Shown: piece by piece, positions 1 through 64,000 of the stretch
Numbering within the stretch: position 1 is the stretch's first letter
Layout of the letters: the number at the start of each line of letters is the position of its first letter
From: Anaerolineales bacterium
GTDB taxonomy: Bacteria > Chloroflexota > Anaerolineae > Anaerolineales > UBA11579
Assembly: GCA_963662985.1 (NCBI GenBank)
Contig: OY760066.1
Location: 167,801 to 231,800, forward strand
Direction of reading: 5' to 3'
DNA length: 64,000 nt
Made by a program: the position numbers and the translations under genes
Notes under the pieces: model-generated
Databases searched by the model: none
What the model was told of the DNA's origin: nothing
What the model saw: the letters and a program-made list of their open reading frames with translations, nothing else

Positions 1-1224
1 TCTTAAATCATCCACCATACTTAATGCATTCTCTTGAGCTATTTTTAATTCTTTTGTTCTCTCATCTACCCTGTTTTCTAGGTTGATTCTTGCATGTAAT
101 AATTCTTTGAGCATAACATCATTTTGATATTGTTCAATTTGAAGGTTTTCTGCCATCTGATTAAATGATTGGCTTAATTCCATAAATTCGTTTGTTGAAG
201 TTAGGTTTATGCGATGATCTAGGTTGCCTTCTCCAATTATTTTTGCGCTTTTATTTAATATTTGAATTGGTTTGACAAAATTCTTTGAAAAAATAACTGC
301 TAGCCCAAAAATAATAAAAATTATCAAAAATAGTAGAATGACGTATATGGTTTTAAGTTGTTCTGTTGGTTGCAATGCAATACTTTGTTCTACTTCTGTA
401 AGAATACAAAGCTGCCAATCTGGCACCCAATTATAAGAGCCAATCACAGGAATTCCTAAATAGTTGTTATATTCTTCAACACTTGTATTCCCAGCTAAAC
501 AATTATCTATTCCTTGAGTAAAAACGGGAACTTGATAGTTTAAATTATCAGTATGTTTGGGAAGAGTGATAAATAAATGTGCTTTATTTACTAGATAGGT
601 CTCTTGTGATGAAAATGAATTTGTGTCTTTTTGAATTATATCTGTGAGCTCATTTAAATTGATGTGCCCAACTAAAACTCCAACAAGCCGTCCAGATGGT
701 GTTAGAATCGGGCTGCTGATATGAAGAACAATTCTTTTTTCGTTTATTAAGTAGGTGATTTGATCGATAAAAGTTTCTTGTCTGCCTTTTATGTAATACT
801 CTTTATTCTCTTTAAATTTTCCAATCAAACTTGGATCACTTGAGGCGATTATTTCTCCAGTTTCTGGATGAAGAATCGAGAATGTCTCAATGCCACCAGT
901 TTCAGCAACATTTGTATTTAAATGGATATAAATCAAATTGTTTTTTGAAATAATATATTCTGGGTCTGTTCTCTGATGATCGAGCATCTTAACAAGATTA
1001 TCAATTACTAATGGACGTTGGCATATACTTTCAAGTAAATATGTATTTGTTTTTACAAACCTATTAAAACTTGTTATTTTTAATTGATTGATTGAACTGA
1101 GATGTGTTTCTAACGCGTTGTGAATGTAGTAATGTGAAGAGGCGTAATTAATTGAAACCACTATTATTAGAGGTATGATCGAAATTGGTAAAAAATAAAA
1201 AAGCAATTTCTGAAAAATCTTCAT
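1..1224 (-). CDS. Membrane sensor protein, N-terminal part only (C-terminus lies beyond window start). Predicted TM, periplasmic Cache-like domain, second TM, HAMP, coiled coil; output domain not in window.
   Basis: Reverse-strand translation from ATG at 1222-1224 gives MKIFQKLLFYFLPISIIPLIIVVSINY... An open frame continues to position 1 and includes a second hydrophobic segment and a HAMP-like stretch (IQILNKSAKIIGEGNLDHRINLTSTNEFMELSQSFNQMAENL). The start ATG overlaps the TGA stop of the 1221..2222 gene (ATGA), suggesting translational coupling. Confidence 0.6.
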   Translation of the reverse strand, partial: MKIFQKLLFYFLPISIIPLIIVVSINYASSHYYIHNALETHLSSINQLKITSFNRFVKTNTYLLESICQRPLVIDNLVKMLDHQRTDPEYIISKNNLIYIHLNTNVAETGGIETFSILHPETGEIIASSDPSLIGKFKENKEYYIKGRQETFIDQITYLINEKRIVLHISSPILTPSGRLVGVLVGHINLNELTDIIQKDTNSFSSQETYLVNKAHLFITLPKHTDNLNYQVPVFTQGIDNCLAGNTSVEEYNNYLGIPVIGSYNWVPDWQLCILTEVEQSIALQPTEQLKTIYVILLFLIIFIIFGLAVIFSKNFVKPIQILNKSAKIIGEGNLDHRINLTSTNEFMELSQSFNQMAENLQIEQYQNDVMLKELLHARINLENRVDERTKELKIAQENALSMVDDLR

Positions 1225-2222
1225 TCTTCACTACCATAGATATTGTTTAGAAAATCAAAATTTACAAATTGTTTAGCAAGGATTTGGTTGTCTATTAAAT
1301 CGATTTCATAAATATCATCAATAATTCCTTGCCATTTCTCATCAGACATCCATCCAATAGGATTTTCTCCATCATATATTAATGGAATCATTGAATAGAG
1401 CATTTCTTTCTGAATTTTTTCATCTTGTAAATCAGCATATTGCATAATAATTTCAAGGGATTCATCTGGATATGAAACTATAAAATTCATTCCTTTAATT
1501 GTTGCTCTCAGAAATCTTTCTATCAAATCTGGATTTTCTTCAATTAGAGATTGGTTGACTATAATACAGTCAGAATACCAATGTACTCCATAATCATCCG
1601 GCCAAAATTCATTTACTTCAATTCCTTCACGTACGATATCCAAATAAGACCCTACTGAAAAAGCTGGGTAGATATCCACTTCGCCAGAATAAAAGGTATC
1701 AAAATCCATATCAAAAGAAACTTCTTTTATGGAATCGATATCTAAATTAGTATTTTTTACCATTGCTAAAAACTGAGTTTCACCGGAAATATTTGTAATT
1801 GCAATTGATTTCCCGTTAAAATCTTGAATAGCGTTTATATTTGAATTTTGAAGAGTAACTAAAAGAAAGGGATTTTTTTGAAAGATAACAGAAATTACTT
1901 GAAGCGGACCTCCTTTGTCAAAAGCCGTGATTATTTCTTCAGGAGCAACAATTGAAAAATCAGCTTCATTAGCTAATAATCTTTCTACTCCATCAATACC
2001 TACTCCACCAGGGATTATATTGATATCGATATTTTCTTCTTTATAGAAACCTTTTTCTTTGGCAACATAGTAACCTGCAAATTGCGCTTGGTTTATCCAT
2101 TTCAGTTGGAGATTAACCTTATCACCTTTTTCACTTGTATTTATCTTAGTACAGGCAGATAGAGTTAATAGGGCGATTATATATATTAATGAAAATATTT
2201 CCCTTTTATGTTTCATTATCAA
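1221..2222 (-). CDS. Lipoprotein, ABC-type solute-binding protein (NMT1/THI5/SsuA-like periplasmic binding fold)
   Basis: Signal peptide plus lipobox (LLTLSAC). The overall pattern matches nitrate/sulfonate/thiamine-precursor type SBPs. It is 4-nt coupled to the downstream sensor gene. Confidence 0.55.
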   Translation of the reverse strand: MIMKHKREIFSLIYIIALLTLSACTKINTSEKGDKVNLQLKWINQAQFAGYYVAKEKGFYKEENIDINIIPGGVGIDGVERLLANEADFSIVAPEEIITAFDKGGPLQVISVIFQKNPFLLVTLQNSNINAIQDFNGKSIAITNISGETQFLAMVKNTNLDIDSIKEVSFDMDFDTFYSGEVDIYPAFSVGSYLDIVREGIEVNEFWPDDYGVHWYSDCIIVNQSLIEENPDLIERFLRATIKGMNFIVSYPDESLEIIMQYADLQDEKIQKEMLYSMIPLIYDGENPIGWMSDEKWQGIIDDIYEIDLIDNQILAKQFVNFDFLNNIYGSEE

Positions 2223-2365
2223 TTCCTTTAATTGAAATTTATTAATTTCAATTCTGAATTGGTTCCTTTGTTCTTTCTAGTGTTCAGGTTGAAACTTAGT
2301 TCTTATCGTTTAATTATACACCAACAAAGGTCATAATTTCGATTAACTATATCCAGTTTATGTGA

Positions 2366-4633
2366 TTATCTTTTTCTAGCATTTTTATTTCTATACATAT
2401 TTTTGTCAGCTTCTTTGAAGATTTGATCGATGGTTACTTCTTTATAACCAGTACTGAACCCGAGCGAGAGTGCTAGGTTATCATTAAATTCCTGATTATG
2501 AATTCTGACATTTTCCTCTATGCGTTGAAGTGCACTTTGAACAGATTCTTCATCTGTTTTAGGTAACAAGATGACAAATTCATCCCCACCTATTCTTACG
2601 ATTTTATCTTGATCTCTAAAACTTTTTTGAAGAATTTTTGCTGTATTTTTGATAGCTTGATCTCCATAAAAATGGCCGTGGCTATCATTTATTATTTTCA
2701 AATGATCGATGTCTGCGATGATGATGCTAACTGGTTTGTTATCGTCATTTTGGATATTTATTGATTCTTTTTCAAAAAATGCCCGATTATAGACCCCCGT
2801 TAGAGCATCATGATTGTTTTCATATGTAAGTTGTTCTTCATATTTTTTTTGTTCGGTGATGTCAATAAAAGATATGATGGCTCTATTTAAAGTGAAATGA
2901 TCTTCAGTGTAATCTAATAAAGTCCATCTTGTTGAAAGAACCAATCTTTCTCCGTTTTTCTTATTTACCACTAGTTCTTTTTCAGCAGTTTTTACTGAAT
3001 TTAGAATCAAATCTATAACTTGGGAAATTGATTCTTTTAGATTTTGCTTTAAGATAAATCTTGAATAATTTACGATAAATTTTTCTTTGTTTTCAATATT
3101 AAATAAGCGTAGATATGATTGATTGACACCAACTATTTCAATCATTTTCAGACATTTATAATAAAAATCTTTATTAAGAAGTTCCTCTAGATCTTGTTTT
3201 TTGTTCTCTTCAAAATAGTTCACTAATTTTGTAAATTCTATTTCCAGATATGGCGTGGGAGATTCATTAAATAATTTTGAATAGCGATTATTACTTTGTG
3301 CAATGATAGATTCTGTTGTTTTTCTGTCTATCGATAATGCAATTTGATTTGAAACAAATTCAAAAAATTCTTTGTCTTTTTGAGTAAAGTTCTTTTCTCC
3401 TAAGTATCTTTGCGTTGCAATCACACCTATTACTTTGTCATTTCTTTTTAAAGGGTGTCCAATATAATCTAAAGGAATTGTTTCTAACGGGATTATTTCT
3501 TTTGATTTTTGCATAGCATTAATTTGACTATATGATAAATAATAACTTTTTCCTGATTTAATGATGATATCGGTCAAATTATTTTCAAGCATTCTTGTAG
3601 GAGGATGTTTTTCGTATTTATTTGCAAAGAATACAAATTCAACTTGTTTTGTTGTTTTATGGTAAAGTGCGATGTAGAAATTCTCTACATTCATTGCTTC
3701 ACTTAAAATCTCATGTATTTGTTTATATAACTCATTTAAATTTTGAGTTGTTAAGGTTGCTTGAGAAATCTTATAGGTTGATGCCTGCATTTTATGGGTT
3801 TTTGCTAAATTGTCTAATTCGTTTTGAAGGCTGTCTAGATAGTTTTTAATTTGAAACATCATAGTGTTAAATGTATTGCCAAGGATCTCAAATTCATCGT
3901 TACTTTGAATCAATACTTTTTTATTGAAGATCCCTTGCTCAACTCTTTTTGTTGCTTTAAGCAAGGTTTCGATTGGAAGAGTGAGTTTTCTTGCGAAGAA
4001 AATATTTAATCCAATAAAAATTGGAAGAAAAGTTAAGATACTTATTATCAAGAAATATAATATGTTTTTCTGAGTATGGAGAATACTATCTGCATTAAAA
4101 ATTATCACTAGAAACCCTTCAAATTCTCCAAATTTATTATAAATTGGTGAGTATCCAGCTAATTGATGGGTTATTGGTTCATATGTTGTGTATTTTAGAT
4201 TTGAATGATCTTTGTTGTTGAGCTCAAGAATTTGGGTTTTTGTTTCTTGATTTACCTCAAATATATTTCCATATCTATCGTCATTAGGCATTGAAATTGT
4301 GTAAATAAATTGATTATTTTTTTCTGGTAGTATGATGAAGATATCTACTATTTTTGAACTACTATTTTGAATTAAATATAATTTTTCAGATATATTCCGA
4401 TAATATTCATTATAGCCATCTCCCTTTTCATTAAACAATGTGAGATAATCTCCATCGATTTGAGGGAGAGAAAAGTTCAACAAATCGACAAGATGGTCAT
4501 GAGAATTTGATATTTGTGTTTTTTTACTTTGATTATAGAAAAAAAATGAAAAAACTGAAATGATAATAATAAATAATATTGAATATACCAATATTATTTT
4601 ATTACTTATTTTCGAAGGGACTTTTTTTCTCAT
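2366..4633 (-). CDS. Membrane sensor diguanylate cyclase (TM, periplasmic Cache-like, TM, HAMP, GAF/PAS, GGDEF)
   Basis: Two hydrophobic segments flank a ~170-aa extracytoplasmic region. The C-terminus carries the GGDEF signature RIGGDEFVILLP and the DxLTG-like element NNHDALTGVYNR, typical of the GGDEF domain. Confidence 0.8.
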   Translation of the reverse strand: MRKKVPSKISNKIILVYSILFIIIISVFSFFFYNQSKKTQISNSHDHLVDLLNFSLPQIDGDYLTLFNEKGDGYNEYYRNISEKLYLIQNSSSKIVDIFIILPEKNNQFIYTISMPNDDRYGNIFEVNQETKTQILELNNKDHSNLKYTTYEPITHQLAGYSPIYNKFGEFEGFLVIIFNADSILHTQKNILYFLIISILTFLPIFIGLNIFFARKLTLPIETLLKATKRVEQGIFNKKVLIQSNDEFEILGNTFNTMMFQIKNYLDSLQNELDNLAKTHKMQASTYKISQATLTTQNLNELYKQIHEILSEAMNVENFYIALYHKTTKQVEFVFFANKYEKHPPTRMLENNLTDIIIKSGKSYYLSYSQINAMQKSKEIIPLETIPLDYIGHPLKRNDKVIGVIATQRYLGEKNFTQKDKEFFEFVSNQIALSIDRKTTESIIAQSNNRYSKLFNESPTPYLEIEFTKLVNYFEENKKQDLEELLNKDFYYKCLKMIEIVGVNQSYLRLFNIENKEKFIVNYSRFILKQNLKESISQVIDLILNSVKTAEKELVVNKKNGERLVLSTRWTLLDYTEDHFTLNRAIISFIDITEQKKYEEQLTYENNHDALTGVYNRAFFEKESINIQNDDNKPVSIIIADIDHLKIINDSHGHFYGDQAIKNTAKILQKSFRDQDKIVRIGGDEFVILLPKTDEESVQSALQRIEENVRIHNQEFNDNLALSLGFSTGYKEVTIDQIFKEADKNMYRNKNARKR

Positions 4634-4659
4634 TTTTTCCTCAAATTTGTATTTGGGTT

Positions 4660-5475
4660 TTATTTCTCATTAAAAAATGGAATCGTTTTATAAATATTGT
4701 TTTTCTCAAGAGCAGTGTTAATTCTATCTAATAACTGTTGGTTAGATTTGTTCACAGCAATACCAAGACCTACATTATTGATAAAAATGACGTTATCATT
4801 TTGATCTCTAACAATTGCTAAGTTATTAAATGTCTCTGAGATTAGGTATTCTGAATTAATATAATCATTAAAAATAACATCAACTCTTCCTATACCAAGA
4901 TCAAGAAATGAGCTTTTTGTATCTTTATATTCCATTAATGAAAATTTGTAACCTTCTGTAAGCAACTTTTGAGTGTAATCAAATCCAGTCGCACCAATTT
5001 TTACACCAACATTTTTATTATTAATTTGTGAAATTCGATTCATTTGCGTTTTGTTTGGATCTATGACCATTACTAAACCAGTGTTGAGATAAGGTTCGGA
5101 AAAGCTCACTATATTTTGCCGTTCAGGAGTTATGTGAATTGCTGCAATGATGATATCTACATTGTTGTTTTCTAAAGCAGGAATGAGATTTGCAAAGGGC
5201 ATTTCAATAAACTCAACTTCATCCCCCAAATTCTCTGAGATTGCTTGCATCAATTGAATATCATATCCAGATAACTGTCCATTTTCATTAAAGTAGACAA
5301 AGGGTTCTGTGATAGCCGTTCCTACGAGAAGTGGTCTTTTTACATTTTCTGGTTCTGAAATTGATGTGTCATTTAACTCTATATTATTTTTGTTATTAAA
5401 CTGCCATGCAAGAAGTAATGCTACAAGGATCAGAATTAGAATGATTAAAATTATATTTTTTTTATTTTTATTCAT
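4660..5475 (-). CDS. Solute-binding protein family 3 (amino-acid/opine-type periplasmic binding protein), N-terminal membrane anchor
   Basis: An N-terminal hydrophobic anchor is followed by an SBP_bac_3-like fold (...LLVGTAITEPFVYFNENGQLSGYDIQLMQAISENLG...). Its start overlaps the stop of 5472..7475 (ATGA). Confidence 0.65.
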   Translation of the reverse strand: MNKNKKNIILIILILILVALLLAWQFNNKNNIELNDTSISEPENVKRPLLVGTAITEPFVYFNENGQLSGYDIQLMQAISENLGDEVEFIEMPFANLIPALENNNVDIIIAAIHITPERQNIVSFSEPYLNTGLVMVIDPNKTQMNRISQINNKNVGVKIGATGFDYTQKLLTEGYKFSLMEYKDTKSSFLDLGIGRVDVIFNDYINSEYLISETFNNLAIVRDQNDNVIFINNVGLGIAVNKSNQQLLDRINTALEKNNIYKTIPFFNEK

Positions 5476-7475
5476 ATCTTCCTAGTTTCATTTTTTTGCA
5501 ATAAATTTTTCAAAATTGATATTAAAAGATTAAACACTCTCCACCAATCCAGTGTTGGTTCAAATTTCTCTGGTACGATTAATAATAAATATTCAGATGA
5601 TGTTTCATTGGCGATTATCTTTGAAGAAATTCCTATCCTATTGGACATATTTAATATTGTTTTAATTTCGTTTGAATTTAAAAATAAAACATCATCCTTT
5701 ATTTGTTTTGAAACAAATATGCTTGAAGATTCAAATTTTTCTTTTGAATATTTGAAATTTGCAATAATTTCATCAATTTTATTTGTATTATGATTATATT
5801 TTATATAAGCCGCTTGATCACAATCTAAAAACAATTTTATAAATTCAGAAATTTCAGTATTAATCTCCGAATAGTATTCAGTTTTATTGATTGCTATAAT
5901 GTGATTTATGATTTCTTGATAATTTGAGATCTTTTGAGCAATACGATGTATTGTGCTGTTATCTGCTAAATTTATAATTAACCCTGCATTGTTTTGATTG
6001 TGAATAACCTCTTTTGCTTTATATGATATATAGATTTCACCTTTCGTCGGATGTGAATAAATAAAACTTTTGCCAATTTCATCAGAAGCAGAAGAGTAAG
6101 ATAATAAATAGTTTAAATTATTTATATCAATATTCGGCTGCATCATTTTTACAATTTCGCTAAAATCTCTATTTTCTAATTCATAACTTTCAAATCCTAA
6201 AATTCTTATTGCACTTTCATTTAAATATTGAATTTTATTTTCGTTATTGACAATGATCACTCCTTCAAACATTGAGTCAATATAGTGTTTCTTTAAGGAA
6301 AGTGCTTTTTCAAGCTGTGATAATGTATTTTTTCTCTCTTTATTTATAATTATTAAATAGACAATCCAAGCTGTTAAGAGAATTAGCATTAGGAGAAATA
6401 TTATTATTTCATTGATATATTGAGTAAAGATTGTAATAGGCTGATTTATGAATATTGAGTCTTTTGGAAGTTGATTCTTCGAGATGTTAAATCTTTCGAG
6501 TTGATTATAATCAAAAATATATTGATTTGGACTATTTTCAATAATTGCAATAGTCGAAATTGGCGTTCCATTGAAGATTTTTATGGTTAATTGCGCAGCT
6601 AATTCAGCTTGTTTATTTTGACTAACAACTTTTCCACCTAATATACCCATTCCAATGCCATGTTTCCATAGATGAAAAATTGGTATATTAGAATATTGAT
6701 AAATATTTTTTAGAGATTCTGTAAAACTAAGGCTATTATTTTCTTTATCACGTAAAGCAGAGATTAACAATAAACTTTTGTTGTCATCCATTGTTATTTT
6801 ATTAATCTCTTCATAGAATTCTTCATAAGTGTAATATGACAAGTCAATGTAAGATAAGGTTATATTTGGATATTTTTTTTGAAAATTTAGGAAATTTTCT
6901 AAATCTATCTTACTTGTTGTTGTGTTATCCGATATTGCAATTATTTCTTTTGTATTTGGGTATATATCTAAGATCACATCAATAGTATCTTTAATTGATA
7001 ATTCTTCTACTATACCTGTGACATTTGGATTTAGGTTTAATTCGTTTGCTAGTTTTTTGTCATTAAGACCAAAGAAAATAACTGGTTTATTCTTAAAAAA
7101 CTCATTGTAATATTTTAAAACAAAATTTAATGCATTATCGTCGGCAGTTAATATAATATCGTATTGAGCAATAATATCTCTTTTGATTGTAAGTTCCTGA
7201 TAAAAGAGATTTTCCATTTGTTCTGCTGGAAAACGTTTGGTATCCATAAACATATATGAAAATTCTATTTGATATTTTCCAAACACATCTTTTAATCCTT
7301 GTAGCTGATCATCAAATGTTATAAATTCTGAACTATATGAGCTGATAAATAAAATTTGGGGAGTATTATCTAATGTTATTGTTGATACAGTTTTATCTTT
7401 TGTTAAATTTAAAAATAACATGATAAATAAAAGAACCCCTGTAATTATCAAGAAAATTCTTGTTATTAATTTCAT
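5472..7475 (-). CDS. Membrane sensor protein with periplasmic ABC-substrate-binding-like domain, TM, PAS; no recognisable catalytic output domain
   Basis: An N-terminal TM is followed by a ~330-aa periplasmic domain resembling sugar/nucleoside SBPs, then a TM (IIIFLLMLILLTAWIVYLII), then a PAS-like region (MFEGVIIVNNENKIQYLNESAIRILGF). The C-terminal ~200 aa have no HisKA, GGDEF or MCP motif. Confidence 0.55.
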   Translation of the reverse strand: MKLITRIFLIITGVLLFIMLFLNLTKDKTVSTITLDNTPQILFISSYSSEFITFDDQLQGLKDVFGKYQIEFSYMFMDTKRFPAEQMENLFYQELTIKRDIIAQYDIILTADDNALNFVLKYYNEFFKNKPVIFFGLNDKKLANELNLNPNVTGIVEELSIKDTIDVILDIYPNTKEIIAISDNTTTSKIDLENFLNFQKKYPNITLSYIDLSYYTYEEFYEEINKITMDDNKSLLLISALRDKENNSLSFTESLKNIYQYSNIPIFHLWKHGIGMGILGGKVVSQNKQAELAAQLTIKIFNGTPISTIAIIENSPNQYIFDYNQLERFNISKNQLPKDSIFINQPITIFTQYINEIIIFLLMLILLTAWIVYLIIINKERKNTLSQLEKALSLKKHYIDSMFEGVIIVNNENKIQYLNESAIRILGFESYELENRDFSEIVKMMQPNIDINNLNYLLSYSSASDEIGKSFIYSHPTKGEIYISYKAKEVIHNQNNAGLIINLADNSTIHRIAQKISNYQEIINHIIAINKTEYYSEINTEISEFIKLFLDCDQAAYIKYNHNTNKIDEIIANFKYSKEKFESSSIFVSKQIKDDVLFLNSNEIKTILNMSNRIGISSKIIANETSSEYLLLIVPEKFEPTLDWWRVFNLLISILKNLLQKNETRKI

Positions 7476-7507
7476 ATATACCTTCTATAGTTTTTGGTTA
7501 CAGAAAA

Positions 7508-8578
7508 TTATTTATAGATATCGTCGAATTTTTTATGAATTTTCTTGAAAACTTTGATGATGTTTGGATCAAAATGCGTTCCAATATCTTTAATTATTAA
7601 TTCTATTGATTTATTATGTGAATATGCTTGTTTGTATACTCTTTCATTTCGTAAGGTGTCATAAGCATCAGCAACTGCTAAGATACGTGATTCTAGTGGA
7701 ATATCTTCACCTTTTAAACCATTCGGATAACCTGATCCATCCCATTTTTCATGATGTGTAAGTGCTAATTTTATTCCAGCTGAGACATATTTATTTTCAG
7801 GGTATTTTTCTTTCGCCTTTAATAGACTTTTTGCACCAATAATAGTGTGTGATTTCATTATCTCAAATTCTTCTGGGGTTAATTTATCAGGTTTTAAGAG
7901 AATTTTATCTTCAATTCCTACTTTCCCCACATCATGTAGCGCTGCTGTGTAATAAAATATTTTGATAAATTCATCAGTAATGATGTGTTTAAATTCTTCT
8001 TCTTTGGCTAATTCGCGGGCTAAAATGAGGCAGAGTTCTTGAACATTTTCAATATGCTTGCCGGTGTTATTATCTCTGGTTTCTGCTAAATTTGCTAAAG
8101 CAACAATAGCAGCCATTTGTGAATCTGCAATTTCTTTAACTTGTGTTGCGACTCTTCTATTAAGTTCTCTGTTTATTTGAAGCAATTCTTCTTGAAGATT
8201 TTTGATTTTTAGATGTGTTTTAATTCGTGCTAAAACTTCTGCAAAGTTAAATGGTTTGGTGATATAGTCTACTCCACCAGCCTCAAACGCTGTAATTTTA
8301 TCTTCAATTTGCACCATTGCGGTTAAGAATATCACAGGAATATTTTTTAGCTTTTGATTTGATTTAAAAAGCTTACAAACGTCTATGCCATTCATATTGG
8401 GCATATTAATATCTAATAAAACCAAATCTGGCGGATTTAATTCTGCAGCTTGAATTGCCATGTTCCCAGAGGGGAATGCATAAACTTTATAGTTATTTTC
8501 AAAGAGTAATAATTCTAAGATCTTAAGATTCTCAGGTGTGTCATCAATTATCATAATCTTTGGTTTTTCATCTATCAT
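7508..8578 (-). CDS. Response regulator, REC + HD-GYP phosphodiesterase (RpfG-like, c-di-GMP)
   Basis: REC domain with the phosphoacceptor context PDLVLLDINMP. HD-GYP motifs HDVGKVG ... HHEKWDGSGYP. Confidence 0.85.
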   Translation of the reverse strand: MIDEKPKIMIIDDTPENLKILELLLFENNYKVYAFPSGNMAIQAAELNPPDLVLLDINMPNMNGIDVCKLFKSNQKLKNIPVIFLTAMVQIEDKITAFEAGGVDYITKPFNFAEVLARIKTHLKIKNLQEELLQINRELNRRVATQVKEIADSQMAAIVALANLAETRDNNTGKHIENVQELCLILARELAKEEEFKHIITDEFIKIFYYTAALHDVGKVGIEDKILLKPDKLTPEEFEIMKSHTIIGAKSLLKAKEKYPENKYVSAGIKLALTHHEKWDGSGYPNGLKGEDIPLESRILAVADAYDTLRNERVYKQAYSHNKSIELIIKDIGTHFDPNIIKVFKKIHKKFDDIYK

Positions 8579-11500
8579 TTAATACCTGCCTTCAAGTAAA
8601 TCTAAAAGACCCTGATAATTATATTCATCAATGTAAGATATAAATATTTCTTTTAATTCTGAAAGTTTATTATCTAACATATCAATTAATTCTCGGATTT
8701 TTTCTATATCTCCTTGTTGAATGTTCTCTATTATGTTTTGTTTCCAAAGTTTAGGTAATTTATCAATTAGTTCTTTGTTAATCTTGTGTTGTTTTTCAAT
8801 TCTTTTTAGATTTGGATTGTTATTAAAATATTCGTATTCGATATTTAAATTCTCTTTTAAGATCAAAAATATTTTTTCGATATCGTATGGTTTTAACAAA
8901 ATACCGTTTGTCTTTGATTCTTTAATTTTAATTGAAAGTTCTTCATCAAAGATAGTAGCAGAGATTAAATAAATAGGGATTTCATTGTTAAATTGATCTT
9001 CTCTAATATTTTTGATAAATTTAAACGCATTGTCAAACGGTGCTTTTATTCCTAAAAACACAAAGTCTGGTTTTTGAAGGTTAAATTCTTGGATGGCTTT
9101 TCTCATATCTGTTGTTGAAAGTACTTTGAATCCAACGTTCTTTAATTGTGTCGAGAGTAAGGTTAGGTTGGACTTGTCTTCATCAATAATTAACACCTGA
9201 GGGGATATTTGGTTTTGTTTAATGGACTTTACATAACCGAAGCCATTATCTTGTATGTGGGGTTCTATCTCTGAAATTTTGTTAATGAATGAGAATTCGA
9301 ATTCTGAACCTTGATTTGGTTCGCTCATAATTAAAATCACATCACCATGCATTATTTGAGCATATTGCCGGCTAATCGCCATACCTAACCCAGACCCTGA
9401 TTTTTTGTTGATGTCATTCTCTCCTTGTTCAAAATATTCAAAGACCTTATCACGATCATTTTGATTGATACCAATCCCTGTGTCTTTTACAATAATTGAA
9501 ACAAAGATATCGTTTATGTTGATTTTTTCATATTTGATAATAATTTCTATATTGCCTTCTGATGTAAATTTTATTGCATTTGACATCAGATTTGCGATAA
9601 CTTGTTTGATCTTTTGCTTATCACCGTAAAGAAATCTTGGAAAATCATCCTGGATGTTTATATTAAAATTAATTCCTTTTTTGCTGATTCGATAGGAAAA
9701 CATGTTTTTTATCTCGGATAACATCATACAGAAATCATAGATATTTTCTTCAATTTTCATTATTCCTGATTCTATTTTTGATAAATCTAATATGTCGTTG
9801 ATCAGGGATAATAACATTTCTCCACTTCGATTTATAATCTCTAGTGATTCCTTATGGTGTTGATTTAGATTATCGTCTCTTTTTAACATTTGAGCGTAAC
9901 CTAAAATTGCATTCATGGGGGTGCGAATCTCATGTGACATATTTGCTAGAAACTGTGTTTTTGCTTGAGTAGCTGAAACAGCTATATCTCTTGCTTTTGC
10001 TAATTCATATTCAATTTTCTTTAGTTCACTGATATCAATTAACCAACCTTTTATACTTTCTTTCCCTTTATAAATTGTTTTATAGAAATATGAGAGTGTA
10101 TGAATCGTTTCTCCATTTTGCCCAACAATTTCAAGGTCAAAATTTGTGAATTGGTCTTTTGTTTTTAATTCATTCTTTAGGTATTTTCGGTCTTCGATGT
10201 TTTTATATAATTTTTCAGCGTTATCTCCAATTGAGAGACCTGTCATATGTTGAAAAGTATTATTGAAGAATGCCAATTTATTATCTGTTGAAATCGCAAA
10301 TGCAATGGGGCTTGAGTTAAGAATTTCTTCTAACTTCTGTTGTTCTTCATTTAATTCTATCTCTAGTTTCTTGGTTTTTGTTATATCCCAAGATAAACCT
10401 AAGATCCTTTCTGGTTTATTGTATGTACCAAGTATAGGATGTCCAAAAACATGAATATATTTTTTCTGTCCTGTTGCTGTTTGAATTTCAAAATCATTAT
10501 TAAAATCTTTATAAGTTTTAATACAATTACTTATTTGATCTAATAATCTGTCTTTATCTTTAAAAAGAATTTTATCTTTTAAGTCGTGAGGTATTGATAT
10601 CTTTTCGTTTGTTGGAATATCAAAGATTTGATACATTATTTCATCCCAACTCATTTTTTTATCTTTTATATCCCATTCCCAAAGCCCAATTTCTGCTGAA
10701 TATTTTGCTAGCTCAAATCTATTTTGGAGTTGTGATAAATCATTGCCACTTTTTATTATTTTTTCTGTAAGTGATATATTCAATTTTTTAATTCTGTCAT
10801 TAGAAATAATATTTTCTATTTTTTCACTGACAATGATTGAAATGTTATTTAATAATTCTTTTTCTTCTTCTAAAAAGAAGGAGGGATTATTAAATATTTT
10901 CTGATTTACATAACTAATTTCGATAAATCCTTCAGGAATATTATCTATAATCAACTCACTATTAATCTTGCAATTTGAGTTTGTATAATTTGAAGATCTA
11001 TAGTCTTGGCCTTTATATCTGATCTTTACAGCTGTGTTTGATGGATATTGCCAACCACTGGGAATAATCTCAATCATTTTAGTAATAATATTTTTTATAT
11101 CATTTTCTTTTTGAATTAGTTTTGAAATATCTCGAAGACATTGTAGTTCATTTATGCGTTTATTCATTTTGATGAGCAAATCATCTTGATGTGCTTCAAT
11201 ACTTTTTCTTAGTCCAATGTTTTGAAAAAATCCAATATAATATTCTGTATTTTGTAGCTCATCAAATTGTGCGATTAATAAAACTTCTACGGGGATACGG
11301 CTTTCATTTTTATGAATATATTCTTTTTCATATTTTATAGAAATTTTATCTGGTGATAATAAGCTGAGCATATCAAGTTCATCATCTAAATATTCGCTCG
11401 GAGTTAGGTCTATCCAGCTCATATTTTCAATTTCTGATTTTGTGTATCCTACTAATTCACAATATTTTTTGTTAGGATTAAATAACCTTTGATCATGGGT

Positions 11501-12469
11501 TGAATAGACAATTCCTATTGGTGAATTATGATATACCTCATTTAATAATCTCTCTCTTTGAAAACTTTGTTTTATTTTTTCTTTTGATTGATGCTCAGAA
11601 GATATGTCACTAATTGTACCGAGTAAAAGTTTTGCTTGCCCATCTTCATTTCTGGTATAAATAAATTCCTTTGCGAGAAGCTCCAGTTTGAGATTGTGTT
11701 TTGCATTTACAGAAAATTCGAATTCATAAAATTCGTTATTATTTATGGCAAGAATATTAGGAATTATTTTTTTAGTGTAGTAATTATAATCTTTTGAATT
11801 CATTATGTTTTTATATAGATCTTTTTTTGTATTACTATCGTAATCAAAAAATTCTAATAATGAATTATTGAGAAAATGATATTCATCCAATTCAAAATCA
11901 TATAAATAATAAAGATCTGGCGAAATTTCGAGAAGTTTATTGAGAAATGTTTCTTTTTTAAATTTGATTGAACTACCTTGATCAAGCGTTGATGTTTTTT
12001 TTATAACAGATGTATTTAACAGTTGTTCATTTAGTGTTGTTTGGTGATTTGATTCATTATCGTGATAATTTAGAATTAAATTTTCAATTGAGAATTCATC
12101 TGCACCCTGAGTTTCTAATTGTTTTGATAATATGTATTTAAATTCATGAATGTTTGATGGATATTTGATAAATTCTACATTTTGATAATTTTTATTTTCA
12201 TATTCTTTATGGAAGCTGGAATAAAAATATATTATTTTTTTCTTTGATAACAGTTCTCTTTTTTCATCTATATATTTTAGAAAATAATTATCATTGTTAT
12301 TTGAATCAAAGATGAATAAATCGTATCCATTTAGAGACTCGAGAAAACTTGACTCATTTGTAAATTCAAATTCAATCGTTTTAAATGGATACATATTACT
12401 CCATTCTTCAACAATTGATTCTTTATATTTGAATACCATTATATAATCTGTTTTCATAATTTTTCTCAA
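8579..12469 (-). CDS. Hybrid sensor histidine kinase with multiple PAS domains, HisKA, HATPase_c and C-terminal receiver domain(s)
   Basis: H-box SHEIRTPMNAILGYAQML. G-boxes (DTGIGI, GSGLGMAISRQ). Receiver motif (VLIIDEDKSNLTLLSTQLKNVGF...). Several PAS-like segments. Directly abuts the 7508..8578 gene (its stop codon begins 1 nt after the downstream gene's start codon), indicating an operon with the HD-GYP regulator. Confidence 0.85.
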   Translation of the reverse strand: MRKIMKTDYIMVFKYKESIVEEWSNMYPFKTIEFEFTNESSFLESLNGYDLFIFDSNNNDNYFLKYIDEKRELLSKKKIIYFYSSFHKEYENKNYQNVEFIKYPSNIHEFKYILSKQLETQGADEFSIENLILNYHDNESNHQTTLNEQLLNTSVIKKTSTLDQGSSIKFKKETFLNKLLEISPDLYYLYDFELDEYHFLNNSLLEFFDYDSNTKKDLYKNIMNSKDYNYYTKKIIPNILAINNNEFYEFEFSVNAKHNLKLELLAKEFIYTRNEDGQAKLLLGTISDISSEHQSKEKIKQSFQRERLLNEVYHNSPIGIVYSTHDQRLFNPNKKYCELVGYTKSEIENMSWIDLTPSEYLDDELDMLSLLSPDKISIKYEKEYIHKNESRIPVEVLLIAQFDELQNTEYYIGFFQNIGLRKSIEAHQDDLLIKMNKRINELQCLRDISKLIQKENDIKNIITKMIEIIPSGWQYPSNTAVKIRYKGQDYRSSNYTNSNCKINSELIIDNIPEGFIEISYVNQKIFNNPSFFLEEEKELLNNISIIVSEKIENIISNDRIKKLNISLTEKIIKSGNDLSQLQNRFELAKYSAEIGLWEWDIKDKKMSWDEIMYQIFDIPTNEKISIPHDLKDKILFKDKDRLLDQISNCIKTYKDFNNDFEIQTATGQKKYIHVFGHPILGTYNKPERILGLSWDITKTKKLEIELNEEQQKLEEILNSSPIAFAISTDNKLAFFNNTFQHMTGLSIGDNAEKLYKNIEDRKYLKNELKTKDQFTNFDLEIVGQNGETIHTLSYFYKTIYKGKESIKGWLIDISELKKIEYELAKARDIAVSATQAKTQFLANMSHEIRTPMNAILGYAQMLKRDDNLNQHHKESLEIINRSGEMLLSLINDILDLSKIESGIMKIEENIYDFCMMLSEIKNMFSYRISKKGINFNINIQDDFPRFLYGDKQKIKQVIANLMSNAIKFTSEGNIEIIIKYEKININDIFVSIIVKDTGIGINQNDRDKVFEYFEQGENDINKKSGSGLGMAISRQYAQIMHGDVILIMSEPNQGSEFEFSFINKISEIEPHIQDNGFGYVKSIKQNQISPQVLIIDEDKSNLTLLSTQLKNVGFKVLSTTDMRKAIQEFNLQKPDFVFLGIKAPFDNAFKFIKNIREDQFNNEIPIYLISATIFDEELSIKIKESKTNGILLKPYDIEKIFLILKENLNIEYEYFNNNPNLKRIEKQHKINKELIDKLPKLWKQNIIENIQQGDIEKIRELIDMLDNKLSELKEIFISYIDEYNYQGLLDLLEGRY

Positions 12470-12710
12470 TTAAATTATACAGAAAAAAACGTAAAATTTA
12501 TTCTATGTATCCGATTTTGCACTGATTCAATTTTTATCAATTTTGTCTATTTTATTATAGTAGTAATTTTAATGAAAATCCTATCGATAAATAAACAAAA
12601 ATGAAAGGTTTGGTCATTTTTTATAATGTTATAATTTAAATAAATTAAGTTGACTTAATTTATAAGATTATATTAAAACAGAATTCTCACTCTTTAATAG
12701 CACTGGCTTA

Positions 12711-13748
12711 ATGAATTTGGAAAAGTGGAAAATGCTAGATAATGAAAAACAAAAAATATTATTAGTTGATGATGCTTATGAAAACATCGCTTTATTTAAG
12801 ACTATATTTGGGAATGATTATGATATCTATGAAGCTTTAAATGGTGAGGATGCTTTAGAAATTGTTCGTATTATTCTGCCTGATATTGTTTTATTAGATA
12901 TTATGATGCCAGGTATTGATGGTTATGATGTTTGTCGAGAAATAAAAAGAGATTCTTTAACAAATTCAATTCCGATTATTTTTATATCTGCATTACATGA
13001 AGAAGCGGATATATTAAAAGGATTTGAATTAGGTGCAGCTGATTTTATAAGTAAACCAATCAGCCCATCGATAGCTAAAGCAAGAGTGAAGACTCAATTG
13101 GATTCATATTCTTATCAAAAAACCCTTGAGAAAAAAGTGATTGAAAGAACAAAAGAGATCAATAATACTCGATTGGAAATTATTCAGAAATTATCGATTG
13201 CTTCTGAATATAAAGATACTGATTCTAGTGACCATATTTTCAGAATTACTAAATATTGCGAAACTATTGCAAGAAGCTATGGTTTCAGCGAAGAAGGAAT
13301 CGACACCTTGATTAATGCTGCCCCGATGCATGATATTGGAAAAATTGGTATTCCAGATAATATCCTTTTAAAAGAAGGAAAACTGACACCAGAAGAGTGG
13401 GAAGTGATGAAAACACATACTACTATTGGTGCCAAAATTATTGGAACAAATGCATCTAAACTATTGATGACAGCACGTTCGATTGCTCTTGAACATCACG
13501 AAAAGTGGGATGGAACTGGCTATCCTAAGGGGTTAAAAGGGAATGCAATTGAGTTAAACGCTAGAATTGTTGCTATTGCTGATGTATTTGATGCCCTTAC
13601 TTCTAAAAGACCTTATAAAAATCCATGGAGAATTGCCAAAGCTGTTGCTTTGATCAACAGCGAATCTGGAAAACACTTTGACCCGAAAGTGGTTGATGCG
13701 TTTAATGATAGTATCACTGAGATTCGAGCTATTCGGAATTTTGATTAA
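12711..13748 (+). CDS. Response regulator, REC + HD-GYP phosphodiesterase (paralog of 7508..8578)
   Basis: REC (ILLVDDAYENI... PDIVLLDIMMP). HD-GYP motifs HDIGKIG ... HHEKWDGTGYP. Clear paralogy to the 7508..8578 product. Confidence 0.85.
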   Translation: MNLEKWKMLDNEKQKILLVDDAYENIALFKTIFGNDYDIYEALNGEDALEIVRIILPDIVLLDIMMPGIDGYDVCREIKRDSLTNSIPIIFISALHEEADILKGFELGAADFISKPISPSIAKARVKTQLDSYSYQKTLEKKVIERTKEINNTRLEIIQKLSIASEYKDTDSSDHIFRITKYCETIARSYGFSEEGIDTLINAAPMHDIGKIGIPDNILLKEGKLTPEEWEVMKTHTTIGAKIIGTNASKLLMTARSIALEHHEKWDGTGYPKGLKGNAIELNARIVAIADVFDALTSKRPYKNPWRIAKAVALINSESGKHFDPKVVDAFNDSITEIRAIRNFD

Positions 13749-13760
13749 ATAATCACCTTT

Positions 13761-15389
13761 TTAAGCGATTTTTATTTGATTACGACCATTCTCTTTTGCT
13801 TGATATAAAGCAGTGTCTGCTTTAGTAATTAATTGCTCGACTGGTTCAGAATAATCTTGGAATAAATATAGTCCTGCAGAAATTGTAATTTGATCTATAT
13901 TCTTTTGATTATATATAAATTTTGTTTCTTCTATAGATTTGCGAATTTCATCAGCTCTTTTTATCAAAATTTCTTGACTTACTTCTGGAAGAATTAAGAT
14001 AAACTCTTCGCCCCCATATCGACAGGCAATGTCTTCGGCTCTAATCATATGTATAAATATGTCAGCGATATTTTTTAATACATAATCACCTGATTCATGT
14101 CCAAATTTATCATTTATTCTTTTAAAATGATCAATATCTATCATTATCAATCCTAATGTGGAGTTTTTTCTCGCAATTCTTCTACATTCTCTGCCTAAAG
14201 TTTCAATCATATATCGACGATTAAAAAGATTGGTAAGAGGATCTCTGATGGGTTGTTCTCTCAAATTTTCTCTTAATTTTATATTTGCTAGCGCCAACCC
14301 TGCACTAAATGCAAAATTCTTTATGAACTGGTTTTTATATTCTTCTGGCCAATTATCTTGGGCTACATCTTTTGGTTGAATAAATAAGATGCCGAAAGTT
14401 TCACCTGGCGCTACGATTGGAATACACATATGTTTTTGTGAAACTCTTGGATTCACGTGTTTACAGGCTGTTCCTGTTTTATCCTTTTCATAAAAATGTG
14501 TAATTCCCTTTTCTATCGCCAAACAATTTTCGGCAGGAAAATGAGAACATGTTATACTGCATAATTTTCCCCACGAGGATACTAGGTTTAAGTTATTATT
14601 TTTATCAAGTATTAGTAAACTACCCGCTTCATTTTTAAATATTTTTGAAGCAAATTCTAAAATCACTACATATGCTTCTTTCATAGAATTAATTGTTTGT
14701 AGATAATCATTCATTTCATTGAGATAGTTATTATCTTTACTTCTCTTTTCTAATTCTTTAATCCATTCCTTTTCTTTTTCTCTGGCAAGTTCTAATTTGT
14801 CAATCGCATTTTTTTCTTTAGTAATATCTCTTGATATTCCAAAAGTGCCAATAACATTATCATTTTTATCTAAAAGAGGAAATTTGTTGGTTATCACCCA
14901 ATTAATGTTTCCATCTTTATGAATTTCTTTTTCTAGCATATTCAATTTTGGAATTTTGGTTTGGATAATTTCTTGTTCGTCATTAAATGCTTTAGATGCA
15001 TGTTGTAAATCAAAAAAATCAAAATCTGTTTTCCCAATAATATCTTCTTTGGAAGTCTGAATCTTCTTATCACTGAACTTTTTACTAGTTTTGATAAATC
15101 TACTCTCTAAATCTTTAAAATATACTACTTCTGGTGTATGTTCCATAAATACTTGAAGGAGATTTAGTTCTTTTTTTATTTCTAAATCCTTCTTCTTTTT
15201 AATGAAATATCCAAATATAATCGAAAAAAACAATGCTATGATTAACGATATTTGAAGAATAATTCTTAATTTGTTATTTATTTTAAAATCAAAAATTAAT
15301 ATAACGATTCCACCCAATAAAATTAATTTAGTAAATATAATGTGATAATCGATTAAGTTTTGTTTTTTTGCGTTTGAATATTTAGCCAT
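13761..15389 (-). CDS. Membrane PAS-GAF-GGDEF diguanylate cyclase
   Basis: Two N-terminal TM helices, then a PAS region, then a GAF-like region. GGDEF signature RYGGEEFILILP and NRRY I-site-like context. Confidence 0.85.
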   Translation of the reverse strand: MAKYSNAKKQNLIDYHIIFTKLILLGGIVILIFDFKINNKLRIILQISLIIALFFSIIFGYFIKKKKDLEIKKELNLLQVFMEHTPEVVYFKDLESRFIKTSKKFSDKKIQTSKEDIIGKTDFDFFDLQHASKAFNDEQEIIQTKIPKLNMLEKEIHKDGNINWVITNKFPLLDKNDNVIGTFGISRDITKEKNAIDKLELAREKEKEWIKELEKRSKDNNYLNEMNDYLQTINSMKEAYVVILEFASKIFKNEAGSLLILDKNNNLNLVSSWGKLCSITCSHFPAENCLAIEKGITHFYEKDKTGTACKHVNPRVSQKHMCIPIVAPGETFGILFIQPKDVAQDNWPEEYKNQFIKNFAFSAGLALANIKLRENLREQPIRDPLTNLFNRRYMIETLGRECRRIARKNSTLGLIMIDIDHFKRINDKFGHESGDYVLKNIADIFIHMIRAEDIACRYGGEEFILILPEVSQEILIKRADEIRKSIEETKFIYNQKNIDQITISAGLYLFQDYSEPVEQLITKADTALYQAKENGRNQIKIA

Positions 15390-15560
15390 TTATTTCTTAT
15401 TTCATTGTTTCTATTAACACAAATTTACTATATCATAATTTGGCTACTTTTTATACAAATTAACCTAATTTACGGAAGATTTGAAATATCGTTATGGATA
15501 TTATTAATTCAAATAATTAATTTTTCTATAACTTTGTTTACATTTTTGATTTCATTTAAA

Positions 15561-15569
15561 TGTTAAAAT
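15561..15569 (+). promoter_or_regulatory. Candidate extended -10 promoter element (TGtTAAAAT) upstream of larC
   Basis: TGTTAAAAT lies ~35 nt upstream of the larC GTG start, with an AGGTAGG ribosome-binding site in between. Confidence 0.3.
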
Positions 15570-15604
15570 AGAGTCTGAAAATACGATAAAAAAGGTAGGT
15601 TTTT

Positions 15605-16933
15605 GTGAAAGTACTATTTTATGAATGTTTTTCTGGAATTAGTGGGGATCTAAATCTAGGCGCTATGCTAGATTTAGGGGTTGATCTTGATTATTTATTA
15701 AGTGAGTTATCTAAACTTGGTATAGATGATGAATTTGCTATACAATGTTCTATTGGACAAAAAATGGGAATTCATGGCACTAGAGTAGATGTGGTACTTC
15801 ATAATCAAAATGATCATCAACACACTCATTCTCATGAATCTGCTATCCCTTATTCACATTCTCCTATTCAACTTCATACTCATTCTGAAGAAGACTTACA
15901 CTCTCATATGGTTTTTAATTCTAAAGGTCATCATAGCCATCATGAGCATACTCATTCTCACGGACGAACTTATTCTGAAATTCAGGTATTAATGGAGAAA
16001 AGTGACCTAACTCCTCAGGTAAAAAAAGTAAGTTTAGAAATTTTTGAAAAAATTGCATTAGCAGAAGCTAAGGTTCACAATCAAGCCGTTGAAAATGTTC
16101 ACTTTCATGAGGTTGGGGCAACAGATTCTATCGTTGATATTGTAGGAGCAGCAATTTGTTTTGATGCTTTAGATGTGGATATGGTCATCAGTTCTCCAAT
16201 TGAATTAGGGAGTGGCTTTGTTTGGTGCCAACATGGGAAGTTACCAGTGCCTGCACCCGCAACTTCTGAAATACTGAAAGGAATTAAATGTACTCGAGGT
16301 GGCGTTTCTGGAGAAGCTACTACTCCGACAGGTGCCGCCATTATTACCACATTGGCTGAAGAATTTTCTACTACTTTTTCAATGAATATTGAAAAAATTG
16401 GATATGGGATCGGATTTAAGGATTTTGAAATTCCAAATGTTTTACGGGTAAGTATAGGATCTATTGATGAATCAACAAAAAATGATCTTATTATTTCAAA
16501 AGAACGAATCATTGAAACAAATTTGGATGATATGAACCCTGAATTAATTCCATTTATTGAAGAAGAATTATTAAAGATTGGTGCATTAGATGTTTTTCGA
16601 TCACCTATTCAGATGAAAAAGGGAAGAAGCGGCGTAAAATTAAGCATTTTAGTTGACGAAAAAAATCAGGATCAGATATTAGATTATCTATTTACACAAA
16701 CTAGTACATTTGGAGTGCGGAGTTATGTGGTTGATAAGATGATGATGCAACGTGAAATTGAAGTTATTTCAACTGAATATGGTGAAGTGCGGATTAAGAA
16801 AGCAATTTTTAAAGGCAAGGTAGTAAAATATAAACCTGAATTTGAGGATATCAAAAGGATTTCTATCTATACTAAGCTCCCAATTAACGATGTTCAGAAA
16901 AAAATTCTCTTTTACTATGAACAAATACGATAA
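15605..16933 (+). CDS. larC: Nickel insertion protein LarC (pyridinium-3,5-bisthiocarboxylic acid mononucleotide nickel chelatase), GTG start, with His-rich insertion
   Basis: N-terminus MKVLFYECFSGISGDLNLGAMLDLG is typical of the LarC/DUF111 family. A His-rich stretch (HQHTHSHES...HTHSEEDLHSHM...HHSHHEHTHSH) follows. Part of a lar gene block with larE and larB. Confidence 0.85.
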   Translation: MKVLFYECFSGISGDLNLGAMLDLGVDLDYLLSELSKLGIDDEFAIQCSIGQKMGIHGTRVDVVLHNQNDHQHTHSHESAIPYSHSPIQLHTHSEEDLHSHMVFNSKGHHSHHEHTHSHGRTYSEIQVLMEKSDLTPQVKKVSLEIFEKIALAEAKVHNQAVENVHFHEVGATDSIVDIVGAAICFDALDVDMVISSPIELGSGFVWCQHGKLPVPAPATSEILKGIKCTRGGVSGEATTPTGAAIITTLAEEFSTTFSMNIEKIGYGIGFKDFEIPNVLRVSIGSIDESTKNDLIISKERIIETNLDDMNPELIPFIEEELLKIGALDVFRSPIQMKKGRSGVKLSILVDEKNQDQILDYLFTQTSTFGVRSYVVDKMMMQREIEVISTEYGEVRIKKAIFKGKVVKYKPEFEDIKRISIYTKLPINDVQKKILFYYEQIR

Positions 16934-17717
16934 TTTAGTAGAGTATATTCAATCATTTGAGCATGCTGTAATCGCTTTTTCTGGAGGTGTTGATAGCAGT
17001 TTCTTATTAAAAGCTGCTACAGATGCTTATATTAAAACTCCAGACAAACTTCTAGCAATCACGATTAAAACAGCTTATATTCCAAATTGGGAATTTGAAG
17101 AAGCACAAACTTTTACTGACTCTTTAGGTGTAAAACACACCCTTGTTGAACTTGATATAGATAAATCCATCCAAAACAATCCTATTGACAGATGTTATTT
17201 GTGTAAAAATATCTTATTCCAAAAAATGATCGGGGTTGCTAAAACAAATGGGTTTACTACTATTTTTGATGGTTCCAATTTTGACGATCAGTCCGATTAT
17301 CGTCCAGGTATGAGAGCATTAAAAGAATTAAAAGTAATTAGTCCACTTTTAATCCAAGGTTGGACAAAAAAAGAAATCCGAAAGATGTCAAAGGAATTAG
17401 GCTTGCCGACATATAATAAGCCAGCTTATGCTTGTTTGTTGACTCGAATTCCTCATGATACTTTGATTACTTATGACAAATTACGAATGATTGAGGCGGC
17501 TGAAGATTACATCCATAGTTTGGGTATTTTTGATGTGAGAGTGAGAAGTCATGAAGAAATTGCACGCATTGAAGTTGGAAAAGCGAACCGAAAACTATTT
17601 TTTGATGAGAAATTGATGGACGATATATCTATAAAATTAAAAGAGATTGGATTTTCATTTGTTACACTTGATCTAGCTGGGTATCAGATGGGTAGTTTTA
17701 ATCCAAAAGAACTATAG
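16917..17717 (+). CDS. larE: ATP-dependent sacrificial sulfur transferase LarE (PP-loop ATP pyrophosphatase)
   Basis: PP-loop SGGVDSS. Conserved Cys context (RCYLCK). Start moved to MNKYDN (ATG 16917) rather than the track's upstream ORF start at 16842, which would overlap larC by 92 nt. Confidence 0.8.
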   Translation: MNKYDNLVEYIQSFEHAVIAFSGGVDSSFLLKAATDAYIKTPDKLLAITIKTAYIPNWEFEEAQTFTDSLGVKHTLVELDIDKSIQNNPIDRCYLCKNILFQKMIGVAKTNGFTTIFDGSNFDDQSDYRPGMRALKELKVISPLLIQGWTKKEIRKMSKELGLPTYNKPAYACLLTRIPHDTLITYDKLRMIEAAEDYIHSLGIFDVRVRSHEEIARIEVGKANRKLFFDEKLMDDISIKLKEIGFSFVTLDLAGYQMGSFNPKEL

Positions 17718-17725
17718 AGGATGGC

Positions 17726-18475
17726 ATGAAAGAAAAAGAAATTAAGAATTTGCTTGAAGATGTTAAGAATCAAGTTCAAAGTGTTGATGAAGCAGTTAAT
17801 ATTTTAAAAAATTTACCTTTTGAAGATGTACAAGATTTTGCGAAAATTGACAATCATCGTGAAATTCGGGTTGGCTATCCTGAAGTGATCTATTGTGAAG
17901 GAAAAAGCATTGATCATGTTGTACAGATTTTTGAGTATATGCATTCACAAGGGAATAATGTTTTAGGTACACGTGCTTCTGAAGAAATGTTTGATGCAGT
18001 TGAGAAAATTGTACCTTCAGTAGTCTATAATCCAATGGGAAGAACAATCACTGATATCCAAAAACCAATTGAGATGACCTCATCTTATATTGCTTTAGTA
18101 TCTGCTGGAACTTCTGATATCCGTGTGATTGAAGAGGCAAAAGAAACTGCTTTAATTCTAGGCAATCAGGTGAAAATCATTAATGATGTAGGTGTATCTG
18201 GAATCCATCGTTTGTTTAATCACTTAGAAGATATCCGTAATGCAAAGGTCGTGATTGTGGCAGCTGGTATGGAAGGTGCGTTGGCTAGCGTTGTCGGTGG
18301 GTTGGTTGATAAACCTGTGATTGCCGTCCCTACGAGCATAGGTTATGGAGCAAATTTCGGAGGCCTTTCTGCGCTGTTATCAATGTTGAATAGCTGTGCG
18401 AGTGGAGTTACTGTGGTGAATATTGATAATGGGTTTGGAGCTGCATACTCAGCAAGTATAATTAATCATTTATAA
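17726..18475 (+). CDS. larB: Nickel pincer cofactor biosynthesis protein LarB (PurE-like carboxylase/hydrolase)
   Basis: PurE-like core (VALVSAGTSDIRVIEEAK ... VVIVAAGMEGALASVVGGL ... PVIAVPTS) with the N-terminal extension typical of LarB. Position in the larC-larE-larB cluster. Confidence 0.85.
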   Translation: MKEKEIKNLLEDVKNQVQSVDEAVNILKNLPFEDVQDFAKIDNHREIRVGYPEVIYCEGKSIDHVVQIFEYMHSQGNNVLGTRASEEMFDAVEKIVPSVVYNPMGRTITDIQKPIEMTSSYIALVSAGTSDIRVIEEAKETALILGNQVKIINDVGVSGIHRLFNHLEDIRNAKVVIVAAGMEGALASVVGGLVDKPVIAVPTSIGYGANFGGLSALLSMLNSCASGVTVVNIDNGFGAAYSASIINHL

Positions 18476-18503
18476 AAGCTAGAGAAATTCTCTAGCTTTT
18501 TTC
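18476..18503 (+). terminator. Rho-independent terminator after larB
   Basis: Hairpin AAGCTAGAGAaattcTCTCTAGCTT followed by a T-run. Confidence 0.7.
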
Positions 18504-18537
18504 TTTGTTATTTCCTTTGTATTATGGAAAAGTTTTC

Positions 18538-18567
18538 TTAGATTTAATTGAAAAGATTTGCTACAAT
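18538..18567 (+). promoter_or_regulatory. Candidate sigma-70-type promoter for PTS regulator (TTAGAT-N18-TACAAT)
   Basis: Hexamer match by eye ~30 nt upstream of ATG 18597. Confidence 0.3.
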
Positions 18568-18596
18568 TTAATTATTGTAAAGAAAGTCTTTTCATA

Positions 18597-20513
18597 ATGA
18601 AAATTGAACAAAGAAAATATCAATTAATTCAATATTTTTTATATCATCAAGATACTGTCACAAGCGAAGTGTTGGCACGCTATTTAAATGTAACATCACG
18701 AACTGTGAGAGAAGATCTGAAAGAATTAACTAAAGAATTAGCTGCTGAAAATATTCATTTGTTATCGATTCAAGGAAAAGGTTTTTATATCGATGATAAA
18801 GATTATTCTGCTTTGTCTATTTATTTAAAAAAATTGATGAATGATCCTATGTTCCTTTTGTCAGCTGTGGAAAATTCTTTTCAAATTTTAAGAATTTTAT
18901 TCTTAGAAAGAGATTATATCTGTATTGAAGATTTAGCAGAAAAAGTGTTCTTAGGTAAGTCAAGTGTGGAAAAAGAATTTGAAACGGTTGAAAATTGGCT
19001 TAAGCAATATAACCTCGTATTAAAAAAGAAAAAAACTCTGGGAATCCGAATCTCAGGTGCTGAAAAAAATTTCCGAATTGGTTTAATTCAGTTAATTTAT
19101 GTTTTTTCTTTTCGAAATAATCTCACAACCAATGATCTATTTTCACCCATTTTTGATAAAAATATTCTTCAAATAATAAATGATTTGGTAAATGATCATA
19201 TCCATCATCCTGCATTTAATTATTCACAATTTGCTTATCAAACAATCATTTTGTATTTAGCAATCCTAATTTGGCGAGTTCGATCTGGTTCTTTAATTGA
19301 AGAAAAACAAACTTCTAAAAAGTATGATGAGATTGATTTTTTGGTTGATGATTTATTGGGTTCTTTAGCAGAACGTTTAGCACTAGAAATTCCATTAATT
19401 GAATATTTTGGATTTGATGAGTTTTTGGCTCAACAAACAATCTTTTCTATTGAGACTATTCAATTAGAAGATGACCATTCTGAGTTTATTATTGAGTTGT
19501 TGACAAAGTTAGATAGCCAATTTCATCAAGGTTTTATCCACGATGCTCGCTTAATCGAACAGTTAAACTATTTTATTCATAAAACAAAAGTCATTGATTA
19601 TGGATTTAAATTTGAGAAACCATTTGATCTTAATACTTTAAAGAATAATTATCCGAGTGCATTGGATATGGCATTATATACTAAAATTGAAATCGAAGAT
19701 TTTTATAACCAGCAAATAAATGATCACTCTTATATTGAGCTTGCGATTTTATTCTCTGCAGCATTAGAAAAAAAATTATTAGAAGGATCTTCAAAAAAAT
19801 GGAGAGCTGCTATTATTAATTCGATGGGATTTGAGATTTCTAGTTTATTACAGAGCAAAATCCAACGATTATTTCCCCAATTAATTTTAGTTGGCGTTTT
19901 TCCAACTTATCAAATAAATGATTTAGGACGACAAGGAATCGATTTTCTGATCTCAACAAGTATGATTGAAAATTGTACAATCCCTTTTGTGGAAATAACG
20001 AATTTTTTAGATGACAATGATTATTTAAAAATTGGTAGATTTCTGAAAGAGATTGAGCAAGCCGATTTTGAAAAATATTTCTTTCAATCTCTATTTGAAG
20101 AAAGTATATTCATTACCGATATTAAAGAAAAAACACCTCAAAAAATTATCTCTAAAATGGGTAATCGATTGGTCGAAGTTGGGCATGTATCCCCTTCTTT
20201 TATTGATGCAGCATTGACACGAGAAAAAACAATGGCAACTGATATTGGTAATCTTGTAGCAATTCCGCATGCGTTATCCTATGGAAGAAAATCATCAATT
20301 GCAGTGGGGCTTCTCAATGATGCAGTTGATTGGGGAAATGAAAAGGTTAAAATTGTCTTTCTACTCAATATTCGATATGAAGATATTGAAAGAATGAAAT
20401 CCATTTTTTCATATTTTTATGATCTTGTACAATCAAAAAAGAAAATCAATCAATTAATAGATACAAAACAATTTGATATGTTCATTCAAATTCTCAAAAA
20501 AGGAGAAATTTAA
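18597..20513 (+). CDS. PRD-containing PTS-responsive transcriptional activator (MtlR/LicR-type: HTH, PRDs, EIIB-like, C-terminal EIIA-2 domain)
   Basis: N-terminal HTH region (VTSEVLARYLNVTSRTVREDLKEL). C-terminal EIIA-2-type domain with phosphorylatable His context (GNLVAIPHALSY ... KIVFLLNI). Start taken at MKIEQRKYQ (ATG 18597) rather than the track start 18558. Confidence 0.75.
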   Translation: MKIEQRKYQLIQYFLYHQDTVTSEVLARYLNVTSRTVREDLKELTKELAAENIHLLSIQGKGFYIDDKDYSALSIYLKKLMNDPMFLLSAVENSFQILRILFLERDYICIEDLAEKVFLGKSSVEKEFETVENWLKQYNLVLKKKKTLGIRISGAEKNFRIGLIQLIYVFSFRNNLTTNDLFSPIFDKNILQIINDLVNDHIHHPAFNYSQFAYQTIILYLAILIWRVRSGSLIEEKQTSKKYDEIDFLVDDLLGSLAERLALEIPLIEYFGFDEFLAQQTIFSIETIQLEDDHSEFIIELLTKLDSQFHQGFIHDARLIEQLNYFIHKTKVIDYGFKFEKPFDLNTLKNNYPSALDMALYTKIEIEDFYNQQINDHSYIELAILFSAALEKKLLEGSSKKWRAAIINSMGFEISSLLQSKIQRLFPQLILVGVFPTYQINDLGRQGIDFLISTSMIENCTIPFVEITNFLDDNDYLKIGRFLKEIEQADFEKYFFQSLFEESIFITDIKEKTPQKIISKMGNRLVEVGHVSPSFIDAALTREKTMATDIGNLVAIPHALSYGRKSSIAVGLLNDAVDWGNEKVKIVFLLNIRYEDIERMKSIFSYFYDLVQSKKKINQLIDTKQFDMFIQILKKGEI

Positions 20514-20515
20514 TT

Positions 20516-20977
20516 GTGAAAATCCACGAAATGATCAATCCAAAACTAATCAATATAAATATGAAAGCGGATTCTAAAAATGAAGTAATCTCTAAATTGA
20601 TCTACTTGTTAGAAAAAGATGGAAGACTTCTTGATAAAGAACAGTTCACAAAAGATGTGATGGAGCGAGAAGACTCTATGTCCACTAACATGGGAGCTAT
20701 GATCGCTATTCCGCATGCTAAATCTAAGGCAGTTAGAAAATCATCTGTGGTATTTGCACATTTAGAAAGCCCTGTTGAATGGAATGAAGAAGGCAAGGTT
20801 GATTTAGTATTTTTATTAGCAATCAATGAAGCGCAACATAATGTTTCTCATTTGGAAACAATTGCTACATTGGCAACCTATTTAGTTGATGACGATTTTA
20901 AGAAGGCATTATATGATATAAAAGATGCAGCTTCTATTGTGAAATTGATTGAAAACTATAAAGGAGAGGAATTATGA
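20516..20977 (+). CDS. PTS EIIA component, fructose/mannitol (EIIA-2) family; GTG start
   Basis: AIPHAKSKAV ... DLVFLLAI matches the PTS_EIIA_2 active-site His region. A ribosome-binding site (AAAGGAGAAAT) lies 11 nt upstream of the GTG. Confidence 0.8.
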   Translation: MKIHEMINPKLININMKADSKNEVISKLIYLLEKDGRLLDKEQFTKDVMEREDSMSTNMGAMIAIPHAKSKAVRKSSVVFAHLESPVEWNEEGKVDLVFLLAINEAQHNVSHLETIATLATYLVDDDFKKALYDIKDAASIVKLIENYKGEEL

Positions 20978-21288
20978 AGATAATAGCTGTAACATCTTGT
21001 CCAATGGGTATGGCGCATACTTATATGGCTAGTGCTGCTTTAAAAAGATCTGCAAAGAAAAAAGGGTATGAAATCAAAGTTGAAACACAAGGGTCAATGG
21101 GAATACGTGATAAAATTTCAAAAGAAGAAATTCAAAATGCAGATATTTTGATTCTTGCTACTGATGTTGCTACTTTGGAACCTGAACGTTTCAAAGATTC
21201 GATAACTTATAAAACCACCACTAGTAAAATTATTCGAAATGCTGATTCTATTGTTGATGAAGCAATCAATCTTGTTGAAAACAAATAA
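20974..21288 (+). CDS. PTS EIIB component (fructose-type PTS_IIB)
   Basis: MKIIAVTSCPMGMAHTYMA, an N-terminal catalytic Cys in a Rossmann-like IIB fold. Overlaps the EIIA stop (ATGA). Confidence 0.8.
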   Translation: MKIIAVTSCPMGMAHTYMASAALKRSAKKKGYEIKVETQGSMGIRDKISKEEIQNADILILATDVATLEPERFKDSITYKTTTSKIIRNADSIVDEAINLVENK

Positions 21289-21322
21289 TACTCAATTATT
21301 TTTTAATCTTTAGGAGAAAAAT

Positions 21323-22339
21323 ATGAAAAAGGAAAGTTTAAAAGAATTTTTTGGTGATTTACGACAACATCTTATGACAGGCATTTCTTACATGATGCCA
21401 GTGATCATCCTGTATGCATTGTTTATGGTTTTGTCACAAATCCCAGGACCTACTCAACCAATGATGCAAGCATTGAGCGATGCAGGTTCTTTGTTAATCG
21501 TACCAGTGATGGCAACCTTTATTGCCTTCTCTATTTCTGGGAAACTCGCAATTGCCCCTACCCTTGTTTTGGCAATGATGTCTGATAATTTAGGGATGGG
21601 ATTTATTGGCGGTTTAATCGTTGGTTTGTTAAGTGGTTACTTGGTAAAATTAATTACCATTTTTGGAAATAAATTACCTGGTGGTCAAGTGACAGATATT
21701 TTGATCTCATTCTTGGTTGTACCGATCGTTGTTCCACTTCTATTAGGTGCATTTATCTATTTTGTGATTGCTTCCCCAGTAAATAGTTTAATGGTCAATT
21801 TAACCACTTGGTTGCACAATATGAGTGGAACCAACTCTGTGCTTTTGGCAGTGATTTTGGGTGCGATGATTGCGTTTGATATGGGTGGTCCGATCAATAA
21901 AACAGCATTTGCATTTGCTTTGGCTGCCTACACTGAAGGAGCCTATGAAGTGAGCGCACCGGTGTTGATTGCAATTTCGATTCCGACATTGGCAATGGCT
22001 TTGGCTTCTGCGATTGCACCCAAGAAGTATACAGCTGAAGAAAAATATGCAGGTCGTTCAGCGATTGTTTTAGGTCTGATTGGTTTGACAGAAGGTGCGA
22101 TTCCTTTCGCAGCAGTTGATCCTTTCCGTGTAATTCCTTCAATCATCGTCGGAAGCAGCCTGGGTGCTGGTTTGGCCGCTTTCTTTGGCATTTCAAACAC
22201 TGTGATGATTCCTGCTTTGATTGGGATGTCTGGTGTGAATAAGATTGTGCTCTATATTTTGATCCATGTGGTAGCCGTTGTGGTGACTGCTCTGCTGGTG
22301 AATGCGTTGAAGAAAGAAGTTCCGGAAGACGAACGATAA
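21323..22339 (+). CDS. PTS EIIC permease (fructose-like family)
   Basis: Polytopic membrane protein with glycine-rich loops (GGPINKTAFAFALAA ...) typical of PTS EIIC-Fru-like proteins. Position in the PTS operon. Confidence 0.8.
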   Translation: MKKESLKEFFGDLRQHLMTGISYMMPVIILYALFMVLSQIPGPTQPMMQALSDAGSLLIVPVMATFIAFSISGKLAIAPTLVLAMMSDNLGMGFIGGLIVGLLSGYLVKLITIFGNKLPGGQVTDILISFLVVPIVVPLLLGAFIYFVIASPVNSLMVNLTTWLHNMSGTNSVLLAVILGAMIAFDMGGPINKTAFAFALAAYTEGAYEVSAPVLIAISIPTLAMALASAIAPKKYTAEEKYAGRSAIVLGLIGLTEGAIPFAAVDPFRVIPSIIVGSSLGAGLAAFFGISNTVMIPALIGMSGVNKIVLYILIHVVAVVVTALLVNALKKEVPEDER

Positions 22340-22348
22340 GTAAATAAG

Positions 22349-22381
22349 CAGAGGAGTTATGAAAGTAACTCCTCTTTTTGT
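22349..22381 (+). terminator. Rho-independent terminator (or attenuator) after PTS EIIC
   Basis: AGAGGAGTTAtgaaagTAACTCCTCT followed by TTTTTG. Confidence 0.65.
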
Positions 22382-22417
22382 ATAATTTAAAAATTAAGTA
22401 TAACAATTAAAGGGTAA

Positions 22418-25117
22418 TTGATGAATAAAGTTCATGTTGTTGCACATACACATTGGGATCGAGAATGGTATCGTCCTTTTCAATTTTTTCGAACAAAGTT
22501 AGTTTTTGTGATTGATACGATCTTGAACACTTTGGAGAATGATGAAGAGTTTCGATTCTTTTTGTTGGATGGGCAATCGATTGTTTTAGATGACTATCTT
22601 GAAGTAAAGCCAGAAGCAAGAGAACGATTAAAAAACCTCATTAGTAAAGGTCGTTTAATTGTAGGCCCTTGGTATATCCAACCTGATGAATTTGCACCGG
22701 ATGGTGAGTCTTTGATTCGAAATCTTCTATTGGGAATTTCAAGTGCTGAAAAGTTTGGAAAGAGTATGCGAGTGGGATATTTGCCTGATTCGTTTGGGCA
22801 AAGTGCACAAATGCCACAAATCTTAAGAGGGTTTGACATTTCTTCAGCTGTGATGATGCGTGGTGTGCCGGCCTATTCTTTGGAACAGACTGAATTTAGA
22901 TGGCAAGGATTGAACGGGGATGAAGTTTTGAGCGTCTATTTACCGAAGGGGTATAGCAATGCGATGTTCTTGCCGGAATCTCCTTTGAAAGCAGTGGCAA
23001 GATTAAAAGAAGTAGTTGGTAAGTTAAAAAAATGGTCTAAGAATGGTCATATTTTGGTGATGAATGGTGTAGATCATCAGTTCATTCAACCAAGTTTGCC
23101 AGAGAGTGTAAAAGCGATTAATAAGGTGAGTTTGAATACTACCTATGAAATTAGTAGTATTGAACAATATGTGGGCGATGTGGCACAGGATGCAAAGGAT
23201 TTGCCAATTTTGAGAGATGAGCTTTTGTCGCCAGATCGCAACCGCGTACATAGCAGCATTGCTTCGACCCGAATCTATCAGAAACAAAAAAATCGAAAGA
23301 TGCAGGCTTTGTTGGAACGTTATGTTGAACCAATCGCCACAATGGCTTGGCTGAACGGTGCAGATTATCCAAAAGATTTGATTTGGCAGGCATGGAAATA
23401 TCTTTTGCAGAATCAGACGCATGATGGGATTTGTGGATGCTGCACAGATGGTGTACATCAGGAAATGGATTTTCGCTTTTCAAATGTAGAAGAAATTGGG
23501 ACAACTCTGCTTAAGTCGTATTCTAGAGCAATTGCTCGGAGAATTAATGCTGACAAAACTTTATTGACTGTTTTCAACAATAGCATGGTGAAAGGAAACC
23601 AAATTGTAAAAGCCACCGTTTTTTCTAAAACGGAAGAAATCGAATTGGTTGACATGAACGGTGAAAAAATTGATTTTGTGGTGGACGTAATTGAAGAAAT
23701 CGATGCGGCAGAAATGACAATCTGGACGTTATATTTGGAAACCCCAGAACCTTATAAAAAAATTGACATTTCTTTTCGCGTTAATTTTGATTTCAACGTG
23801 GGATATCGTTTGTTTGAAATTTTGGAAGGGAAAAAACCACAAAAAGAAATCACTTTAAAAAGTGCAACATATGCTGGATGTGAAACAGATGACTATGTAT
23901 TGAAATTCAACACAAACGGCACCTTCGACCTATTTGATAAAGCTTTAGAAAAAGATTTCAAAGGATGTCATTTGTTTGAAGATTGTGGAGATGCTGGAGA
24001 TACCTATAATTATTCACCTGTTGCAAATGACACCGTAGTGACATCTGCAGATGCAGAAGCGAAGATTCAATTGGTGAATGTAAATGCACTTAAGTTTGAA
24101 TATTTGATCAATTTGGTGATGCAAGTGCCTGAAACGTTGATTGAAAATGATACCAAACGATCTGCAAACTTAAGTGAGCTGCCGATTCAAACTAGATTGA
24201 CAGTCTATCGAAACGAGAGACGAATTGAATTTTCTACTGAAATTGAGAATTATGCTGATTATCATCGTGTGCGAGTTTTATTCCCTGTGGGATTTTTGGC
24301 AGAGACTTCATTTGCGGAGACACAATTTGGCGTGGTGGAACGTGACGTAGAACTGAATGTGGATGATTGGCAAGATAAGAAATTCACAGAAAAACCGTTG
24401 CCTATCTATTCTATGCATAAGTTTGTATGTTTGCAAAATGAGGATTTTGGACTGGCTGTGTTGAACCGCGGATTGCCTGAGTATGAGATTTATTCTGATG
24501 GTGAACAATCTTCAATTGCAATCACCTTATTGCGAGGCGTGGGTATGTTGGGGAAGTCTGATCTTTTGATTCGACCAGGGCGACCTTCGGGAATTGTGGT
24601 GCCTACTCCGGATGCACAGTGCCATGGGAAACAAGTGCTGCAATATGCTCTTTATCCTTTCAATGGGCGATTAGATGAAGTCGCAATCTCTAACGAAGCA
24701 TTAAAATTTGAGAATCAAAATTTAGCTGTGCAGAATTGCATTCAAATGCCCACTTTGGAAAAGAAATTTGCATTGATGTTGGGAATGGCTTCGATGGAGA
24801 CAATAACCTCTCATGTGGCAGATAGTTTGAAGGATATTCAAGAAAAAGATCAAGTTTATTTCTCTATAAGTTCTCCACACCTGAATATTAGTGCTTTGAA
24901 GAAAGCTGAATTTGATGATGGTATAATTTTACGATTGTATAATGAAACATCGAAGGATATTGACGGTGTGAAGCTGAGTGTGCCAGATGATGTGGTTGCT
25001 TGTGCTATCACTAATTTTTACGAAGATGTGATTGAGAACTTAACTATCAAAGATCATGAGGTAATCTTACCAACAGTAAAACGATATAGTGCAATAACTC
25101 TCAAGCTGAAAAAATAA
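22418..25117 (+). CDS. Glycoside hydrolase family 38 alpha-mannosidase (MngB-like)
   Basis: N-terminus VHVVAHTHWDREWY matches the GH38 metal-binding signature. Size ~900 aa. Adjacent to a fructose-family PTS, as in E. coli mngAB. Confidence 0.9.
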   Translation: MMNKVHVVAHTHWDREWYRPFQFFRTKLVFVIDTILNTLENDEEFRFFLLDGQSIVLDDYLEVKPEARERLKNLISKGRLIVGPWYIQPDEFAPDGESLIRNLLLGISSAEKFGKSMRVGYLPDSFGQSAQMPQILRGFDISSAVMMRGVPAYSLEQTEFRWQGLNGDEVLSVYLPKGYSNAMFLPESPLKAVARLKEVVGKLKKWSKNGHILVMNGVDHQFIQPSLPESVKAINKVSLNTTYEISSIEQYVGDVAQDAKDLPILRDELLSPDRNRVHSSIASTRIYQKQKNRKMQALLERYVEPIATMAWLNGADYPKDLIWQAWKYLLQNQTHDGICGCCTDGVHQEMDFRFSNVEEIGTTLLKSYSRAIARRINADKTLLTVFNNSMVKGNQIVKATVFSKTEEIELVDMNGEKIDFVVDVIEEIDAAEMTIWTLYLETPEPYKKIDISFRVNFDFNVGYRLFEILEGKKPQKEITLKSATYAGCETDDYVLKFNTNGTFDLFDKALEKDFKGCHLFEDCGDAGDTYNYSPVANDTVVTSADAEAKIQLVNVNALKFEYLINLVMQVPETLIENDTKRSANLSELPIQTRLTVYRNERRIEFSTEIENYADYHRVRVLFPVGFLAETSFAETQFGVVERDVELNVDDWQDKKFTEKPLPIYSMHKFVCLQNEDFGLAVLNRGLPEYEIYSDGEQSSIAITLLRGVGMLGKSDLLIRPGRPSGIVVPTPDAQCHGKQVLQYALYPFNGRLDEVAISNEALKFENQNLAVQNCIQMPTLEKKFALMLGMASMETITSHVADSLKDIQEKDQVYFSISSPHLNISALKKAEFDDGIILRLYNETSKDIDGVKLSVPDDVVACAITNFYEDVIENLTIKDHEVILPTVKRYSAITLKLKK

Positions 25118-25121
25118 GCGC

Positions 25122-25158
25122 TAAAACACTCACTAATTAGTGAGTGTTTTTTTATTTT
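25122..25158. terminator. Bidirectional intrinsic terminator between convergent GH38 and PNPOx-like genes
   Basis: AAAACACTCACTaattAGTGAGTGTTTT with T-runs on both sides. Confidence 0.7.
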
Positions 25159-25967
25159 GAAAATTCGAGCAATACAAGATCTTTGTTTTCTTTGAAATAA
25201 TTGTTGTTGGTTTGATCAAATTTGTTATACATTTCTTGAATTGCCTGTTGGGATGTGTTGATGTTTACTTTTGTTTTAAAGTGATTGTCTTTTCCATCAT
25301 ATATCATACAAACAGGATCTTTTTGAAAATATTTAATCTTTTTGCTTTTTTGTTTTGTCAAAATATAATATGTTTCATTTTCTATATAGGCACTCATGAC
25401 TTTTTCTTTGTCGCCATATCGCATGAGAATTAGGCGACTATGTTCAAATTGTTTTTCACCATGTTCCCCTTTTGCCAATGCGATAACTTGGTCGTGATGA
25501 TCGATAATAAATGATTGTTTGAAGCCAAGATTAAAGATGCCATCGATAACTTTTAATTCAAATAATTTCCCATGATGTTGATTTAAGATATGTTTAAATA
25601 TTTTGATCTCATCATCCGAAAGCTTTTGGTAAACTTTTTTGGGTTCTTCAACTTCTTTCGCAGAAAAACGATAAGTAATATTTTTTCTAAAAATCGCTGG
25701 GACTGACAATTGATCTGCAGGAATGAGTATGCCAGCAAGATTTGCATTTTTCATATTAAAAAAAGATTCTACATCAGGGCCAATTAATACAAAATGCTTG
25801 CCATCTATAAAACGATAGATAACAGTATCAATTTTTGGATTGCCTTGTTGATCTACGGTTGAGAGAATGATGGAATCGAATTGTGAACAAAAACCTGATA
25901 ATAACAGCTTTGCCTCTGCTAAGCTGATTCGGTTTCGAATTGCTTCCATTCTGGGATTTGTTTTCAT
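25152..25967 (-). CDS. Hypothetical protein. Possibly a PNPOx-like/HugZ-type heme-utilisation protein (tentative, based on context with iron/heme ABC importer).
   Basis: 271-aa soluble protein with no strong motif recognised. It is last in a co-directional block with an iron-chelate/heme-type ABC transporter. Confidence 0.3.
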   Translation of the reverse strand: MKTNPRMEAIRNRISLAEAKLLLSGFCSQFDSIILSTVDQQGNPKIDTVIYRFIDGKHFVLIGPDVESFFNMKNANLAGILIPADQLSVPAIFRKNITYRFSAKEVEEPKKVYQKLSDDEIKIFKHILNQHHGKLFELKVIDGIFNLGFKQSFIIDHHDQVIALAKGEHGEKQFEHSRLILMRYGDKEKVMSAYIENETYYILTKQKSKKIKYFQKDPVCMIYDGKDNHFKTKVNINTSQQAIQEMYNKFDQTNNNYFKENKDLVLLEFSK

Positions 25968-26022
25968 TTTTATCCTTAAATTCCCCTAGTAAAAGGGACT
26001 CCTTTTACTAGGGGAGATATAT

Positions 26023-27051
26023 CTATTCAATCACTGAACCAAGTTCAGATACAATGGTTGCGAGTGAGGTGTAACCACCTACTGTTAGATACCATTGTTC
26101 ACCAGAAAGATAGATGATGTGTGCATTTTGACCGGCTTTGGTGTGATTAACAAAAGCATTGTCTAAAGTGTCTGAGGCAAGCACGTCTGAAGAGGCTGTG
26201 ACAACGCCTCGATCAATTACAAAAATATAATTTGGATCAATTTCGGCGATAAATTCAAAGGAAATTGTTTTACCATGCTTGTTGACTTCTGCATCAATTT
26301 GATCTTGCGAAACAGGGCTGACAAAGTTAAAGGTGTTGAATACAAATCCATAACGGCTGGATTCTTCTGGACCATATGCGTTAATCTCTTTGCCTGTGGC
26401 AATCAACATCAAGGCATCTCGATTTTCTAATTTTGCAATAGATTCGCTGGTTTGTTCCACATTTTCTTGAAGTTCTGCAATCATTGTGCTTGCAAGTTCC
26501 TCTTTTTGATAAATGGAAGCTAATAATTCTACATTTGCAAATACAGTGTCCACAATTAATGGATTATCAATCCCTGGATATGAAAGGTAAACAACGGGGG
26601 CAATTTCTGCCAAATCTTCATAGACACTTGAGGATCGCGCTGAGATAAAAATTACCTCAGGCATAAGACCAGCAATGGCTTCATAGTCTGGTTCAAACAT
26701 AGTACCAACGATTGTGGTGTCTGTAACAGCATCTGCTAGATATGCAGGAATCAAAGAGCTAATCCCCGTAATGGAATCCTCAACTCCTAGTGCGATGAGA
26801 GTGTCTAGGGCAGCGACATCTAGGGCAACCACTTTTGTTGGGTTAAGCGGTACTTCTACTGTGCCTAACTTATGCTCAATGGTAATGGTTGAAGAAGTTT
26901 GTTCTTCTGCCATTGTTTCATTTTCTGGTTCTGTTTCCATAGAACTATTTTCTGTTTGATTACTTTCTACGGAATCTGTTGGGGTGTTGCATGCTGTGAG
27001 CAGCATACTTAATACTAAGAGTACGAGTAGTACAGATAGTAGCTTTTTCAT
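26023..27051 (-). CDS. Lipoprotein, iron-siderophore/heme-type periplasmic binding protein (cluster A-2 / FhuD-FecB-like SBP)
   Basis: Lipobox LLTACN followed by a Ser/Thr/Glu-rich linker. FecB-like fold features (VVALDVAALDTLIALGV ... EVIFISARS). Confidence 0.7.
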   Translation of the reverse strand: MKKLLSVLLVLLVLSMLLTACNTPTDSVESNQTENSSMETEPENETMAEEQTSSTITIEHKLGTVEVPLNPTKVVALDVAALDTLIALGVEDSITGISSLIPAYLADAVTDTTIVGTMFEPDYEAIAGLMPEVIFISARSSSVYEDLAEIAPVVYLSYPGIDNPLIVDTVFANVELLASIYQKEELASTMIAELQENVEQTSESIAKLENRDALMLIATGKEINAYGPEESSRYGFVFNTFNFVSPVSQDQIDAEVNKHGKTISFEFIAEIDPNYIFVIDRGVVTASSDVLASDTLDNAFVNHTKAGQNAHIIYLSGEQWYLTVGGYTSLATIVSELGSVIE

Positions 27052-27102
27052 AATTTCTCCTAACTAAAAATATAACAAGGATAACGATACATATCACTTG
27101 GA

Positions 27103-27858
27103 TTAATAATATAAACACATGGGTTTATTGTTTTTTTGAATTATTTCAAATTCAATATCATAAATCTCTTTTAGCAATTTACTCGAGACTATTTCATCAA
27201 CACCTCCTTCTCTCACCAGTCGTCCATCTTTCAAAGCAATCAGATAATCTGAATAACTTGCTGCAAAATTGATGTCATGCAGGACAAGGACGATGGTTTT
27301 GTTTTTTTGGTCTACTAATTTTCTGAGTAATTGCATGGTTTCTACCATGTATTTCATATCTAGATTGTTAAGAGGTTCATCTAGCATGATATAGTCTGTA
27401 TCTTGCGCTAATAGCGCAGCGATAAAGGCTCTTTGTTTTTGTCCCCCCGAGAGTTGATCTATATATTTATCTTTAATATCATATAAATCCACAAATTTAA
27501 GTGCTTCAATTATTTTTTGGTGATCCTGTTTGGTGAGTTTGCCTTTGGTATGCGGATAACGGCCAAATGAGACAATCTCAAAAATTGTAATTTTGATATT
27601 GGTGGAATTTGATTGTTTTAAAATACTTAACTTTTTAGCGAGATCAAGCGAATTCCAATCAATGAGTTGAGTTTCATCAATGATGATCTGTCCTGATTGA
27701 TGAGTTAATAATCGAGCAATGATACCAAGTAAGGTGGATTTACCAGCGCCATTTGGTCCAATAATAGTTGTGATTTTATTATTGGGAATATTCAAAGTTA
27801 CATTTTGTAACACTTGTTTTTTGCTATATGCCTTTGTGATGTGATTGACTTGAATCAT
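27103..27858 (-). CDS. ABC transporter ATP-binding protein (FecE/FhuC family)
   Basis: Walker A GPNGAGKST. ABC signature LSGGQKQR. Walker B IMLDEP. Confidence 0.85.
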   Translation of the reverse strand: MIQVNHITKAYSKKQVLQNVTLNIPNNKITTIIGPNGAGKSTLLGIIARLLTHQSGQIIIDETQLIDWNSLDLAKKLSILKQSNSTNIKITIFEIVSFGRYPHTKGKLTKQDHQKIIEALKFVDLYDIKDKYIDQLSGGQKQRAFIAALLAQDTDYIMLDEPLNNLDMKYMVETMQLLRKLVDQKNKTIVLVLHDINFAASYSDYLIALKDGRLVREGGVDEIVSSKLLKEIYDIEFEIIQKNNKPMCLYY

Positions 27859-28802
27859 GTTAAGTTCTCCTGAATTAGCAAAGTGATGAAATAAATTCCG
27901 CCAATTAGATTAATCACGATACTGATGGGGACTCCTACGCCAAACAATTGCTCGGTGAGGATATGCCCAAAAGATAAGATGAAAATGCCAAATAAAATAA
28001 CTGCTGGTAATAAGTATTGATGTTTATAAGTGTTCAAAAAGGTTAATCCAAGATTGACTATCAAGAATCCGAGAAAAGTGATTGGTCCAACCAATGCTGT
28101 GGAAACAGCGGTTAAAATCAATACTAGTGTTAAGTTGAGTAACACCTCTTTTTGATAATCAAGTCCTAAATTAATGGCTGAATCTTTTCCTAAAGCTAAG
28201 ACATCTAATTTTTGGTGTCTGGAAAAAATGAATATGAAGATTGATAAAACAATCAAGATTAATATCCAAAGAAGGTTTTCGTTTAAATTATTGAAACTTG
28301 CAAACATAAAAGATTGATAATATTCAAAGCTAGCTGGGTCCAACAACATTTGAATCACCGAGACCATACTTTGAAACAAGGTTGAAAAAATTATTCCAGA
28401 TAATAATAATTGGAATAAACCATCAAAACGAGCGAACATAATTTTGAATAATCCTATCCCAAAGATGACTAAGATTGAAAAGTTGAGTACAAAATTCAGA
28501 TTTGCATTCGTTACCAATTGGGATGTAGGAGAAATTAGAAAAATGACTAGCACTTGAATAAGTAAATAAAGAGAATCTAAGCCAAAGATACTGGGAGTGA
28601 TGATGCGGTTGTTGGTGATTGTTTGGAATAAAACGGTACTTGAACCAATTGAAATTGCGGTGATAATAATTCCAGATGCTTTAATCCCTCTTTTTTTGAT
28701 TGCATAATTAAATATCTCAAAGTTTATGTCAAAAAATAAAACAAAAATAATACTAATTGCTGCTAAAATGCCTAAGAGAAGAACTTTCTTTTTAATGCTC
28801 AT
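27855..28802 (-). CDS. Iron-chelate ABC transporter permease (FecCD family)
   Basis: Polytopic membrane protein with a FecCD-type TM pattern. 4-nt overlaps with neighbours. Confidence 0.75.
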   Translation of the reverse strand: MSIKKKVLLLGILAAISIIFVLFFDINFEIFNYAIKKRGIKASGIIITAISIGSSTVLFQTITNNRIITPSIFGLDSLYLLIQVLVIFLISPTSQLVTNANLNFVLNFSILVIFGIGLFKIMFARFDGLFQLLLSGIIFSTLFQSMVSVIQMLLDPASFEYYQSFMFASFNNLNENLLWILILIVLSIFIFIFSRHQKLDVLALGKDSAINLGLDYQKEVLLNLTLVLILTAVSTALVGPITFLGFLIVNLGLTFLNTYKHQYLLPAVILFGIFILSFGHILTEQLFGVGVPISIVINLIGGIYFITLLIQENLT

Positions 28803-29758
28803 GAACGATCTCCCCGAAACAAAATTAGCAGAAAAATCAATGTTCCTAAAATACCAATTACCAGCCCAATCGAAATCTCATAAGGATAAATAATAAGACG
28901 GCTGATGCTATCAGCAATTAAGAGAAATAATGCTCCGGGGATACCAACTATCCAAATATTTTTTTCAAGATTATCTCCAAATAAGTGTGAGACGATATTG
29001 GGAATGATTAAACCAACAAATGGTAAATTTCCGACAATAATAACCGTTGAAGCTGAAACAATGGCAATAAGTATTAATCCAATAGTAATGAAGAAATTAT
29101 AGTTAATGCCGATATTTGTAGAAAAGTCTTGCCCTAACCCTATGATGGTGAATTGTTTTGCGTATATAAATGTTAGGATGATTGCGGGGATGACTATATA
29201 AAGCAATTCATAGCGACCTGAAATGACTAATGACAAATTTCCAACAAACCAACCATTTAATGTTTGCAAAAAATTATATGAATAAGCTAAAAAAGTTGAG
29301 AATGAAGTGAAAATACTAGCTAACATGAGGCCAATCAAGGGGACATAGATGATGGTTTTGTATTTTATTTTCCTAAGAATCAACATAAAAATAATGGTTG
29401 AAAGGAATGAAACTGAAAATGCAAAGCCCATTTTTATAAAAGTGGAACTGTTACCAAAAAAAACAACTGAAATTGCCAACCCCAATTGCGCACCACTAAT
29501 GCCACTTGAAGTTGTGGGAGAAACAAATTTATTATTGCTAATTTGTTGAAATACAAGACCAGCGATGGAAAGCCCAAACCCAGCAATTATGAGGCTGATT
29601 GTGCGGGGTAAGCGGCTATTGAGGATTATGAATTGTGAAGTAGATTCTTTGATCCAAATTTCAGAAAAATCGATCTGACCTACACCAATGAAGATTGAGG
29701 CAATTGTTGCGATGAAAAATAGGACTATTATGGATAATTTTGGAATGGAAAAACTCAA
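28799..29758 (-). CDS. Iron-chelate ABC transporter permease (FecCD family)
   Basis: Polytopic membrane protein (…LNSRLPRTISLIIAGFGLSIAGLVFQ…), a FecCD hallmark region. Confidence 0.8.
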   Translation of the reverse strand: MSFSIPKLSIIVLFFIATIASIFIGVGQIDFSEIWIKESTSQFIILNSRLPRTISLIIAGFGLSIAGLVFQQISNNKFVSPTTSSGISGAQLGLAISVVFFGNSSTFIKMGFAFSVSFLSTIIFMLILRKIKYKTIIYVPLIGLMLASIFTSFSTFLAYSYNFLQTLNGWFVGNLSLVISGRYELLYIVIPAIILTFIYAKQFTIIGLGQDFSTNIGINYNFFITIGLILIAIVSASTVIIVGNLPFVGLIIPNIVSHLFGDNLEKNIWIVGIPGALFLLIADSISRLIIYPYEISIGLVIGILGTLIFLLILFRGDRS

Positions 29759-30068
29759 GTCATCTCCTGTATTTGTAAAAACTCTTTTATTAGTTAGCGT
29801 ATACTAATGTCATTACGGCGATTATACTGGTTGGGTTTAAATGGCGCAAGGTTATTTATATTTTTTAGATATATATATTAATTATTATCGCTCCAATATT
29901 TTCTGAGCACTATCGTCAGCCTTTTGCTTTCTATTTTTTTATCGGAGATTTGAGAAGTTGTTTGAAGTTTGTTTCTTAAGGTTTATAATTTTTTTCATGG
30001 ACTTAAGTCAACTATATTTTTCAAAAACGTTTACTGAAAACAACATTGATCTAGATTCATCCACGGCA

Positions 30069-30557
30069 ATGAAGAGAATTGCTGTGCGAGGGATTGTGGT
30101 GAATGATGGCAAGCTGTTAGTGGTTCACTCTCAATTAAAAGGGGATTATAAGTTGCCAGGTGGCGGAAAAAAAGAAGGTGAGACAGAGCTGCTTGCTTTG
30201 CAAAGGGAAATCGGAGAAGAGTGCGGAGTTTTGGTTGATGGGGAAGCTTTTGTAAAAGTTGGAGAAGTGTTGCAATATAAAAGCTCGATTGAAATAGAGA
30301 TTGATGTTTTTATTAATGATTCGAGATATTATTTTTGCGATGTGTCTGAGATTGGCTATCAGGATGTGGCAAGGAATCTTGATGATTATGAAGATGCTTT
30401 GGGCTTTGAAGCTATGTGGTTGGAAATTGATGAGATTTGGGCTGTTCAGAAAACTTTGCTTGGAAAAAAAGACTCTACCCCAAACAAATGGATTCGACGC
30501 GAGTTTTGGGTATTTGATATGTTAAAAAATCACAAAAAAGAATTTCTGTTGAAATAA
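30069..30557 (+). CDS. NUDIX hydrolase
   Basis: Nudix box GGGKKEGETELLALQREIGEECGV. Start placed at MKRIAVRG (ATG 30069). The track ORF begins further upstream at 29958. Confidence 0.7.
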   Translation: MKRIAVRGIVVNDGKLLVVHSQLKGDYKLPGGGKKEGETELLALQREIGEECGVLVDGEAFVKVGEVLQYKSSIEIEIDVFINDSRYYFCDVSEIGYQDVARNLDDYEDALGFEAMWLEIDEIWAVQKTLLGKKDSTPNKWIRREFWVFDMLKNHKKEFLLK

Positions 30558-30642
30558 CTTTTTGAGCGAATTATTTATTTTGGGATAAGATTGATAGTAT
30601 AATAGATGTTCTAGAATAATTACATAAAAAGGATGTGAATAT

Positions 30643-31272
30643 ATGAATATTTGGTGGGATTCTCTTCTGCCGTTGGGGCGATTTTTTTATCTTATTGCGA
30701 TTCCATCTACATTAGTTTTATTGATCCAGTTTGTGATGTCATTGTTGGGCTTGTCTCATGACACTGATCTGGATGTACAAAATTTAGATGGGCATGTGGA
30801 TTTCAACTTAGATCATGACTTTGATATTAGTGATGGGCATGAGGTTTTTTCTGCTGATTTCCAATTTATTTCGTTCCGAAGTATTATTGCGTTTTTGACA
30901 ATTTTCTCGTGGACGGGAATTGTGATGATGTCGAATGGCAGCAGCGCAATTTTGACAATGGTTGTGTCAGTGGCGGCTGGATTGTTGGCGATGTTCGTAA
31001 TTGGATATCTGTTCTTTTTGGCGACAAAATTACAATCGAGTGGCAATATTAGTTATCAGAATGCAGTTGGGTCTACTGCGGAAGTTTATATTCCGATTAA
31101 TGAAAATACAAATTTTCAAGGAAAAGTGCAAGTTGTGGTGCAGGAACGTTTGATTGAAGCGAGTGCTATCACAAAAAATAAAAAGGGATTTTCAACAGGG
31201 GAAATTGTGCAGGTTGTTGGACTGGTTGGTTTGTCTACCCTTGTTGTTGATGAATTAAGTCCAGAAAAATAA
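30643..31272 (+). CDS. NfeD-family membrane protein (YuaF-like, C-terminal OB-fold), partner of flotillin
   Basis: N-terminal TM helices plus a C-terminal beta-barrel region (GKVQVVVQERLIEASAITKNKKGFSTGEIVQVVGLVG). Immediately upstream of a flotillin gene, as in B. subtilis yuaF-floT. Confidence 0.7.
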   Translation: MNIWWDSLLPLGRFFYLIAIPSTLVLLIQFVMSLLGLSHDTDLDVQNLDGHVDFNLDHDFDISDGHEVFSADFQFISFRSIIAFLTIFSWTGIVMMSNGSSAILTMVVSVAAGLLAMFVIGYLFFLATKLQSSGNISYQNAVGSTAEVYIPINENTNFQGKVQVVVQERLIEASAITKNKKGFSTGEIVQVVGLVGLSTLVVDELSPEK

Positions 31273-31288
31273 TCTTTAGGAGAAAAAA

Positions 31289-32713
31289 ATGGATTTTTTA
31301 ATGCTGATTATTGTTGTAATCGTCTTGCTGTTGGGGACATTTTTATCTTTATTATCAAGATATAAAAAATGCCCTTCAGATCAAATTCTTGTGATCTATG
31401 GGAAAGTTGGAAGAAATTCCACTGGTGACCATAAGAGTGCAAAATGTATTCATGGTGGGGCTGCCTTCATTTGGCCAATCATTCAAGATTATCAATTCTT
31501 GAGCTTGACACCCATCTCTATTAATGTGATTTTGACAAATGCATTGAGCCGCCAAAACATTCGTATCGATGTACCTTCCCGTTTTACGGTTGGTGTTTCT
31601 ACGGAAGCTGGTGTGATGCAAAATGCAGCAGAACGTTTGCTTGGTTTGAAACAAGCTGAAATCGAAGAATTGGCCAAGGATATTATCTTCGGGCAATTAC
31701 GTTTGGTTGTGGCAACCATGGACATTGAAGAAATTAACACAGACCGAGACAAATTCTTGTCTGCTGTTTCTTCTAACGTGGAAACTGAATTGAAGAAAAT
31801 TGGTTTGCGATTGATTAACGTGAACGTGACCGATATTAAGGACGAATCTGGTTATATCGAAGCTTTGGGTAAGGAAGCAGCTGCAAAGGCTATTAATGAT
31901 GCAAAGAAAAGCGTGGCTGAAAAGAACCGCGATGGTTCCATCGGTGAAGCTTTGGCAATGCAAGATCAACGTATTCAAGTGGCAGAAGCAAACTCAAAAG
32001 CAATTGAAGGTGAAAACCAAGCAAAAATTACAATTGCAAATTCTGAAGCATTGCGACGGGAAAAGTTAGCTGAAGCAGAACGTAAGGCAACGATTGCAGA
32101 ACGTGTTCAAGCAGCTCAAGCTTTGGAAGAATCATTTGAAGCCGAAAAACTTTCGGAACAAGCACGTGCTATCCGTGACCAAGCTACAAAAGAAGCTGAC
32201 ATCATTGTTTCTGCAGAGATTGCAAAACGACAAGCTGAAATCAACGCAGCTGCTATGGCAGCAAAAACCCGTTTGGAAGCACAAGGTCAGGCAGATGCTA
32301 TCTTCTTGAAATTGGAAGCACAAGCAAAGGGTGCCCAAGAAATTTTGACGAAACAAGCAGAAGGCTTCAAAGAAATTGTGAAGGCCGCTGGCGGTAACTC
32401 CAATGAAGCAGTGAAGTTGATGATTGCTGAAAAGATGGAACAATTGGTGGCGATTCAAGTAGAAGCTATCAAGAATTTGAAGATCGACAAAGTTACAGTG
32501 TGGGACAGCATGGGCAATGGCGAACCAGCAACTGCAAACTTTTTATCTGGGATGACTAAATCAATTCCGCCAATGAATGAATTATTTGAAATGGCTGGGT
32601 TGGAATTGCCAGAGTTTTTGGGCAAGAAAAAGGATGATGGTTTGACGGTGGAAGTTGAAGCTAAAAAAGAAACCCCAAAAGCTGACACTGAAAAGAAAGA
32701 CAAAGAAAAATAG
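31289..32713 (+). CDS. Flotillin-like SPFH/band-7 protein (FloT-like) with C-terminal EA-rich coiled-coil repeats
   Basis: N-terminal TM, SPFH domain, long Ala/Glu-rich repeats (AEAERKATIAERVQAAQALEE ... RQAEINAAAMAAKTRLEAQGQAD). Confidence 0.85.
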   Translation: MDFLMLIIVVIVLLLGTFLSLLSRYKKCPSDQILVIYGKVGRNSTGDHKSAKCIHGGAAFIWPIIQDYQFLSLTPISINVILTNALSRQNIRIDVPSRFTVGVSTEAGVMQNAAERLLGLKQAEIEELAKDIIFGQLRLVVATMDIEEINTDRDKFLSAVSSNVETELKKIGLRLINVNVTDIKDESGYIEALGKEAAAKAINDAKKSVAEKNRDGSIGEALAMQDQRIQVAEANSKAIEGENQAKITIANSEALRREKLAEAERKATIAERVQAAQALEESFEAEKLSEQARAIRDQATKEADIIVSAEIAKRQAEINAAAMAAKTRLEAQGQADAIFLKLEAQAKGAQEILTKQAEGFKEIVKAAGGNSNEAVKLMIAEKMEQLVAIQVEAIKNLKIDKVTVWDSMGNGEPATANFLSGMTKSIPPMNELFEMAGLELPEFLGKKKDDGLTVEVEAKKETPKADTEKKDKEK

Positions 32714-32745
32714 GTCTTTCTAAGAATAGAATAACAAATTGAGTA

Positions 32746-32782
32746 AAAAGTAGGGATTATAACTTCCCTACTTTTTTATTTA
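32746..32782 (+). terminator. Rho-independent terminator after flotillin gene
   Basis: GTAGGGAttataactTCCCTAC followed by TTTTTTATTT. Confidence 0.75.
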
Positions 32783-32834
32783 ATTCAATATTGCTCAAAA
32801 TGTAAACACTTATTCTTTTTTAATAAAACGGTGT

Positions 32835-32860
32835 TCAAATGGATGTTTGTTGTTTATAAT
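32835..32860 (+). promoter_or_regulatory. Candidate promoter of etf/glt-like operon (TTCAAA ... TATAAT)
   Basis: Perfect TATAAT at 32855-32860. Weak -35 with sub-optimal 14-nt spacing. Confidence 0.3.
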
Positions 32861-32872
32861 ATTCTAATTGTA

Positions 32873-32898
32873 TGACGATTGGAGGATTTCAATCGTCA
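32873..32898 (+). promoter_or_regulatory. Perfect 9-bp inverted repeat TGACGATTG-N8-CAATCGTCA in leader of etfB (candidate operator / leader hairpin)
   Basis: Read directly. The dyad lies between the TATAAT and the etfB RBS/ATG (32931). Confidence 0.5.
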
Positions 32899-32930
32899 AG
32901 AAATCATTCTTATATTATTGGAGACATTTT

Positions 32931-33764
32931 ATGCGAATCATTGTACCGATCAAACAGGTACCCGAGACGACTAACGTCAAAATGGATCCGGAAACTGGCA
33001 CGATGCTACGTTCTGGACTAGCTAGTATTATTAATCCCCTTGACCTAAATTCTTTAGAAGCAGCGCTTCAACTTAAAGAACAGATGCAGCAGCGCCAGCA
33101 GAACCAGCAAAATAAGGATGATGACCATGAAGTCATTGCAATAAGTATGGGCCCGAAGAATGCCCACTATGCTTTGAAAGAGGCGATTGCAATGGGTTGC
33201 GATCGCGCTTTTTTATTAAGCGACCGGAAATTTTCTGGGGCTGATACGTGGGCAACTGCGTATGTTTTGACACAAGCGATCAAGAAAATCGGTGATTTTG
33301 ATTTGATTGTGTGCGGTGAGCGCGCGTCTGATGGGGACACTGGACAAGTGGGTCCGGGGATTGCGGCCTTTTTGGGGTTGCCATTGGCGACCTATGTGAG
33401 CCGGGCGCAAATGATCGCTGAGGATGTGGTGCAAATTGAGCGATTGGTGGAAGACGGAACGGAAATCTTGCGTACCCCTACGCCAGCAGTGCTGACTGTG
33501 TTGAAAGAGGCTGGCTATCCGCGGTTCCCCACTTTGAAGCAAAAATTAGCGGCTGAAGAAGTGGAGATACCCACTTGGGGACCGGATGAACTGGAAGCGG
33601 ATGCGGAGAAGATCGGGCTGAAAGGCTCCCCCACCCGAGTAGTGAAGATTGACAAACCACAAGTTGGACGAAAGGCAGAGCTTGTTGCCGGCAGAGATAA
33701 AGCCGACCAAGACAATGCGGTGCAACGTGTGGTTGATTTTCTTAAAGAACGAAATTTGCTATAA
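32931..33764 (+). CDS. etfB: Electron transfer flavoprotein beta subunit (EtfB/FixA)
   Basis: MRIIVPIKQVPETTNVKMDPETGTMLRSG matches the canonical EtfB N-terminus. ...LIVCGERASDGDTGQVGP... is also EtfB-like. Start set at ATG 32931 with GGAG 9 nt upstream. The track ORF starts at 32868. Confidence 0.85.
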   Translation: MRIIVPIKQVPETTNVKMDPETGTMLRSGLASIINPLDLNSLEAALQLKEQMQQRQQNQQNKDDDHEVIAISMGPKNAHYALKEAIAMGCDRAFLLSDRKFSGADTWATAYVLTQAIKKIGDFDLIVCGERASDGDTGQVGPGIAAFLGLPLATYVSRAQMIAEDVVQIERLVEDGTEILRTPTPAVLTVLKEAGYPRFPTLKQKLAAEEVEIPTWGPDELEADAEKIGLKGSPTRVVKIDKPQVGRKAELVAGRDKADQDNAVQRVVDFLKERNLL

Positions 33765-33773
33765 GGATGAGGT

Positions 33774-34811
33774 GTGAGCATGAGTATAGCTATTGATAAA
33801 AGTGAATGGAAAGATGTGTGGACATTGGCAGAGTTTAACCACGGTAAGATGCATGGCGTCTCATTTGAATTGTTGGCATGGGGGCGTGACTTGGCAGATG
33901 ACCGTGGGTGCAAGCTGTGTTCTGTGGTTTTGACAGATGAGATTGGTGATGCTGAATTGAATCAATTATTTGCACATGGTGCCGATATGATTTATGTGGT
34001 GACACACCCCGCTTTGAAGAACTTCATCACGGAGATGAATGCAAAAGTGGTACGTAAGTTGGTGGAAGATTTGAAGCCAGAAGTGTTTTTGGCTGCTGCA
34101 ACAACAACAGGACGAACGGTGATGCCTTATGTGGCGATTCAAACACGGGCCGGTTTGACAGCAGATTGCACAGGTTTGGCGATTGACCCAGAAACGGGCG
34201 AATTACATCAAACCCGTCCGGCAATTGGGGGAAACATTATGGCGACAATCAAGACCCCTGATGCACGACCGCAAATGGCAACGGTGCGACCAAAGTCTAA
34301 GAAGCCGTTGACTGCAGATGAGAGCCGCTCTGGGGATGTGGTGCGGGTGGAAATGCCCGAAGAATTCTTTGTGACCAAAATGACTATGGACACTTTTATT
34401 GCAAATGATTTAAATGAAATACCCGTGGAAGAAGCAGACATTGTAGTTTCTGGTGGTGCTGGAGTTGGCAATTTAGGCAACTTTGCGCTGCTGGAAGACT
34501 TGGCAGATGTGTTGGGGGGTACGGTGGGAGTGAGCCGAGTGCCAGTGGACCAAGGATGGCGACCGTATATTAAGCAAGTGGGGATGTCAGGCAAGACAAT
34601 TGCACCGAAGTTATATATTGCGTGTGGAATCTCTGGGACGGTGCATCATATTGTGGGGATGCAAACTTCGGAAACGATTGTGGCTATTAACACTGATCCT
34701 GAAGCAAAAATCTTCCAAGTGGCTGACTTAGGCGTGGTGGGGGACTTGACCAAACTACTACCGAAACTAACTGCAAAAATCAAAGAAGAAAAAGAAAGGA
34801 TGGCCTTGTGA
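33774..34811 (+). CDS. etfA: Electron transfer flavoprotein alpha subunit (EtfA/FixB)
   Basis: C-terminal FAD-binding region (PKLYIACGISGTVHHIVGMQTSETIVAINTDPEAKIFQVADLGVVGDL) is diagnostic of EtfA. Confidence 0.85.
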   Translation: MSMSIAIDKSEWKDVWTLAEFNHGKMHGVSFELLAWGRDLADDRGCKLCSVVLTDEIGDAELNQLFAHGADMIYVVTHPALKNFITEMNAKVVRKLVEDLKPEVFLAAATTTGRTVMPYVAIQTRAGLTADCTGLAIDPETGELHQTRPAIGGNIMATIKTPDARPQMATVRPKSKKPLTADESRSGDVVRVEMPEEFFVTKMTMDTFIANDLNEIPVEEADIVVSGGAGVGNLGNFALLEDLADVLGGTVGVSRVPVDQGWRPYIKQVGMSGKTIAPKLYIACGISGTVHHIVGMQTSETIVAINTDPEAKIFQVADLGVVGDLTKLLPKLTAKIKEEKERMAL

Positions 34812-37378
34812 TGGCAACTCCTATCAAAAAAACAAGTCGTTATCATATTGAAACTGCTCCTGCACCGGCACCTTTTGATTATCCGGTGGATTTTCGTAAA
34901 GATGTGAAGGATGATTATGTAAAATATGGGCATCAAGGATTGCCCTATCATCGCACTGGGGGAGACCCACATTGGACGCCACAAGTGATTTCTCAAATTT
35001 GGTATCAAGCAGAAACAGGGAAGATTCCGATTTCGGGGGCTGGCTATGGTGGTGGATTTGCAGAACATGGCTTTGATGGTATTTGGCTGGATATGTCTGA
35101 AATTGTGCGCCCTACTCGAGATGGAATCCATGGTCGGGAATATATTTCTACGATCATTGACTTGGGAGTGCGGTTGCCTCAATTGCATTTTAGCGAAGAA
35201 GGATTGTTGGTGGAAGAGACACCAAAGATGCTCTCAATCCCAGTGCCAATTGTGTTTGACCCAATCCCAATGAAAATTCCGGGACGAGCATTACATCTAT
35301 CTGTGGCGAAAGCGGCACATGCTTTGAAAGTGTTTGCATTGATTAAATTTGAAGATCTTGCAGAGGATTTATTGCCCTATCAAGATGCAATTATCCCCTT
35401 ATTGGAAGATTTGGATAAATTGGACAGTGACTGGGTGAAACAAGCCCCGATGGTGGCAGTGGCCGCTGATGGCAAGACTGCAATGGCACGCTATGCTGAG
35501 GTGACAAAGGCTTTGCCTGAAGCAACGGTGATGATGCGATTGCCAATGACACCGAGCACTAAAGAGACAGTGCATGCTTTGATCGATGCAGGATGTGCTT
35601 CTTTTCATTTTTATGCGGATGACCAAGCCGAAGAATTTGAGGGGACACGGTCTTTGCCAAAGGCTTTGATCGAATTGCACAATGAATTGATTGACCGACG
35701 CACAAGAGATTTGGTTTCGATTGTGGTGAGCGGTGGGATTGCAAATGCAGAACATTTGCCTAAGTCGATCATCTGCGGAGCGGATGCAGTGGCGATTGAT
35801 TTTGTGACGATTTCCGCTTTGGGATGCGCTTTGTGGGCAGATATTCGACATGGTTGCAAAGTGGAAAAGGGTGAGATTGACCCTGAGTGGGGGGCACAAC
35901 GATTGATCAATTTAGTGAATGCATGGCGTGACCAATTGCTGGAAGCGATGGGAGCAATGGGACTGCGAGAAGTGCGCCGAATGCGGGGTGAAATGGGACG
36001 AGCGATGTTTTATGATGAAGAAGAAGCACGCTTCCGAAAATTGTTCACTCGACCAGAAGGGGTGGATGTGCCAATGTTGCCGGCATTGAAGGCGAATGAT
36101 GCAGAAATTGAAGGTGATTTGCGTTGGACAACCCAATTATTATTGGCTACGGCAGAACAAGCACGCAGTGGTAAGCCGGGAACGTCTAAGTTGGAATATC
36201 GACATGGGCGCTCAAATGGCGGCTTTGACCGAATGCGATTCTTATTTGAATTAGAAGAAGATATGAGCAAGTTTGCGTGGGATGAAGATGCTGTGGACGA
36301 AGTGGACCTGAGCTTGGCCTTGAACCATCGTGAAGACGGACGGCCTGAATTGACGATTCCGCAACCTTGGTATGGCGGGGGGATGTCGTTTGGGTCCGTG
36401 AGTGTGAACACGATGCTGTCACGTGTGCGTGCAGCAGAAGCTTTTGATTCGTTTATTTCCACTGGCGAAGGTGGGTATCCGGAAGATTTGATTCCCTATT
36501 CTAAACATATGATTACTCAAGTGGCAACAGGGCTGTTTGGGGTTCGGGAAGAGACAATCCAACGCGCACCAATTGTGGAGTTTAAGTATGCTCAAGGTGC
36601 CAAACCCGGCTTGGGAGGGCACTTGTTGGGTAGCAAGTCTACGGAAGCAGTGGCAAAAATGCGCCAAGCGGTGCAAGGGATTAGTTTGTTCTCTCCGTTC
36701 CCATTCCATAGTGTGTATTCGGTGGAAGACCATAAAAAGCATGTAGACTGGATTAAGACGGTGAATCCGGAAGCGTTGATTTCGGTGAAAGTGTCTACGC
36801 CAACAGATGTGGATATGGTGGCAGTGGGCTCCTATTATGCAGGGGCGAATATTTTGCATGTGGATGGTGCGTACGGAGGTACGGGGGCAGCACCGGAAAT
36901 TGCGAAGAAGAATATTGCGTTGCCGATTGAATATGCGATTAGCCGCATCCATCATTTTTTGATTAATGAAGGGATTCGCGACGAATTAGTGGTGATTGCT
37001 TCAGGTGGTGTGCGCACGGCATTTGACATTGCAAAGGCGATTGCGTTGGGGGCTGATGGAGTGGTGATTGGCACAGCAGATTTGGTGGCGATTGGATGTG
37101 TTCGGTTGGCATGTTGTGAAAAGGATGATGGCTGTCCGTTTGGGATTACTACGACGGATCCAAATTTAGCGAAGCTGGTGCAAGTGGAAGAATCGACAGA
37201 ACGAATTAAGAATATGTATGCTTCATGGAAAATCCAATTAGCGACTATTTTGAAGAAATTGGGGATGCGCTCGATTGGTGAATTGCGCGGACGGACGGAC
37301 CTGTTGGTGTATTTGGATAAAGAAGGTGATTCCTATCAAGGGACAAAAATAAATCATAAGGAGAACATCCATGCATAA
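34811..37378 (+). CDS. Glutamate-synthase-family FMN/TIM-barrel protein with two tandem GltS-domain-2-like modules (GlxC / archaeal GltB-like); second module carries Cys cluster
   Basis: The C-terminal module has the Glu_synthase FMN-domain signature (…ASGGVRTAFDIAKAIALGADGVVIGTADLVAIGCVRLACCEKDDGCPFGITT…) and a G-rich FMN-phosphate loop. The N-terminal module repeats the same pattern in degenerate form (…IVVSGGIANAEHLPKSIICGADAVAIDFVTISALGCALWADIRHGCK…). ATG 34811 overlaps the etfA stop. Confidence 0.8.
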   Translation: MATPIKKTSRYHIETAPAPAPFDYPVDFRKDVKDDYVKYGHQGLPYHRTGGDPHWTPQVISQIWYQAETGKIPISGAGYGGGFAEHGFDGIWLDMSEIVRPTRDGIHGREYISTIIDLGVRLPQLHFSEEGLLVEETPKMLSIPVPIVFDPIPMKIPGRALHLSVAKAAHALKVFALIKFEDLAEDLLPYQDAIIPLLEDLDKLDSDWVKQAPMVAVAADGKTAMARYAEVTKALPEATVMMRLPMTPSTKETVHALIDAGCASFHFYADDQAEEFEGTRSLPKALIELHNELIDRRTRDLVSIVVSGGIANAEHLPKSIICGADAVAIDFVTISALGCALWADIRHGCKVEKGEIDPEWGAQRLINLVNAWRDQLLEAMGAMGLREVRRMRGEMGRAMFYDEEEARFRKLFTRPEGVDVPMLPALKANDAEIEGDLRWTTQLLLATAEQARSGKPGTSKLEYRHGRSNGGFDRMRFLFELEEDMSKFAWDEDAVDEVDLSLALNHREDGRPELTIPQPWYGGGMSFGSVSVNTMLSRVRAAEAFDSFISTGEGGYPEDLIPYSKHMITQVATGLFGVREETIQRAPIVEFKYAQGAKPGLGGHLLGSKSTEAVAKMRQAVQGISLFSPFPFHSVYSVEDHKKHVDWIKTVNPEALISVKVSTPTDVDMVAVGSYYAGANILHVDGAYGGTGAAPEIAKKNIALPIEYAISRIHHFLINEGIRDELVVIASGGVRTAFDIAKAIALGADGVVIGTADLVAIGCVRLACCEKDDGCPFGITTTDPNLAKLVQVEESTERIKNMYASWKIQLATILKKLGMRSIGELRGRTDLLVYLDKEGDSYQGTKINHKENIHA

Positions 37379-38774
37379 ATTGACGACCTCCCGAATTGAT
37401 CGGATTTTGGATTCGCGCCGAAAGCTCTATGACGATGCTGTTTTGCACCCGAATAATTCTCGTGAAGAAGCCGCAGAAGGCGGTTGTGGTGTAGTGGGGG
37501 TGACGAGTTCCTTCCCAGTGGCGGGACGACATTTCTTCCCTGCGGCAGAGCAAATGCATAACCGTGGGAATGGGAAAGGTGGCGGAATTGCGGCGGCTGG
37601 TTTGAACCCGGCACAAATGGGTGTTACGGCGGATGTTTTGCGCGATGCAACGATGTTGCAAGTGGCTTATTTGGATGCGGATTGTGTGGCTGAAGTGGAA
37701 GCGGAATGTATCTTCCCTGTCTATGATGTGTTGACATCCTATCGAGTGGACACGGTGGAGGATTACCGAGAGATTGAAGGATTAGAAATTCAACCACCGG
37801 ACGTGGTGCGCTATTTTGTGCGGGCAAAAAAAGACTCATTGGCTGATTTTGCCAAGGATAATGCGCTAGAAGACTTGACCGCGCGCGAATTGGAAGATGA
37901 ATTTGTATATCGCAATAGCTTTTTCCTAAACACAAAATTCTATGCAAGTTTGGGTGAACAACGGGCTTTTGTGATGTCTCATGGGCGCGATTTGTTAATC
38001 TTTAAAATTGTGGGGTATGCAGAAGAAGCGGCGAAATATTATAAGCTTGATGAGATGGAAGCGCATGTGTGGATTGCCCATCAACGCTATCCGACAAAAG
38101 GGCGAGTGTGGCACCCCGGGGGAGCGCACCCCTTCATTGGTATGAACGAGGCTTTGGTGCATAATGGGGATTTTGCGAATTATCATGCAGTGTCGGATTA
38201 TTTGAAACAACGGAATATCAAACCTTTATTCTTGACCGATACGGAGATTAGCGTGTTGTTGTTTGATCTGTTGGATCGTACCTATCATTATCCGTTGGAA
38301 GCCATTGTGGAAGCATTGGCACCAACCACAGAACGGGATTTTTTGAAATTGCCAGCAGAAAAACAAACGCTCTATCGCCAAATTCAAAAAACACATATCC
38401 ATGCTTCTCCTGATGGACCATGGTTCTTCATCATTGCACGCAGTCAACCTGAAAAGGACTTGTGTCAATTGCTGGGGATTACGGATACCTCGATGCTGCG
38501 CCCACAAGTGTTTGCGTTGGTCGACTCTGAGATGGAAGGCAAACGCTATCAAATGGGACTGTTGGGCTCTGAAAAACAAGCGATTGATGCAACCTTGAAG
38601 AGCTTGAGCAAAGAATATACGGCGATTCCGACAGTGGCAGACCGTTATTGGAATGCACGAGGGGGGTCTTATAATGATGGCGGTTCCTTCACTTTTTCGG
38701 TGCGCAAGAAAAGCCCCGATGCCCCCTATGGGAGCATGCGCGAGTTGTGTGCCGCAACAAGTTTGGAGAGGTGA
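37371..38774 (+). CDS. Class-II (Ntn) glutamine amidotransferase domain protein, glutamate-synthase type (GlxB / archaeal GltA-like)
   Basis: CGVVGV candidate nucleophile Cys. HQRYPTKG and HNGDFANY resemble the GltS GATase RxSTNT / NGEINT motifs. Overlaps the upstream gene by 8 nt with an AAGGAGA RBS. Confidence 0.7.
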   Translation: MHKLTTSRIDRILDSRRKLYDDAVLHPNNSREEAAEGGCGVVGVTSSFPVAGRHFFPAAEQMHNRGNGKGGGIAAAGLNPAQMGVTADVLRDATMLQVAYLDADCVAEVEAECIFPVYDVLTSYRVDTVEDYREIEGLEIQPPDVVRYFVRAKKDSLADFAKDNALEDLTARELEDEFVYRNSFFLNTKFYASLGEQRAFVMSHGRDLLIFKIVGYAEEAAKYYKLDEMEAHVWIAHQRYPTKGRVWHPGGAHPFIGMNEALVHNGDFANYHAVSDYLKQRNIKPLFLTDTEISVLLFDLLDRTYHYPLEAIVEALAPTTERDFLKLPAEKQTLYRQIQKTHIHASPDGPWFFIIARSQPEKDLCQLLGITDTSMLRPQVFALVDSEMEGKRYQMGLLGSEKQAIDATLKSLSKEYTAIPTVADRYWNARGGSYNDGGSFTFSVRKKSPDAPYGSMRELCAATSLER

Positions 38775-40006
38775 TTGAAGCACCAAAAGGACAAACACAT
38801 TGGAACCCAACTGGCGAAGAACAATTGGTGGATGATGGGTTTGCTGAGACTATATTGGAAAAAGTGCTGGCGGGAGGAGATGATTCCTTTGAAGCCATGA
38901 CAGCACCTGTACAAAAAGATTTGGGCAAGTGGATATCCAACTATAGTTACGAAGCAATTGCTGGGGCTGTGGACGCTTGGGTGAAGGCTGGGGCGGATGT
39001 GGCAAAGACTAAGGCAATTTTAGCATTATTAACCCGTTTGCGGGATAGTATGTTTGACCCGCAAGAAAAACGACGGGCTTCGATCTTGGATATTGTGGAT
39101 GCAGGGATAAATGCGCTGTTAGACCGCGTACCTTCTTTTGATGCAAAGGCAAAACTCTCTCGGATTACTTGGGAGACACGTGATGCGCTACAAGCTCCGA
39201 CGCATGTGGATGCTATTTTGGTGGTGGATGTGAGTGGCTTCCCAGCGGAAGGGGATGAAGGACCGGGAATCTTCCAAGCAAATGCGTTCCGAATGGGATG
39301 GCACCATTTGGTGTCTTATCGCTGGGCGGGACAACGTTTCTTAGGATGTAATTTGAGCAAGGTCACAGATGCGCTGCGCTTTGATGTTTATGGCTCCCCG
39401 GGGGATTATTTTGCAAGCGGGATGGATGGCGACGAGGTGGCAATGATGATCCACACGAATGCACAAGACCAATTGGCGCAGATTTTCAACCACGGGACAT
39501 TGGTGATCTATGGTGATGTGGGGCAAACGTTTATGTATGGCGCAAAAGGCGGAAAAGCTTTTGTGCGCGGAAACGTGGCCGGACGTCCGTTGATTAATGC
39601 AGTGGGTGCACCGCGAGTGGTGATCAATGGAACCTGTTTGGATTATTTGGCAGAATCGTTTATGGCAGGCGATCCACTGAATGGGGGTGGTTTTGTGATT
39701 TTGAATGGGATTGAATTTGATGACCATGGACAAATGGTTGCTTTGGATGAACCTTATCGCGGGAATAATTTATTCTCTTTGGCATCTGGGGGAGCACTCT
39801 ATGTGCGCGATCCCTATGCGAAGTTGGATGAAAATCAACTGAACGGCGGTATGTTTGCAGATTTGAGTGAAGCGGATTGGAATTTGATCCTGCCCTATTT
39901 AGAAGAAAATGAAGCCTATTTTGGCATTGATGTGGATGCTTTGCTGACTGTGGATGGCAAGGTGATGGCTCCAGAAAAGGTTTATCGTAAAATTTGCCCG
40001 AAGTAA
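38771..40006 (+). CDS. GXGXG-motif beta-helix protein (glutamate synthase C-terminal domain-like; GlxD / archaeal GltC-like)
   Basis: VIYGDVGQTFMYGAKGGKAFVRGNVAGRPLINAVGAPRVVINGTCLDYLAESFMAGD matches the GXGXG repeat domain of GltS. Start proposed at GTG 38771 (GTGA overlap with the upstream stop, GGAGAGG RBS). The track start is 38747. Confidence 0.75.
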   Translation: MIEAPKGQTHWNPTGEEQLVDDGFAETILEKVLAGGDDSFEAMTAPVQKDLGKWISNYSYEAIAGAVDAWVKAGADVAKTKAILALLTRLRDSMFDPQEKRRASILDIVDAGINALLDRVPSFDAKAKLSRITWETRDALQAPTHVDAILVVDVSGFPAEGDEGPGIFQANAFRMGWHHLVSYRWAGQRFLGCNLSKVTDALRFDVYGSPGDYFASGMDGDEVAMMIHTNAQDQLAQIFNHGTLVIYGDVGQTFMYGAKGGKAFVRGNVAGRPLINAVGAPRVVINGTCLDYLAESFMAGDPLNGGGFVILNGIEFDDHGQMVALDEPYRGNNLFSLASGGALYVRDPYAKLDENQLNGGMFADLSEADWNLILPYLEENEAYFGIDVDALLTVDGKVMAPEKVYRKICPK

Positions 40007-40030
40007 GTTTGGATTAAATTTTTGTTTGAT

Positions 40031-40064
40031 GAAGACCCTCTTGCAATTGAGAGAGGGTTTTTTG
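40031..40064 (+). terminator. Rho-independent terminator ending the etf/glt-like operon
   Basis: CCCTCTtgcaattgagAGAGGG followed by TTTTTTG. Confidence 0.75.
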
Positions 40065-40419
40065 TGCATATTTTTTGTCTAATATTTTTTGACAGAATTG
40101 GACAGGTGTCAAGCTATTTTTGGACACTTTTTGGACACTTTTTTGACAGGTGTCCAATTTTTTCCGGGCTGAATTTTGGCATATAGAGAGGCATGATGTA
40201 GGAGAGATGACATATGGAGGGTCTTGAGGGCTAAATTTTGACAGTTTAGCCAAATATTTTTTTATGTGTCAAATTTTGCCAGTAGCTTTAATGTTCTATT
40301 TATTATACCATATTACTTGGTTCTTTTTACCTCATTTTGCATTTAATTTAGGCGGGTAAGAATAAATAAAATTCTCCATCTGAACTATAATTGTAATAGA
40401 GTAACTGAAAGGACAAACA

Positions 40420-40779
40420 ATGACCTATCGTGAGTTATCGCCAGAAGAAAAACGTGTGATCTTGAACAAGGGCACAGAAATACCTTATACAGGAGAATAT
40501 ACAGATTTTAAAGGTGCAGGGACTTATCATTGTAAACAATGTGATGCAGCGCTTTATCGCTCTGTGGATAAGTTTGATTCGGGCTGCGGTTGGCCTAGCT
40601 TTGACGATGAGATTCCGGGTGCTGTGGAACGTAAGTTGGATGCAGATGGGCGCCGAACAGAGATTTTGTGCGCGAATTGTGGCGGACATTTGGGACATGT
40701 GTTCGAAGGAGAGCGAATGACGCCGAAGAATACGCGCCATTGTGTGAACTCAATCTCGATGGTGTTCAAAGGTGAGTGA
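40420..40779 (+). CDS. msrB: Peptide-methionine (R)-S-oxide reductase MsrB (zinc-binding type)
   Basis: CKQC ... CANC zinc-ligand pairs. Catalytic [13 protein letters not shown] motif. Confidence 0.9.
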
Positions 40780-40793
40780 AATAATATAAAATT

Positions 40794-40830
40794 TCAAAGG
40801 AGTTTGAAAAGACAAACTCCTTTTTTTTAT
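40794..40830 (+). terminator. Rho-independent terminator after msrB
   Basis: AAAGGAGTTTGaaaagaCAAACTCCTTT followed by TTTTTTTAT. Confidence 0.75.
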
Positions 40831-40862
40831 TAACATTTTAATTTTTAATGTTATAGTTAAAT

Positions 40863-42599
40863 ATGTTTAATTCTGATCAGAAAAAACAATTTCAATTCAT
40901 CGTTAATTTGGTCATGTTATTGAGTATTGTCTTTTCTTCAATATTACCTACTATCGCAACTATCTCTTCCCCAAAAGAAAATTCAAATCGATTATTAGCT
41001 AGCGGACAACGCGCTTATGATTTTGGTTTTTATGACCAAGCACTCGAAAAATTTAATGCTGCAATTGATAAATATAAATTTAATTATGAAGCTTATGCGT
41101 ATCGAGCTGCCACGGAAATGGCGCTTGGTGACCTAAGTGCGGCTATGAATGATGTTTTGGTGGCGGAAGAAAATATTGATAATGATGTATTTATCAAAAC
41201 GATTAAAGCTCAAATTCTTCAATCTGAGTATGATTCTCTTAACACAACAGAGATTGCAGAATTGGAAAATTTGCTTGATGAATTAGTTCTTACCGACCCT
41301 GAAAATTATGATTATCGACTTTGGCGAGGATCTTATTATTTTAATCAAAATCAATTTGAAAAAACAATTGAAGATTTGAAGAATTTTACTAGTAGAGCAG
41401 ATGCAATGTTGTTCACCGGTTCAAGTTATTTTCAATTGGGACAATATGAGCTGGCGATTGATACTTTAGAAATAGCAAATGCTATGTCACCTCAAAATGA
41501 TTCGATCTTGCAACAATTGGTAATCTCGTATTTTAGTGAAGAAGAGTATGAGAAAGCATTAAATTATCAAATTCAATTAGCAAATTTGGGAACTTCGGAT
41601 CCGGTGGTCTATAAGGATTTAGGGATGCTCTATATTTTGAATGAAGAGTATGAACTTGCTTTAGATAGTTATGAAAAAGCTTCAATTTATGCCCCTGTTG
41701 ATAAAGAAATTTTTTACCAAATAGGGGTTTTATCTTATGAAATTAATGAGTATGAAAAAGCCGTTGATGCTTTTAGTGAAGCTATTGCGTTACAAAATGA
41801 TTGGAAAGATGCCTATTTGAATCGCGCAACCGCTTATATTAGTCTTGAAGAATATGAATTGGCGTATGAAGATTATTTGAGTTGTTTGGCATTTGACCCT
41901 GAATCTATTGATATATTACAAAAAATTAGTGAATTAGATATATTTTTGGGGAGAATTGACACTTCTATTGAGCATTTTGGTCAATTAATTGAAAAAGATC
42001 CAGAAAATATACAATATTTGTTCACTCATGCATATTTAGTAATCACTAATCAGATCGAAAACTGTTCTGTAGTGGAACCAGAGTTGGAAAAAATCATTGA
42101 AGTTGATGAATCTCAAACAATTCCTTATCATTATTTAGGTCTATGCGAATATTCTAAAGGCAATCATGAAAAAGCAGCTGAGTATTGGAATTTAGCACTC
42201 ACAGGTTTACCTGAGACTATTGATTCTTTATATTTTTTGGCGTTTCTTGATTATGAAAATTCTAATTATGAAAGTGCTTTAGAAAAAATCAATCAATTAG
42301 AATCTTTTGACAGTAATTATGCTTTGGGATATTTTCTTAAGGCAAATATTGAGCTTGAGTTGGCTAAATATCAAGAAGCGATTGAAGATTATGATGTAGC
42401 TATCGCAAATGACATCAATGTTATGATTGCATATTTTAATCAAGGTGTTGCTTATTTTAATTTAGGTAATTTGTTAGAAGCGGAGAGTTGTTTCTTGATT
42501 GCACTGGAATTCGCAAATAAAGATGGACAGATTGAATTAGGTGCCAATATTCAAAGTGCTTTAGACACTCTATATGAACACCCTGACTGGGGAAAATAA
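40863..42599 (+). CDS. Tetratricopeptide-repeat (TPR) protein with N-terminal signal/anchor
   Basis: Hydrophobic N-terminus. Many 34-aa repeats with the W/LG/Y ... A/F/Y ... A/P pattern (…AYAYRAATEMALGDLSAAMNDV…, …AYLNRATAYISLEEYELAYEDY…). Confidence 0.7.
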   Translation: MFNSDQKKQFQFIVNLVMLLSIVFSSILPTIATISSPKENSNRLLASGQRAYDFGFYDQALEKFNAAIDKYKFNYEAYAYRAATEMALGDLSAAMNDVLVAEENIDNDVFIKTIKAQILQSEYDSLNTTEIAELENLLDELVLTDPENYDYRLWRGSYYFNQNQFEKTIEDLKNFTSRADAMLFTGSSYFQLGQYELAIDTLEIANAMSPQNDSILQQLVISYFSEEEYEKALNYQIQLANLGTSDPVVYKDLGMLYILNEEYELALDSYEKASIYAPVDKEIFYQIGVLSYEINEYEKAVDAFSEAIALQNDWKDAYLNRATAYISLEEYELAYEDYLSCLAFDPESIDILQKISELDIFLGRIDTSIEHFGQLIEKDPENIQYLFTHAYLVITNQIENCSVVEPELEKIIEVDESQTIPYHYLGLCEYSKGNHEKAAEYWNLALTGLPETIDSLYFLAFLDYENSNYESALEKINQLESFDSNYALGYFLKANIELELAKYQEAIEDYDVAIANDINVMIAYFNQGVAYFNLGNLLEAESCFLIALEFANKDGQIELGANIQSALDTLYEHPDWGK

Positions 42600-42631
42600 T
42601 TTTTATAAGATTATTAGATTTTATCTTTAAA

Positions 42632-42667
42632 CAAAAAACAACTGGCTAAGCCAGTTGTTTTTTTGTT
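42632..42667. terminator. Bidirectional intrinsic terminator between TPR gene and giant gene
   Basis: AACAACTGGCtaaGCCAGTTGTT flanked by A-run/T-run. Confidence 0.75.
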
Positions 42668-45600
42668 TTATTTGTAGATTGTTTCTGTAATGATCGGGAG
42701 ATCAAGAGGTTGTCCTTCGATTGCAACTGTATAGTATCCAGGTTTGGCTACTACTGCCCTCACGATGCTGGTTCCGTCTTCTTGATGGTAACGGAAGGAT
42801 TCTAATTCGACCCAGATAAGCTCTCTTTCATCCCAATAGTAAACCACGAGGTGATAACCATTTAGTTGTTCTGGGATGAGGAAATTAATCACCATGCTAC
42901 CAGCAAAGACGGTCATTTCATACCCGAGATTGTGCCATTGCCTAATCAAGACTTGTTTTTGGAATTTGAACCAAGATCCATATGAGTGTAGAATCGAGAT
43001 CATCACCAAATTTTCCAAAGGTGCTGTGTTCGCATTTCTTACAACTTTGTAATCAAGATAGGAGTTCTCGTGGAAGTTGTATCTTGCCCATACAAATGGC
43101 GGTTGTAGGTAAATAATTCTTTCACAGTCTAAATTGGTTATTGGTGACTTATTCTCCCAATGGTAATATGTGGTGTCATAGCCATCGCCACCAATCACAC
43201 GATCATCATATCCAGTGCCAATCCAGAAATCGTCATCACCATCTAAACCAATGAGAAGATCATTCCCGGGGCCACCTTTGAGAACGTTATCATTATTATC
43301 ACCTGTGATGATGTCATTTGCCATCCCACCAGTGACATTTTCAACACCTGTGAGTGTGCCACCTAAATCTGGAATTAACCCAAGCAGTAGGTTGACTTCA
43401 ACTGGAGTTCTTCTATTTTGATAACTGATGGTATCACTACCATCTCCACCTGAGATATCTCCAGATAAGCTTGCACCATCGTCAAGGATAAAGGTGTCAT
43501 CTTTCTCTCCACCAGATAAGTTTTCAAAACTGATAAAATCAAGTGTTCTGTTGGCTGCTTTGACCCAACCTTGATCTGGTGCAGTGAGGTTGAAAATGTT
43601 ATTTTGATCTTGGATGCCAATCAAAGTATCTGAGAAAGTTGTACCTATCAATAGATTGATGTTGTTTAAGGCTTGTGTGAAAATCGATAGATTATCTATG
43701 ATTTTGAAACCATCATAATTGCCAGCTGCTTGCAAAGTAATTTCGATTGCAGATGTGAGTGCGTTGAAGGTGAGTTTGTCATATCCGCGACCTGCGTCAA
43801 GGATACCATTTGCTTTGGCTAAATCTGTAACAGTGAAGATGTCATTTCCGGCATTACCGTAAATATCATAGTCTATGGTTCCTTCGATGTTGAAGGTGTC
43901 TACTGCTCCACTTCCTTGTAAGATATTGGCGTGATTAAAGTAGAGGGTTTGTCCACCGACTTGATAACGATCTGAATCCAGAATACCTGCAAGCGTGAAG
44001 ATGCCATTTGCAAGATAAGTGCTGAGTGTGTTGATGGCTGAACTATTGAATTCAAGTAAATCTATTCCATAGAATTTCAATTGTTCAAGTGATACATTAA
44101 AGCCTGTTGTGGTATATCCCGTCAATTTAGCAAGGATGTCAAATGGGAGTAACTGAGTATCTAAGCGATCAAAACCAGTTTGACCGTATACCATTCCAAG
44201 AGAGGTGATGTTGTCATCTGCAATAAAGAATGTATCATCTCCTACACCTGCAGTGACTTTCAAGTTGGAGTTGCCAGTGGAGAAGAGAAGTTTGTCATCA
44301 TAGGCTGTGAGATTTAGATTTTCAATCGATTGGCCTGTATAATCTACCACTGCACCTGACAGAAGATCTTTGATCTCTGTGGGGGTGAGTTCAAGGTCTA
44401 CTCCAAGAGTTTGTACAGAGTAGTCGATGGTGTCTGTGCCTTGGTTGGCTTTTTCAATGATAGTATCTTGGCCTGCATTTTCGTCCATTTGATAAGTATC
44501 ATTACCAAGGTTTCCAGTTAGTACGTCGTCTCCAAGGTCACCACGGAGTTTATTATTGCCGTTATTCCCAATGAGAATATCATTCCCTGCACCACCTTGA
44601 AGATTTTCAAAGCCATCAATGGATCCGTTCAGGTCTGTGAAAGTTTGGTTGATCATATCCAAAACTACATCTGTTGTGTAGGGGTGATAGGATAAGGTGT
44701 CTTCTCCTGCGTTTGTGTGCATGATGTAGTTATTTGGATTGTACATTTCAAAGAGGTCATCTCCTGCACCGGAGCGAAGTTCATCAAAGAAGTATAATGT
44801 GCCGGTTCGACCACCCATTTCAAATTCAAATGTGTTTTCGTCCAATAATCTGAATATGGTATCCATATCACCACTTTGGAAGATGAAGTAAGCTGTGCTA
44901 CCAATGACGTCATGGATATTATCATAGCGATCTGTGACACCTGTGATGGTACCGGAGTAGCCAGTGAGAGTGCCGAGTTGATCGAAGGTTACCACAACTG
45001 GGACAGTCCAATCACTATAATCGATAGTGTTGCTAGTACCTTCGCCACCGTCTAAGATTGCCCAATATTCTTGGTTGTCTGCGAATTTGAAGGTATCATC
45101 TCCGCCGTCACCGTTAAGGATTAATTTTGTTGTAGGTTCAGCTACTAAAATATCAAACAGGTCATCACCATCTCCTCCGTTGATGGTGAACTCGTTGTTT
45201 AGGCCTACGTTGAACAAGTGAATTTGATCATCACCTGCGTTCCCATTAATGGTTACTTTGAGGTTATCAATGATGTTATTCCAATTGAAGATATCCGCGT
45301 CATCTGATAGATCAAAGGTGACTTCAGAGAAGGTTGCGTTTGGATTGATGTTGAAGGTATCTTGTGTTGCACTACCTAAAATCGAGATGGCTTGAGCATC
45401 AATGGAACCACTCATTTGAATCGTACTGTCAGCATTATCTACATTTTCACAGTTTACATTGATGGTTACTGTTCCATCTGGCACTGTGATGGTTGTGTTA
45501 TCTTCGAGATAGATATTATCACCTGCACAAATGAGGAGATTACCGTTGACTATATTAATCCCATAACCAGACACTAGGGTGAAATTATCATAGTCTACTG

Positions 45601-48600
45601 GAGCAGAATCATGGGCATAGAAGCTGAAGTCACCATCGTTAAATATGTTGCTATCTACTACGATCGGACTGGAGGCACCAATCTTGGTTGGACCTTGCCC
45701 TGTGAATCCGTAGGGAGAACTTCCATCAATCACTTGAATGGTGAGTGGCCCTGTATTTTCAATATATACATCATCATTACCTGCGCTACCTTGTAAGGTA
45801 GAGACCATGCTGAGAAGTGGTGTTGTAGTTGTGCCAATGCCATCTCCGGCGAAGAGTCGAGTCTTTCCGGCAATCACATTGTAGGGATTTTCTTGTGCGT
45901 TGTAGATGCTGTTTGGTGAGAAGATGAAGGCAATGCCTGTGTTGGCGGTGATGACGTTAAGGTATAGATCACCTTCAGCTTCTGACAGATAAACTGAATC
46001 TGCAGATTCAATGGTTAAGTGACTGTTTGCTGTGTGTTGGGTCACTAATTCAATATCATTTCCATTTTCACCAACGGTACCATATTGTGTATATAGGAAG
46101 ATCTTTGTGTTAGCGCCTACTGCATTGATGTTGGATAAGATATCATCTCGTGCGTCTAAGATGGCATTGGTTGCCATGAGGTTGATATACTCTCCTGAAC
46201 CATTGACAGTATCTACTAAGAGATTGCCGATGGCGGCTAAGTTGATGTCGCCAGCGCTGTTGACCACAACACCATTAGGTGAAACAATTTCAAGATAGTA
46301 GTTGCTTAAGAAGTAATGTTCGGGTGAGAGCGCAGGATCATAAGGATCTGTGTCTGTTCGCCCAATATTACCAGTGGTTTCGAGGGTGACTTGATTGGCT
46401 TTGATATTGGCTAATTCGATATTTGATAATCCAGCGGTTGTAGGATCATATGCATCGAAAATATCAACCCCTTTAAGATAGACATCATTTGGTGAGTAAA
46501 TTGTGTCTATTGCCATACCAAAGTCATAAACACCTGTGATTTCTTGGATGTAGATGTTTTGATTTGCACGAGCTGTTAGAGCACCATTTTCCATTAGATC
46601 AATAAGCATGTAGTTATCAGCGGCACCAATGCCTTCTGTGCCAGATTCAAGAATCATATCTCCACCGGAAATTGAATCTCCTGCTTGGCCGTCCCAGATG
46701 AGTTGTTTGCCAACTTTTACTCGGACAAGTTGTTGATCTTCATTTGCTGCATTCAATCCAGCATCGATATCTTTAATTCGTAAGTCTTTTTCACTTCCGA
46801 TATATACATGGCGATCGCTTTCAATTTGAAGGTTTCCAAATTCTGCTGTAATATCAATATCTTCTCTCATTTCGATGACAATGGTCTTTTCGAGAATATC
46901 TACTATTCCTGTGCCATTTAGTGCATCGGCGAGGGAGTTGGTTAGTTGAATGGAGAAGCCATCTTTGGCAATTACATAGTAGGTTTTATAATTGCTAACA
47001 CCATCAATGTTTTTAATGCCCCATACAGATGGGAAGGAAATTTCATCACCTGTTTGTAAGCCATGATATTCACCAAAGACTATGGAATCTGTTTGTCCAT
47101 TGATTATGGTGGCATCATTTCTTTCAGAGGCTGCTAAATTGATACGATCATCTTCTGTGAGTGAAGCCGCACCACCAGTGACATCAATTTCAATGACACC
47201 GTTGTTGCTTCCAACACCACCGTTTTGAGCAATCAAAGTAATATTTCCATTTGCAATTATATTTTCTTCTTCAATGGCTGTGGTGGTGTCTGAGGTTTCT
47301 TTGAGCCAGCCACCTAAGAGCGCATAGCGAAGTTGATATTCTGACCAGATGGAGCCCACAAGAATGGCATCACTTTCAGAGAACCATTGATCTCCGCCAC
47401 CTGTATTTGAGAATTCAATCAAGTTTGCAGGAGTTTCTGCTATCGCATCTGCTTGGGTTGCTGTTAGTTGAATATGTGTGGAGTCGATTACGACTACATA
47501 GTAGGTTTCACCACATTCAAGCCCACCAATGGCTGCATTACCATTACATTGATAAACTACGCGTTGTCCAGTCTTATAAATATGTTCTCCTACATTAATT
47601 GTATTGCCGGAGAGGTCTACTTTGTCTGATGTAAAATCTGGTTCAAAGACTGTGCTAACTTGATATTCCCAAGTATCGTTATAGGTATCACCAATCACTC
47701 CATATACTTCATGAAGGGCGTGATATTGGGATGTAAGTTTGATTTCGTATTGGGCAATAGCAGCATCATCCCAACCAAGTTGAGTACGATAACTGTCTTT
47801 TTGTTCTTCTGTTAAAGTAACTTGGAAGTTTGGATCGTAAACAGAAGGATCCGCTTGTTTGTTTCGGGTTTCCCAATAGCTGTGATATTCAGACGTTCTG
47901 CCATTTTGATAAGCAAGAACAGTTTGATCTGTTTTCGCTCTAGTTTCAGGTGTATCTAATAAGTTTAGATTTGCCCAAAGTGCTTCAAGCTCGTCAATTG
48001 AACGTTGATCTACTTCTTCATTCAACATAGCATCAATAAAGTTTCCACTTGTTGTTTTTAGCCAAACATTGTTGGCTTCGATGGAGAAGAGATTCATGTT
48101 TCCAGCTGTTTCTTGAATGAAGATGTCATTGGATGCATTGACGGTCAAACCACTGTTTGCCTTTGGATAGTAACCATTGATCAATAATGGGGCAGAAGTA
48201 TCCACACCAATATTTTGTGCTTCTAAGGCGATATTATTTCCATATACATGGGTGTTTGTACCTGAACCCACGATGTTGTTATAGGTAAAGAGGTTTACGT
48301 TGCCTTTGCTTGTTCCTACAGAGAGAATATTCATATCTGAAGACCATTGTGAAAGGGCAACATCTCCTTGTGCTGTTGTGGCAGTTAATGTACCATTTGC
48401 TTCTGTTTCTACCCGGATGGGTGCGATATCATTGCCATAGATCAGCCCAATGCCTGTGCCCGCAGTGAGAACAACACTGCTTCCACCTACCATGGCATCA
48501 TCGGATGCAGTGATGGATTTATTGGTGGTGATGGTGGTGGTGCCACTGGGATTGTTGATACGTCCATTCACAACCACATTGCCATCTGCTGAATTAATTG

Positions 48601-51600
48601 TGACTATACCCTGATCTGAACCAGTGAATTTAATTGCAATATCATACCCTGCGTTTACATTGTGGGTAACAATTTGAATTTGACCTTTATTGTAGACTAA
48701 CGTAGAAATATATTCTCTTGATACACAAATTCCAAGGAATCGAGAGGTACAATTGGAATCTGAAGAACTCTCAACTAAATAGCCCTTATCAGGATCAACA
48801 ACGTTCACACCAAAAATTTTAATTTGAGCAGGCTTTGGATCGAGGTCTGTCTTATAGGTAGTTGTATAGTATTGATGTGCAACGGAAAGGGCCGCTTGGC
48901 GATAATACGTACCATTTAATAATGGCTGCTTATCTAACCAAACAGTTTTAGTTTCATCTGGTGGATTTTCATCTTTTGCTAGCCAGTCAATCCCTAAAGT
49001 GGTGTTTTTAATATAGGTATCTGTTGTTTCTTTGATATATTTTTGACCGGTAACAAATCGATAGACTTGATTTGCATATACATCATAGGTGTAATTGCGA
49101 CTGCCTGATGTGGATGTGCGGCTATATTCAGTAGTGCGATATTCGCCACTATCAACATAATTGAAGTCAGTAATGGACACTTTGCCTTCCACTTCAAGGT
49201 TTGAAATATCTCGAATTTCAATATCATAATTGGTATAGTTGTTGATATTGATGGATGCATACCCATCAAGAACTTCAATCTTCCCTTCGTTGGTGTTCAT
49301 GATGCGACCTACAATTTGAACATATCCACCTTGGCTGTTGATGTTTTGAACGATAATACGTTTTGTTTCAGCATTAAACTTGACGATGAATTTTGTGTTC
49401 TTCTTTAATGTGATGATCTTATCGCCAAATCCCATATTATAGTAAGCTACTGCGAGGATCATTCTCACTTCATCGGCTGCAGTAAGATTGATTGTGTAAT
49501 CAGCAAAGCCACTGCGAACTGTTCCATTGATGTTTAGATATTGTGCACTAATGAAGATTTGACCACCTATTTCGAGGAGGCTGGTTGAAGCCACAGGATT
49601 TGTTATCGTTGATGTAGTATTGAAATACATATCAACTGGATCACCACCAATATGGGTAAATCCTTCTGTATATCCTTGGATAAAGTCACCTGATGCTACA
49701 GCAGTAAATTCACCTGCGCGGACCTTTGCCATTTCATCTGGATCATCAATTTTGACAGTCATTAGGATGCTACCTAATGATTCAATATAGACGAGACCAC
49801 GAACATTGTTGATGTCTCCTGCTACACGAACATCAGGAGCAGGTCTGGTGATGGTGGGAGAAGAGCATCCAGGATCATTACAAGAGACTGTTTCGCTTGA
49901 ACGAGTGTTTTTGATGATGACTTCTGGATCGGCTGTACCTGATGAGGTGACCATGGTGATTGTGGGGTGAGAAGAGATTATTGCACCATTTAGATAAATT
50001 ATGCCACCTAAGGTGTCAGGGATGGTGATGTTGTTGGTTGTGAGTGTGAGAAGGGTGTTGTTGATAATTTTAACTTCAACGTCTCCAGGTGCATTAAGTG
50101 AGCCAGAACCTGTCAAGTATGTGGTTTCAATATCGATTGTGCCTGCTTGTGCCCAAATGCCATCCAATTGAATAATATCAATTGATATGTCACTTTGTAA
50201 GTAGTAGGTTCCATCAGATGCTTGTTCAAGTTCAATTCCCATAGAAATAAGCTTGTTGATGATGAAATCAATTTGAGCATCAAAACCAGCGACCGCTTCA
50301 CTATCATAGGCATATTCACCTTTTAGTTTACGAAGGGTGTTGATTTGATCGACATAATTTTGTGATTGCGTTTCATTAATAACGGTATAGCCAATCTCTG
50401 AATCTGGTCCATAGACGACTGATAAGTTGCTGCTATCGTCTCCGTTAAATTCTATTGATTGATGGCGAGTGACACCAACATAAACAGCACCATTTAATTT
50501 GATTTCTTTGCTAATTTGTTCATCTGTTTCTGTTTCTTTGAATGAATAAGCAACATCATCCAAAACACCTTCATCGATGCCTTCTCCACTACTTCCTTCA
50601 AGATCAATTGCGCTACTACCTAATGAGATATAGCCTTCATCGATAATCATGGTAACATTTCCTACCGTTTCAATGAGTGCATTGGTAGGAATGTTAATGA
50701 GGTTGTCTTGAACAATTCTTGAAAGGGCAGTGAGTGATTCGGGGATAAATGCAAAAACTGTATAGTTATAAAGATCAGTGACTGCATAGATGGTGTAGGC
50801 ACTCTTATCAGTGTATGAACCTTTACGTCCAATTTGCAAATTGACATCATTTTGAGAATAAAGGTGGGCGCCAGAGGCTAGATTGATTTGATTTTTGATG
50901 TTGACTACGGACATGGTGGTTCCATATGGAAGACCAGCAAGACCATAGGCTTTTACGTTTACATTTGTGTTAATGTTAGTTTGGAACATGTTGAAGATGC
51001 CCATATCACTAATGGAGAAAATCTCAACATCTCCAAAGTTGATGATGTTTTTGGAAGGATTACTGTAGTCATCTTCATCTCCATCATTGACACCAACTAA
51101 GATCTTTGAGATGCCTTCAGGGAATGGCAAAGCTCCACCTGCATCTAAACGGACGCTGTCATAGGTGTTGAACACTTGTTTGACCATGAAGGTCATTTCG
51201 CGTTCGATATTATCAAAACGATCTCCAAATTGAGCGATATCTGCACCATCTCGGACAAAAATCTGGACATCATTGTCAATTTCTGTGATGCTGTCGCTTG
51301 TGAATAAATCCAAAAGACCAACAGAGACGGCATCCATATTGTAACCATCTTCAAGCTCAGGTTTGTTGGTGTACGCAATCGCTTCCACTGTGATACGGTT
51401 CGCGCGAAGGGTTAGGTCGCCAAGATCTGCGTAGATGGTGGCGTCAATCTTGTTGAGATTCTTTGAGCCACCAAAATCTGCAAGGGAAACGCTTACGGAG
51501 TCTGTTGAGGCATTGAATGCATCTGTGTGTTGAGCATAGAAATTAAAATCGTTTGAAGTAATTTCAACTTGATTGCCTGAGGCGATATTCGCTTTGGTTG

Positions 51601-54600
51601 TGCTGGTTGAATTTGTGTTTGCTTTGGCAGCAGCCATTGTCTCAAGTAAACTTCCTCGCCCTGCGACTGAGTGCGCAATGTTGACATCGATTCCGTTGGC
51701 TTGCATTTCCACGGAGTTTGCAATCAATTTCAAATCGCCAAGTACTTTCATCTTGGTTTGGTTATCTGCATTTGCTGTGGCTATGTTTGAACCAAGCGCG
51801 ACGGCTGTGACTGTGATACCAAAGGCTTCTGCGTTTTGATAAGATTCTGTGTGGGCAATAACTTTGAAAGCATTGGAAACGATGATGTCAATGCCATCTT
51901 TCAAAATAGCTTCGATTGTGGCGGTGCTGCTTGCTTCACTTTCTGAAGCGAGGACACCAACTAAGTTGCCACCAGATGTTGAAGCAGATGCTTTTGCATT
52001 TGGCGTGTTGTTTTCGATCCATGTTTGAGAACCAAGTTCGTTGGTTGTGTCCATTTCGTCCACAAAGGTTTGTTGTGCTTTAAGTGTGAAGTTACCAAGA
52101 TTTCCATCAATTCGTTTTATTTGAATATCATTAAATGTACCGACTTGGAGGGTTCCTTTACTTGTAAGATAAAGGGTAAGTCCGTCTGCAGACATTGAAT
52201 CTATGATCCAATAACCTTCTTGGCCGGAAATTTCAATTGTATCCCCTTTGGTAAAACCGTCTACTATCCAACTACCGCTATCTCTTGTGATGGTGTCTTT
52301 TGAATCTACTAGCAATTCAATTGTGATCGTGCCAGAAGTTAATCGATCCATAAAGGTTGAATAATCATCTACTGTCATTTCTAAGCCATCATCTGAGATT
52401 GAGTATACTTCGTAGTATTGATAACCAGAGATGCCAATGCCAGAAATGCGGATTTTGCTACCTTCTGTGAAACCATCGTCAAACCATGAACCTGATGTTC
52501 TTTGGAGAATGTCAAAGGCATAGAATTGGAAAGTGCCCAATGTAAAGAGCAATGGTCCATCTACATAATTGAAAGTATCTGTGATGGTGGAGATGACCAT
52601 GATGGTGTTGGGATTGTTAGCAAAAACAAGTTGTGGATTTTGAGTGAGAAAGGCTCCAAAGCGAATGATGACATCTTCACCAATCCAGGCTTTAATTTCA
52701 GGTTCTGAAACGGCATAGGCAAATGAAAGACCTACGGAAAGCAACCCGGCAGAAATGCCATCAGCGGTCGCTTCTACATAGGGGGTGCCATTGGCTTCGA
52801 CTATAAATTCAACATCTTCTTTCCAGTAAATTTCGCTAAAATCTCCAATATAAGCATATGTGGTTGATGTGCCTTTGGCATCAGAGAGAGAACCACCACC
52901 GGCAACAATTCCACCAGCACCAGAAATGGTGTGGGCAATGGCGCGATCTGTGGTGTGGGCGTAGATATTTACTGTATCGACTTGATCTTCTGCATTGGTA
53001 TCGTAATCTCTTAATTCACCAGAGAAGTAGACCGTGTTAGTCGCTTCACTGGTGGCATTGGCTGTGCTTCCTCCCATGCCAGCAACACCAACGGCGATGC
53101 CATTTGCATCTGCATAGGTATAGACATAGGCATCACTGCTAATTTCAAGATTAGTACCGATGTTGAAAGTACCTGTTCCGTACGTATCAATAGTGGGTTT
53201 GTTGGTGGCATCTGATTCGGCACCATTGCCAGAAAGGATACCTCCACCAACTGCATCTGAGAAGGCTTTGGCGCCTTCTTCAATGGGATCCCCTGCATCA
53301 TCAAGGCTGTATTTTGTGCTGATAATCAACTCATCTGAATAGACAAGGCAGTTATATAAGAATGTATCAATATCAAAGTATACGTTTGTTGTTGCTACGG
53401 AGACACCAACACCTATGCCGGCTACGGTCACACCAGTGACATCTGCTTTGGCAGCAGGGTCTACATTAGCAATAATTTTGCTGCTACCAGAGGCATATAT
53501 GGAAGAGTTCTTGATAAAAGTTTTGACAATATAATTCTCGGTATCTGAACCGATGGAGGCTGTTGCTACACTCACTCCGACTGCGGCAACTGCCCCTGAA
53601 GCATTGGTGACGTTGCTGTTGGCAGCAAGATTGAGGTTGCTAGCAACATTGAGATTGTTTGTATAAATAAGGCTATCTTCAATACCTGTTTTGACAGAAC
53701 CTTTGATTTTTACAATTGTGGTTGTGACACCAACGGCTACACCACCAATGGTGACGCCAACACCTGTGACAGTGAGATCTGTGTCGACATTGCTGATAAC
53801 ATTTACATTATTATCGAAGTTGACCCAATCAATATTGTAGATTGTGCCTTTGAAACCACTCACAATTTCGGCTGTATCTTTGATATATGCTACAAGAACA
53901 CCCACTGAAATGGCTGCACCTGTGACACCCACAACATCTACATCTTGCGTGGCAGTGAGATCTGCTTGAATGGTGAAATCACCATTAAGTGAGATTGTGG
54001 CATCATTCATTGCAAATGCTTTTACAGTAGGTCTGTTGAGGATGACACCAACTATAGCGCCAGCTCCAATGGGCCCAATGTTTACGCTAACGTTTGGAAT
54101 AACTGCATCAATGGTTGATGTGAGTATGGCATTGACGAGAACATCTCCCGTAACTGTGATGGTTGAAAATACAGATGTATCAGAATCGTCGATATATGCC
54201 ATTACCGTAGAACTGTTATCAACTACTACAATGACACCTGAAGCCACAACAAGTGAGAAAGCACCTGCTGAAACTGCAATACTATTGGTTGTGATGTTTG
54301 TGGTTTCGTTGGCAATGATGCTTAATCCGCCAACAGTTTTTGTTGGATCTTGTCCAATAGAAACGTTATGAGCGAATGCTAAGGTTTCACCTTGAATGAC
54401 CGCTACTGTTACAGAAACGCCATAGTTACTTCCGGCTGGTAAGGCGGAAAGATTTGTGGATAATACTTGGATATTAATATCACGATTTGTGATGGCATTG
54501 ATCAATACTTGATCGCCTGCTTGGCGAATTTTTGCATGGTCACGAATATAAGCATGAGTCATTGCTTTGTCTACTGTGACGGCAACTTGCGCAGAATTTG

Positions 54601-57600
54601 TTGCAAGACCTGCGGTAATACCATAGGTTTGGATGGTTGTAATTTCATCAAATTGAGCAATTACGTCGACTGAACCATTATTTGCACCTGCTTCTACAAT
54701 GGCATAAGAACCAATATAGGCTTCGGTTTTGCTACCAATTACACTAACTGTGATGCCTGCCCCACCTGCGCCAGCACCAGCTGCTACTGCACCTGTGATG
54801 GATTTGAAGTTTAAGCGATCATGTGCTTTGACGATTACATTTCCATCGGGACCGTCAATGATGATGGCTGCATTATTGGCGATATAGGCTGTGGTGATAC
54901 ATTCTGTGCCTTCCCCTTGTGCATCCAAGGCGTCAGCAACCATTGTGGTTTCCTCTGGGTCACCTTCTTTTGAAGCACCGTCAAAGTTATCATAAACACC
55001 ATTGTTGGCATCGTTGATCGCTTTGATTCGATTATTTTGAGTTCCGTTTGAGCCATCCCCTAAGGCATTGAAAGTTTGAGAGCTAGATAAGATTTCATTT
55101 GTACCATTGGATGTTACACCAACAGAAGCATCAAATTTATCACCGTTTTCTCCATCATTGAGAGGATCTTCATTTACTGAACCAAATTTATCTTCTTCGT
55201 CAACATCATCAGAATATTCAACATCATCGTCACTTACATCGTAGGATGAATCAAATTCTCCACCAATGACCCAAACTGATAATGAACCAGCGATTCCTAC
55301 TAAACCGCCACCTAAACTAACTGGTAAGGAGAAGATATCTTTGTTGTTTAAGGCAATCACTTTGACGTCGCTCTTGGCATAAACAATTGCGTGTTGTCCA
55401 ATAAATGCAATGGCGTCATTACGAATAACACCTACGTCAATGGCTGCACCAACACCAACCAAACCACCTGCAATACCACCTGCAAAAATGAAGATATCTG
55501 TGTTGTTGAAAGCGATGACAGAGACTGCTTGACGTGAATCTACATTGCTTCGATCTTGGTTGATCTTTGCATATTCACCAATATAGGCACGAGCACTAGA
55601 ATCAAAGACTTCCACTGAAACAGCGCCACCTAAACCAAAATAGAGACCAAAACTGCCGGATACGGTAACACCAATCATTTTTTCTTTATTGGTGGCTTGA
55701 ACGATAACGCCATGGAAATCATCCATTGTGGCAACCACACCGTTTTCGTCCATGCTGCCTTGATAGACACCATTTAATCCAGCATTTTGTCCTTTGGCGT
55801 TCACTATTGAATATGGGCCAATAAATGCGCGAACATCATTGCTGAATACTTTCGTAGAGACGCTGGCACCTACACCAACTTGTCCACCGCCAAAACCACC
55901 TGCGACGGAAACTAAGAAGGTTTCGTGTTCAGCATTTACATAGACATTGCCATTGGCAAAAACTGTAGCGCCTTGAGTATCGGTTTGATCTTCGTCCCCA
56001 ATATATGCCCAAACATCACTGGTGAGAACTAAGACAGAGAAGGAGGCATCTACGCCAACAACACCAGCTCCAGAAACACCAGCTGTAACGGTGACGATGA
56101 ATTCTTTGCTGATTGCATCAACTAGAACATCTTGTTTTGCATTGACTGTGGCCCCATCATTAATATAGGCTTTGACTTCACTGGTGATGACATTAACATC
56201 CCCATGAGGAGTAACGGACACTACACCAGAACCTGCTATGGCGACAGTGACGCCGATGTGGAAAAGATCTTGTGCGGCTATAACGATGACATTTTGGTTA
56301 TTGCCAATTGTGCAAGTTGTACATGTGTTAACTTTCGCACCTTGATCAATATAAGCTTTGACCTCGCCAACATTGACATTGACCGCACCGCTTACGTTTA
56401 CGGCAACTGTGCCGGCACCACCGACTGAGAATCCGATGGTGATGAGTTTTTCTTGATTGATGGCTGTGATTGCCAAACCGTGAATCGTGGTTGTTTCAAC
56501 TTGAGAAGCACGTTCGCTGTTGAGCATGTTGGAGAAATCTTGTTCTGAACCAGAATCAAGATCTGATTCTCCATCATTGTTGACATCATCTGAGACTGCA
56601 GAAAGACCAGGAATTTGATAACCTGTGCCGGGATCTTCTACGGTACCGTCCCAAATCATGTGTTCTGCGCCAGTGGCAAGAGTGGGATCAAGGGTGATAG
56701 CGATTCCATTTTGAGCTGCTGTTTTTCGATCTGCTAACATAAAGGTATTAGCATCAATCTTGATGATGTAATATGAAGCACCTTCTTCGAGGCCACCAAT
56801 TACATCTCCACCACCACTGCTATAAGTGACAGAATCACCGGTGTTGAAACCGTGATCTTGTAAGGTAATCTTGTTATCAACTACATCTGATGAAGGATTA
56901 ATTGAGGTTGGTTTTACTGTAATACCGTAGGCGATTTCAACCTTGTGCGTGTCGCCTGTGGCTTGATTTTTGTCTAAAGTAATTGCATTGCCTGCAATGG
57001 CATTTTCATAGGTGAGTGCCAAGCGGAAAGTATCATCGGATTCTTTGATGATGTAATAGGCTTGACCAGTGTTGAGGCCACCAATGCTTGCTAAATTCAA
57101 GCGATCTTTATATTCTTGATCGGTTTCATCATCTTCTTGTTCAAGATCGTTACAGTTGTTATAAATCACTTGATCGCCAGTTTCATACCCATGATCTTGT
57201 AATGTGATGATATCACCTGAGATATTTGCTGGGTTGAAATCTGTGTTGGGTTTGGCGGCCCATGAAATATTGAAATTGCCTGTGGGAGCGGTGAGACCAT
57301 TTCCGTTGGAAAGTGCGTCGATGGTTACATTATCATCTACATATGAAGTAACATGTTTGACAATAGAAGAAACTTGGACATCTCCACCAACGGCGACTAC
57401 ACCTGCCCCATTGGCTGTGCCAACGATAATCAAGGCAAACATGTCATCGACAGCTGAAATCAAAATGCTGTCGTTTGCCATAATCACAGAAGTGCTACCG
57501 GTGATATAAGCATGAGTGTTGATGACTAGAACGTATACTGCGGCAACACCTGAAACGGCGACTGTGCCTGCACCACCACCTGCGGCTGAAATGGAAATGA

Positions 57601-60600
57601 TTTGTACTGTGGCAAGTGATTGAACAATGATATCGTCTTGTGCGTATACATAAGAAGAATCAATGTATGCTAAAGTTGATTTTGTGAGAGATCCAACGTC
57701 AATACCTACGCCAACCGCAACTGTGCCAGCGCCATTGATGGCACCTGCAACACCCCAGATGACTGTGTCGTTAATTGCTCTGACGATAACTGACTGGTCA
57801 GGATCTGCATCAGTGTCGTCTTGATTCACTGATGCATCTTTAATAAATGCTTCGGTATCCTCCACGAGGACATTGACACTACCTGAAACATTGACAGCGA
57901 CTGTGCCTGCGCCTCCTCCACCGACAGCAAATGAACGGACTTGTTCGTTGGTGTGTGCTACGACAGCAACACCTTGGAATTGGCTGTCACTTCGATCCGC
58001 ACCGCGAATTTTAGATGTGCCTTTCTTTCCGCTTGCTTTAACTTTGACACCTTCAATATAAGCGTAGGTGTGATTGTTGGTGACTAATGCGTTGACTGAG
58101 ACACCTACGGCGACTGTGCCAGCCCCATTTGCAACACCTGCAATGAACAAAAGGAAGATGGCATCTTTTGCAGATATACCAACGTTTCCTACGGCATCAA
58201 TGATGTGGTCATAGTCACCTAAGGTTGAATTGTATCCAGTGCCTTTGATATAAGCATTGGTGTTTGTTTGAATATAGCCAACAACAACAGAACCACCAAT
58301 GGCTACGTTGCCAGCGCCTTGCCCGCCAACTGCTAAGGCAATCACTTGAGTATCGTCAATGGCGTCGACCAAGAGATGTTCGCCAATGTTCATGCTTGAA
58401 TTGAGGACATAGGCTTCGGTTCTGTTGATGATGATGTTGACACTGATGGATGCTCCGATGGCAACTTTGCCTGCACCTGCTGCATTGCCTGAAAGGGCAT
58501 GAACAGCGGTGCTTTGTTGTGCATTAACTGAAACTGTGCCAAGAGCATCGATGGTAGACTCTTCAATGGAAGCTTTGACTGAATTGAGAGTGAGATTGGC
58601 GGCGATGGCTCCTGCAATGGCTGCTTTTTCTGCGCCTGCTCCACCTGCTACGATGGATTCGATATTGCCATCTTCTTTGGCGAATACGTTGATATCACCA
58701 TCTACGTCAATTGTTGAATTAAGGATCGTGGCGGTAACATCGTTATCAAGCCAGTTGAATGCGATTGCAACTCCGAGACCTGCTGTGCCACCAATGCCAA
58801 TCGCACCAGAAATGGCAACAATCAAAGAATCGTTGAACGCATCCACTGAGAGCAAGCTATCGAGTTGGGTGTTGTTGACGATGGAATCTTTGATGCGCGC
58901 GATGGTATCTGTGAGAGTCATGGTGACGGCAACTGTGCCAGAAATTCCATATTTTTTGGAGGCAGCAACTGCACCGGCTACACTGACCAAAACACCTGTG
59001 GAATCTGAATCAACTTTCAAATGACCTTTATAAGTTAAGTCGGAATTATCAACTTCTACGATTGTATCTGAGAAGATTGAATTGAAAGCAACTCCTGCGC
59101 CCACACCAGCTGTGCCACCGTATGAAACTGCACCGGCAACCACTACCACGACTGAATGATCTATAGCTACTGCTGAGATTTCATCGGCAGTAATTTTTGC
59201 ATTCTTGATGGTGCTGTAGGTACCATTGTTGAGAATGTTGATGGAAACAGAACCCGCAAATGCAATGCCTTTTTTGGCAAAATCGCCAGCACAACCGGCT
59301 GCAACTGCGATAATCTTGCCACTGCGATTTGAGGAAAGCAATACGCCTTGGGCAAGGGTGTGATCTGTGCCATCTACGGCGCCAAGATCAATCTTGCTAC
59401 CATTAATTGCGTCAAGATAAGATGTAGCAAGTTGGAATGTGTTGGTGGAACCGTCTATTCCGATCAAGTAATAAATTTGACCATCTTCTAAACCACTAAT
59501 GTTATCTGTGGATAAATCTTGATAATAAATGAAGCTATCACCTGTGTTTTGTGCGTGATTACTATTGACAGTAATAACGTCATCGGTGATATTTGTGATC
59601 TTTAAGTTCTTCCCTGAAGATTGAACTATGTTTGAATTTTCAATTAATGTGGTTGTTTCCCCTTCCATCCAATCAAAACCAATAGCACCTGCTATGGCGG
59701 CAGATGATTTTGCTTTTGAATTTAGATTCAAGGCTGCTGCCCCTGCGATTGATATAAGTAAGGAGGGGTTATCAGCTTTGAGGGCGACATTATTGGCTAC
59801 GATTGTGCCAGCATTAATGATTTGGGCTTTGACAGTGTCGAAAAGCACATTGACTGCAATTGCACCTGAAACGGCAAATGCGTTTTTGGCTGATTTGTTT
59901 GTGGTTTGGGTTGTACCTGTGTTGCCGGAAGGATCTTCTCCTTTTTGGGCTAATTCAGTTTGTTTGAATGGTGTGGGTACTCCGCCAAAAGGTGGAATTT
60001 TCTTTGAAGATTGACCTGTGGAGTCTGTTTGGGTTTTAGATTTATCTTCTTTCTTTTCAGTAACGATGGCACCTGCCAAAGAAACACTCAAAACAAAACC
60101 ACTGTTTTGTGCGTTTAAGTTGACATTATCACTTCCGTTGATGACTTTGATTAATGGATCTGTTTGTACATCTCCAGAAATTGAAACAACGCCAGAGGCG
60201 GTTTGAATGGAAGTGAGTTCATTGAGGGCTGCTTGAATCTCGTCTGCAGAAGCGTTCCAAGCTAATGGACGGGTTGTTTGACCATTAAAAGTGAGTGTAA
60301 AGGCACCTTGTTTTGAAGTGCCAATTACATTTAGCTCTTCGTGTTGAGTGCTACCATTCCCATCTTGATCTACTGTTACGATCGGAGTCGCTAAGTAGGA
60401 TTCGACTGAGCGAATATAGAAAGTATCTTGATCACCATAGGTGGTGAAGGTGATGATAATTTCTCGTGTACCATCTGCAAGGTAGTTTGAAACTACGGTG
60501 ATGTCATCAATCTCTTCAAACTTTTCTAATTCGGCTTCAATGGTAGCATCGTCCACATCAAACATCAATGGGGCTGTGGTGAGATTTTGATCTGCTCCAA

Positions 60601-63600
60601 AAATGATAACAAATGCCCCTTCTGTGGTGTCACCACTAATGGATAATTTTTGTTCTTCATAAGTGTCGCTTGCACCAAATTCAATAATGTTAAGATCTGC
60701 TTCACCATCAAAGTTGATGTCTGTGAGAATGGTCATTTCGGCTTGTTCCCCAACATTGAGGAAGGTAATCAATACGCCGTCGTCTCCAATGGTGACTTCA
60801 ACAACACCAGCACCATAAAGAGTGTCTAAAGCTGCTTGAATGATGTCAATATCGGCATCATAAGCAATCGCGACTGTGGTTCCGAGGCCTTCTACTGAAA
60901 TTTGATAGGTTCCTTGAGTTGCACCAGAAATGTCTAGAACAACTTGTTCTTCAATTGCATCAGCACCTTCAACGGTGGTTTCGCTAGTTACTGTCCCATT
61001 AATCTCGGGGACTACTGAGGCGGTGATGTTGCCTTGGTCGTCTGTATTGTTAAAGTAGACTTCCCAAACGTTTGTACTGCCATCGTCTTCACTACCAATC
61101 AAAGCAAGTGTTTCGCGATTGACAATATTGACACCAATTGTGGCACCAACACCAACACTATTGCTGGCAATCACGCCACCGGCAATGTTGATTAATGACA
61201 AGTGATCGTTGGCGACTACTGCTACGTCTCCACTGCCTGTGATTTTGGCTGTGCCAGAAATCTTTGCGATGGTTTTGTTATTCAACACAACTACAGGAAT
61301 TGTGGCAGAAATCGCTAATTTTTCACTCTTTGCACCGGATTCGGTGAGGATTAAGTAGAAGTTTTCTTGGTTTGCAATTACTTCTAATTTTCCATCTGCT
61401 CCAATATGAACTTGAGCACCGGCATCGATGGTGGCATAGGCAGAATTTTTAATGACCGCTACAAAAATGGCACCACCTAAGCCTAAGGATTTGCCTTCCA
61501 CCCCAATTGGTGTGATCCAGTTAAGGGGGTTAAGTTTATCTTTGGCCTTCTTGAGTTTATTGATGTAACTATCGATAATACCATTTCCACCTGCTGATGG
61601 GACTGGTTGAAGATCAATATTAAAGTTCCCTGTTACGTTCATTAAGTTAGCAACGATATTGGAAGTGACTCTAACACTTTGGGTAACTTTTTGATAATTG
61701 GTGTCTTGATTGATATAAGCAGCTGCGCCGATATTGGAGTAAGCTTTTGAATCTAAGACTAAGGCATTAATCGTGCCTGTAATGGCGTATTTAGGGGCTG
61801 AACCGCTCACTCGGCTGTGAGACCATGTATGGAATAATTTGCCTTGCAAGCCTAATGTGCCGTCTAATTTTCCACTGATATCATCTACAATTGTCATTAC
61901 ATCGCCAGCTTCATCAAATTCTAAAAAGTCTCCGGCGTCTAATAAGGAGTACCAATCGAGAGGATGGGTAATGAAGGGGTAAACAATCTCTGAGCTAACT
62001 GCTAGATCACGGGATGCATCTACATGGCTCATTGGTTCAATTAATGCTTGTACAGTTGTTTTGATGACATTGACAGTGAGTGAGACACTACCGGCAAAAT
62101 TCAATTGGTTTTCGTTCTCTTCGGGAATGTCAGAAGTTGCGCTGGCAAATGATTGGAAAAGAATTACTGCGTCTGCTTTGACATCAATATCTTGTCCAGA
62201 TTTCAAAATGGCAGATGTCCCCACTTTTGCGTTAACATTGCTAACTGCGATGGTGATGGCAGGTGCTCCGGTGATGGAGAACTTCACATCTTTCTTTGTT
62301 TTTTGTTGGACTTCTTCTGTCTTTTTATCGCTTACACCAAAAATTGCTTCTTTAATCTTGGTGATGCCCTCTCCTAATAATAACTTTGTGATGGAAAGGC
62401 CATCATTCATAATCACACCCGTAAGTGCGCCTTTTAAGTTTGCAAAAATGGTGTCGTTGGTGCCAATACCTGCAAATGAAGAGTTGCTTAGGTTGGCATC
62501 TAAATGAGCGGTGATTCCAATACCGTTGGTTAATCCTCGATCAAGATAATGAGAGTCTAAGTTGGCTACAGGAGCGCTAACATCAATAGGGCCAACATTG
62601 GATGCATCTTCATTTTTAGTGAGCATGAAGTTATTGTCGTCAATTTTGACTACGTAATAAAGATCACCATTCTCTAAACCTGAGATGGCTGGATCCATTA
62701 CTTCAACGATAATTGTTCTAGAGAAATAATCATCGCCTGTTCCTAAGGTAGTGAAATCAACCGGAGTGCCGGTGTTGTTGAGGGCATCATCTTGATTTGT
62801 ATAGAGCCAAATCTCCTGCGTGTTTTCATCTGCAACTCTGACATAATAGGCTGTGCCGTCTGTGAGACCGCCAATGAGATCTCCTACATTGTGATAGATC
62901 AATTCATCACCATTTGCTAAATTCAAGAAAAGAATGGTGAGTTTGTTATCAGTTAAGTTGATTTGATCTGTTGTTGCTTGAATTGTGTAGTTTTGATTGA
63001 TGGTTTGTTGAAGGGTTGTTTGCCCTGTTTTATATACAACGGAATCACCTGTTTCAAATCCATGATTTGCGATAGTGAAAATATCTGTTTCTGAATTTAC
63101 ATTGGCATTATCTGCTGCTTCAAAGAGTACTCCGTTGTCTACATCTACATAGGAGAAGCCGTGGGTATATTTTGTGTATTCATCATAGGCTAAATTTGCG
63201 TAATCCGGTACTGCAACTGGGGCTGCTTGCCAGGTGGGATCACTATCTAAGTTGAGTGCTTGGGATAAATATTCAGCCAATTGGAATGTGTCTGCATCAA
63301 TGAGAATTACATAGTAGCTTTTGTAGTCTTCAAGACCAGGAATAGGGTAGCTACCTAAAGCTGAATAGGTTACTTCTTCACCGTTATCAAAACCATGTGC
63401 ATCAATATTAAATGTAATTTGGCCTTGTTTAGAAATATCTGAAGAGCCGTCGTTGATTGAGACAATACCAAAATCTGTGGCATCATTGGGATTCACTTGT
63501 CCATCATAGCCGGGATTAAATTGAATGACTGCGATGGGAGCGATGACATGGTTGCTGCCTGGTTGTGCACCTGAATTATCAATGTCGATGGCAGTTTCAC

Positions 63601-64000
63601 TGACCAAGAAGAAATGATCTTCATCAATAACAACTACTAAATAGACACCACTCTGTTCGAGACCACCGATGGTGGGAGTGCTGCCATAAGTATAGGTAAC
63701 ATAGTCACCGGTTTGGAGACCATGGTTTTCGTAATAGAATATGTTGGTTGTATAATCAATTGCACCTGTGTCAATTGTAAGTAAGCTTGCGTCTGCGGTT
63801 GTGCTGCCAGTGGCAGTAATTTGTCCGTTGACTATGGCATTGACATCACTTATGGCTACGTCCACTGAAGCAGTGAAACCTGCATAGCCAATCATTTCAA
63901 ATAATGTGAAGGCGGCATTTGTGGCCGCGTTATTGACCCCTTTTGCCTGGAGGTTGGCAAATCTACCTGCTGTGATGGATGCAGTGGAATCCATTTCTAT
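42668..64000 (-). CDS. Giant (>=7108 aa) repeat-rich beta-helical surface/secreted protein with C-terminal RTX-like Ca-binding nonapeptide repeats; N-terminus may extend beyond window
   Basis: A single uninterrupted reading frame covers the last 21.3 kb. Hundreds of ~40-50-aa G/A/V/T-rich repeats (…GAGTVAVGVSVNALVTNNHTYAYIEG…, …AGTVAVNVSGSVNVLVEDTEAFIKD…) suggest a parallel beta-helix. C-terminal GGxGxD runs (GGAGNDILIGNNGNNKLRGDLGDDVLTGNLGNDTY ; GGPGNDLLIGLDGDDDFWIGTGYDDRVIGGDGYD). The frame stays open for the 2 codons between the first in-window Met (63992-63994) and the window edge. Confidence 0.85.
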   Translation of the reverse strand: MEMDSTASITAGRFANLQAKGVNNAATNAAFTLFEMIGYAGFTASVDVAISDVNAIVNGQITATGSTTADASLLTIDTGAIDYTTNIFYYENHGLQTGDYVTYTYGSTPTIGGLEQSGVYLVVVIDEDHFFLVSETAIDIDNSGAQPGSNHVIAPIAVIQFNPGYDGQVNPNDATDFGIVSINDGSSDISKQGQITFNIDAHGFDNGEEVTYSALGSYPIPGLEDYKSYYVILIDADTFQLAEYLSQALNLDSDPTWQAAPVAVPDYANLAYDEYTKYTHGFSYVDVDNGVLFEAADNANVNSETDIFTIANHGFETGDSVVYKTGQTTLQQTINQNYTIQATTDQINLTDNKLTILFLNLANGDELIYHNVGDLIGGLTDGTAYYVRVADENTQEIWLYTNQDDALNNTGTPVDFTTLGTGDDYFSRTIIVEVMDPAISGLENGDLYYVVKIDDNNFMLTKNEDASNVGPIDVSAPVANLDSHYLDRGLTNGIGITAHLDANLSNSSFAGIGTNDTIFANLKGALTGVIMNDGLSITKLLLGEGITKIKEAIFGVSDKKTEEVQQKTKKDVKFSITGAPAITIAVSNVNAKVGTSAILKSGQDIDVKADAVILFQSFASATSDIPEENENQLNFAGSVSLTVNVIKTTVQALIEPMSHVDASRDLAVSSEIVYPFITHPLDWYSLLDAGDFLEFDEAGDVMTIVDDISGKLDGTLGLQGKLFHTWSHSRVSGSAPKYAITGTINALVLDSKAYSNIGAAAYINQDTNYQKVTQSVRVTSNIVANLMNVTGNFNIDLQPVPSAGGNGIIDSYINKLKKAKDKLNPLNWITPIGVEGKSLGLGGAIFVAVIKNSAYATIDAGAQVHIGADGKLEVIANQENFYLILTESGAKSEKLAISATIPVVVLNNKTIAKISGTAKITGSGDVAVVANDHLSLINIAGGVIASNSVGVGATIGVNIVNRETLALIGSEDDGSTNVWEVYFNNTDDQGNITASVVPEINGTVTSETTVEGADAIEEQVVLDISGATQGTYQISVEGLGTTVAIAYDADIDIIQAALDTLYGAGVVEVTIGDDGVLITFLNVGEQAEMTILTDINFDGEADLNIIEFGASDTYEEQKLSISGDTTEGAFVIIFGADQNLTTAPLMFDVDDATIEAELEKFEEIDDITVVSNYLADGTREIIITFTTYGDQDTFYIRSVESYLATPIVTVDQDGNGSTQHEELNVIGTSKQGAFTLTFNGQTTRPLAWNASADEIQAALNELTSIQTASGVVSISGDVQTDPLIKVINGSDNVNLNAQNSGFVLSVSLAGAIVTEKKEDKSKTQTDSTGQSSKKIPPFGGVPTPFKQTELAQKGEDPSGNTGTTQTTNKSAKNAFAVSGAIAVNVLFDTVKAQIINAGTIVANNVALKADNPSLLISIAGAAALNLNSKAKSSAAIAGAIGFDWMEGETTTLIENSNIVQSSGKNLKITNITDDVITVNSNHAQNTGDSFIYYQDLSTDNISGLEDGQIYYLIGIDGSTNTFQLATSYLDAINGSKIDLGAVDGTDHTLAQGVLLSSNRSGKIIAVAAGCAGDFAKKGIAFAGSVSINILNNGTYSTIKNAKITADEISAVAIDHSVVVVVAGAVSYGGTAGVGAGVAFNSIFSDTIVEVDNSDLTYKGHLKVDSDSTGVLVSVAGAVAASKKYGISGTVAVTMTLTDTIARIKDSIVNNTQLDSLLSVDAFNDSLIVAISGAIGIGGTAGLGVAIAFNWLDNDVTATILNSTIDVDGDINVFAKEDGNIESIVAGGAGAEKAAIAGAIAANLTLNSVKASIEESTIDALGTVSVNAQQSTAVHALSGNAAGAGKVAIGASISVNIIINRTEAYVLNSSMNIGEHLLVDAIDDTQVIALAVGGQGAGNVAIGGSVVVGYIQTNTNAYIKGTGYNSTLGDYDHIIDAVGNVGISAKDAIFLLFIAGVANGAGTVAVGVSVNALVTNNHTYAYIEGVKVKASGKKGTSKIRGADRSDSQFQGVAVVAHTNEQVRSFAVGGGGAGTVAVNVSGSVNVLVEDTEAFIKDASVNQDDTDADPDQSVIVRAINDTVIWGVAGAINGAGTVAVGVGIDVGSLTKSTLAYIDSSYVYAQDDIIVQSLATVQIISISAAGGGAGTVAVSGVAAVYVLVINTHAYITGSTSVIMANDSILISAVDDMFALIIVGTANGAGVVAVGGDVQVSSIVKHVTSYVDDNVTIDALSNGNGLTAPTGNFNISWAAKPNTDFNPANISGDIITLQDHGYETGDQVIYNNCNDLEQEDDETDQEYKDRLNLASIGGLNTGQAYYIIKESDDTFRLALTYENAIAGNAITLDKNQATGDTHKVEIAYGITVKPTSINPSSDVVDNKITLQDHGFNTGDSVTYSSGGGDVIGGLEEGASYYIIKIDANTFMLADRKTAAQNGIAITLDPTLATGAEHMIWDGTVEDPGTGYQIPGLSAVSDDVNNDGESDLDSGSEQDFSNMLNSERASQVETTTIHGLAITAINQEKLITIGFSVGGAGTVAVNVSGAVNVNVGEVKAYIDQGAKVNTCTTCTIGNNQNVIVIAAQDLFHIGVTVAIAGSGVVSVTPHGDVNVITSEVKAYINDGATVNAKQDVLVDAISKEFIVTVTAGVSGAGVVGVDASFSVLVLTSDVWAYIGDEDQTDTQGATVFANGNVYVNAEHETFLVSVAGGFGGGQVGVGASVSTKVFSNDVRAFIGPYSIVNAKGQNAGLNGVYQGSMDENGVVATMDDFHGVIVQATNKEKMIGVTVSGSFGLYFGLGGAVSVEVFDSSARAYIGEYAKINQDRSNVDSRQAVSVIAFNNTDIFIFAGGIAGGLVGVGAAIDVGVIRNDAIAFIGQHAIVYAKSDVKVIALNNKDIFSLPVSLGGGLVGIAGSLSVWVIGGEFDSSYDVSDDDVEYSDDVDEEDKFGSVNEDPLNDGENGDKFDASVGVTSNGTNEILSSSQTFNALGDGSNGTQNNRIKAINDANNGVYDNFDGASKEGDPEETTMVADALDAQGEGTECITTAYIANNAAIIIDGPDGNVIVKAHDRLNFKSITGAVAAGAGAGGAGITVSVIGSKTEAYIGSYAIVEAGANNGSVDVIAQFDEITTIQTYGITAGLATNSAQVAVTVDKAMTHAYIRDHAKIRQAGDQVLINAITNRDINIQVLSTNLSALPAGSNYGVSVTVAVIQGETLAFAHNVSIGQDPTKTVGGLSIIANETTNITTNSIAVSAGAFSLVVASGVIVVVDNSSTVMAYIDDSDTSVFSTITVTGDVLVNAILTSTIDAVIPNVSVNIGPIGAGAIVGVILNRPTVKAFAMNDATISLNGDFTIQADLTATQDVDVVGVTGAAISVGVLVAYIKDTAEIVSGFKGTIYNIDWVNFDNNVNVISNVDTDLTVTGVGVTIGGVAVGVTTTIVKIKGSVKTGIEDSLIYTNNLNVASNLNLAANSNVTNASGAVAAVGVSVATASIGSDTENYIVKTFIKNSSIYASGSSKIIANVDPAAKADVTGVTVAGIGVGVSVATTNVYFDIDTFLYNCLVYSDELIISTKYSLDDAGDPIEEGAKAFSDAVGGGILSGNGAESDATNKPTIDTYGTGTFNIGTNLEISSDAYVYTYADANGIAVGVAGMGGSTANATSEATNTVYFSGELRDYDTNAEDQVDTVNIYAHTTDRAIAHTISGAGGIVAGGGSLSDAKGTSTTYAYIGDFSEIYWKEDVEFIVEANGTPYVEATADGISAGLLSVGLSFAYAVSEPEIKAWIGEDVIIRFGAFLTQNPQLVFANNPNTIMVISTITDTFNYVDGPLLFTLGTFQFYAFDILQRTSGSWFDDGFTEGSKIRISGIGISGYQYYEVYSISDDGLEMTVDDYSTFMDRLTSGTITIELLVDSKDTITRDSGSWIVDGFTKGDTIEISGQEGYWIIDSMSADGLTLYLTSKGTLQVGTFNDIQIKRIDGNLGNFTLKAQQTFVDEMDTTNELGSQTWIENNTPNAKASASTSGGNLVGVLASESEASSTATIEAILKDGIDIIVSNAFKVIAHTESYQNAEAFGITVTAVALGSNIATANADNQTKMKVLGDLKLIANSVEMQANGIDVNIAHSVAGRGSLLETMAAAKANTNSTSTTKANIASGNQVEITSNDFNFYAQHTDAFNASTDSVSVSLADFGGSKNLNKIDATIYADLGDLTLRANRITVEAIAYTNKPELEDGYNMDAVSVGLLDLFTSDSITEIDNDVQIFVRDGADIAQFGDRFDNIEREMTFMVKQVFNTYDSVRLDAGGALPFPEGISKILVGVNDGDEDDYSNPSKNIINFGDVEIFSISDMGIFNMFQTNINTNVNVKAYGLAGLPYGTTMSVVNIKNQINLASGAHLYSQNDVNLQIGRKGSYTDKSAYTIYAVTDLYNYTVFAFIPESLTALSRIVQDNLINIPTNALIETVGNVTMIIDEGYISLGSSAIDLEGSSGEGIDEGVLDDVAYSFKETETDEQISKEIKLNGAVYVGVTRHQSIEFNGDDSSNLSVVYGPDSEIGYTVINETQSQNYVDQINTLRKLKGEYAYDSEAVAGFDAQIDFIINKLISMGIELEQASDGTYYLQSDISIDIIQLDGIWAQAGTIDIETTYLTGSGSLNAPGDVEVKIINNTLLTLTTNNITIPDTLGGIIYLNGAIISSHPTITMVTSSGTADPEVIIKNTRSSETVSCNDPGCSSPTITRPAPDVRVAGDINNVRGLVYIESLGSILMTVKIDDPDEMAKVRAGEFTAVASGDFIQGYTEGFTHIGGDPVDMYFNTTSTITNPVASTSLLEIGGQIFISAQYLNINGTVRSGFADYTINLTAADEVRMILAVAYYNMGFGDKIITLKKNTKFIVKFNAETKRIIVQNINSQGGYVQIVGRIMNTNEGKIEVLDGYASININNYTNYDIEIRDISNLEVEGKVSITDFNYVDSGEYRTTEYSRTSTSGSRNYTYDVYANQVYRFVTGQKYIKETTDTYIKNTTLGIDWLAKDENPPDETKTVWLDKQPLLNGTYYRQAALSVAHQYYTTTYKTDLDPKPAQIKIFGVNVVDPDKGYLVESSSDSNCTSRFLGICVSREYISTLVYNKGQIQIVTHNVNAGYDIAIKFTGSDQGIVTINSADGNVVVNGRINNPSGTTTITTNKSITASDDAMVGGSSVVLTAGTGIGLIYGNDIAPIRVETEANGTLTATTAQGDVALSQWSSDMNILSVGTSKGNVNLFTYNNIVGSGTNTHVYGNNIALEAQNIGVDTSAPLLINGYYPKANSGLTVNASNDIFIQETAGNMNLFSIEANNVWLKTTSGNFIDAMLNEEVDQRSIDELEALWANLNLLDTPETRAKTDQTVLAYQNGRTSEYHSYWETRNKQADPSVYDPNFQVTLTEEQKDSYRTQLGWDDAAIAQYEIKLTSQYHALHEVYGVIGDTYNDTWEYQVSTVFEPDFTSDKVDLSGNTINVGEHIYKTGQRVVYQCNGNAAIGGLECGETYYVVVIDSTHIQLTATQADAIAETPANLIEFSNTGGGDQWFSESDAILVGSIWSEYQLRYALLGGWLKETSDTTTAIEEENIIANGNITLIAQNGGVGSNNGVIEIDVTGGAASLTEDDRINLAASERNDATIINGQTDSIVFGEYHGLQTGDEISFPSVWGIKNIDGVSNYKTYYVIAKDGFSIQLTNSLADALNGTGIVDILEKTIVIEMREDIDITAEFGNLQIESDRHVYIGSEKDLRIKDIDAGLNAANEDQQLVRVKVGKQLIWDGQAGDSISGGDMILESGTEGIGAADNYMLIDLMENGALTARANQNIYIQEITGVYDFGMAIDTIYSPNDVYLKGVDIFDAYDPTTAGLSNIELANIKANQVTLETTGNIGRTDTDPYDPALSPEHYFLSNYYLEIVSPNGVVVNSAGDINLAAIGNLLVDTVNGSGEYINLMATNAILDARDDILSNINAVGANTKIFLYTQYGTVGENGNDIELVTQHTANSHLTIESADSVYLSEAEGDLYLNVITANTGIAFIFSPNSIYNAQENPYNVIAGKTRLFAGDGIGTTTTPLLSMVSTLQGSAGNDDVYIENTGPLTIQVIDGSSPYGFTGQGPTKIGASSPIVVDSNIFNDGDFSFYAHDSAPVDYDNFTLVSGYGINIVNGNLLICAGDNIYLEDNTTITVPDGTVTINVNCENVDNADSTIQMSGSIDAQAISILGSATQDTFNINPNATFSEVTFDLSDDADIFNWNNIIDNLKVTINGNAGDDQIHLFNVGLNNEFTINGGDGDDLFDILVAEPTTKLILNGDGGDDTFKFADNQEYWAILDGGEGTSNTIDYSDWTVPVVVTFDQLGTLTGYSGTITGVTDRYDNIHDVIGSTAYFIFQSGDMDTIFRLLDENTFEFEMGGRTGTLYFFDELRSGAGDDLFEMYNPNNYIMHTNAGEDTLSYHPYTTDVVLDMINQTFTDLNGSIDGFENLQGGAGNDILIGNNGNNKLRGDLGDDVLTGNLGNDTYQMDENAGQDTIIEKANQGTDTIDYSVQTLGVDLELTPTEIKDLLSGAVVDYTGQSIENLNLTAYDDKLLFSTGNSNLKVTAGVGDDTFFIADDNITSLGMVYGQTGFDRLDTQLLPFDILAKLTGYTTTGFNVSLEQLKFYGIDLLEFNSSAINTLSTYLANGIFTLAGILDSDRYQVGGQTLYFNHANILQGSGAVDTFNIEGTIDYDIYGNAGNDIFTVTDLAKANGILDAGRGYDKLTFNALTSAIEITLQAAGNYDGFKIIDNLSIFTQALNNINLLIGTTFSDTLIGIQDQNNIFNLTAPDQGWVKAANRTLDFISFENLSGGEKDDTFILDDGASLSGDISGGDGSDTISYQNRRTPVEVNLLLGLIPDLGGTLTGVENVTGGMANDIITGDNNDNVLKGGPGNDLLIGLDGDDDFWIGTGYDDRVIGGDGYDTTYYHWENKSPITNLDCERIIYLQPPFVWARYNFHENSYLDYKVVRNANTAPLENLVMISILHSYGSWFKFQKQVLIRQWHNLGYEMTVFAGSMVINFLIPEQLNGYHLVVYYWDERELIWVELESFRYHQEDGTSIVRAVVAKPGYYTVAIEGQPLDLPIITETIYK

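Follow-up and report, generated by a model that had tools for sequence, protein, structure and literature searches.

Genes and borders of the etf-glt array

The window, which is the whole 64,000-nucleotide stretch of DNA that was analysed, contains an etf-glt operon flanked by a conserved flotillin gene on its left and by msrB on its right (Table 1). The operon is translationally coupled and consists of etfB, etfA, a glt gene encoding central and FMN domains, and a second glt gene encoding amidotransferase and GXGXG domains. Downstream of it, msrB forms its own transcription unit and resembles the operon in codon style (RSCU correlation with the operon, 0.81). The start of etfB was assigned to the ATG at 32,931 and not to the TTG at 32,868, and the resulting N-terminus (MRIIVPIKQ) lines up with the starts of homologues. 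The last 4 nt of etfA are shared with the start of the gene that follows.

Table 1 Features of the flotillin-etf-glt-msrB region, in window coordinates.
Feature	Position	Strand	Evidence or remark
Near-identity segment with sister OY781052.2, from within PTS EIIC to the msrB stop codon	21807..40779	.	identity profile
FecCD-type ABC transporter cassette (hypothetical gene, Peripla_BP_2, ATPase, two FecCD genes)	25152..29758	-	Pfam
Flotillin (SPFH/Band_7)	31289..32713	+	Pfam
Terminator-like hairpin, 3' of flotillin	32745..32776	+	predicted from sequence
etfB, 277 aa	32931..33764	+	Pfam ETF
etfA, 345 aa	33774..34811	+	Pfam ETF, ETF_alpha
Glutamate-synthase large-subunit-like protein, 856 aa, central and FMN domains	34808..37378	+	PF01645, E 4.6e-98
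Amidotransferase-like half of second glt gene, shortened by frameshift	37371..38774	+	weak GATase_6 match; conserved AAEGGCGVVG
1-bp deletion (TTGGTG to TTGTG) splitting the GATase-GXGXG gene; window only	38746..38747	+	
GXGXG-domain half of second glt gene	38747..40006	+	PF01493, 43.1 bits (cut-off 32.5)
Terminator-like hairpin followed by a T-run, 3' of operon	40032..40061	+	inverted repeat I3 and sequence
TTGACA/TGTCAA palindromic motif cluster with 11-nt tandem (TTTTTGGACAC, two copies), upstream of msrB	40083..40281	.	
msrB, 119 aa	40420..40779	+	SelR and PRK05508 matches
Bidirectional terminator-like hairpin, 3' of msrB, just outside the right breakpoint	40796..40823	.	predicted from sequence

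The second glt gene is unsplit (878-889 aa) at five other loci (L001, L092, L093, L002 and L010). In the window, a GTG at the deletion site itself opens the ORF of the GXGXG half, and the frame-2 translation past the deletion resumes the sequence of the intact homologues (VCRNKFGEV). The deletion could mark decay of the operon in this genome.

The initial annotation had described a GC-rich tract bounded by terminators, and terminator-like hairpins were indeed found 3' of flotillin, the operon and msrB. The spacer between the operon and msrB was, as described, AT-rich (32.7% GC) and carried short repeats, but it did not bear out the reading as a junction: the repeats are TTGACA/TGTCAA-type palindromes and the 11-nt tandem, none of them att-like, and the sister genome has one copy fewer of the tandem. 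Repeats common to both tract borders did not exceed the length expected by chance. No integrase or transposase gene was found in the window, in agreement with the initial annotation, nor was any tRNA gene.

Likeness of the encoded proteins to glutamate synthases and bifurcating Etfs

The best sequence and fold matches of the Glt proteins were the NADPH-dependent GltBD enzymes of Azospirillum (1EA0, 2VDC, 6S6S) and Bacillus (7MFM) and the ferredoxin-dependent glutamate synthase of Synechocystis (1OFD, 1LLW). Residues 525-840 of the 856-aa protein align with GltB 857-1175, and its full-length model matched GltB chains over approximately 900 columns (TMq 0.51-0.56, E to 7e-27). All four domains of GltB are recognisable: the amidotransferase with its CGV motif after a pro-sequence, the central domain, the FMN barrel with three invariant cysteines (Cys764, Cys770 and Cys776), and GXGXG. 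In contrast to the known enzymes, the domains are distributed over two proteins and permuted (central and FMN, then GATase and GXGXG), identity over the fold is only about 18-21%, and the amidotransferase and GXGXG domains are barely detectable by sequence. The operon also lacks a gltD gene and carries the coupled etfBA genes upstream.

Both Etf subunits were far closer to bifurcating than to non-bifurcating Etfs. The best PDB matches of EtfB were bifurcating Etf beta subunits, with E-values of 1e-48 to 3e-56 against Bcd-EtfAB (5OL2), CarCDE (6FAH), Ldh-EtfAB (7QH2), EtfABCX (7KOE) and Acidaminococcus Etf (4KPU), compared to 1e-17 to 7e-19 against non-bifurcating Etfs; those of EtfA were CarE, 4KPU_A and 7KOE_B. 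As in the bifurcating systems, the DGDTxQVGP stretch is conserved and the operon also encodes an oxidoreductase partner. The predicted partner, however, is glutamate-synthase-like, whereas in those systems it is an acyl-CoA, lactate or quinone oxidoreductase; EtfA lacks a ferredoxin-domain extension, and EtfB of the clade contains a Gln-rich insertion.

The conserved, overlapping gene order and the likeness to solved bifurcating Etfs suggest an electron path from Etf to the glutamate synthase. The bifurcating-type EtfAB would take the place of the GltD subunit, accepting electrons from NADH and delivering them to the 3Fe-4S/FMN site of GltB. This GltB, split and permuted in its domains, would make glutamate from glutamine and 2-oxoglutarate. 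Ferredoxin reduction may be coupled to this synthesis. We found no published account of a bifurcating-type EtfAB paired with a split GltB-type glutamate synthase that lacks GltD.

Composition of the tract and its place in a 19-kb block

The tract (32.85-40.83 kb) is strongly GC-enriched, as had been annotated, and is the maximum of the window in both GC and GC3. GC content was 47.8% for the operon (32,931-40,006) and 46.7% for msrB, compared to a mean of 37% for the whole window, and 428 non-overlapping intervals of equal size had a mean of 35.5% (sd 5.7, maximum 44.1). Per-gene GC3 was 0.42-0.49 within the tract (0.44-0.49 for operon genes) versus 0.18-0.38 in all others. The antisense ORFs listed in the initial annotation were present, with coordinates that agreed exactly. 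Its description of the tract as dominated by GCG, GGC, CGC and CTG did not hold. The most frequent codons were GTG, TTG, GAA, GAT, GCA and ATT; CTG accounted for 12% of Leu and GGC for 20% of Gly, while TAT made up 96% of Tyr and CAA 89% of Gln. Enrichment at third positions was limited to G3 (0.31), and C3 (0.14) was not raised. Gly, Ala, Arg and Pro together accounted for 28.5% of the operon proteins versus 14% for genes of the low-GC flank, and one cause of the GC richness of the operon is thus that it encodes conserved enzymes rich in these residues.

The tract had also been described as rising abruptly after flotillin out of AT-rich DNA. It is an outlier, but AT richness does not extend evenly over its left flank: genes at 21.3-32.7 kb already had 31-41% GC (flotillin, 40.9%). 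The rise at 32.85 kb is thus a step within a larger elevated block that begins at about 21.8 kb.

The clade was sampled by four genomes, with approximately 40 kb of each, and the locus was compared in OY781052.2 (loci L001, L006 and L091), L092 and L093. The flotillin-etfB-etfA-glt-msrB array lies at the same site in all three retrievable relatives. L001 and L092 share the gene order of the window throughout the block, including the FecCD cassette, which is missing from L093, where a 125-aa ORF stands instead. L093 was 79-82% identical to the window in nucleotides, evenly over left flank, operon and right flank, with saturated four-fold sites (identity 0.35-0.65 everywhere). The shared site and the even divergence exclude an insertion into the window genome alone, contrary to the proposal of a newly inserted island. 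These results indicated that a small low-GC clade carries the array as a resident of this locus throughout and that, in each member, the GC content of the operon exceeds that of its neighbours. The GC3 excess was about 0.12-0.15 in OY781052.2 and about 0.06 in L093 (0.24-0.36 versus a mean of about 0.23). The TPR gene of L093 has a GC3 of 0.13, and L093 may be AT-richer overall, which would inflate the contrast between window and L093.

Identity between the window and OY781052.2 was 60-79% up to 21.8 kb, 95-97% from 21,807 to approximately 40,770, and 74% beyond. At the left breakpoint, mismatches are dense through 21,806, and none occurs again before 21,958. Four-fold-site identity was 0.71-0.93 within the block and 0.32-0.53 outside. 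Inside the block, identities among the window, OY781052.2 and L092 were all about 0.95-0.97; over the right flank, OY781052.2 and L092 remained at about 0.96-0.97 while the window and OY781052.2 fell to 0.74. The block is mosaic, with a sub-patch at 32.5-34.5 kb that is only 82-92% identical. Mean GC3 of ten left-flank genes was 0.30 in OY781052.2, 0.22 in the window and 0.21 in L086, whereas ordinary genes of the block had about 0.30-0.33 in the window (mean 0.33), the same as in OY781052.2. The 19-kb block, GC-rich tract included, was probably acquired by exchange from a sister species of slightly higher GC content. The initial claim of horizontal acquisition thus stands as to some horizontal process; the unit is the 19-kb block and not the 8-kb tract, and only the right end matches the boundary that had been drawn.

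Allelic replacement tracts, which are homologous-recombination imports between related species, are known as mosaic blocks in naturally transformable bacteria. The block resembles them in that synteny is kept on both sides, identity changes abruptly, mobility genes are lacking, one breakpoint lies within a gene (EIIC), and its composition fits that of the other lineage. It differs in that the genomes are very diverged outside the block (about 72-74% nt), the direction of exchange is putative, and the block is itself mosaic.

Origin of the operon and of the block

The nearest homologues of the operon outside the clade are from Anaerolineae (71-74% aa, same four-gene order), and the named top Glt matches were all Anaerolineae or Chloroflexota. 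The operon shares its four-gene order only with L002-L007 and L010, and etf-glt was beside flotillin at none of 85 loci outside the clade. Flotillin identity is 96-98% among clade members; it is 81-83% to contigs labelled Eubacteriales and related ones, which are without the operon, and matches in Clostridia lie at 73-83%. The named matches of LarC were all Clostridia, with Clostridium at 47-50%.

From these data, an older cross-lineage origin of the operon is plausible. We consider it reasonably probable that a resident, intrinsically GC-rich etfBA-glt operon with msrB, in which EtfAB replaces GltD, lies inside a 19-kb block exchanged with the OY781052.2/L092 species. Besides its amino acid content, the operon may owe its GC richness to an Anaerolineae-type ancestor of higher GC content, with adaptation to the present genome only partial so far. 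It would already have taken on the local strand bias, with C3 down to host level and G3 still high. Third-position GC skew is positive on the plus strand for every gene of the window, the tract included, and the operons of L002 and L010 are without it; this skew argues for long residence. Homologous recombination with the OY781052.2/L092 species would then have brought in positions 21,807-40,779. The donor species would have had a GC3 background of about 0.30 versus about 0.22 for the window genome, so that all genes of the block, and the operon most, stand out. The residual GC3 excess in OY781052.2 and L093 could reflect codon selection instead of incomplete amelioration; since synonymous sites are saturated, substitutions are not polarisable.

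An alternative, which we hold to be possible but rather unlikely, is that the operon was not transferred at all. The clade would be an AT-shifted lineage of Anaerolineales with an ancestral operon whose GC was kept by protein constraint and codon selection, and the firmicute-like PTS, LarBCE and flotillin genes would have been acquired. The sister record OY781052.2 is labelled 'Anaerolineales bacterium', and if this label holds, the operon would be the native part and the clostridial-looking flanks the foreign one. The Anaerolineae affinity of the operon agrees with this alternative, as do the excess of operon over flank GC in most genomes (mean +3.1 points, sd 2.6, in 59 other genomes) and its persistence in L093 despite saturated synonymous sites. 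However, flotillin nests among Clostridia, LarC has clostridial matches throughout, and the AT-rich flank keeps both its synteny and the same AT richness across three diverged lineages and thus was not recently added. Moreover, the G3-only enrichment, with TAT and CAA so dominant, is unlike ordinary translational selection, and the 19-kb block is left without explanation.

Slightly less probable is the reverse polarity, in which the window and OY781052.2 belong to one species (about 95% identical genome-wide, GC3 about 0.33) and the flanks (1-21.8 kb and 40.8 kb onward, 60-80% identical) were imported from an AT-richer relative. Identity within the block equals that between OY781052.2 and L092 (97%), the window genome had no separate species representative among the matches listed in the genome scan, and the flanks resemble L086 in composition. 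Against this, two independent imports would have to abut a single 19-kb remnant, whereas the exchange of the block is one event. In the flanks, the window, OY781052.2, L086 and L093 lie at roughly similar distances from one another (70-84% nt), the pattern that a species tree would give, and only the window departs from the OY781052.2-L092 pair over the right flank.

The initially proposed transfer of an 8-kb island (32.85-40.83 kb) from a GC-rich donor, with the AT-rich spacers as junctions, is very improbable. In its favour, no other part of the window deviates as strongly in composition as the tract, whose dinucleotide signature is distant from the 1-21 kb segments (delta* 124-146) and nearer an Anaerolineae flank (48), and its closest outside homologues are from Anaerolineae. 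Against it, the operon occupies the same locus in the relatives with flank-like divergence in L093, identity to OY781052.2 is unchanged at 32.85 kb, and codon usage does not resemble that of a donor: RSCU correlates poorly with the L010 and L002 operons (r = 0.07-0.37), and the local strand skew is present. Like classical genomic islands, which are tRNA-linked, integrase-bearing and sporadic, the tract is atypical in GC, GC3 and dinucleotide signature and differs in affinity from its neighbours. Unlike them, it has no mobility genes, tRNAs or flanking direct repeats, it is present in all retrievable relatives, and its compositional borders are ordinary operon terminators.

Composition and codon use of the GC-rich tract

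The initial annotation had placed a GC-rich tract of about 8 kb (32.85-40.83 kb), consisting of an etf/glt operon and msrB, within AT-richer DNA, and the base composition bore this out. The window is a mosaic with 37.0% GC overall, compared to 47.8% for the operon, which was the GC maximum among operon-sized windows (non-overlapping windows: mean 35.5%, sd 5.7, maximum 44.1). Against this mosaic window, taken as baseline instead of the whole genome, operon genes had the raised GC3 expected of an island (0.44-0.49 compared to 0.18-0.38 elsewhere), and delta* between the tract and segments at 1-21 kb was 124-146. The antisense ORFs listed in the annotation were found in the sequence, and terminator-like hairpins were located 3' of flotillin (the left neighbour of the operon), of the operon and of msrB, as had been proposed for the bounds of the tract.

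The tract had also been described as dominated by GCG, GGC, CGC and CTG codons. Instead, its most common codons were GTG, TTG, GAA, GAT, GCA and ATT, with GTG accounting for 81% of Val, TTG for 62% of Leu, TAT for 96% of Tyr and CAA for 89% of Gln, and G made up 0.31 of its third positions compared to only 0.14 for C. When read on the + strand, third positions were G more often than C in all 32 genes of the window (+0.01 to +0.64) regardless of coding strand, which looks like a strong replication-strand bias. The third-position GC skew of the island (+0.27 to +0.47) had the same sign as that of the rest of the window; the operons of L002 and L010, two Anaerolineae loci with the same gene order, lacked such skew. 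Codon usage of the island correlated at 0.81 with msrB, at 0.65 with ordinary genes of the 19-kb block described below, and at 0.07-0.37 with Anaerolineae operons. The skew and the correlations fit a long-resident sequence that has lost C and kept G at third positions. The operon may once have been GC-rich and have been partly ameliorated under strand-asymmetric mutation. Codon selection is the alternative; translational selection was judged an unlikely cause of the pattern because only G-ending codons were raised, and the C-ending two-fold codons (Tyr, His, Asn, Asp, Phe) remained rare.

GC3 rose in steps, from about 0.22 in native genes to about 0.33 in ordinary block genes and about 0.46 in the operon; the block and the operon's own excess each accounted for about half of the contrast. 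This excess was about +0.12-0.15 in the sister genome OY781052.2 and about +0.06 in L093, a more divergent relative. Measured in 59 further loci whose flanks covered 6 kb or more, the operon was on average 3.1 GC points above its flanks (sd 2.6, maximum 10.0). In these Gly/Ala/Arg/Pro-rich enzymes the excess is therefore partly intrinsic. GC3 also varied within the co-directional PTS/GH38 cluster, and since EIIC was raised in L086 (a relative syntenic with the left flank) and L093 as well, this spread is partly gene-specific. The outgroups for polarising GC-to-AT changes between the window and OY781052.2 were saturated at synonymous sites and GC-biased.

Features of the locus; coordinates are those of the window unless another locus is named, and GC3 values of segments are those of their genes
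Feature	Coordinates	GC (%)	GC3	Remarks
Left segment	1-21.8 kb	29.4	0.18-0.29	
PTS/GH38 cluster	18,558-25,117		0.18-0.38	GC3: regulator 0.20, EIIB 0.18, EIIC 0.38, GH38 0.34
Middle segment	21.8-32.85 kb	36.6	0.27-0.38	
Block near-identical to OY781052.2	21,807-40,779			19 kb
FecCD-type ABC transporter cassette	25,152-29,758			five genes
Sub-patch of lower identity	32,500-34,500			flotillin-etfB spacer, etfB, etfA
Operon	32,931-40,006	47.8	0.44-0.49	
etfB	start 32,931			277 aa
Gln-rich insertion in EtfB	33,078-33,125			residues about 50-65
Second glt gene, first ORF	37,371-38,774			467 aa
Second glt gene, second ORF	38,747-40,006			419 aa
Palindromes and tandem 11-mer	40,083-40,281			spacer upstream of msrB
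msrB	40,420-40,779	46.7	0.42	
TPR gene		32	0.22	
Giant ORF	42,668-63,994, minus strand	42	0.35	7,108 aa
Sigma-70/PD40 gene pair	L001, 16,118-19,025			locus of OY781052.2
Sigma-70/PD40 gene pair	L092, 16,126-19,033			
EtfA-like gene	L043, 15,967-16,941			archaeal label
EtfA-like gene	L080, 6,626-7,615			archaeal label

The locus in relatives and a 19-kb recombined block

The locus was present on four contigs: the window's own, OY781052.2 (524 kb), ctg97219c (512 kb, L092) and ctg9490c (613 kb, L093). The initial annotation had named presence of the island at the same place in all related genomes as grounds for rejecting it, and this is what was observed: the operon was found between flotillin and msrB in OY781052.2, L092 and L093. 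Flotillin without the operon beside it occurred only at loci of remoter genomes, which have lost synteny in any case. L093 carries the same array (PTS, GH38, NUDIX, NfeD, flotillin, etfBA, glt, msrB, TPR and a giant gene) and was 79-82% identical to the window, evenly over the operon and both flanks, with four-fold sites saturated throughout (0.35-0.65). Hence the common ancestor already had the operon in this position. In L093 it had only 39-44% GC and a GC3 of 0.24-0.36, compared to a neighbour mean of about 0.23, and msrB had a GC3 of 0.20. L086 was syntenic with window positions 5.6-21.9 kb at 74-77% identity, with 28.8% GC and the same gene-by-gene GC3 pattern, which indicated that low GC is old in the lineage.

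Within the window, no integrase or transposase was detected by Pfam, no tRNA by scan and no RNA features by Rfam. The longest repeats shared between the tract borders were 9-10 nt, no better than in shuffled sequence. The tract shares an atypical composition with classical genomic islands, but differs from them in that the operon is present in relatives and its borders are free of mobility hallmarks. An origin from a giant phage or plasmid was not supported, with no match for Glt in IMG/VR and no megablast match for the block in PLSDB. A metagenome scan with flotillin for further clade members gave only relatives of 81% identity or less.

The window was compared with 41.8 kb of OY781052.2 (L091 and L001 joined). 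Identity was 60-79% at 5.6-21.8 kb, 95-97% between 21,807 and about 40,770, and 74% beyond, and four-fold-site identity was 0.71-0.93 inside this block compared to 0.32-0.53 outside. The left breakpoint, at 21,806/21,807, lies inside the PTS EIIC gene, where mismatches were dense up to 21,806 and the next one was at 21,958; the right breakpoint lies at the msrB stop codon (about 40,770). The left boundary in the annotation, drawn from composition alone, was about 11 kb off the true border.

Inside the block all three pairs of the window, OY781052.2 and L092 were about 0.95-0.97 identical; in the right flank OY781052.2 and L092 remained at about 0.96-0.97, and the window was at 0.74. The abrupt change of identity within conserved synteny, together with a composition matching that of OY781052.2, is that of a homologous-recombination tract. 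On the simplest reading, the whole segment entered the window lineage in one such event, as an allele of the OY781052.2 species. Mean GC3 of ten left-flank genes was 0.30 in OY781052.2, 0.22 in the window and 0.21 in L086, and that of the ordinary block genes was 0.33 in both the window and OY781052.2, which agrees with either polarity. The block may conversely be the baseline, with both flanks imported, but this requires two events compared to one, and parsimony favours import of the block into the window lineage. A sub-patch that includes etfB and etfA was only 82-92% identical to OY781052.2 and L092, which were 96-99.8% identical to each other over the same stretch; the tract is therefore itself mosaic.

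The proposal of a horizontally acquired island is thus borne out partly and only in spirit: the segment was probably imported by recombination, and the operon may have come from another lineage at an older date. On where the borders lie, how recent the event was and what kind of event it was, the proposal was wrong. What was observed is for the most part ordinary. In terms of genome scanning, the sharp step in GC between terminators proved to combine a gene-intrinsic GC excess with a larger allelic-replacement tract, the borders of which are visible only through comparison with relatives.

Several gene-content differences were observed around the block. A FecCD-type ABC transporter cassette lies inside it, and L093 has a 125-aa ORF instead. 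Between msrB and the TPR gene, L001 and L092 carry an ECF-type sigma-70 gene and a 779-aa PD40/Tricorn-like gene; this pair is missing from the window and L093, and the right breakpoint falls just before the indel. The giant ORF encodes 8,404-8,440 aa in L001, L092 and L093. Its single Pfam match was one RTX repeat, its codon usage was extreme (C3 0.29, G3 0.06), and nucleotide identity between lineages was about 74-79%.

The etf and glt genes and a proposed enzyme

The operon is the main biological lead of this analysis, as it couples a bifurcating-type EtfAB translationally to a permuted glutamate synthase without GltD. For both Etf subunits the five best PDB matches were 5OL2, 6FAH, 7QH2, 7KOE and 4KPU, all structurally characterised bifurcating or confurcating Etfs. 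E-values of EtfB were 1e-48 to 3e-56 against these five compared to 1e-17 to 7e-19 against non-bifurcating ones, which places the window sequences closer to characterised bifurcating (group 2) EtfAB than to non-bifurcating Etfs. The EtfB stretch GERASDGDTGQVGP aligned with GRQAIDGDTAQVGP of 5OL2_B and was conserved in four homologues; we take DGDTxQVGP to be the EtfB motif at the second-FAD/NADH site. EtfB of the window and of L001 were 99% identical by direct alignment. A Gln-rich insertion in EtfB, QMQQRQQNQQNKDDD, is common to the window, L092 and L093 and is missing from the Anaerolineae homologues in L002 and L010.

The first glt gene overlaps etfA by 4 nt and the second glt gene by 8 nt, and encodes an 856-aa protein with a Glu_synthase FMN (beta/alpha)8 domain (PF01645, E 4.6e-98). 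Residues 525-840 aligned with residues 857-1175 of GltB (E 1e-51). A predicted full-length model of medium quality (mean pLDDT 72.9) aligned to GltB chains with a TMq of 0.51-0.56 across 870-935 columns, and since it matches whole GltB chains (about 900 columns), the N-terminal half corresponds to the central domain. Three cysteines, C764, C770 and C776 (GC...C.....CP.GI), were invariant in 32 homologues and, on a reading of this motif, are predicted to be the equivalents of the GltB 3Fe-4S ligands.

In every relative, the second glt gene encodes one amidotransferase-like and GXGXG protein of 878-889 aa. In the window it is split into two ORFs by a 1-bp deletion at 38,746 (TTGGTG to TTGTG), either a mutation or an assembly error; L001, L092 and L093 have the gene unbroken, with 878 aa. 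In the window the second ORF begins anew at a GTG that coincides with the break, and production of both halves would therefore still be feasible. On the amidotransferase half, GATase_6 scored 26.6 bits, slightly below the cut-off of 27, and matches to GlmS and PurF were weak. The motif AAEGGCGVVG, preceded by a 38-residue leader and kept in five homologues, is as expected for a putative Ntn amidotransferase with a pro-sequence. The C-terminus carries the GXGXG beta-helix domain (PF01493, 43.1 bits compared to a cut-off of 32.5). The glt proteins thus share the FMN domain, the three cysteines, the central domain and GXGXG with GltB-type glutamate synthase, and differ in that a Pfam search found no gene for a GltD-type NAD(P)H subunit in the operon.

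The GltD position is taken by EtfBA in the window clade and in L002-L007 and L010; upstream of glt in 15 other loci, the genes were unrelated. The 856-aa protein has more than 3,500 homologues. After a match at 98%, the nearest among the matches listed, at 71-74% (80% over a partial one), were Anaerolineae or Chloroflexota. Among the loci compared, etfBA lay directly 5' of glt only in the window clade, in L002-L007 (Anaerolineaceae) and in L010 (Anaerolineae Ch9); the other glt loci had the glt gene pair without Etf genes, except for two labelled as archaeal. In these two, L043 and L080, an EtfA-like gene (43-44% identity) follows the glt pair on its downstream side at a distance of about 3.5 kb, so the association with Etf may occur again beyond the sub-clade of the window.

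Domain content, an overlapping gene order kept in three lineages and similarity to bifurcating Etfs were thereby demonstrated. EtfAB would oxidise NADH and reduce the split GltB at its 3Fe-4S/FMN site, where ammonia derived from glutamine and 2-oxoglutarate would yield glutamate. The 2-oxoglutarate/glutamate couple has a potential well above that of NADH, which makes it thermodynamically plausible that ferredoxin reduction is coupled to the reaction in the manner of Bcd-, Car- and Ldh-EtfAB. We tentatively propose, while considering it rather unlikely, a new type of glutamate synthase in which bifurcating-type EtfAB, and not GltD or ferredoxin, brings NADH electrons to a split, permuted GltB and exergonic reduction of 2-iminoglutarate is coupled to ferredoxin reduction. 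This would be a new flavin-based bifurcating enzyme, found in no more than a few lineages of Anaerolineae and in the low-GC clade of the window, possibly supplied by them. If functional, it would tie nitrogen assimilation to the ferredoxin/NADH balance in anaerobes. No relevant paper on an Etf-linked glutamate synthase was found in the literature searched, and the etf-glt pairing was absent from curated family libraries.

Ancestry, host label and the msrB spacer

The best matches of the operon were to Anaerolineae, among the matches listed, and the best named matches of flotillin and LarC were to Clostridia. LarC (GC3 0.20) had lineage-specific matches at 67-70%, followed by named matches solely from Clostridia at 47-50%; flotillin had matches at 81-83%, one labelled Eubacteriales, and named Clostridia at 73-76%. 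At 85 flotillin loci outside the clade, etf-glt never followed the NfeD-flotillin pair. OY781052.2 is titled 'Anaerolineales bacterium', and its flotillin, LarC and PTS with Mga regulator look clostridial; a PTS with an Mga/PRD regulator is, we assume, firmicute-like. Given that title, either the operon or its neighbours may be the foreign part of the locus. This conflict in the database record between title and gene content is a lead worth following. The clade contigs are 0.51-0.63 Mb in size, and names ending in 'c' presumably denote circular contigs, as in some long-read assemblers. These contigs may represent very small genomes or secondary replicons, or may have been mislabelled; the literature searched held no relevant paper on reduced low-GC Anaerolineales.

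msrB is a separate gene, 3' of a 413-bp AT-rich spacer. A search of a library of 1.8 billion representatives gave msrB matches at 58-75%, almost none of them taxon-named, one being 'Candidatus Gracilibacteria'. The spacer contains TTGACA/TGTCAA palindromes (e.g. TTGACAGGTGTCCAA) and two tandem copies of the 11-mer TTTTTGGACAC, with one copy fewer in the sister genome. This cluster may be an operator array.

Follow-up and report, generated by a model that had tools for sequence, protein, structure and literature searches.

Gene content and boundaries of the locus

The window, by which we mean the whole 64,000-nt stretch analyzed, covers positions 167,801 to 231,800 of contig OY760066.1 (assembly GCA_963662985.1, Anaerolineales bacterium). 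It contains five consecutive + strand open reading frames (ORFs; 32931-33764, 33774-34811, 34808-37378, 37371-38774, and 38747-40006) that are genuine genes, encoding EtfB, EtfA, a glutamate synthase (GltS) central plus FMN/3Fe-4S subunit, an Ntn glutaminase, and a GXGXG beta-helix. The labels gltS1 and gltS2 were coined in this analysis. The features are as follows.

32745..32776, + strand: 5' boundary of the unit, formed by the intrinsic terminator of the Band_7/flotillin gene upstream (terminator scan)
32777..32930, + strand: AT-rich spacer with the presumed promoter and the etfB ribosome-binding site, GGAG (direct sequence reading)
32931..33764, + strand: etfB, ETF small subunit of the bifurcating type, 277 aa (Pfam ETF, 4.8e-39)
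33774..34811, + strand: etfA, ETF large subunit, 345 aa (Pfam ETF, 8.7e-41; ETF_alpha, 5.5e-32)
34808..37378, + strand: gltS1, 856 aa (Pfam Glu_synthase, 4.6e-98)
37371..38774, + strand: N-terminal part of gltS2, Ntn class-II glutaminase domain (GATase_6, 6.9e-6)
38745..38748, + strand: 1-bp deletion splitting gltS2, seen in the window alone (blastn against L001)
38747..40006, + strand: C-terminal part of gltS2, in which a helical linker region leads into the GXGXG beta-helix (Pfam GXGXG, 4.6e-11)
40031..40062, + strand: 3' boundary of the unit, an intrinsic terminator whose 12-bp stem precedes UUUUUU (inverted repeat I2)

These matches bear out the domain content given in a first-pass annotation, with GATase_6 falling just under its cutoff. 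The close junctions it described were also found: etfB and etfA are 9 nt apart (etfA has an alternative ATG at 33780), the etfA stop and gltS1 start overlap by 4 bp (GTGA/ATGA type), and gltS1 overlaps the first gltS2 frame by 8 bp. It had further assigned the genes one promoter region and one terminator. The terminator stands, with a hairpin at 40031-40062 of -18.8 kcal/mol (z = -3.9); for the promoter, no sigma-70 consensus was found on the + strand of the 154-nt spacer upstream of etfB. The hairpin at 32745-32776 has a fold energy of -18.1 kcal/mol (z = -5.7) and is followed by a U-run. Rfam gave zero matches in the whole 64-kb window. Our data support EtfB, EtfA, and all four GltS alpha-subunit domains being encoded as one tightly coupled unit.

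A frameshift divides gltS2

The first-pass annotation placed the GltS-like domains in three genes of a five-gene operon. Compared with L001, a 96%-identical relative, the window reads GAGTT-GTG at about 38746 where L001 reads GAGTTGGTG, so that one G is missing from the window; this is the single gap in 2,637 nt of blastn alignment. The N-terminal ORF ends 9 codons past the frameshift. In L001, gltS2 is a single 878-aa ORF, an intact 878-aa GATase-GXGXG fusion is present in all three sister strains (P0241, P0242, and P0243), and the frame is uninterrupted in 66 of 68 related loci. We therefore rejected the three-gene split, and with it the GATase/GXGXG junction as a native gene boundary, in favor of one fused gene of ~880 aa. 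Because the sister strains and the 66 loci keep one frame, we take the native system to be four genes, etfB-etfA-gltS1-gltS2, rather than five. The interruption in the window would reflect a misassembly or else a recent split at the interdomain linker, and we counted it against the function proposed below.

The glutaminase domain of GltS2 has its Cys39 after a 38-aa leader. Its GATase_6 match, at 26.6 bits, is marginally under the 27-bit cutoff, which we counted against the assignment. NCBIfam GlmS/PurF models match at 1e-9 to 1e-10, its R-Y-P-T-x-G, HNG, and TDTE motifs line up with those of GlmS, and the fold matches are to GltS alpha, PurF, and GlmS. Among 56 homologues, AEGGCGV is at least 95% conserved, and the glutaminase Cys and the R, N-G, and D motifs likewise reach at least 95%. 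In the C-terminal ORF, the GXGXG match spans residues 208 to 366, Pfam gave zero matches in the first 208 aa, and FwdC-like matches were obtained; the GltS2 model places helices at 491 to 585 and the beta-helix after them.

GltS1 combines a central-like domain with an FMN/3Fe-4S synthase domain

GltS1 consists of an invariant N-terminal segment (~35 to 115), a central-domain-like barrel (~130 to 450), and an FMN/[3Fe-4S] synthase domain (~500 to 840). It had been read as a double FMN barrel. We rejected the second FMN barrel, as the only part of the Glu_synthase profile that the N-terminal half matches is its last third (1.4e-6). The AF2 model of GltS1 (pTM, 0.82) superposes on the central and synthase domains of GltS alpha over ~870 columns (TM, 0.58 to 0.60), and on this modeling the supposed double barrel is a GltS central domain followed by an FMN domain. 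The canonical GltS central domain binds no cofactor. Residues 525 to 840 match PDB GltS alpha subunits at 1e-51 with the Cys motif aligned; C764, C770, and C776 are invariant and form a Cx5Cx5C motif at the 3Fe-4S position. K599, R619, and Q596 align with Azospirillum brasilense K937, R957, and Q934, which we take to be the 2-oxoglutarate (2-OG) site residues.

In favor of a GltS, all four alpha-subunit domains are covered by Pfam, PDB, and fold matches. Beside the substrate Lys, H605 and L602 stand in place of the canonical Gln and Glu and are family invariant, which we counted against a glutamine:2-oxoglutarate amidotransferase (GOGAT). These exchanges would suit a GltS-like reductive amidotransferase or redox enzyme acting on some other 2-oxo, imino, or N-alkyl amino acid, with the ETF as donor or acceptor. 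The NCBIfam equivalogs all falling below cutoff, the generic database names (“alpha-hydroxy-acid oxidizing protein” and “glutamate synthase-related”), and a 2-hydroxyacid dehydrogenase gene 3' of the operon in L084 and L090 point the same way. Against this, the 2-OG-binding Lys, Arg, and Gln and the entire glutaminase machinery are kept, other lineages have nitrogen assimilation neighbors (GlnA and NadE), and mgd/sox-type genes of the N-methylglutamate pathway are missing among the 30 largest neighbor clusters. N-methylglutamate synthase, moreover, needs no external reductant. Even with the homologous three-subunit MgsABC having that other function (PMC3160333), we consider a non-GOGAT activity unlikely.

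EtfB and EtfA are of the bifurcating type by sequence

In PDB comparisons, the best matches of EtfB were five proven bifurcating ETFs (166 to 194 bits), with canonical ETFs at 46 to 72 bits. EtfA matched CarE, LctC, and the Acidaminococcus fermentans, Thermotoga maritima, and Clostridioides difficile proteins at 221 to 295 bits, versus at most 144 bits for canonical ETFs. EtfB carries the “zipper” DGDTGQ at residues 134 to 139; DGDT[GA]Q is the bifurcating EtfB consensus, the canonical one being DDDSNQ (PMC8958531). The motif was found in seven of seven GltS-linked EtfB proteins scanned (window plus six related loci), a count that leaves out L008 (etfB missed by the ORF caller), L090, and L091. 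We assigned the window ETF to the bifurcating type because of the similarity ranking and this motif. Sequence resemblance to bifurcating ETFs does not ensure the activity, which we counted against true bifurcation, and the window's EtfAB would be a candidate for it. Outside the GltS-linked system, the nearest EtfA relatives (58 to 60% identity) adjoin LctD-type FAD oxidases, as in bifurcating lactate dehydrogenase. An N-terminal ferredoxin domain is absent from the window's EtfA.

ETF linkage recurs within a large, mostly ETF-less family

The two-gene GltS pair belongs to a large family, mostly from Anaerolineae and usually without a nearby ETF. An ETF adjoins the pair in 7 of 80 species-level loci and in 6 of the 45 with 2 kb or more of flanking sequence on each side; most loci have none within 10 kb, and ~87% have none nearby. 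Besides the window, etfBA lies directly upstream of gltS1 in nine loci (L001, L004, L005, L006, L008, L011, L084, L090, and L091), whose GltS1 proteins form one monophyletic clade. The 4-bp etfA/gltS1 overlap is kept in the window, L001, L084, L090, and L091, down to 62% protein identity. In two metagenome-assembled genomes (L030 and L076), the order is instead gltS1-gltS2-etfB-etfA, and the downstream etfBA is of the CarE/LctC type: this EtfA has a 2x[4Fe-4S] ferredoxin domain, scores 422 bits against 6fah_A, and is 44% identical to the window's EtfA. The different ETF lineage and gene order suggest two separate recruitments of ETF to the GltS pair, and both lineages score far nearer to proven bifurcating than to canonical ETFs. 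The anticipated etfAB-GltS synteny is therefore kept in one clade and recurs in a second order, but it is not general in the family.

No GltD-like gene was found near the two-gene pair. Among neighbors of ETF-less members are GlnA, glutamine-dependent NadE, and an ANTAR two-component pair. Because most members lack an adjoining reductase gene, ferredoxin is the likely donor of this ETF-less majority.

These frequencies bear on whether the adjacency has any functional meaning. The ETF could serve a dehydrogenase encoded elsewhere while the GltS pair uses ferredoxin, as would fit the ~87% of loci lacking a nearby ETF and the near identity of linked and unlinked GltS1: we found two fixed differences (E59Q and E620Q) and zero distinctive insertions, so docking adaptation is not visible, which we counted against an ETF partnership. 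Yet the start/stop overlap persists across divergent proteins, the linkage is maintained throughout one clade, and it recurs with a different ETF lineage in another order; chance adjacency is therefore most improbable. Neither an acyl-CoA dehydrogenase nor any other customary ETF partner was found in the window or in L001. The ETF is probably the redox partner of the GltS1/GltS2 enzyme: its coupling and its conservation in relatives in two gene orders speak for this, and adjacency in only 7 of 80 loci speaks against it. To our knowledge, all structurally known partners of bifurcating ETFs accept electrons at a FAD. GltS1 has FMN and a 3Fe-4S cluster as predicted acceptors in its place, and we counted this against the partnership as well.

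A proposed ETF-fed glutamate synthase

Our best reading, to which we give a probability of about 50%, is that the operon encodes a GOGAT fed by EtfAB, possibly with coreduction of ferredoxin. The alpha-subunit domains would be distributed over two polypeptides (central plus FMN/3Fe-4S, and glutaminase plus GXGXG), with bifurcating-type EtfAB as the electron input module replacing GltD or free ferredoxin. NADH would reduce the beta-FAD of EtfB, and electrons would then move singly to GltS1, reaching its [3Fe-4S] cluster and FMN by way of the alpha-FAD, which sits on the mobile domain of EtfA. Ammonia channeled from the GltS2 glutaminase would combine with 2-OG to form 2-iminoglutarate, to be reduced to glutamate at GltS1, and the low-potential electron remaining on the beta-FAD would go to ferredoxin or flavodoxin. 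In sum, this would give 2 NADH + Gln + 2-OG + 2 Fd(ox) -> 2 NAD+ + 2 Glu + 2 Fd(red). Reduction of 2-OG plus glutamine amide with NADH is about as exergonic as crotonyl-CoA reduction, and so the GOGAT reaction could pay for ferredoxin reduction. Complex formation, substrate, and donor are predicted from these comparisons, ferredoxin coreduction most tentatively of all, and true bifurcation by the system is conceivable though somewhat doubtful. If the reading holds, ETF may drive nitrogen assimilation in this anaerobic Chloroflexi bacterium, perhaps with an energetic gain.

The same etfBA-gltS synteny would be expected if EtfAB were a plain NADH:GltS oxidoreductase that replaces GltD and passes both NADH electrons to GltS1, without ferredoxin reduction or energy conservation. 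The operon has no ferredoxin gene, the ferredoxin domain is missing from the window's EtfA, and EtfA and EtfB also match NCBIfam models for Clostridium acryloyl-CoA reductase ETF subunits (best for EtfA, second best for EtfB), a bifurcating-like ETF for which we know of neither bifurcation nor ferredoxin reduction. This simpler scheme has an appreciable minority chance, set against the bifurcating signature and ranking kept in both recruited lineages, the 2x[4Fe-4S] domain of the second, and the pairing of the nearest relatives with LctD-type enzymes.

That pairing would also fit a catabolic direction, in which glutamate would be oxidized to 2-OG and reduced ferredoxin would drive NAD+ reduction in amino acid fermentation, a confurcation like that of Ldh-EtfAB. 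Anaerolineae are fermenters, and the glutamate/2-OG potential, like that of lactate/pyruvate, is too high for NAD+ alone. For LctD-type systems, confurcation is reported as the physiological direction (10.1101/2022.02.02.478877). The fully conserved glutaminase with its catalytic Cys would, however, have no role in glutamate oxidation, the overall reaction is irreversible because glutamine is hydrolyzed, and the family's neighbors are anabolic nitrogen genes, making this direction very unlikely.

Comparison with known systems

Like the NADPH-dependent GltB/GltD enzymes (A. brasilense, 1EA0/2VDC; Bacillus subtilis, 7MFM), the EtfAB-fed GOGAT we propose has all four alpha-subunit domains, with the synthase domain match, Cys triad, 2-OG residues, and superposition described above. 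It differs in dividing the alpha subunit between two polypeptides in permuted order (central plus FMN first), in joining GATase to GXGXG through a ~190-aa helical linker, in the His and Leu near the substrate site, in an additional N-terminal segment of GltS1 (invariant, about 130 aa), and in having bifurcating-type EtfAB rather than a nearby GltD-like gene. Ferredoxin-dependent GltS (Synechocystis, 1LLW/1OFD) shares the domain set, the cofactor residues, and, with most of the family, the absence of a dedicated reductase gene, but is a single 1,500-aa chain rather than two genes; the pair in the window's clade also has a translationally coupled ETF.

Bifurcating EtfAB complexes (Bcd-EtfAB, 5OL2; CarCDE, 6FAH; LctBCD, 7QH2; EtfABCX, 7KOE; A. 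fermentans EtfAB, 4KPU) resemble the window's EtfB and EtfA (166 to 295 bits) in the zipper and in the adjacent, translationally coupled partner gene, and the L030/L076 lineage shares the CarE/LctC ferredoxin domain. The window's partner, unlike theirs, is not an acyl-CoA dehydrogenase, LctD-type FAD oxidase, or ETF:quinone oxidoreductase but an FMN/3Fe-4S amidotransferase, whose acceptor reaction would be biosynthetic, not catabolic.

The glxBCD-type sets, described in the first-pass annotation as of unknown function, have since acquired one: in Methyloversatilis, N-methylglutamate synthase is the product of mgsABC, and the top mgsABC match, the glxBCD operon of SAR11, was proposed on that basis to encode the same enzyme (PMC3160333). 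MgsABC also has GATase-like, GXGXG, and FMN domains on separate polypeptides, with adjacent GATase and GXGXG genes (PMC3160333). It differs in having three subunits, in missing the central-domain half, and in its methylamine pathway context (gmaS and mgdABCD), whereas the window system has a conserved catalytic Cys and an attached ETF.

No report of an ETF-glutamate synthase system turned up in full-text literature searches, so the pairing, which recurs in related genomes, is apparently undescribed. The claim of an uncharacterized system holds to that extent, although GltS with a noncanonical donor module has been proposed before, from gene context, for F420-dependent GltS (PMC3448663); biochemical proof of FGltS-I/II is still awaited according to that paper. 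These putative methanogen enzymes likewise combine a GltS core with a noncanonical electron input subunit, there an FrhB/FpoF-type F420H2 dehydrogenase rather than an ETF.

Organization of the operon

The operon at 32931-40006 is real and conserved. It can be described either as a glutamate synthase (GltS) whose input module is an ETF or, just as well, as a bifurcating-type ETF with a new partner. The most far-reaching reading, to which we give a probability of about 0.35, would make EtfAB-GltS an unrecognised bifurcating class in which exergonic NADH-dependent glutamate synthesis would drive ferredoxin reduction, assembled at least twice from two bifurcating ETF lineages. The rival explanations, in the order in which we ranked them, are an ETF that is a plain NADH donor without ferredoxin, an enzyme acting on another substrate, catabolic confurcation, and coincidence.

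ORF calling in the window gave five consecutive ORFs on the + strand. Their domains, as assigned in the first-pass annotation, were borne out by Pfam, and NCBIfam agreed with Pfam overall, with no equivalog reaching its cut-off.

Features of the operon
1st ORF of 32931-40006, + strand: EtfB (Pfam ETF, 4.8e-39)
33183-33215, + strand, inside etfB: hairpin, 10-bp G+C-rich stem followed by UUUUUU (-20.6 kcal/mol, z -5.5)
2nd ORF of 32931-40006, + strand: EtfA (Pfam ETF, 8.7e-41; ETF_alpha, 5.5e-32)
3rd ORF, + strand: GltS1 (our label), 856 aa, glutamate-synthase FMN domain (Pfam Glu_synthase, PF01645, 4.6e-98; 329 bits versus a cut-off of 20.4)
4th ORF, + strand: 467-aa protein with a weak class-II amidotransferase match (GATase_6, 6.9e-6, 0.4 bit under cut-off)
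5th ORF, + strand: 419-aa protein with a GXGXG beta-helix (Pfam GXGXG, 4.6e-11)

The overlapping or near-overlapping junctions described earlier were also found: etfA begins 9 nt after etfB, etfA and the FMN gene overlap by 4 bp, and the FMN and GATase genes overlap by 8 bp. The unit is flanked by a terminator hairpin (32745-32776) and by a hairpin with a U-run (~40031-40062), and its neighbors in the window are NUDIX, Band_7, MsrB, and TPR genes. The sole -35/-10-like pair upstream of etfB (TTCAAA-15 nt-TATAAT, 32834-32860) was rejected as a promoter, having a nonconsensus spacer and being unlisted by the promoter scan. The hairpin inside etfB is kept in L004, a 98% relative. Because it is missing from the L005, L006, and L011 orthologues, we rejected it as a conserved terminator or attenuator, and it probably arises incidentally from the coding sequence AIAMGCDRAFLL. 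No Rfam family scored above threshold in the window, and over seven ETF-linked loci only two tRNAs did.

A 1-bp deletion splits a native four-gene system

The closest relative, L001 (OY781052.2, an Anaerolineales MAG), encodes an 856-aa protein that is 98% identical to GltS1, and its GATase-GXGXG DNA is 96% identical. An exact-sequence search with GltS1 gave no database entry. There, etfB, etfA, and the 856-aa gene are followed by a single 878-aa GATase+GXGXG gene. Compared with L001, the window lacks one G at ~38746, which is the sole gap in 2637 aligned bases (GAGTT-GTG versus GAGTTGGTG). The fusion is intact in the sister strains P0242 (97%) and P0243 (87%), the best 120 database matches are all fusions of 823-940 aa, and 66 of the 68 species-level loci with both domains carry them in a single unbroken frame. 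The three-gene split GltS of the first-pass annotation is thus explained by the deletion, which is either an assembly error or a recent, perhaps tolerated, split. Because it lies in the poorly conserved linker between the domains, exactly where there is a GTG with GGGAG 12 nt upstream, we prefer neither account. Under both, the native system has four genes, the last of which, gltS2, encodes the fused protein GltS2.

GltS1 and GltS2 hold the domains of a glutamate synthase

GltS2 consists of a glutaminase domain, a helical region of ~190 aa without a Pfam match, and then the beta-helix. Across 56 homologues, conservation of the glutaminase motif AEGGC39GV is 95% or higher. The R, N-G, and D of GlmS have their counterparts in the R-Y-P-T-x-G, HNG, and TDTE motifs, and these Arg, Asn-Gly, and Asp motifs are likewise at least 95% conserved. 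The catalytic Cys sits behind a leader of 17-38 aa, whose removal (a predicted processing step) would be needed for an N-terminal Cys. GltS2 thus carries a predicted Ntn class II glutaminase domain. Its structural model (pTM 0.86) matched GltS alpha first (best, 7mfm_G), followed by PurF and GlmS.

In GltS1, residues 525-840 matched the synthase domain of the A. brasilense, B. subtilis, and Synechocystis GltS enzymes in the PDB search (1e-51 to 2e-47). C764, C770, and C776, the three Cys ligands for a predicted 3Fe-4S cluster, do not vary among 64 homologues, and the Cys-rich loop of A. brasilense GltS is their counterpart in the alignment. Q596, K599, and R619 correspond to A. brasilense Q934, K937, and R957, which we take to be the 2-oxoglutarate/2-iminoglutarate site of GltS. 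His605 replaces Gln943 and Leu602 replaces Glu940, and both substitutions are invariant in the family. It is at this site that the second-ranked rival, another substrate, has to be weighed, with the aligned Gln, Lys, and Arg on the side of glutamate synthesis and the two substitutions on that of the rival.

In Pfam, the match of the N-terminal half of GltS1 was confined to the final third of the Glu_synthase profile (1.4e-6). The AlphaFold model of GltS1 (pTM 0.82) superposes on GltS alpha over ~870 columns (TM 0.58-0.60), covering the central and synthase domains. The central domain of GltS, which is cofactor-less, has been interpreted as a duplicate of the FMN barrel that has degenerated (PMC8097209). 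Because the model superposes on the central and synthase domains and the Pfam match is partial, the half previously described as a second FMN barrel is, as modelled, the counterpart of this central domain; a second FMN site within it is unsupported by Pfam or fold data.

Two stretches of this half stood out. C323, C340, and C350 (window ~35774-35857) are conserved in the half that resembles the central domain. By internal duplication, their position corresponds to that of the 3Fe-4S loop in the synthase half, and they might bind a second cluster. Residues ~35-115 (window ~34910-35150) form the most conserved stretch of the protein, in which dozens of positions are invariant (WLDMSEIVRPTRDGIHGRE among them). 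This stretch had no Pfam match, was modelled with a pLDDT below 50, and probably folds only against GltS2 or another partner.

Together, GltS1 and GltS2 hold every domain of GltS alpha, including the central domain and the C-terminal GXGXG beta-helix. Judged by domains and residues, the pair would be GltS-like in its working, but it fails the architectural definition of a GltS (one alpha chain, with GltD or ferredoxin as the donor). Canonical GltS is a single chain in the order GATase-central-FMN-GXGXG, whereas here the order is permuted over two chains. The canonical donor is GltD or ferredoxin, whereas here a GltD-like gene is absent near the 80 loci compared and an ETF adjoins a minority of them.

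The earlier statement that split GltS-like sets are of unknown function is outdated, as N-methylglutamate synthase is the product of mgsABC and the same enzyme has been proposed by homology for the SAR11 glxBCD operon (PMC3160333). The pair does not fit this MgsABC/glxBCD type, which has three subunits and lies in a methylamine cluster (gmaS, mgdABCD), whereas here there are two native subunits and the neighbors in the window are the NUDIX, Band_7, MsrB, and TPR genes. No sarcosine-oxidase-like cluster was found among the 30 largest neighbor clusters of the 80 loci.

The ETF is of the bifurcating type by sequence

For both EtfB and EtfA, the five best PDB matches were the five structurally characterised bifurcating ETFs, C. 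difficile Bcd-Etf, CarDE, LctBC, T. maritima EtfAB, and A. fermentans EtfAB (5ol2, 6fah, 7qh2, 7koe, and 4kpu). EtfB scored 166-194 bits versus these five and at most 72 bits versus the human, Paracoccus, and Methylophilus ETFs. EtfA scored 221-295 bits versus the five and at most 144 bits versus canonical ETFs (canonical range overall, 46-144 bits). We took the definition and frequencies of the ETF "zipper" from PMC8958531, where D-G-[DE]-T-[AG]-[QH] at the Bf-FAD pyrophosphate is the signature of bifurcating ETFs (D 100%, G 95%, D/E 95%, T 100%, A/G 97%, and Q/H 100% of 216 sequences) and canonical ETFs have DDDSNQ. EtfB residues 134-139 read DGDTGQ, and DGDTGQ or DGDTAQ is found in the linked EtfBs of L004, L005, L006, L011, L084, L030, and L076. 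The bifurcating-FAD signature put forward earlier as a check on EtfA/EtfB is therefore present in EtfB, and the similarity ranking of both subunits sides with the bifurcating group. These comparisons show an ETF of the predicted two-FAD, NADH-using group. Membership of this group alone does not amount to bifurcation by the complex.

Two ETF lineages adjoin the GltS pair

Using tblastn with the window EtfA and EtfB, we found etfA and etfB directly upstream of gltS1 in L004, L005, L006, L008 (Brevefilum sp.), and L011. The four-gene order is identical in the metagenomic contigs L084, L090, and L091, and the 4-bp etfA/gltS1 overlap is kept in the window, L001, L084, L090, and L091. In a neighbor-joining tree of GltS1, the loci with upstream etfBA form one clade. 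A second order, gltS1-gltS2-etfB-etfA, occurs in L030 and L076, MAGs labelled Thermoplasmatota and Micrarchaeota, respectively, by putative binning. Their EtfAs (392-406 aa) have two N-terminal CxxCxxCxxxCP motifs, match CarE over the full length (422 bits), and are only 44% identical to the window EtfA, which is itself 58-60% identical to Anaerolineae EtfAs adjoining LctD-type FAD oxidases.

Coincidence, the last-ranked rival, has to be set against these two gene orders. That two ETF lineages are found on the same enzyme argues for a functional association rather than chance. Two observations weigh against it: an ETF is adjacent in only 7 of the 80 family loci (or 6 of the 45 whose flanks each extend to 2 kb or more), and linked GltS1 proteins have no distinctive insertion and just two clade-fixed substitutions. 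The linkage is solid, and the core idea of the first-pass annotation, EtfAB paired with a GltS in one operon, survives; the two anatomical details that did not, the three-gene split and the second FMN barrel, gave way to the frameshift and the superposition.

Candidate ETF-specific docking residues or insertions in GltS1 were rejected. The upstream-ETF clade has just two fixed substitutions, E59Q and E620Q, neither of which is common to the downstream-ETF clade, and no distinctive insertion was found in ETF-linked versus unlinked GltS1.

Two further genes adjoin linked operons. Directly 3' of the ETF-GltS operon, a gene for a D-isomer-specific 2-hydroxyacid dehydrogenase is found in L084 (7677-8645), L090 (12206-13171), and L008 (15500-16477, assigned by sequence inspection only); its substrate might be 2-oxoglutarate/2-hydroxyglutarate or an unrelated compound. 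After etfA in L030 (8922-10097) is a gene for a 391-aa Cys-rich protein that, judged by eye, is similar to Fe-S (CCG-domain) oxidoreductases of the HdrD/GlcF type. An additional role as an electron-transfer partner is possible for this protein, and L076 is without it.

The GltS family and its usual context

Homologues of GltS1 numbered 3521 matches among 8000 candidates scored, the best 120 being 58-98% identical, and 183 stretches in a one-genome-per-species collection encode a relative. These are mostly from Anaerolineae and other Chloroflexota, with some from Armatimonadota, Acidobacteriota, Gemmatimonadales, and archaeal-labelled MAGs. Databases give these proteins generic names ("alpha-hydroxy-acid oxidizing protein," "glutamate synthase-related," "glutamate synthase domain-containing protein 1/2/3"). 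The analysis thus defines a large, generically annotated two-subunit GltS family, which is probably the GOGAT of Anaerolineae, a group abundant in anaerobic digesters and sediments.

Recurrent neighbors in the 80 loci were a GAF-HisKA_2 kinase (19 loci), a receiver-ANTAR regulator (13), glutamine-dependent NAD synthetase (16), and GlnA (4); ETF-less members also have Ada/MGMT, EamA, carbamoyltransferase, and tRNA synthetase genes nearby. None of the neighbors of ETF-less members is an alternative redox partner, and no GltD-like or other reductase recurs beside gltS1 in the 80 loci. Because the neighbors are NadE, GlnA, and kinase-ANTAR genes with no recurrent reductase, the context fits a predicted nitrogen-assimilation enzyme whose default donor, most simply ferredoxin, would be encoded elsewhere.

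In the ETF-less loci L002 and L003 and in 13-19 others, a GAF-GAF-HisKA_2 kinase and a receiver-ANTAR regulator are encoded directly upstream of gltS1. The arrangement recalls PdtaS/PdtaR and suggests control of the GltS pair by antitermination.

A possible bifurcating glutamate synthase

From the conserved and linked parts, we infer a route in which each functional step is conditional. EtfAB would dock on GltS1/GltS2, and NADH would reduce the beta-FAD. Single electrons would pass from the alpha-FAD to the 3Fe-4S cluster and FMN, and the FMN would reduce 2-iminoglutarate formed from 2-oxoglutarate and glutaminase-derived ammonia. The second, low-potential electron would go to ferredoxin. ETF:quinone oxidoreductase and trimethylamine dehydrogenase provide precedents for electron transfer between an ETF flavin and an Fe-S center. 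To our knowledge, the known partners of bifurcating ETFs all take electrons at a FAD. By a rough estimate that includes glutamine hydrolysis, the acceptor couple is thermodynamically similar to crotonyl-CoA/butyryl-CoA.

As far as we know, the established donors of glutamate synthase are NAD(P)H via GltD and ferredoxin only. Characterised GltS enzymes use NADH, NADPH, or ferredoxin, and an F420-dependent GltS, with a noncanonical donor module, has been proposed from gene context (PMC3448663). Coupling of an ETF to GOGAT would give this central nitrogen-assimilation enzyme a new class of donor. The ETF bifurcation partners known to us are few and all catabolic (butyryl-CoA dehydrogenase, caffeyl-CoA reductase, lactate dehydrogenase, and ETF:quinone oxidoreductase). 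A bifurcating glutamate synthase would be the first case of a bulk biosynthetic reaction serving as the exergonic branch, and the main nitrogen-assimilation flux of these anaerobes would regenerate low-potential reductant instead of dissipating energy. A survey of twelve bifurcating enzyme types includes no GltS partner (PMC6085437). Our full-text literature search, whose coverage leaves out most subscription papers so that a prior mention is possible, found no report of an ETF-glutamate synthase link. Because the system is small (four soluble proteins), it is directly testable by heterologous expression.

Other features of the window

The etf-gltS operon block has a G+C content of 47-49% versus 32-41% in the flanks and 37% in the whole window. 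The raised value extends over the following msrB (32931-40779, GC3 0.43-0.49) and could reflect horizontal origin or the codon bias that goes with high expression. In the intergenic stretch that separates the operon terminator from msrB (40083-40281), an array of TTGGACA/TGTCAA half-sites contains two palindromes of 15-16 nt (TTGGACAGGTGTCAA and TTGACAGGTGTCCAA), a tandem TTTTTGGACAC in two copies, and more copies, and looks like a putative operator set for some regulator. On the - strand, a giant ORF of more than 7108 aa (42668-63994) continues past the window end. Its sole Pfam match, in two 2000-aa stretches scanned, was one RTX calcium-binding repeat, and a sister genome has an 8440-aa gene at its position.

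Follow-up and report, generated by a model that had tools for sequence, protein, structure and literature searches.

What purpose does a dense array of short TTGACA-like repeats serve between a GC-richer operon and msrB? The array lies in a stretch of 64 kb (hereafter the window) with a G+C content of about 30%, within a spacer that we measured at 413 bp (40007-40419) and that had first been put at about 230 bp. On its 5' side the spacer is bordered by the GC-richer operon, which codes for ETF-beta (32868-33764), ETF-alpha (33774-34811), a GltB-like FMN subunit (34808-37378) and, as last gene, a GATase/GXGXG protein (37371-40006). On its 3' side follow msrB on the plus strand (40420-40779; 119 aa, SelR domain, PF01641, E = 6.7e-43), a gene for a TPR protein and a 7108-aa ORF on the minus strand. 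The original prediction took the repeats for a multi-site operator of a dimeric regulator controlling msrB and/or the upstream operon and, as an alternative, for an att-like relic at the edge of a GC-rich island.

A helically phased cluster of half-sites

Nine TTG(G)ACA/TGTC(C)AA half-sites are packed into the 235 bp from 40066 to 40300, whereas 5000 dinucleotide shuffles gave 0.40 +/- 0.61 sites with a maximum of 4. No other 235-bp stretch of the 64 kb ranks as high for half-sites (window-wide density 1.3 per kb), and the other spacers of the window hold nothing comparable to the array. The cluster, far above the shuffles, is indeed too dense for a single -35 element, as had been argued from the sequence. 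The repeats are also particular to the locus. The 16-mer TTGRACAGGTGTCMAA, searched through the 64-kb window with at most 2 mismatches, is confined to this place (expected 0.2), and the 10-mer dyad core GACAGGTGTC occurs exactly twice in the window, both times in the array. The motif recurs neither in the 64 kb of this genome nor in about 70 kb of relatives' DNA, where no regulon is visible.

The individual repeats that had been singled out are present, with some corrections. TTTTGACAG is indeed repeated, three times rather than two (at 40087, 40141 and 40236). Tandem units TTTTTGGACAC were found at 40117-40127 and 40128-40138, followed by a third, imperfect unit TTTTTTGACAG at 40139-40149, and the near-reciprocal 15-mers are TTGGACAGGTGTCAA at 40098-40112 and TTGACAGGTGTCCAA at 40143-40157. 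The halves of the TTTGACA/TGTCAAA dyad lie at 40237-40243 and 40267-40273, with a gap of 23 nt and not 24.

Seven of the half-sites form a core array of 82 bp (40084-40165), each with a T5-6 tract before or after it. Five of the seven are direct T-tract+GACA units, each placed after its T5-6 tract, and the two inverted ones give rise to two 15-bp dyads of the form TTG(G)ACA-GG-TGTC(C)AA, which we call O1 and O2. Read along the plus strand, the core holds site 1 (TTGACA, 40089-40094), dyad O1 (sites 2 and 3, TTGGACA-GG-TGTCAA, 40098-40112), the three tandem 11-nt units with sites 4-6 (40117-40149) and dyad O2 (sites 6 and 7, TTGACA-GG-TGTCCAA, 40143-40157). On the minus strand sites 4-6 read CTGTCAA-AAAA, GTGTCCA-AAAA and GTGTCCA-AAAA. 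With direct repeats making up five of the seven core sites, the term "dimeric regulator" would describe too narrowly what such an array could serve. To the left of the core, a degenerate inverted half-site on the minus strand (40076-40082; TGTCTAA, or TGTCCAT in the relatives termed clade B below) can pair with site 2, and its TGTC is preserved within an otherwise diverged patch (8/17 identical). To the right, beyond a purine-rich middle segment (40166-40232), lies the outlying dyad TTTGACA-N23-TGTCAAA (sites 8 and 9, 40237-40273). Both of its half-sites are preserved in clades A' and B with a spacing of N21-N23; clade B has at most a weak hairpin here (-4.1 kcal/mol, z = +0.4).

The five plus-oriented GACA cores (at 40091, 40101, 40123, 40134 and 40145) are phased at 10.8 bp (resultant R = 0.985, p = 0.0007), and the array is the second-ranked locus in the 64 kb both for A/T tracts phased at 10-11 bp and for predicted curvature. 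The high rank in tract periodicity and curvature would fit a sequence-unspecific architectural bend, in which the phased T-tracts provide either an upstream curved element or a nucleoid-protein target and the GACA words are incidental. An 11-bp indel among the relatives, described below, leaves the phase intact and agrees with this. T-tracts suffice for curvature, yet it is the GACA/TGTC cores that never vary; moreover a bend leaves both dyads and the inverted sites unexplained, and no promoter lies immediately downstream. We consider such a bend on its own quite unlikely.

Conservation within one species group

Searches with MsrB and the TPR protein, together with contig look-ups, gave nine orthologous spacers and an alignment of ten sequences. 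Eight carry array sequence and represent two further haplotypes; as L095 breaks off inside the core and supplies its right-hand part only, seven cover the core. The independent array-bearing haplotypes number only three. L083 and L084, reached via the TPR protein, and L085-L088, other MsrB matches, were set aside as non-syntenic or from unrelated organisms.

Across the seven array-bearing relatives the core is 94-99% identical, compared with 68-84% for adjacent non-coding DNA. Compared with L001 the core has a single difference in 71 positions, against a neutral 4-fold-site divergence of 10.7% (P = 0.003); the middle segment 40166-40232, with 11 differences in 67 positions, evolves at about the neutral rate and lies outside the constrained element. 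A second comparison is offered by clade B (L081 and L093-L096), which carries a diverged block. In L096 this block spans both sides of the array, taking in the upstream gene's 3' end, the spacer before the terminator and the DNA from 40166 to the first msrB codons, and the core is identical at 78 of 82 positions against 68% for the other non-coding DNA of the block (Fisher p = 6e-8). The boundaries of the high-identity block coincide with the array edges. None of the six variable core positions falls in a GACA/TGTC core, and one of them swaps half-site variants (GGACAC to TGACAC). From the comparisons with L001 and L096 we think that the core is under purifying selection. In principle mosaic recombination could produce such conservation as an artefact, provided that a conversion patch coincided with the array.

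The sole indel in the core is the absence of one 11-bp unit in L001 and L092, and as exactly one unit is missing the helical phase is preserved. Dyad O2 of these two relatives is a perfect 7-2-7 palindrome, TTGGACAGGTGTCCAA (TTGGACA-GG-TGTCCAA). In clade B the middle unit is TTTTTTGACAC or TTTTTTGACAA, and O1 shows no change in any of the seven array-bearing relatives covering it. Tandem 11-bp units of variable copy number, an O2 that resembles O1 minus a 10-bp unit and a clearly recombinogenic locus might also be found in non-functional repeat DNA produced by slippage or local duplication, its apparent conservation being the recombination artefact just mentioned. The absence or decay of the array in the sister species, of which a remnant is left in L082 and nothing in L091, would fit as well. 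This account is very unlikely in our opinion, given that the core beats both the 4-fold sites (P = 0.003) and the non-coding flanks on its two sides (p = 6e-8) and that the high-identity block matches the array edges.

Two genomes of a sister species (L082 and L091) show 63-88% coding-DNA identity and a 4-fold-site divergence of 57-65%. Their gene order is unchanged, with a spacer of only about 190 bp in which the array is absent: about 206 bp (roughly 40134-40340) are missing from both, L082 keeps a degenerate single dyad, O1 only (TTGGACAAGTATCAA), and L091 has no O1. The array was found in none of 79 other msrB loci. Conservation among relatives therefore holds within the species-level clade and breaks down in the sister species despite its identical gene order, which also counts against the proposed control of msrB. 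A general msrB operator was rejected on these grounds; the array is no conserved part of msrB control across species and, being absent from all these loci, has no bearing on general msrB regulation.

The presence or absence of some 206 bp between the window lineage and its sister species raises the question of a recombination or mobile relic, be it the att site at the island edge, a transposon end or a MITE/REP/PATE-type element, and the mixture of direct and inverted short repeats does resemble arm-type plus core sites. The sister species, however, has the operon without the array, and as the operon is GC-richer than its flanks there too the GC feature is old. No integrase, transposase or other recombinase gene was found among the scanned window ORFs, the other border of the GC-richer region (32500-33100) has no half-site, and the borders of the indel carry neither terminal inverted repeats nor a target duplication. 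By blastn the spacer had no second copy in the window and all relatives' loci and no match in plasmid and phage collections; a dispersed MITE, REP, BIME or PATE repeat was rejected because the element is single-copy in the 64 kb and the relatives' loci. In scans of viral contigs the 16-mer gave 114 single chance matches and the TTATTATACCATA block (described below) gave none. The att-like relic was rejected, and we hold any mobile origin to be highly improbable. Two further searches gave candidates that were discarded: a metagenome scan with a degenerate pattern built from the orthologs returned 2 chance matches within unrelated coding regions, and a full-text search with the dyad sequence returned eukaryotic primers only.

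Candidate transcription signals and predicted RNA folds around the array

Where might msrB transcription start? Only two non-coding blocks are invariant in all ten spacers, those of the sister species included. The first is GGTAAGAAT (40355-40363, plus strand); the second, CCATCTRAA..TAATT (40376-40393, plus strand), comprises CCATCTGAA at 40376-40384 and, 3' of it, TATAAT/TTTAAT at 40386-40391. Judging from this invariance, 40355-40391 is likely the real msrB promoter or regulatory region. The array core lies about 200-300 bp upstream of these blocks, for which reason it was rejected as the msrB promoter, and we found nothing that links it to control of msrB and/or the operon as had been claimed. 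A connection with an ECF sigma factor was also considered and dropped: an ECF sigma gene follows msrB in L001 and L092, the window is without it, and the region upstream of the ECF gene itself (TGAAAC-N17-CGCT) is unlike the msrB blocks.

Within the array we found no convincing conserved -10 element partnering the TTGACA hexamers. The best plus-strand candidate, TTGACA-16-TAGGAT, has its TAGGAT mutated to CGGGCT in the window itself, and the best on the minus strand is TTGACA(40112)-17-AAAAAT, which is conserved in all array-bearing relatives. A perfect extended -10-like element of putative function, TGGTATAAT on the minus strand (plus strand: TTATTATACCATA), occupies 40302-40310; it has no -35 match, and it is identical together with its flanks in all eight array-bearing relatives, inside a segment of only about 70% identity. 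These two conserved features could belong to a small or antisense RNA, with a minus-strand transcript running from TGGTATAAT (40310 to 40302) through the array toward the 3' end of the operon, or starting from the TTGACA(40112) candidate, and the segment of about 206 bp that is missing from the sister species contains them. No minus-strand terminator was found for such a transcript, though, and its fold is no better than shuffles (z = -1.6). The consensus minus-strand structure is without covariation and has no Rfam match. No ORF is conserved either: the only sizeable one, of 79 aa on the minus strand, is frame-shifted by the 11-bp indel, which also led us to reject a coding reading of the array, and L001, L092 and clade B all interrupt a 31-aa hydrophobic peptide frame that begins at about 40265. 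Small ORFs of the spacer, read by eye on both strands and compared among relatives, included no conserved one. An antisense RNA seems unlikely to us.

The plus strand has more to offer in terms of RNA structure. The upstream ETF/GltB-like operon ends in an intrinsic terminator, T1 (40031-40064, plus strand), whose 12-bp stem closes a loop of 8 nt and is followed by a U-tract (-16.2 kcal/mol, z = -4.2), and an equivalent hairpin is present in 9/9 relatives covering that part, sister species included. A terminator scan picked up a further hairpin in the right half of the core, H3 (40131-40163, plus strand). Its 10-bp stem is built by sites 5 and 7 (UUGGACACUU / AGGUGUCCAA, 7-nt loop) and is followed by U6, and it is predicted at -15.2 kcal/mol in the window (z = -4.6), -12.3 in L001 and -10.2 in L093, so that the hairpin potential is preserved. 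According to these folds H3 would act as a second, back-up intrinsic-terminator-like structure behind T1. The segment 40131-40157 with its U6 has the make-up of an intrinsic terminator, covering only 33 of the 82 conserved bases.

Could the whole array be an element at the RNA level, a structured tail of the operon transcript in which the direct repeats are by-products of slippage and serve as alternative pairing partners? Besides H3, whose stability approaches that of T1 and whose hairpin potential is found in all three lineages, such a tail would contain a hairpin H1 (40075-40105, plus strand), where three one-sided changes preserve pairing (G.U to G-C or A-U). The plus strand does fold better than shuffles (z = -3.2 for 40066-40185, and z = -4.2 for the whole spacer as against -1.6 on the minus strand). 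But T1 is already strong and should let little transcription through to the array. From 40084 to 40128 the core, here its left half, is as conserved as in the right half with a fold of only -4.9 kcal/mol (z = -0.6), meaning that the left dyad makes no stable hairpin and that a terminator alone does not account for the constraint. Site 1 and the conserved stretch 40106-40130 are dispensable for both H1 and H3, and in clade B H3 weakens to -10.2 kcal/mol with a predicted 18-nt loop, the sequence being conserved nonetheless. The core contains no two-sided compensatory changes, and Rfam 15 gave no gathering-level match in the window (best local match over the array 12.5 bits, E = 5.6), on which a known RNA family was rejected. 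It is the GACA words, rather than pairing, that stay constant. We regard an RNA-level element, which accounts well for 40131-40163, as the main rival of the reading favored below, possible but doubtful. A long plus-strand hairpin proposed by RNAalifold at 40188-40333, with four two-sided changes, was rejected as weak (single-sequence z of -1.7 and -0.06); it is also contradicted by different pairing in the minimum-free-energy fold of the window itself.

A candidate binding platform and known systems

The explanation that we favor, with a probability of roughly 40%, is that the core (40084-40165) serves as a lineage-restricted multi-site platform for a DNA-binding protein on predicted bent DNA. 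We infer the binding, the kind of protein and the controlled target from what the locus displays, namely its repeats, their phasing, the selection on them, a fold resembling a terminator and its confinement to one lineage. The sites have in common a GACA core between T-tracts, the five direct sites face one side of the helix at intervals of 10.8 bp on DNA with a predicted intrinsic bend, and the two inverted sites make 15-16-bp dyads out of two of the direct ones. Tandem monomers or dimers could then polymerise cooperatively along the array, while the right-half hairpin and its U6 would back up the operon terminator T1. Candidate targets are a weak promoter within the array, on either strand, or the insulation of msrB from upstream transcription. 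The multi-site operator of the original prediction is partly supported: a dense, helically phased array whose core is conserved above neutral DNA in two independent comparisons is what one would expect where a protein binds. A point against the platform is the additional G of TTGGACA relative to TTGACA, which a rigid motif would accommodate poorly.

No DNA-binding regulator was found near the array among the scanned window ORFs of at least 120 aa, where the sole transcription factor is an Mga/HTH_11 PTS regulator (18558-20513), 20 kb off. In L081 a histidine kinase gene has a 216-aa gene beside it; this was considered as a response regulator and rejected, as it has no Pfam domain. At longer odds, the array could be the cis element of an undescribed regulatory device in this low-GC lineage, which is uncultured and goes under the label "Anaerolineales". 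A protein would polymerise along 11-bp GACA units over a terminator hairpin; it would either stand between a redox operon and msrB as an insulator or a roadblock that can be switched, or drive an antisense promoter reading into the operon 3' end. Should a protein bind here, the array would represent a high-information recognition motif with ten sites at one locus, useful for tracing further targets of its regulator in a lineage that has been seen only in metagenomes, and it would be an example of a binding array that grows over a terminator through slippage in 11-bp steps.

How does the array compare with known regulatory elements? Winged-helix response regulators of the OmpR/PhoB type polymerise cooperatively on 11-nt repeat units. 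The PHO-box arrays of E. coli PhoB, Streptomyces PhoP and M. tuberculosis PhoP are, like the array, built of contiguous, helically phased 11-nt units, and in our core three contiguous units run from 40149 to 40117 on the minus strand with two more from 40105 to 40085. The PHO-box unit is a direct repeat of 11 nt with 7 conserved and 4 less conserved, A/T-rich bases, the E. coli motif being CTGTCAT (PMC4415409); one array unit reads CTGTCAA, whereas two units match this motif at only 4/7 positions. The units of such arrays also vary in number and organisation (PMC4415409; PMC4832192), and the Streptomyces PhoP operators are complex ones. A PHO box, however, sits at a phosphate-regulated promoter beside the -10, whereas the array units have no recognisable adjoining -10 and their neighbours, msrB and the ETF/GltB-like operon, have no link with phosphate. 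The array also differs in its two inverted, dyad-forming sites, and no DNA-binding response regulator lies nearby. The likeness to a PHO box is one of architecture only, a resemblance and not membership, as neither placement nor gene context fits.

NarL and NarP sites are heptamers that occur in either orientation, including a 7-2-7 inverted arrangement. The array likewise mixes isolated heptamers and dyads, and O2 of L001 and L092 has the 7-2-7 form; its heptamer sequence is different, however, and no GerE/LuxR-type regulator was found. Readings of the motif as a sigma-54, CodY, CtsR, Spo0A, DnaA-box, IHF or Fis site were dropped, since either the sequence or the taxon is a poor fit. Like tandem back-up terminators the array has a second hairpin with U6, which follows T1 at a distance of about 95 nt, lies on its strand and is comparably stable, but the conserved block of the array is far larger and contains phased direct repeats that terminators do not need. 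With curved upstream DNA the array has in common its T5-6 tracts every 10.8-11 bp and a predicted curvature among the top two loci, yet its invariant positions are the GACA cores and not the T-tracts alone, and no promoter follows directly downstream. Taken together, the array matches no known element and belongs to one bacterial species group only; it is an orphan, lineage-restricted cis element of a familiar kind.

Candidate signals flanking the array in the msrB spacer

Comparison of the 10 orthologous spacers upstream of msrB, those of the sister species included, showed that only two non-coding blocks are invariant throughout. These blocks, GGTAAGAAT and CCATCTRAA..TAATT, adjoin TATAAT/TTTAAT at 40355-40393 and are present in 10/10 spacers, and the 12 nt that separate them vary freely. 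No canonical -35 element was found at the usual distance from the blocks. We predict that they are probably the real msrB promoter or a regulator site.

A further sequence match, a perfect extended -10-like element (TGGTATAAT; 40302-40312, minus strand), faces the half-site array and, beyond it, the 3' end of the preceding operon. It is unchanged in 8/8 array-bearing relatives, within a segment whose overall identity is about 70%. Elsewhere in the window a single locus surpassed the array in 10-11-bp A/T-tract periodicity. This strongest locus (15506-15526) lies before larC in the spacer 15390-15604, a divergent promoter region with a GGDEF gene on one side and a LarC/LarE/LarB cluster on the other.

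Mosaic identity and gene content around msrB

Two short blocks, 40050-40083 and 40160-40470, share about 68-88% identity between the window and the array-bearing genomes of clade B (L081 and L093-L096), and the coding DNA flanking these diverged blocks is 94-100% identical between the same sequences. In L096 the diverged block also takes in the 3' end of the gene that precedes the spacer. Against the relative L001 the window's MsrB is 98% identical and its TPR protein 72%. By these sequence comparisons, the locus around the array and msrB is a recombination mosaic.

Gene content downstream of msrB also differs among the relatives. L001 (8517-11424) and L092 (3516-6363), the two that have the array without one 11-bp unit, carry an insertion between msrB and the TPR gene. 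It encodes a sigma factor of the ECF type (Sigma70_r2/r4_2), with TGAAAC-N17-CGCT upstream of its gene, and a PD40-repeat protein of 782-785 aa. The window has no such insertion in the corresponding interval (40779-40863), and in L081 msrB is followed instead by a histidine kinase gene and ABC-transporter genes.

Base composition and the split operon gene

The giant minus-strand ORF of the window (42668-63994; 7108 aa) reaches a G+C content of about 42%, against about 30% for the genome. Its orthologues in the relatives are 7560-8404 aa long, and no Pfam family is on record for them. The closest genome, L001 (OY781052.2), is labelled ‘Anaerolineales bacterium’, yet the DNA has about 30% G+C. 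Also in contrast to this label, it codes for PTS components accompanied by a regulator of the Mga type, and for numerous GGDEF/HD-GYP proteins. Shine-Dalgarno sites are in use at the genes.

In the operon upstream of msrB the GATase-GXGXG gene is broken into two overlapping ORFs, 37371-38774 (467 aa) and 38747-40006 (419 aa), because of a 1-bp deletion at 38740-38750, where the window reads GCGCGAGTT-GTGTGCC and L001 reads ...GTTGGTGTGCC. The gene is a single unbroken ORF of 878-910 aa in L001, L092 and the sister-species genomes L082 and L091, and is split in L093 too. It is either a pseudogene or the product of an assembly error within the GG run.

This ETF and split glutamate-synthase-like operon has a G+C of 0.48 in the window (32868-40006) against 0.34-0.39 in its flanks, and of 0.41 in L082 (2730-9809) against 0.30-0.35. 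As the offset is found in both species, it is old, reflecting either a long-standing composition or an ancient transfer and not a recent island.

Follow-up and report, generated by a model that had tools for sequence, protein, structure and literature searches.

The window analysed here, a stretch of 64,000 nucleotides, ends within a giant gene on its minus strand (42668..64000). One reading frame remains unbroken over 21,333 nt, from base 64000 to the stop codon at 42668-42670, and encodes 7,108 amino acids counted from the first ATG (63994), with two more in-frame codons and no stop upstream; the other two minus-strand frames contain 380 and 588 stops. The gene converges on a plus-strand gene for a membrane-anchored TPR protein of 578 aa (40863..42599). 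Between the two lies a hairpin terminator (42633..42663) flanked by T-runs on both sides and usable in both directions. A complete orthologue of the giant gene is found at positions 5452-30775 of a contig from a different species (L004), where an equivalent hairpin is present. The TPR gene adjoins the giant gene in both species and its product is 72% identical between them; a functional tie between the two proteins can only be inferred. Other neighbours in the window include glutamate-synthase and ETF genes, and the flanks of the orthologue contain the aro operon, the TPR gene, PD40 and an ECF sigma factor. In the nearest retrievable lineage (L008) the aro operon is present and is not followed by the giant gene. 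Close relatives thus vary in whether the gene adjoins the aro operon, which marks it as an accessory gene.

The giant gene is intact and evolves under purifying selection over its full length. Against the orthologue it shows an overall dN/dS of 0.096 across 7,039 aligned codons at a dS of about 1, and values of 0.04-0.17 across all 400-codon bins, so that no segment is relaxed. The two proteins share 84% identity and align almost without indels (5,354 against 5,357 columns, and 1,676 against 1,676), and the number of repeats and the order of domains are identical in the two species. The first-pass annotation, made from the sequence alone, had described a single open reading frame of more than 21 kb encoding at least 7,108 aa, and an open frame of this length with such a dN/dS is far beyond chance. 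The possibility that the frame arose through chimeric assembly or repeat collapse, or is a decaying pseudogene, draws on two observations: the gene is split into several ORFs on the related contigs L001, L004 and L005, and its GC3 (0.35) is unlike the host background (0.20-0.25). The breaks in the relatives, however, are indels of 1-2 nt, many of them in homopolymers of long-read-style contigs, and the window copy has none across 21.3 kb. The low dN/dS and the almost indel-free alignment argue against an artefact, as does the agreement in repeat number and domain order between species at this divergence; such a reading is effectively refuted and its probability negligible.

The annotation of the orthologue as two proteins of 6,700 and 1,676 aa results from a single frameshift in an A-run. 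The orthologue carries 1,332 further N-terminal residues, which gives a full protein of about 8,440 aa, and the window holds the C-terminal 84% of the gene. Together with 88 extra nucleotides in a relative, which extend the frame beyond the window edge, these residues bear out the earlier suspicion that the window truncates the N-terminus. As read from the orthologue, a protein of a different species with 84% identity, the N-terminus is MQFNKQRIILKLFVAIILLTVFILPQNAQHNFTVFA/DGG and appears to form a Sec-type signal sequence, with n, h and c regions recognised by eye and hydropathy from residue 1. Nowhere else in the 8,440 aa is there a TM-like hydrophobic stretch. A low-complexity linker of about 190 aa follows, rich in Pro (19%), Glu (18%), Thr (17%) and Ser (12%). 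The description of the protein as one of the largest in bacteria did not hold. West-Roberts et al. (bioRxiv 10.1101/2023.11.21.568195) count proteins as large from 10,000 aa and as giant from 30,000 aa, with a maximum of 85,804 aa, and more than 41,000 UniProtKB proteins from all life exceed 5,000 aa (PMC11573180). At about 8,440 aa the protein falls below both thresholds and is therefore not among the largest bacterial proteins. It also does not resemble the giant proteins of Omnitrophota, being far smaller, with no multiple TM segments, no SecA-like domain and Clostridia-like neighbours; a non-ribosomal peptide or polyketide synthase was rejected too, as such domains are absent.

The repeats that form the core of the protein belong to a catalogued family, NCBIfam NF012206 (LktA_tand_53; E=7e-98, 14 stretches, and 320.7 bits where the cut-off is 50), although they had been described as unassigned. 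Their number had been put at hundreds; in an iterative HMM census the 53-aa unit occurs about 29 times, always within aa 634-3749. The HMM consensus, AVGASIxVNVxxxxTxAYIxxxxxIxAxGxVxVxAxxxxxIxxIAGAxA, agrees with the motif quoted at first pass. By this census, and on the minus strand like all features of the giant gene below, the repeats fall into block I (aa 634-990, 61025..62095), block II (aa 1374-2196, 57407..59875), which contains the best-scoring repeats, block III (aa 2531-2896, 55307..56404) and the degenerate block IV (aa 3033-3749, 52748..54898), whose E-values (1e-4 to 1e-10) are weaker. A low-complexity linker rich in Lys, Thr, Ser, Pro and Gly (aa 1313-1372, 59879..60058) precedes block II, and an acidic linker rich in Asp, Gly, Asn, Ser and Glu (aa 2914-3030, 54905..55255) precedes block IV. 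The latter includes, at aa 2916-2951, the stretch SYDVSDDDVEYSDDVDEEDKFGSVNEDPLNDGENGD, and thereby confirms the acidic linker noted earlier; the protein as a whole is strongly acidic, with a net charge of about -690. An AlphaFold2 model (pLDDT 95-99 over the repeats, pTM 0.80) predicts with high confidence that the repeats form a right-handed parallel beta-helix, similar to the shafts of two-partner-secretion (TPS) adhesins, and in fold comparisons the modelled repeats fit TpsA shafts best. The protein thus combines 53-aa tandem repeats above the family cut-off with what the model predicts to be an elongated beta-helical filament, as expected of a member of NF012206. CsgA and FapC, two functional amyloids, are among the weak fold matches.

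Ten small beta-barrel-like inserts break up the shaft. The HMM census places a cluster of five, with the consensus HGxxTGDxVxY...GGLxxGxxYYVIxxDxxTxxLA, at aa 80-468 (62591..63757) and two at aa 5460-5694 (46913..47617); one lies within block II (aa 1468-1532) and two at aa 2257-2430 (56705..57226). A profile-to-PDB search linked an insert to 4hiz, an endosialidase beta-barrel (E=6e-4), and distant matches also fall on phage baseplate proteins. Pfam matches (End_beta_barrel, CarD RID and E1_FCCH) remain below threshold: the best score against PF12195 is 16.6 bits, where the gathering threshold is 35 bits, and 4 of 18 copies reach E<=0.01. AlphaFold2 models of the inserts are of low confidence (pLDDT 30-45). 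The likeness to the phage endosialidase barrel is best treated as a resemblance only. Three domains of about 100 aa each, arranged in tandem at aa 1001-1273 (60176..60994), match the phage tail-tip cage protein 9d93 in a PDB sequence search (E=1e-5), as well as mycobacteriophage minor tail proteins. At aa 3831-3963 (52106..52504) the census also finds a tandem pair of 'GSW' domains, each about 65 aa long, which correspond to no Pfam family.

Of the 7,108 visible residues, only about 2,600 fall within recognised repeats and domains. The central region (aa 3970-5460, 47615..52087; dN/dS 0.09-0.17) has no match in Pfam, NCBIfam or PDB sequences except for a borderline one to the toastrack family DUF4097 at about aa 5130-5245. 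No domain family was found for aa 5700-6210 (45365..46897; dN/dS 0.04-0.06), where a beta-helix-like pattern is apparent by eye only. BLASTP detects no internal repeats in aa 3960-5460 or aa 5690-7108. About 2,200 residues of the shaft are without a detectable domain, and about half of the full protein (some 3,700 residues: 1,100 N-terminal, 2,200 central, and the C-terminal domain) has no detectable homologues. Searches of Pfam, NCBIfam and PDB detected no enzyme, toxin, catalytic or pore-forming domain.

The C-terminal 900 or so residues include RTX beta-roll blocks and close with an orphan domain. The RTX calcium-binding region (aa 6210-6950, 43145..45367) contains several GGxGxDxUx blocks with non-RTX segments between them, and the earlier report of C-terminal RTX-type repeats is supported by a Pfam HemolysinCabind match, PDB matches to the RTX blocks of CyaA (E=4.5e-19) and to serralysins, and partial NCBIfam matches to serralysin and RTX_toxin. 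The last 164 aa (42671..43162) match no Pfam or NCBIfam family, including the T1SS target families of NCBIfam, and have only two matches among 1.84 billion representatives. A single-sequence AlphaFold2 model of the last 308 aa reached a pLDDT of 31. A 298-aa protein, P0226, joins RTX repeats to a remote version of this C-terminal domain.

We searched genomes and metagenomes for relatives of the gene. Fragments 84-90% identical to the giant protein exist. The exact 52-mer from the window end had no match in the genome or metagenome contigs searched. A protein-pattern scan with the first 400 aa returned only cyanobacterial proteins at 27% identity from genomes and no match from metagenomes. A word-index protein search with the first 1,000 aa gave only a weak FliD-like match; it missed the 84-90% identical fragments, so this result reflects the word index rather than biology. 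The window contains no rRNA or ribosomal marker, and Rfam finds no RNA families in it. Two solute-binding proteins of the window carry a lipobox followed by a Ser/Thr/Glu-rich tether, the closest named relatives of its LarC are all Clostridia (about 49-50% identity), and it encodes a PTS system with an Mga-type regulator. Judged from these features, the host is probably an uncultured low-GC, Clostridia-like monoderm.

We looked for the means by which such a protein might be secreted and anchored. LPXTG is absent from the whole protein, in agreement with the first-pass annotation, and the C-terminus (...GQPLDLPIITETIYK) has neither a hydrophobic tail nor a TM segment. Pfam finds no wall-binding domain (SLH, LysM, CWB2, CW_binding_1, GW or SH3b) in the 7,108 visible residues or in the first 1,400 of the orthologue. 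Neither the last 220 nor the last 1,110 aa have an NCBIfam match at E<=0.1 to the type IX cargo tails (Por_Secre_tail and gliding CTD; TIGR04183 and TIGR04131); the host does not resemble Bacteroidota. Neither the window nor the 5-kb flanks of the orthologue encode an ABC exporter, a membrane fusion protein (MFP) or a TolC-type outer-membrane factor; of ABC systems the window has just one, a FecCD-type importer. A TpsB gene (ShlB/FhaC, POTRA) is likewise missing from the window and from beside the orthologue, so the earlier statement that the window lacks type I and two-partner secretion genes stands. Since no known anchor was found, retention at the cell surface is conjecture.

We consider it likely that the gene encodes a Sec-exported fibrous adhesin or matrix fibre of about 8,440 aa in a Clostridia-like monoderm, rather than an enzyme or a toxin. 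The Sec translocon would export the protein with the N-terminus leading, and its signal sequence, if uncleaved, could serve together with the Pro/Thr-rich linker as a membrane tether spanning the cell wall. The beta-helix segments would form a rigid stalk about 100 nm long, assuming that one rung holds about 26 aa and adds 0.48 nm, and would present the small barrels and the 100-aa domains as binding modules. The only relatives detected for these two kinds of domain are phage receptor-binding or tail proteins and a sialic-acid-binding endosialidase barrel. The RTX blocks might fold only upon meeting extracellular calcium and so stiffen the distal end.

RTX repeats classically go with type I secretion, a route that dispenses with an N-terminal signal; on a Sec substrate they are unusual. 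The protein might be a T1SS adhesin or toxin of a diderm, exported C-terminus first in the manner of LapA, MpIBP, FrhA or CyaA by ABC, MFP and TolC components encoded elsewhere, with the N-terminal hydrophobic segment acting as a retention or plug element instead of a Sec signal. The GGxGxDxUx nonapeptides near the C-terminus are genuine RTX blocks, the last of them is followed by a non-RTX domain, P0226 repeats this pairing, the protein is very acidic, and the genes for a T1SS need not lie beside those of its substrates. Yet a type I RTX protein would combine an uncleaved C-terminal secretion signal with the lack of an N-terminal signal peptide, and the orthologue has a tripartite signal sequence at residue 1, followed by the Pro/Thr-rich linker; T1SS substrates are not known to carry N-terminal signal peptides. 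With no exporter components across the 42 kb that lie downstream in the window, nor within 5 kb on either side of the orthologue, a host that looks monoderm, and a C-terminal domain that is an orphan and not a recognised T1SS signal family, type I export seems quite unlikely. More improbable still is a TPS (type Vb) exoprotein and cytotoxin resembling the leukotoxin LktA of Fusobacterium necrophorum. The repeat HMM takes its name from LktA, a type Vb substrate encoded in an lktBAC operon (bioRxiv 10.1101/534297), the modelled repeats fit TpsA shafts best, and a relative (P0063) bears a TPS domain. The TPS domain itself (PF05860), however, has no match at E<=0.1 in the first 1,400 aa of the orthologue, where the 190-aa low-complexity linker occupies its expected position, neither species has a TpsB gene beside the giant gene, the host is probably monoderm, and a common shaft repeat is uninformative on toxicity.

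A released fibre that forms part of a matrix, biofilm scaffold or S-layer-like assembly, with a cleaved signal peptide and calcium-dependent self-association outside the cell, is conceivable but rather doubtful. No recognisable anchor domain is present, the orthologue has a plausible VFA/D signal-peptidase site after the hydrophobic core, RTX-containing S-layer and matrix proteins exist, and the weak CsgA and FapC fold matches would suit such a fibre. The fold evidence fits an anchored adhesin equally well, though, and a signal sequence followed at once by a Pro/Thr-rich linker points more typically to a wall-spanning tether. A major S-layer subunit is also unlikely to come from a single-copy gene of 8.4 kaa whose GC3 lies well above the host background. 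A bolder form of the Sec-exported fibre, which we hold to be improbable, would combine an N-terminal signal-anchor and Pro/Thr-linker tether in a monoderm with a distal RTX region and orphan cap. Calcium-triggered RTX folding would then operate outside any T1SS, for instance as a folding ratchet or stiffener, the convergent TPR protein could be a partner in assembly or anchoring, and the homologue-less 3,700 or so residues could hide new binding or enzymatic modules.

Known systems share parts of this architecture. LktA (about 3,200 aa) and other NF012206 proteins are large, acidic and extracellular and have the same 53-aa repeat and the same predicted shaft; relative to LktA, the giant protein is about 2.6 times longer, lacks the TPS domain and TpsB gene, and adds barrel inserts, RTX blocks and the orphan C-terminal domain. 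The TpsA adhesins EtpA (8vba), HMW1 (2odl), HxuA (4i84) and FHA (1rwr) also have beta-helix shafts, with 8-16% identity to the giant protein, which differs from these solved shafts in rung or repeat length (the 53-aa unit), secretion route and probable envelope type. A 4,429-aa protein of Nostoc linckia FACHB-104 (contig L002, 1010-14299) carries 24 LktA_tand_53 repeats and the same tandem barrel inserts, and shares 27% identity with aa 77-397 of the window protein. It comes from another phylum, is half the size, and has an N-terminal DUF4347 and no RTX match at E<=0.001. Giant T1SS RTX adhesins of the LapA, MpIBP, FrhA and SiiE class have repetitive stalks of several thousand residues, C-terminal RTX and distal ligand-binding modules. 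The long repetitive stalk and the C-terminal RTX blocks, and probably the ligand-binding modules, are common to them and the giant protein, but their Ig-like or BIg stalks, their lack of an N-terminal Sec signal and their dedicated ABC, MFP and outer-membrane protein genes have no counterpart here. Gram-positive wall fibres such as the roughly 10,000-aa Ebh of Staphylococcus aureus, which is helical with a C-terminal TM anchor, resemble the giant protein in having a Sec signal, a very long repetitive rod and a monoderm host (probable here). P0041, from a Firmicutes MAG, shares the LktA-type repeat but bears LysM; the giant protein has neither this domain nor an Ebh-type C-terminal TM anchor.

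The giant protein thus appears to be a large but fairly ordinary bacterial surface adhesin built on a catalogued repeat, and the main value of the analysis is the correction and annotation of a 21-kb ORF that looked extraordinary in raw sequence. The homologue-less half of the protein could reward structural study if the organism were cultured. The exact conservation of domain and repeat counts between species at a dS of about 1 suggests that length itself is under selection. RTX blocks can end an apparent Sec substrate, probably in a Gram-positive-type organism. The LktA-type repeat emerges as a portable shaft module, which occurs with no fewer than four different modules for export or anchoring: TPS (P0063), DUF4347 (Nostoc), LysM (P0041) and, in the giant protein, what appears to be a Sec signal with a Pro/Thr-rich linker.

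The giant ORF, a minus-strand reading frame at 42668..63994 (7,108 aa from an ATG start in the ORF listing), continues past the window edge. Translated from base 64000 of the reverse complement, it reads IEMDSTAS... and meets no stop ahead of the ATG; the remaining two minus-strand frames contain 380 and 588 stops. A word-index homology search with residues 1370-2450 found P0002, a 91%-identical fragment whose 90% cluster includes the 6,700-aa protein P0219. The contig encoding P0219 (L004; ENA ERZ21831104, 51,954 bp) carries the entire orthologous locus, in the order shikimate-pathway genes, ORFs of 6,700 and then 1,676 aa (5452-30775), a convergent TPR gene, a gene for a PD40 protein and one for an ECF sigma factor. 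A single frameshift within an A-run, between TPETRAK and TDQTVLAY, separates the two large ORFs. Residues 1-5354 and 5433-7108 align with orthologue residues 1333-6686 and 1-1676, respectively, at 84% identity and nearly without gaps, so the complete protein would measure about 8,440 aa, with some 1,332 N-terminal residues outside the window. On contig L001 the frame extends, independently of L004, 88 nt past the window edge (...GGISFAILVSIIDSKIEMDSTAS...), which bears out the truncation suspected in the first-pass annotation. Frame breaks in L001 are 1-2-nt indels of the type that long-read errors give; L001 and L005 are conspecific with L004 (98% nucleotide identity).

The giant gene and its orthologue differ by a dS of 1.07 and a dN of 0.10 (dN/dS 0.096; Nei-Gojobori, 7,039 aligned codons), and dN/dS lies between 0.04 and 0.17 in every 400-codon bin. 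Purifying selection over the full length, with repeats and domains equal in number in both species, effectively rules out an assembly artefact or pseudogene, and we regard an artefactual ORF as extremely improbable. Synonymous divergence is uneven along the gene (0.43-0.87 at aa 1-2800, 1.2-3.0 at aa 2800-7108; window against L004 9442-30775) despite uniformly low dN/dS, suggesting that the copies in the two species have recombined or have a mosaic history. An antisense ORF of 171 aa within the gene (58509-59024, plus strand) is almost certainly just a side effect of the coding strand being Gly/Ala/Val-rich. Word-index searches can miss such proteins: the first 1,000 aa (window 61001-64000) returned a weak FliD-like match only, despite the presence in the collection of P0220, P0221 and P0219, fragments about 84-90% identical and within the P0002 90% cluster. 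In a second search all 92 matches were shorter than 1,900 aa, and null or size-limited output of this index does not mean that giant homologues are absent.

In Pfam the visible protein matches HemolysinCabind and, weakly, E1_FCCH, and nothing else. The NCBIfam 53-aa repeat model NF012206 (LktA_tand_53) matches in 14 stretches with E=7e-98, scoring 320.7 bits where 50 is the cut-off; the repeat family, listed earlier as unassigned, is therefore already known, and by its repeat the protein belongs to it. A census with iterative HMMs on the composite protein counted 29 LktA-type repeats, confined to aa 634-3749, ten copies of a barrel-like insert of 60-80 aa, three tandem domains of ~100 aa and two 'GSW' domains, and BLASTP found no additional internal repeats in aa 3960-5460 and 5690-7108. 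The recognised units span ~2,600 of the 7,108 residues, far from the hundreds of repeats first described. The Gly/Ala/Val/Thr-rich repeats and the acidic stretch (aa 2916-2951) are both seen in the translation, and the visible part is extremely acidic throughout (net charge -551). The RTX-type C-terminus also stands: GGxGxD motifs are grouped at aa 6251-6943, and the RTX blocks match, in five stretches, the RTX structures of CyaA (E=4.5e-19) and also serralysin beta-rolls. The C-terminal 164 aa have two relatives only among 1.84 billion representatives, an orthologue fragment (69% identity) and P0226, a 298-aa protein likewise combining RTX repeats with this domain. No family or PDB relative was detected for aa 3970-6210 save a borderline toastrack match, and about 3,700 residues of the protein appear to be without homologues.

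An AlphaFold2 model of aa 1460-1900, built from a 48-row alignment of homologous segments, contains only beta structure and repeats strictly every 53 residues (mean pLDDT 85, pTM 0.80; pLDDT 95-99 over the repeats; the barrel insert left unmodelled). Its fold matches include SufBD, tailspikes, pectate lyases and curli. The LktA-type repeats are predicted with high confidence to be a right-handed parallel beta-helix like that of TpsA shafts, which supports the helix guessed at first. Single-sequence prediction of the C-terminal 308 aa gave a pLDDT of 31. The barrel-insert profile (18 copies) matches a phage endosialidase beta-barrel domain (4hiz, E=6e-4) and, below threshold, the Pfam families End_beta_barrel, CarD RID and E1_FCCH, all small SH3/Tudor-like barrels. 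In phage genomes, tblastn matches the barrel region to a baseplate wedge protein of a cyanophage, and the ~100-aa domains to mycobacteriophage minor tail proteins (E 1e-4 to 2e-6); in a PDB sequence search the ~100-aa domain matches a tail-tip cage protein. Such matches hint, weakly, that the decorations are binding modules.

The orthologue begins with MQFNKQRIILKLFVAIILLTVFILPQNAQHNFTVFA/DGG, the sole TM-like hydrophobic segment in 8,440 aa, followed by a ~190-aa linker (P 19%, E 18%, T 17%, S 12%). TPS, DUF4347 or other known domains were not found in its first 1,400 aa, nor were an LPXTG motif, a T9SS C-terminal domain or SLH, LysM and CWB2 domains in the protein. The reported lack of sortase motif, T1SS components and two-partner partner holds: neither the 42 kb of window next to the gene nor the L004 flanks contain TpsB or ABC/MFP/TolC genes. 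Judged by their defining tests, the protein does not qualify as a TpsA protein, T1SS substrate, sortase substrate or T9SS cargo. Type I export is improbable, and a leukotoxin-like protein secreted by the TPS route, to which the LktA-type repeat might point, is more improbable still. In the reading we favour, Sec would export the protein, and the signal-anchor and PT-rich linker would tether it; a cleaved signal would instead release it, and a released matrix or S-layer-like fibre is unlikely, though less so than type I export or the TPS route. The stalk, a segmented beta-helix whose length we estimate at roughly 100 nm (taking ~26 aa per rung and a rise of 0.48 nm), would present the small binding domains, and the distal RTX beta-rolls would fold upon contact with extracellular calcium. 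Because no enzymatic or toxin domain was detected in the giant protein, we favour a role as adhesin or matrix fibre, which is reasonably probable.

By gene content the window is ordinary chromosome, with c-di-GMP and two-component signalling proteins, LarBCE, a PTS system with a Mga-type regulator, a GH38 glycosidase, an iron ABC importer, ETF and a split glutamate synthase. Two solute-binding proteins carry a lipobox followed by a Ser/Thr/Glu-rich tether, a monoderm pattern from which we infer a monoderm, Clostridia-like host; the nearest named relatives of LarC are all Clostridia (~49-50% identity). In such a host Sec export by itself would be enough to reach the surface. Signalling genes are dense at 2366-15389 (two GGDEF proteins, two response-regulator HD-GYP proteins, a 1,296-aa hybrid PAS histidine kinase and a 667-aa ABC substrate-binding domain-PAS fusion), followed by the LarC-LarE-LarB nickel-pincer cofactor cluster at 15605-18475. 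The listed LarE ORF (16842-17717) begins with TTG and shares 92 nt with LarC; its true start probably lies later, since LarE is called as 266 aa in the same-species contigs L006 and L007.

In both species the convergent neighbour of the giant gene encodes a TPR protein of 578-583 aa that has a TM segment at its N-terminus (window 40863-42599, plus strand; L004 30878-32629; 72% identity). A hairpin terminator lies between the two genes, and the TPR protein could be a functional partner of the giant protein. Synteny ends past the TPR gene, with PD40 and the ECF sigma factor in L004 and a glutamate-synthase/ETF island in the window. That island (32868-40006; ETF alpha/beta and a split, archaeal-style, three-gene glutamate-synthase-like operon) has a GC content of 47-48% and GC3 of 0.44-0.48 against 0.20-0.25 in surrounding genes, a sharp compositional island arising from either horizontal transfer or strong codon bias; several opposite-strand ORFs of 150-194 aa within it (34646-38810) are probably spurious. 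GC3 of the giant gene is uniform at 0.32-0.38, between the island and the background, the adjacent TPR gene included, and the gene was not found after the aro operon of L008 (JGI 3300042270), a third close lineage. This suggests that the giant gene is accessory and possibly acquired.

Relatives pair the same LktA-type repeat with different modules, namely TPS in P0063, LysM in P0041 (a Firmicutes MAG) and DUF4347 in a Nostoc protein, so the repeat is a portable shaft. The complete 4,429-aa Nostoc protein (Nostoc linckia FACHB-104 contig88) has DUF4347, 24 LktA_tand_53 repeats and barrel inserts; because its gene directly adjoins that of XisF, the fdxN-element excision recombinase, with nifS and nifU farther on (region L002 1010-19557), it may lie inside the developmentally excised fdxN element.

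The giant protein had been ranked among the largest bacterial proteins. At ~8,440 aa it is large, not exceptional, and below the 10,000 aa from which West-Roberts et al. (bioRxiv 10.1101/2023.11.21.568195) count proteins as 'large' ('giant' being >=30,000 aa, with examples up to 85,804 aa). Across all life, over 41,000 UniProtKB proteins exceed 5,000 aa (PMC11573180); in bacteria the main class, NRPS and PKS aside, is that of surface proteins. The remaining interest of the protein lies in its combination of putative Sec export with RTX repeats and in the ~3,700 residues that appear to have no homologues.
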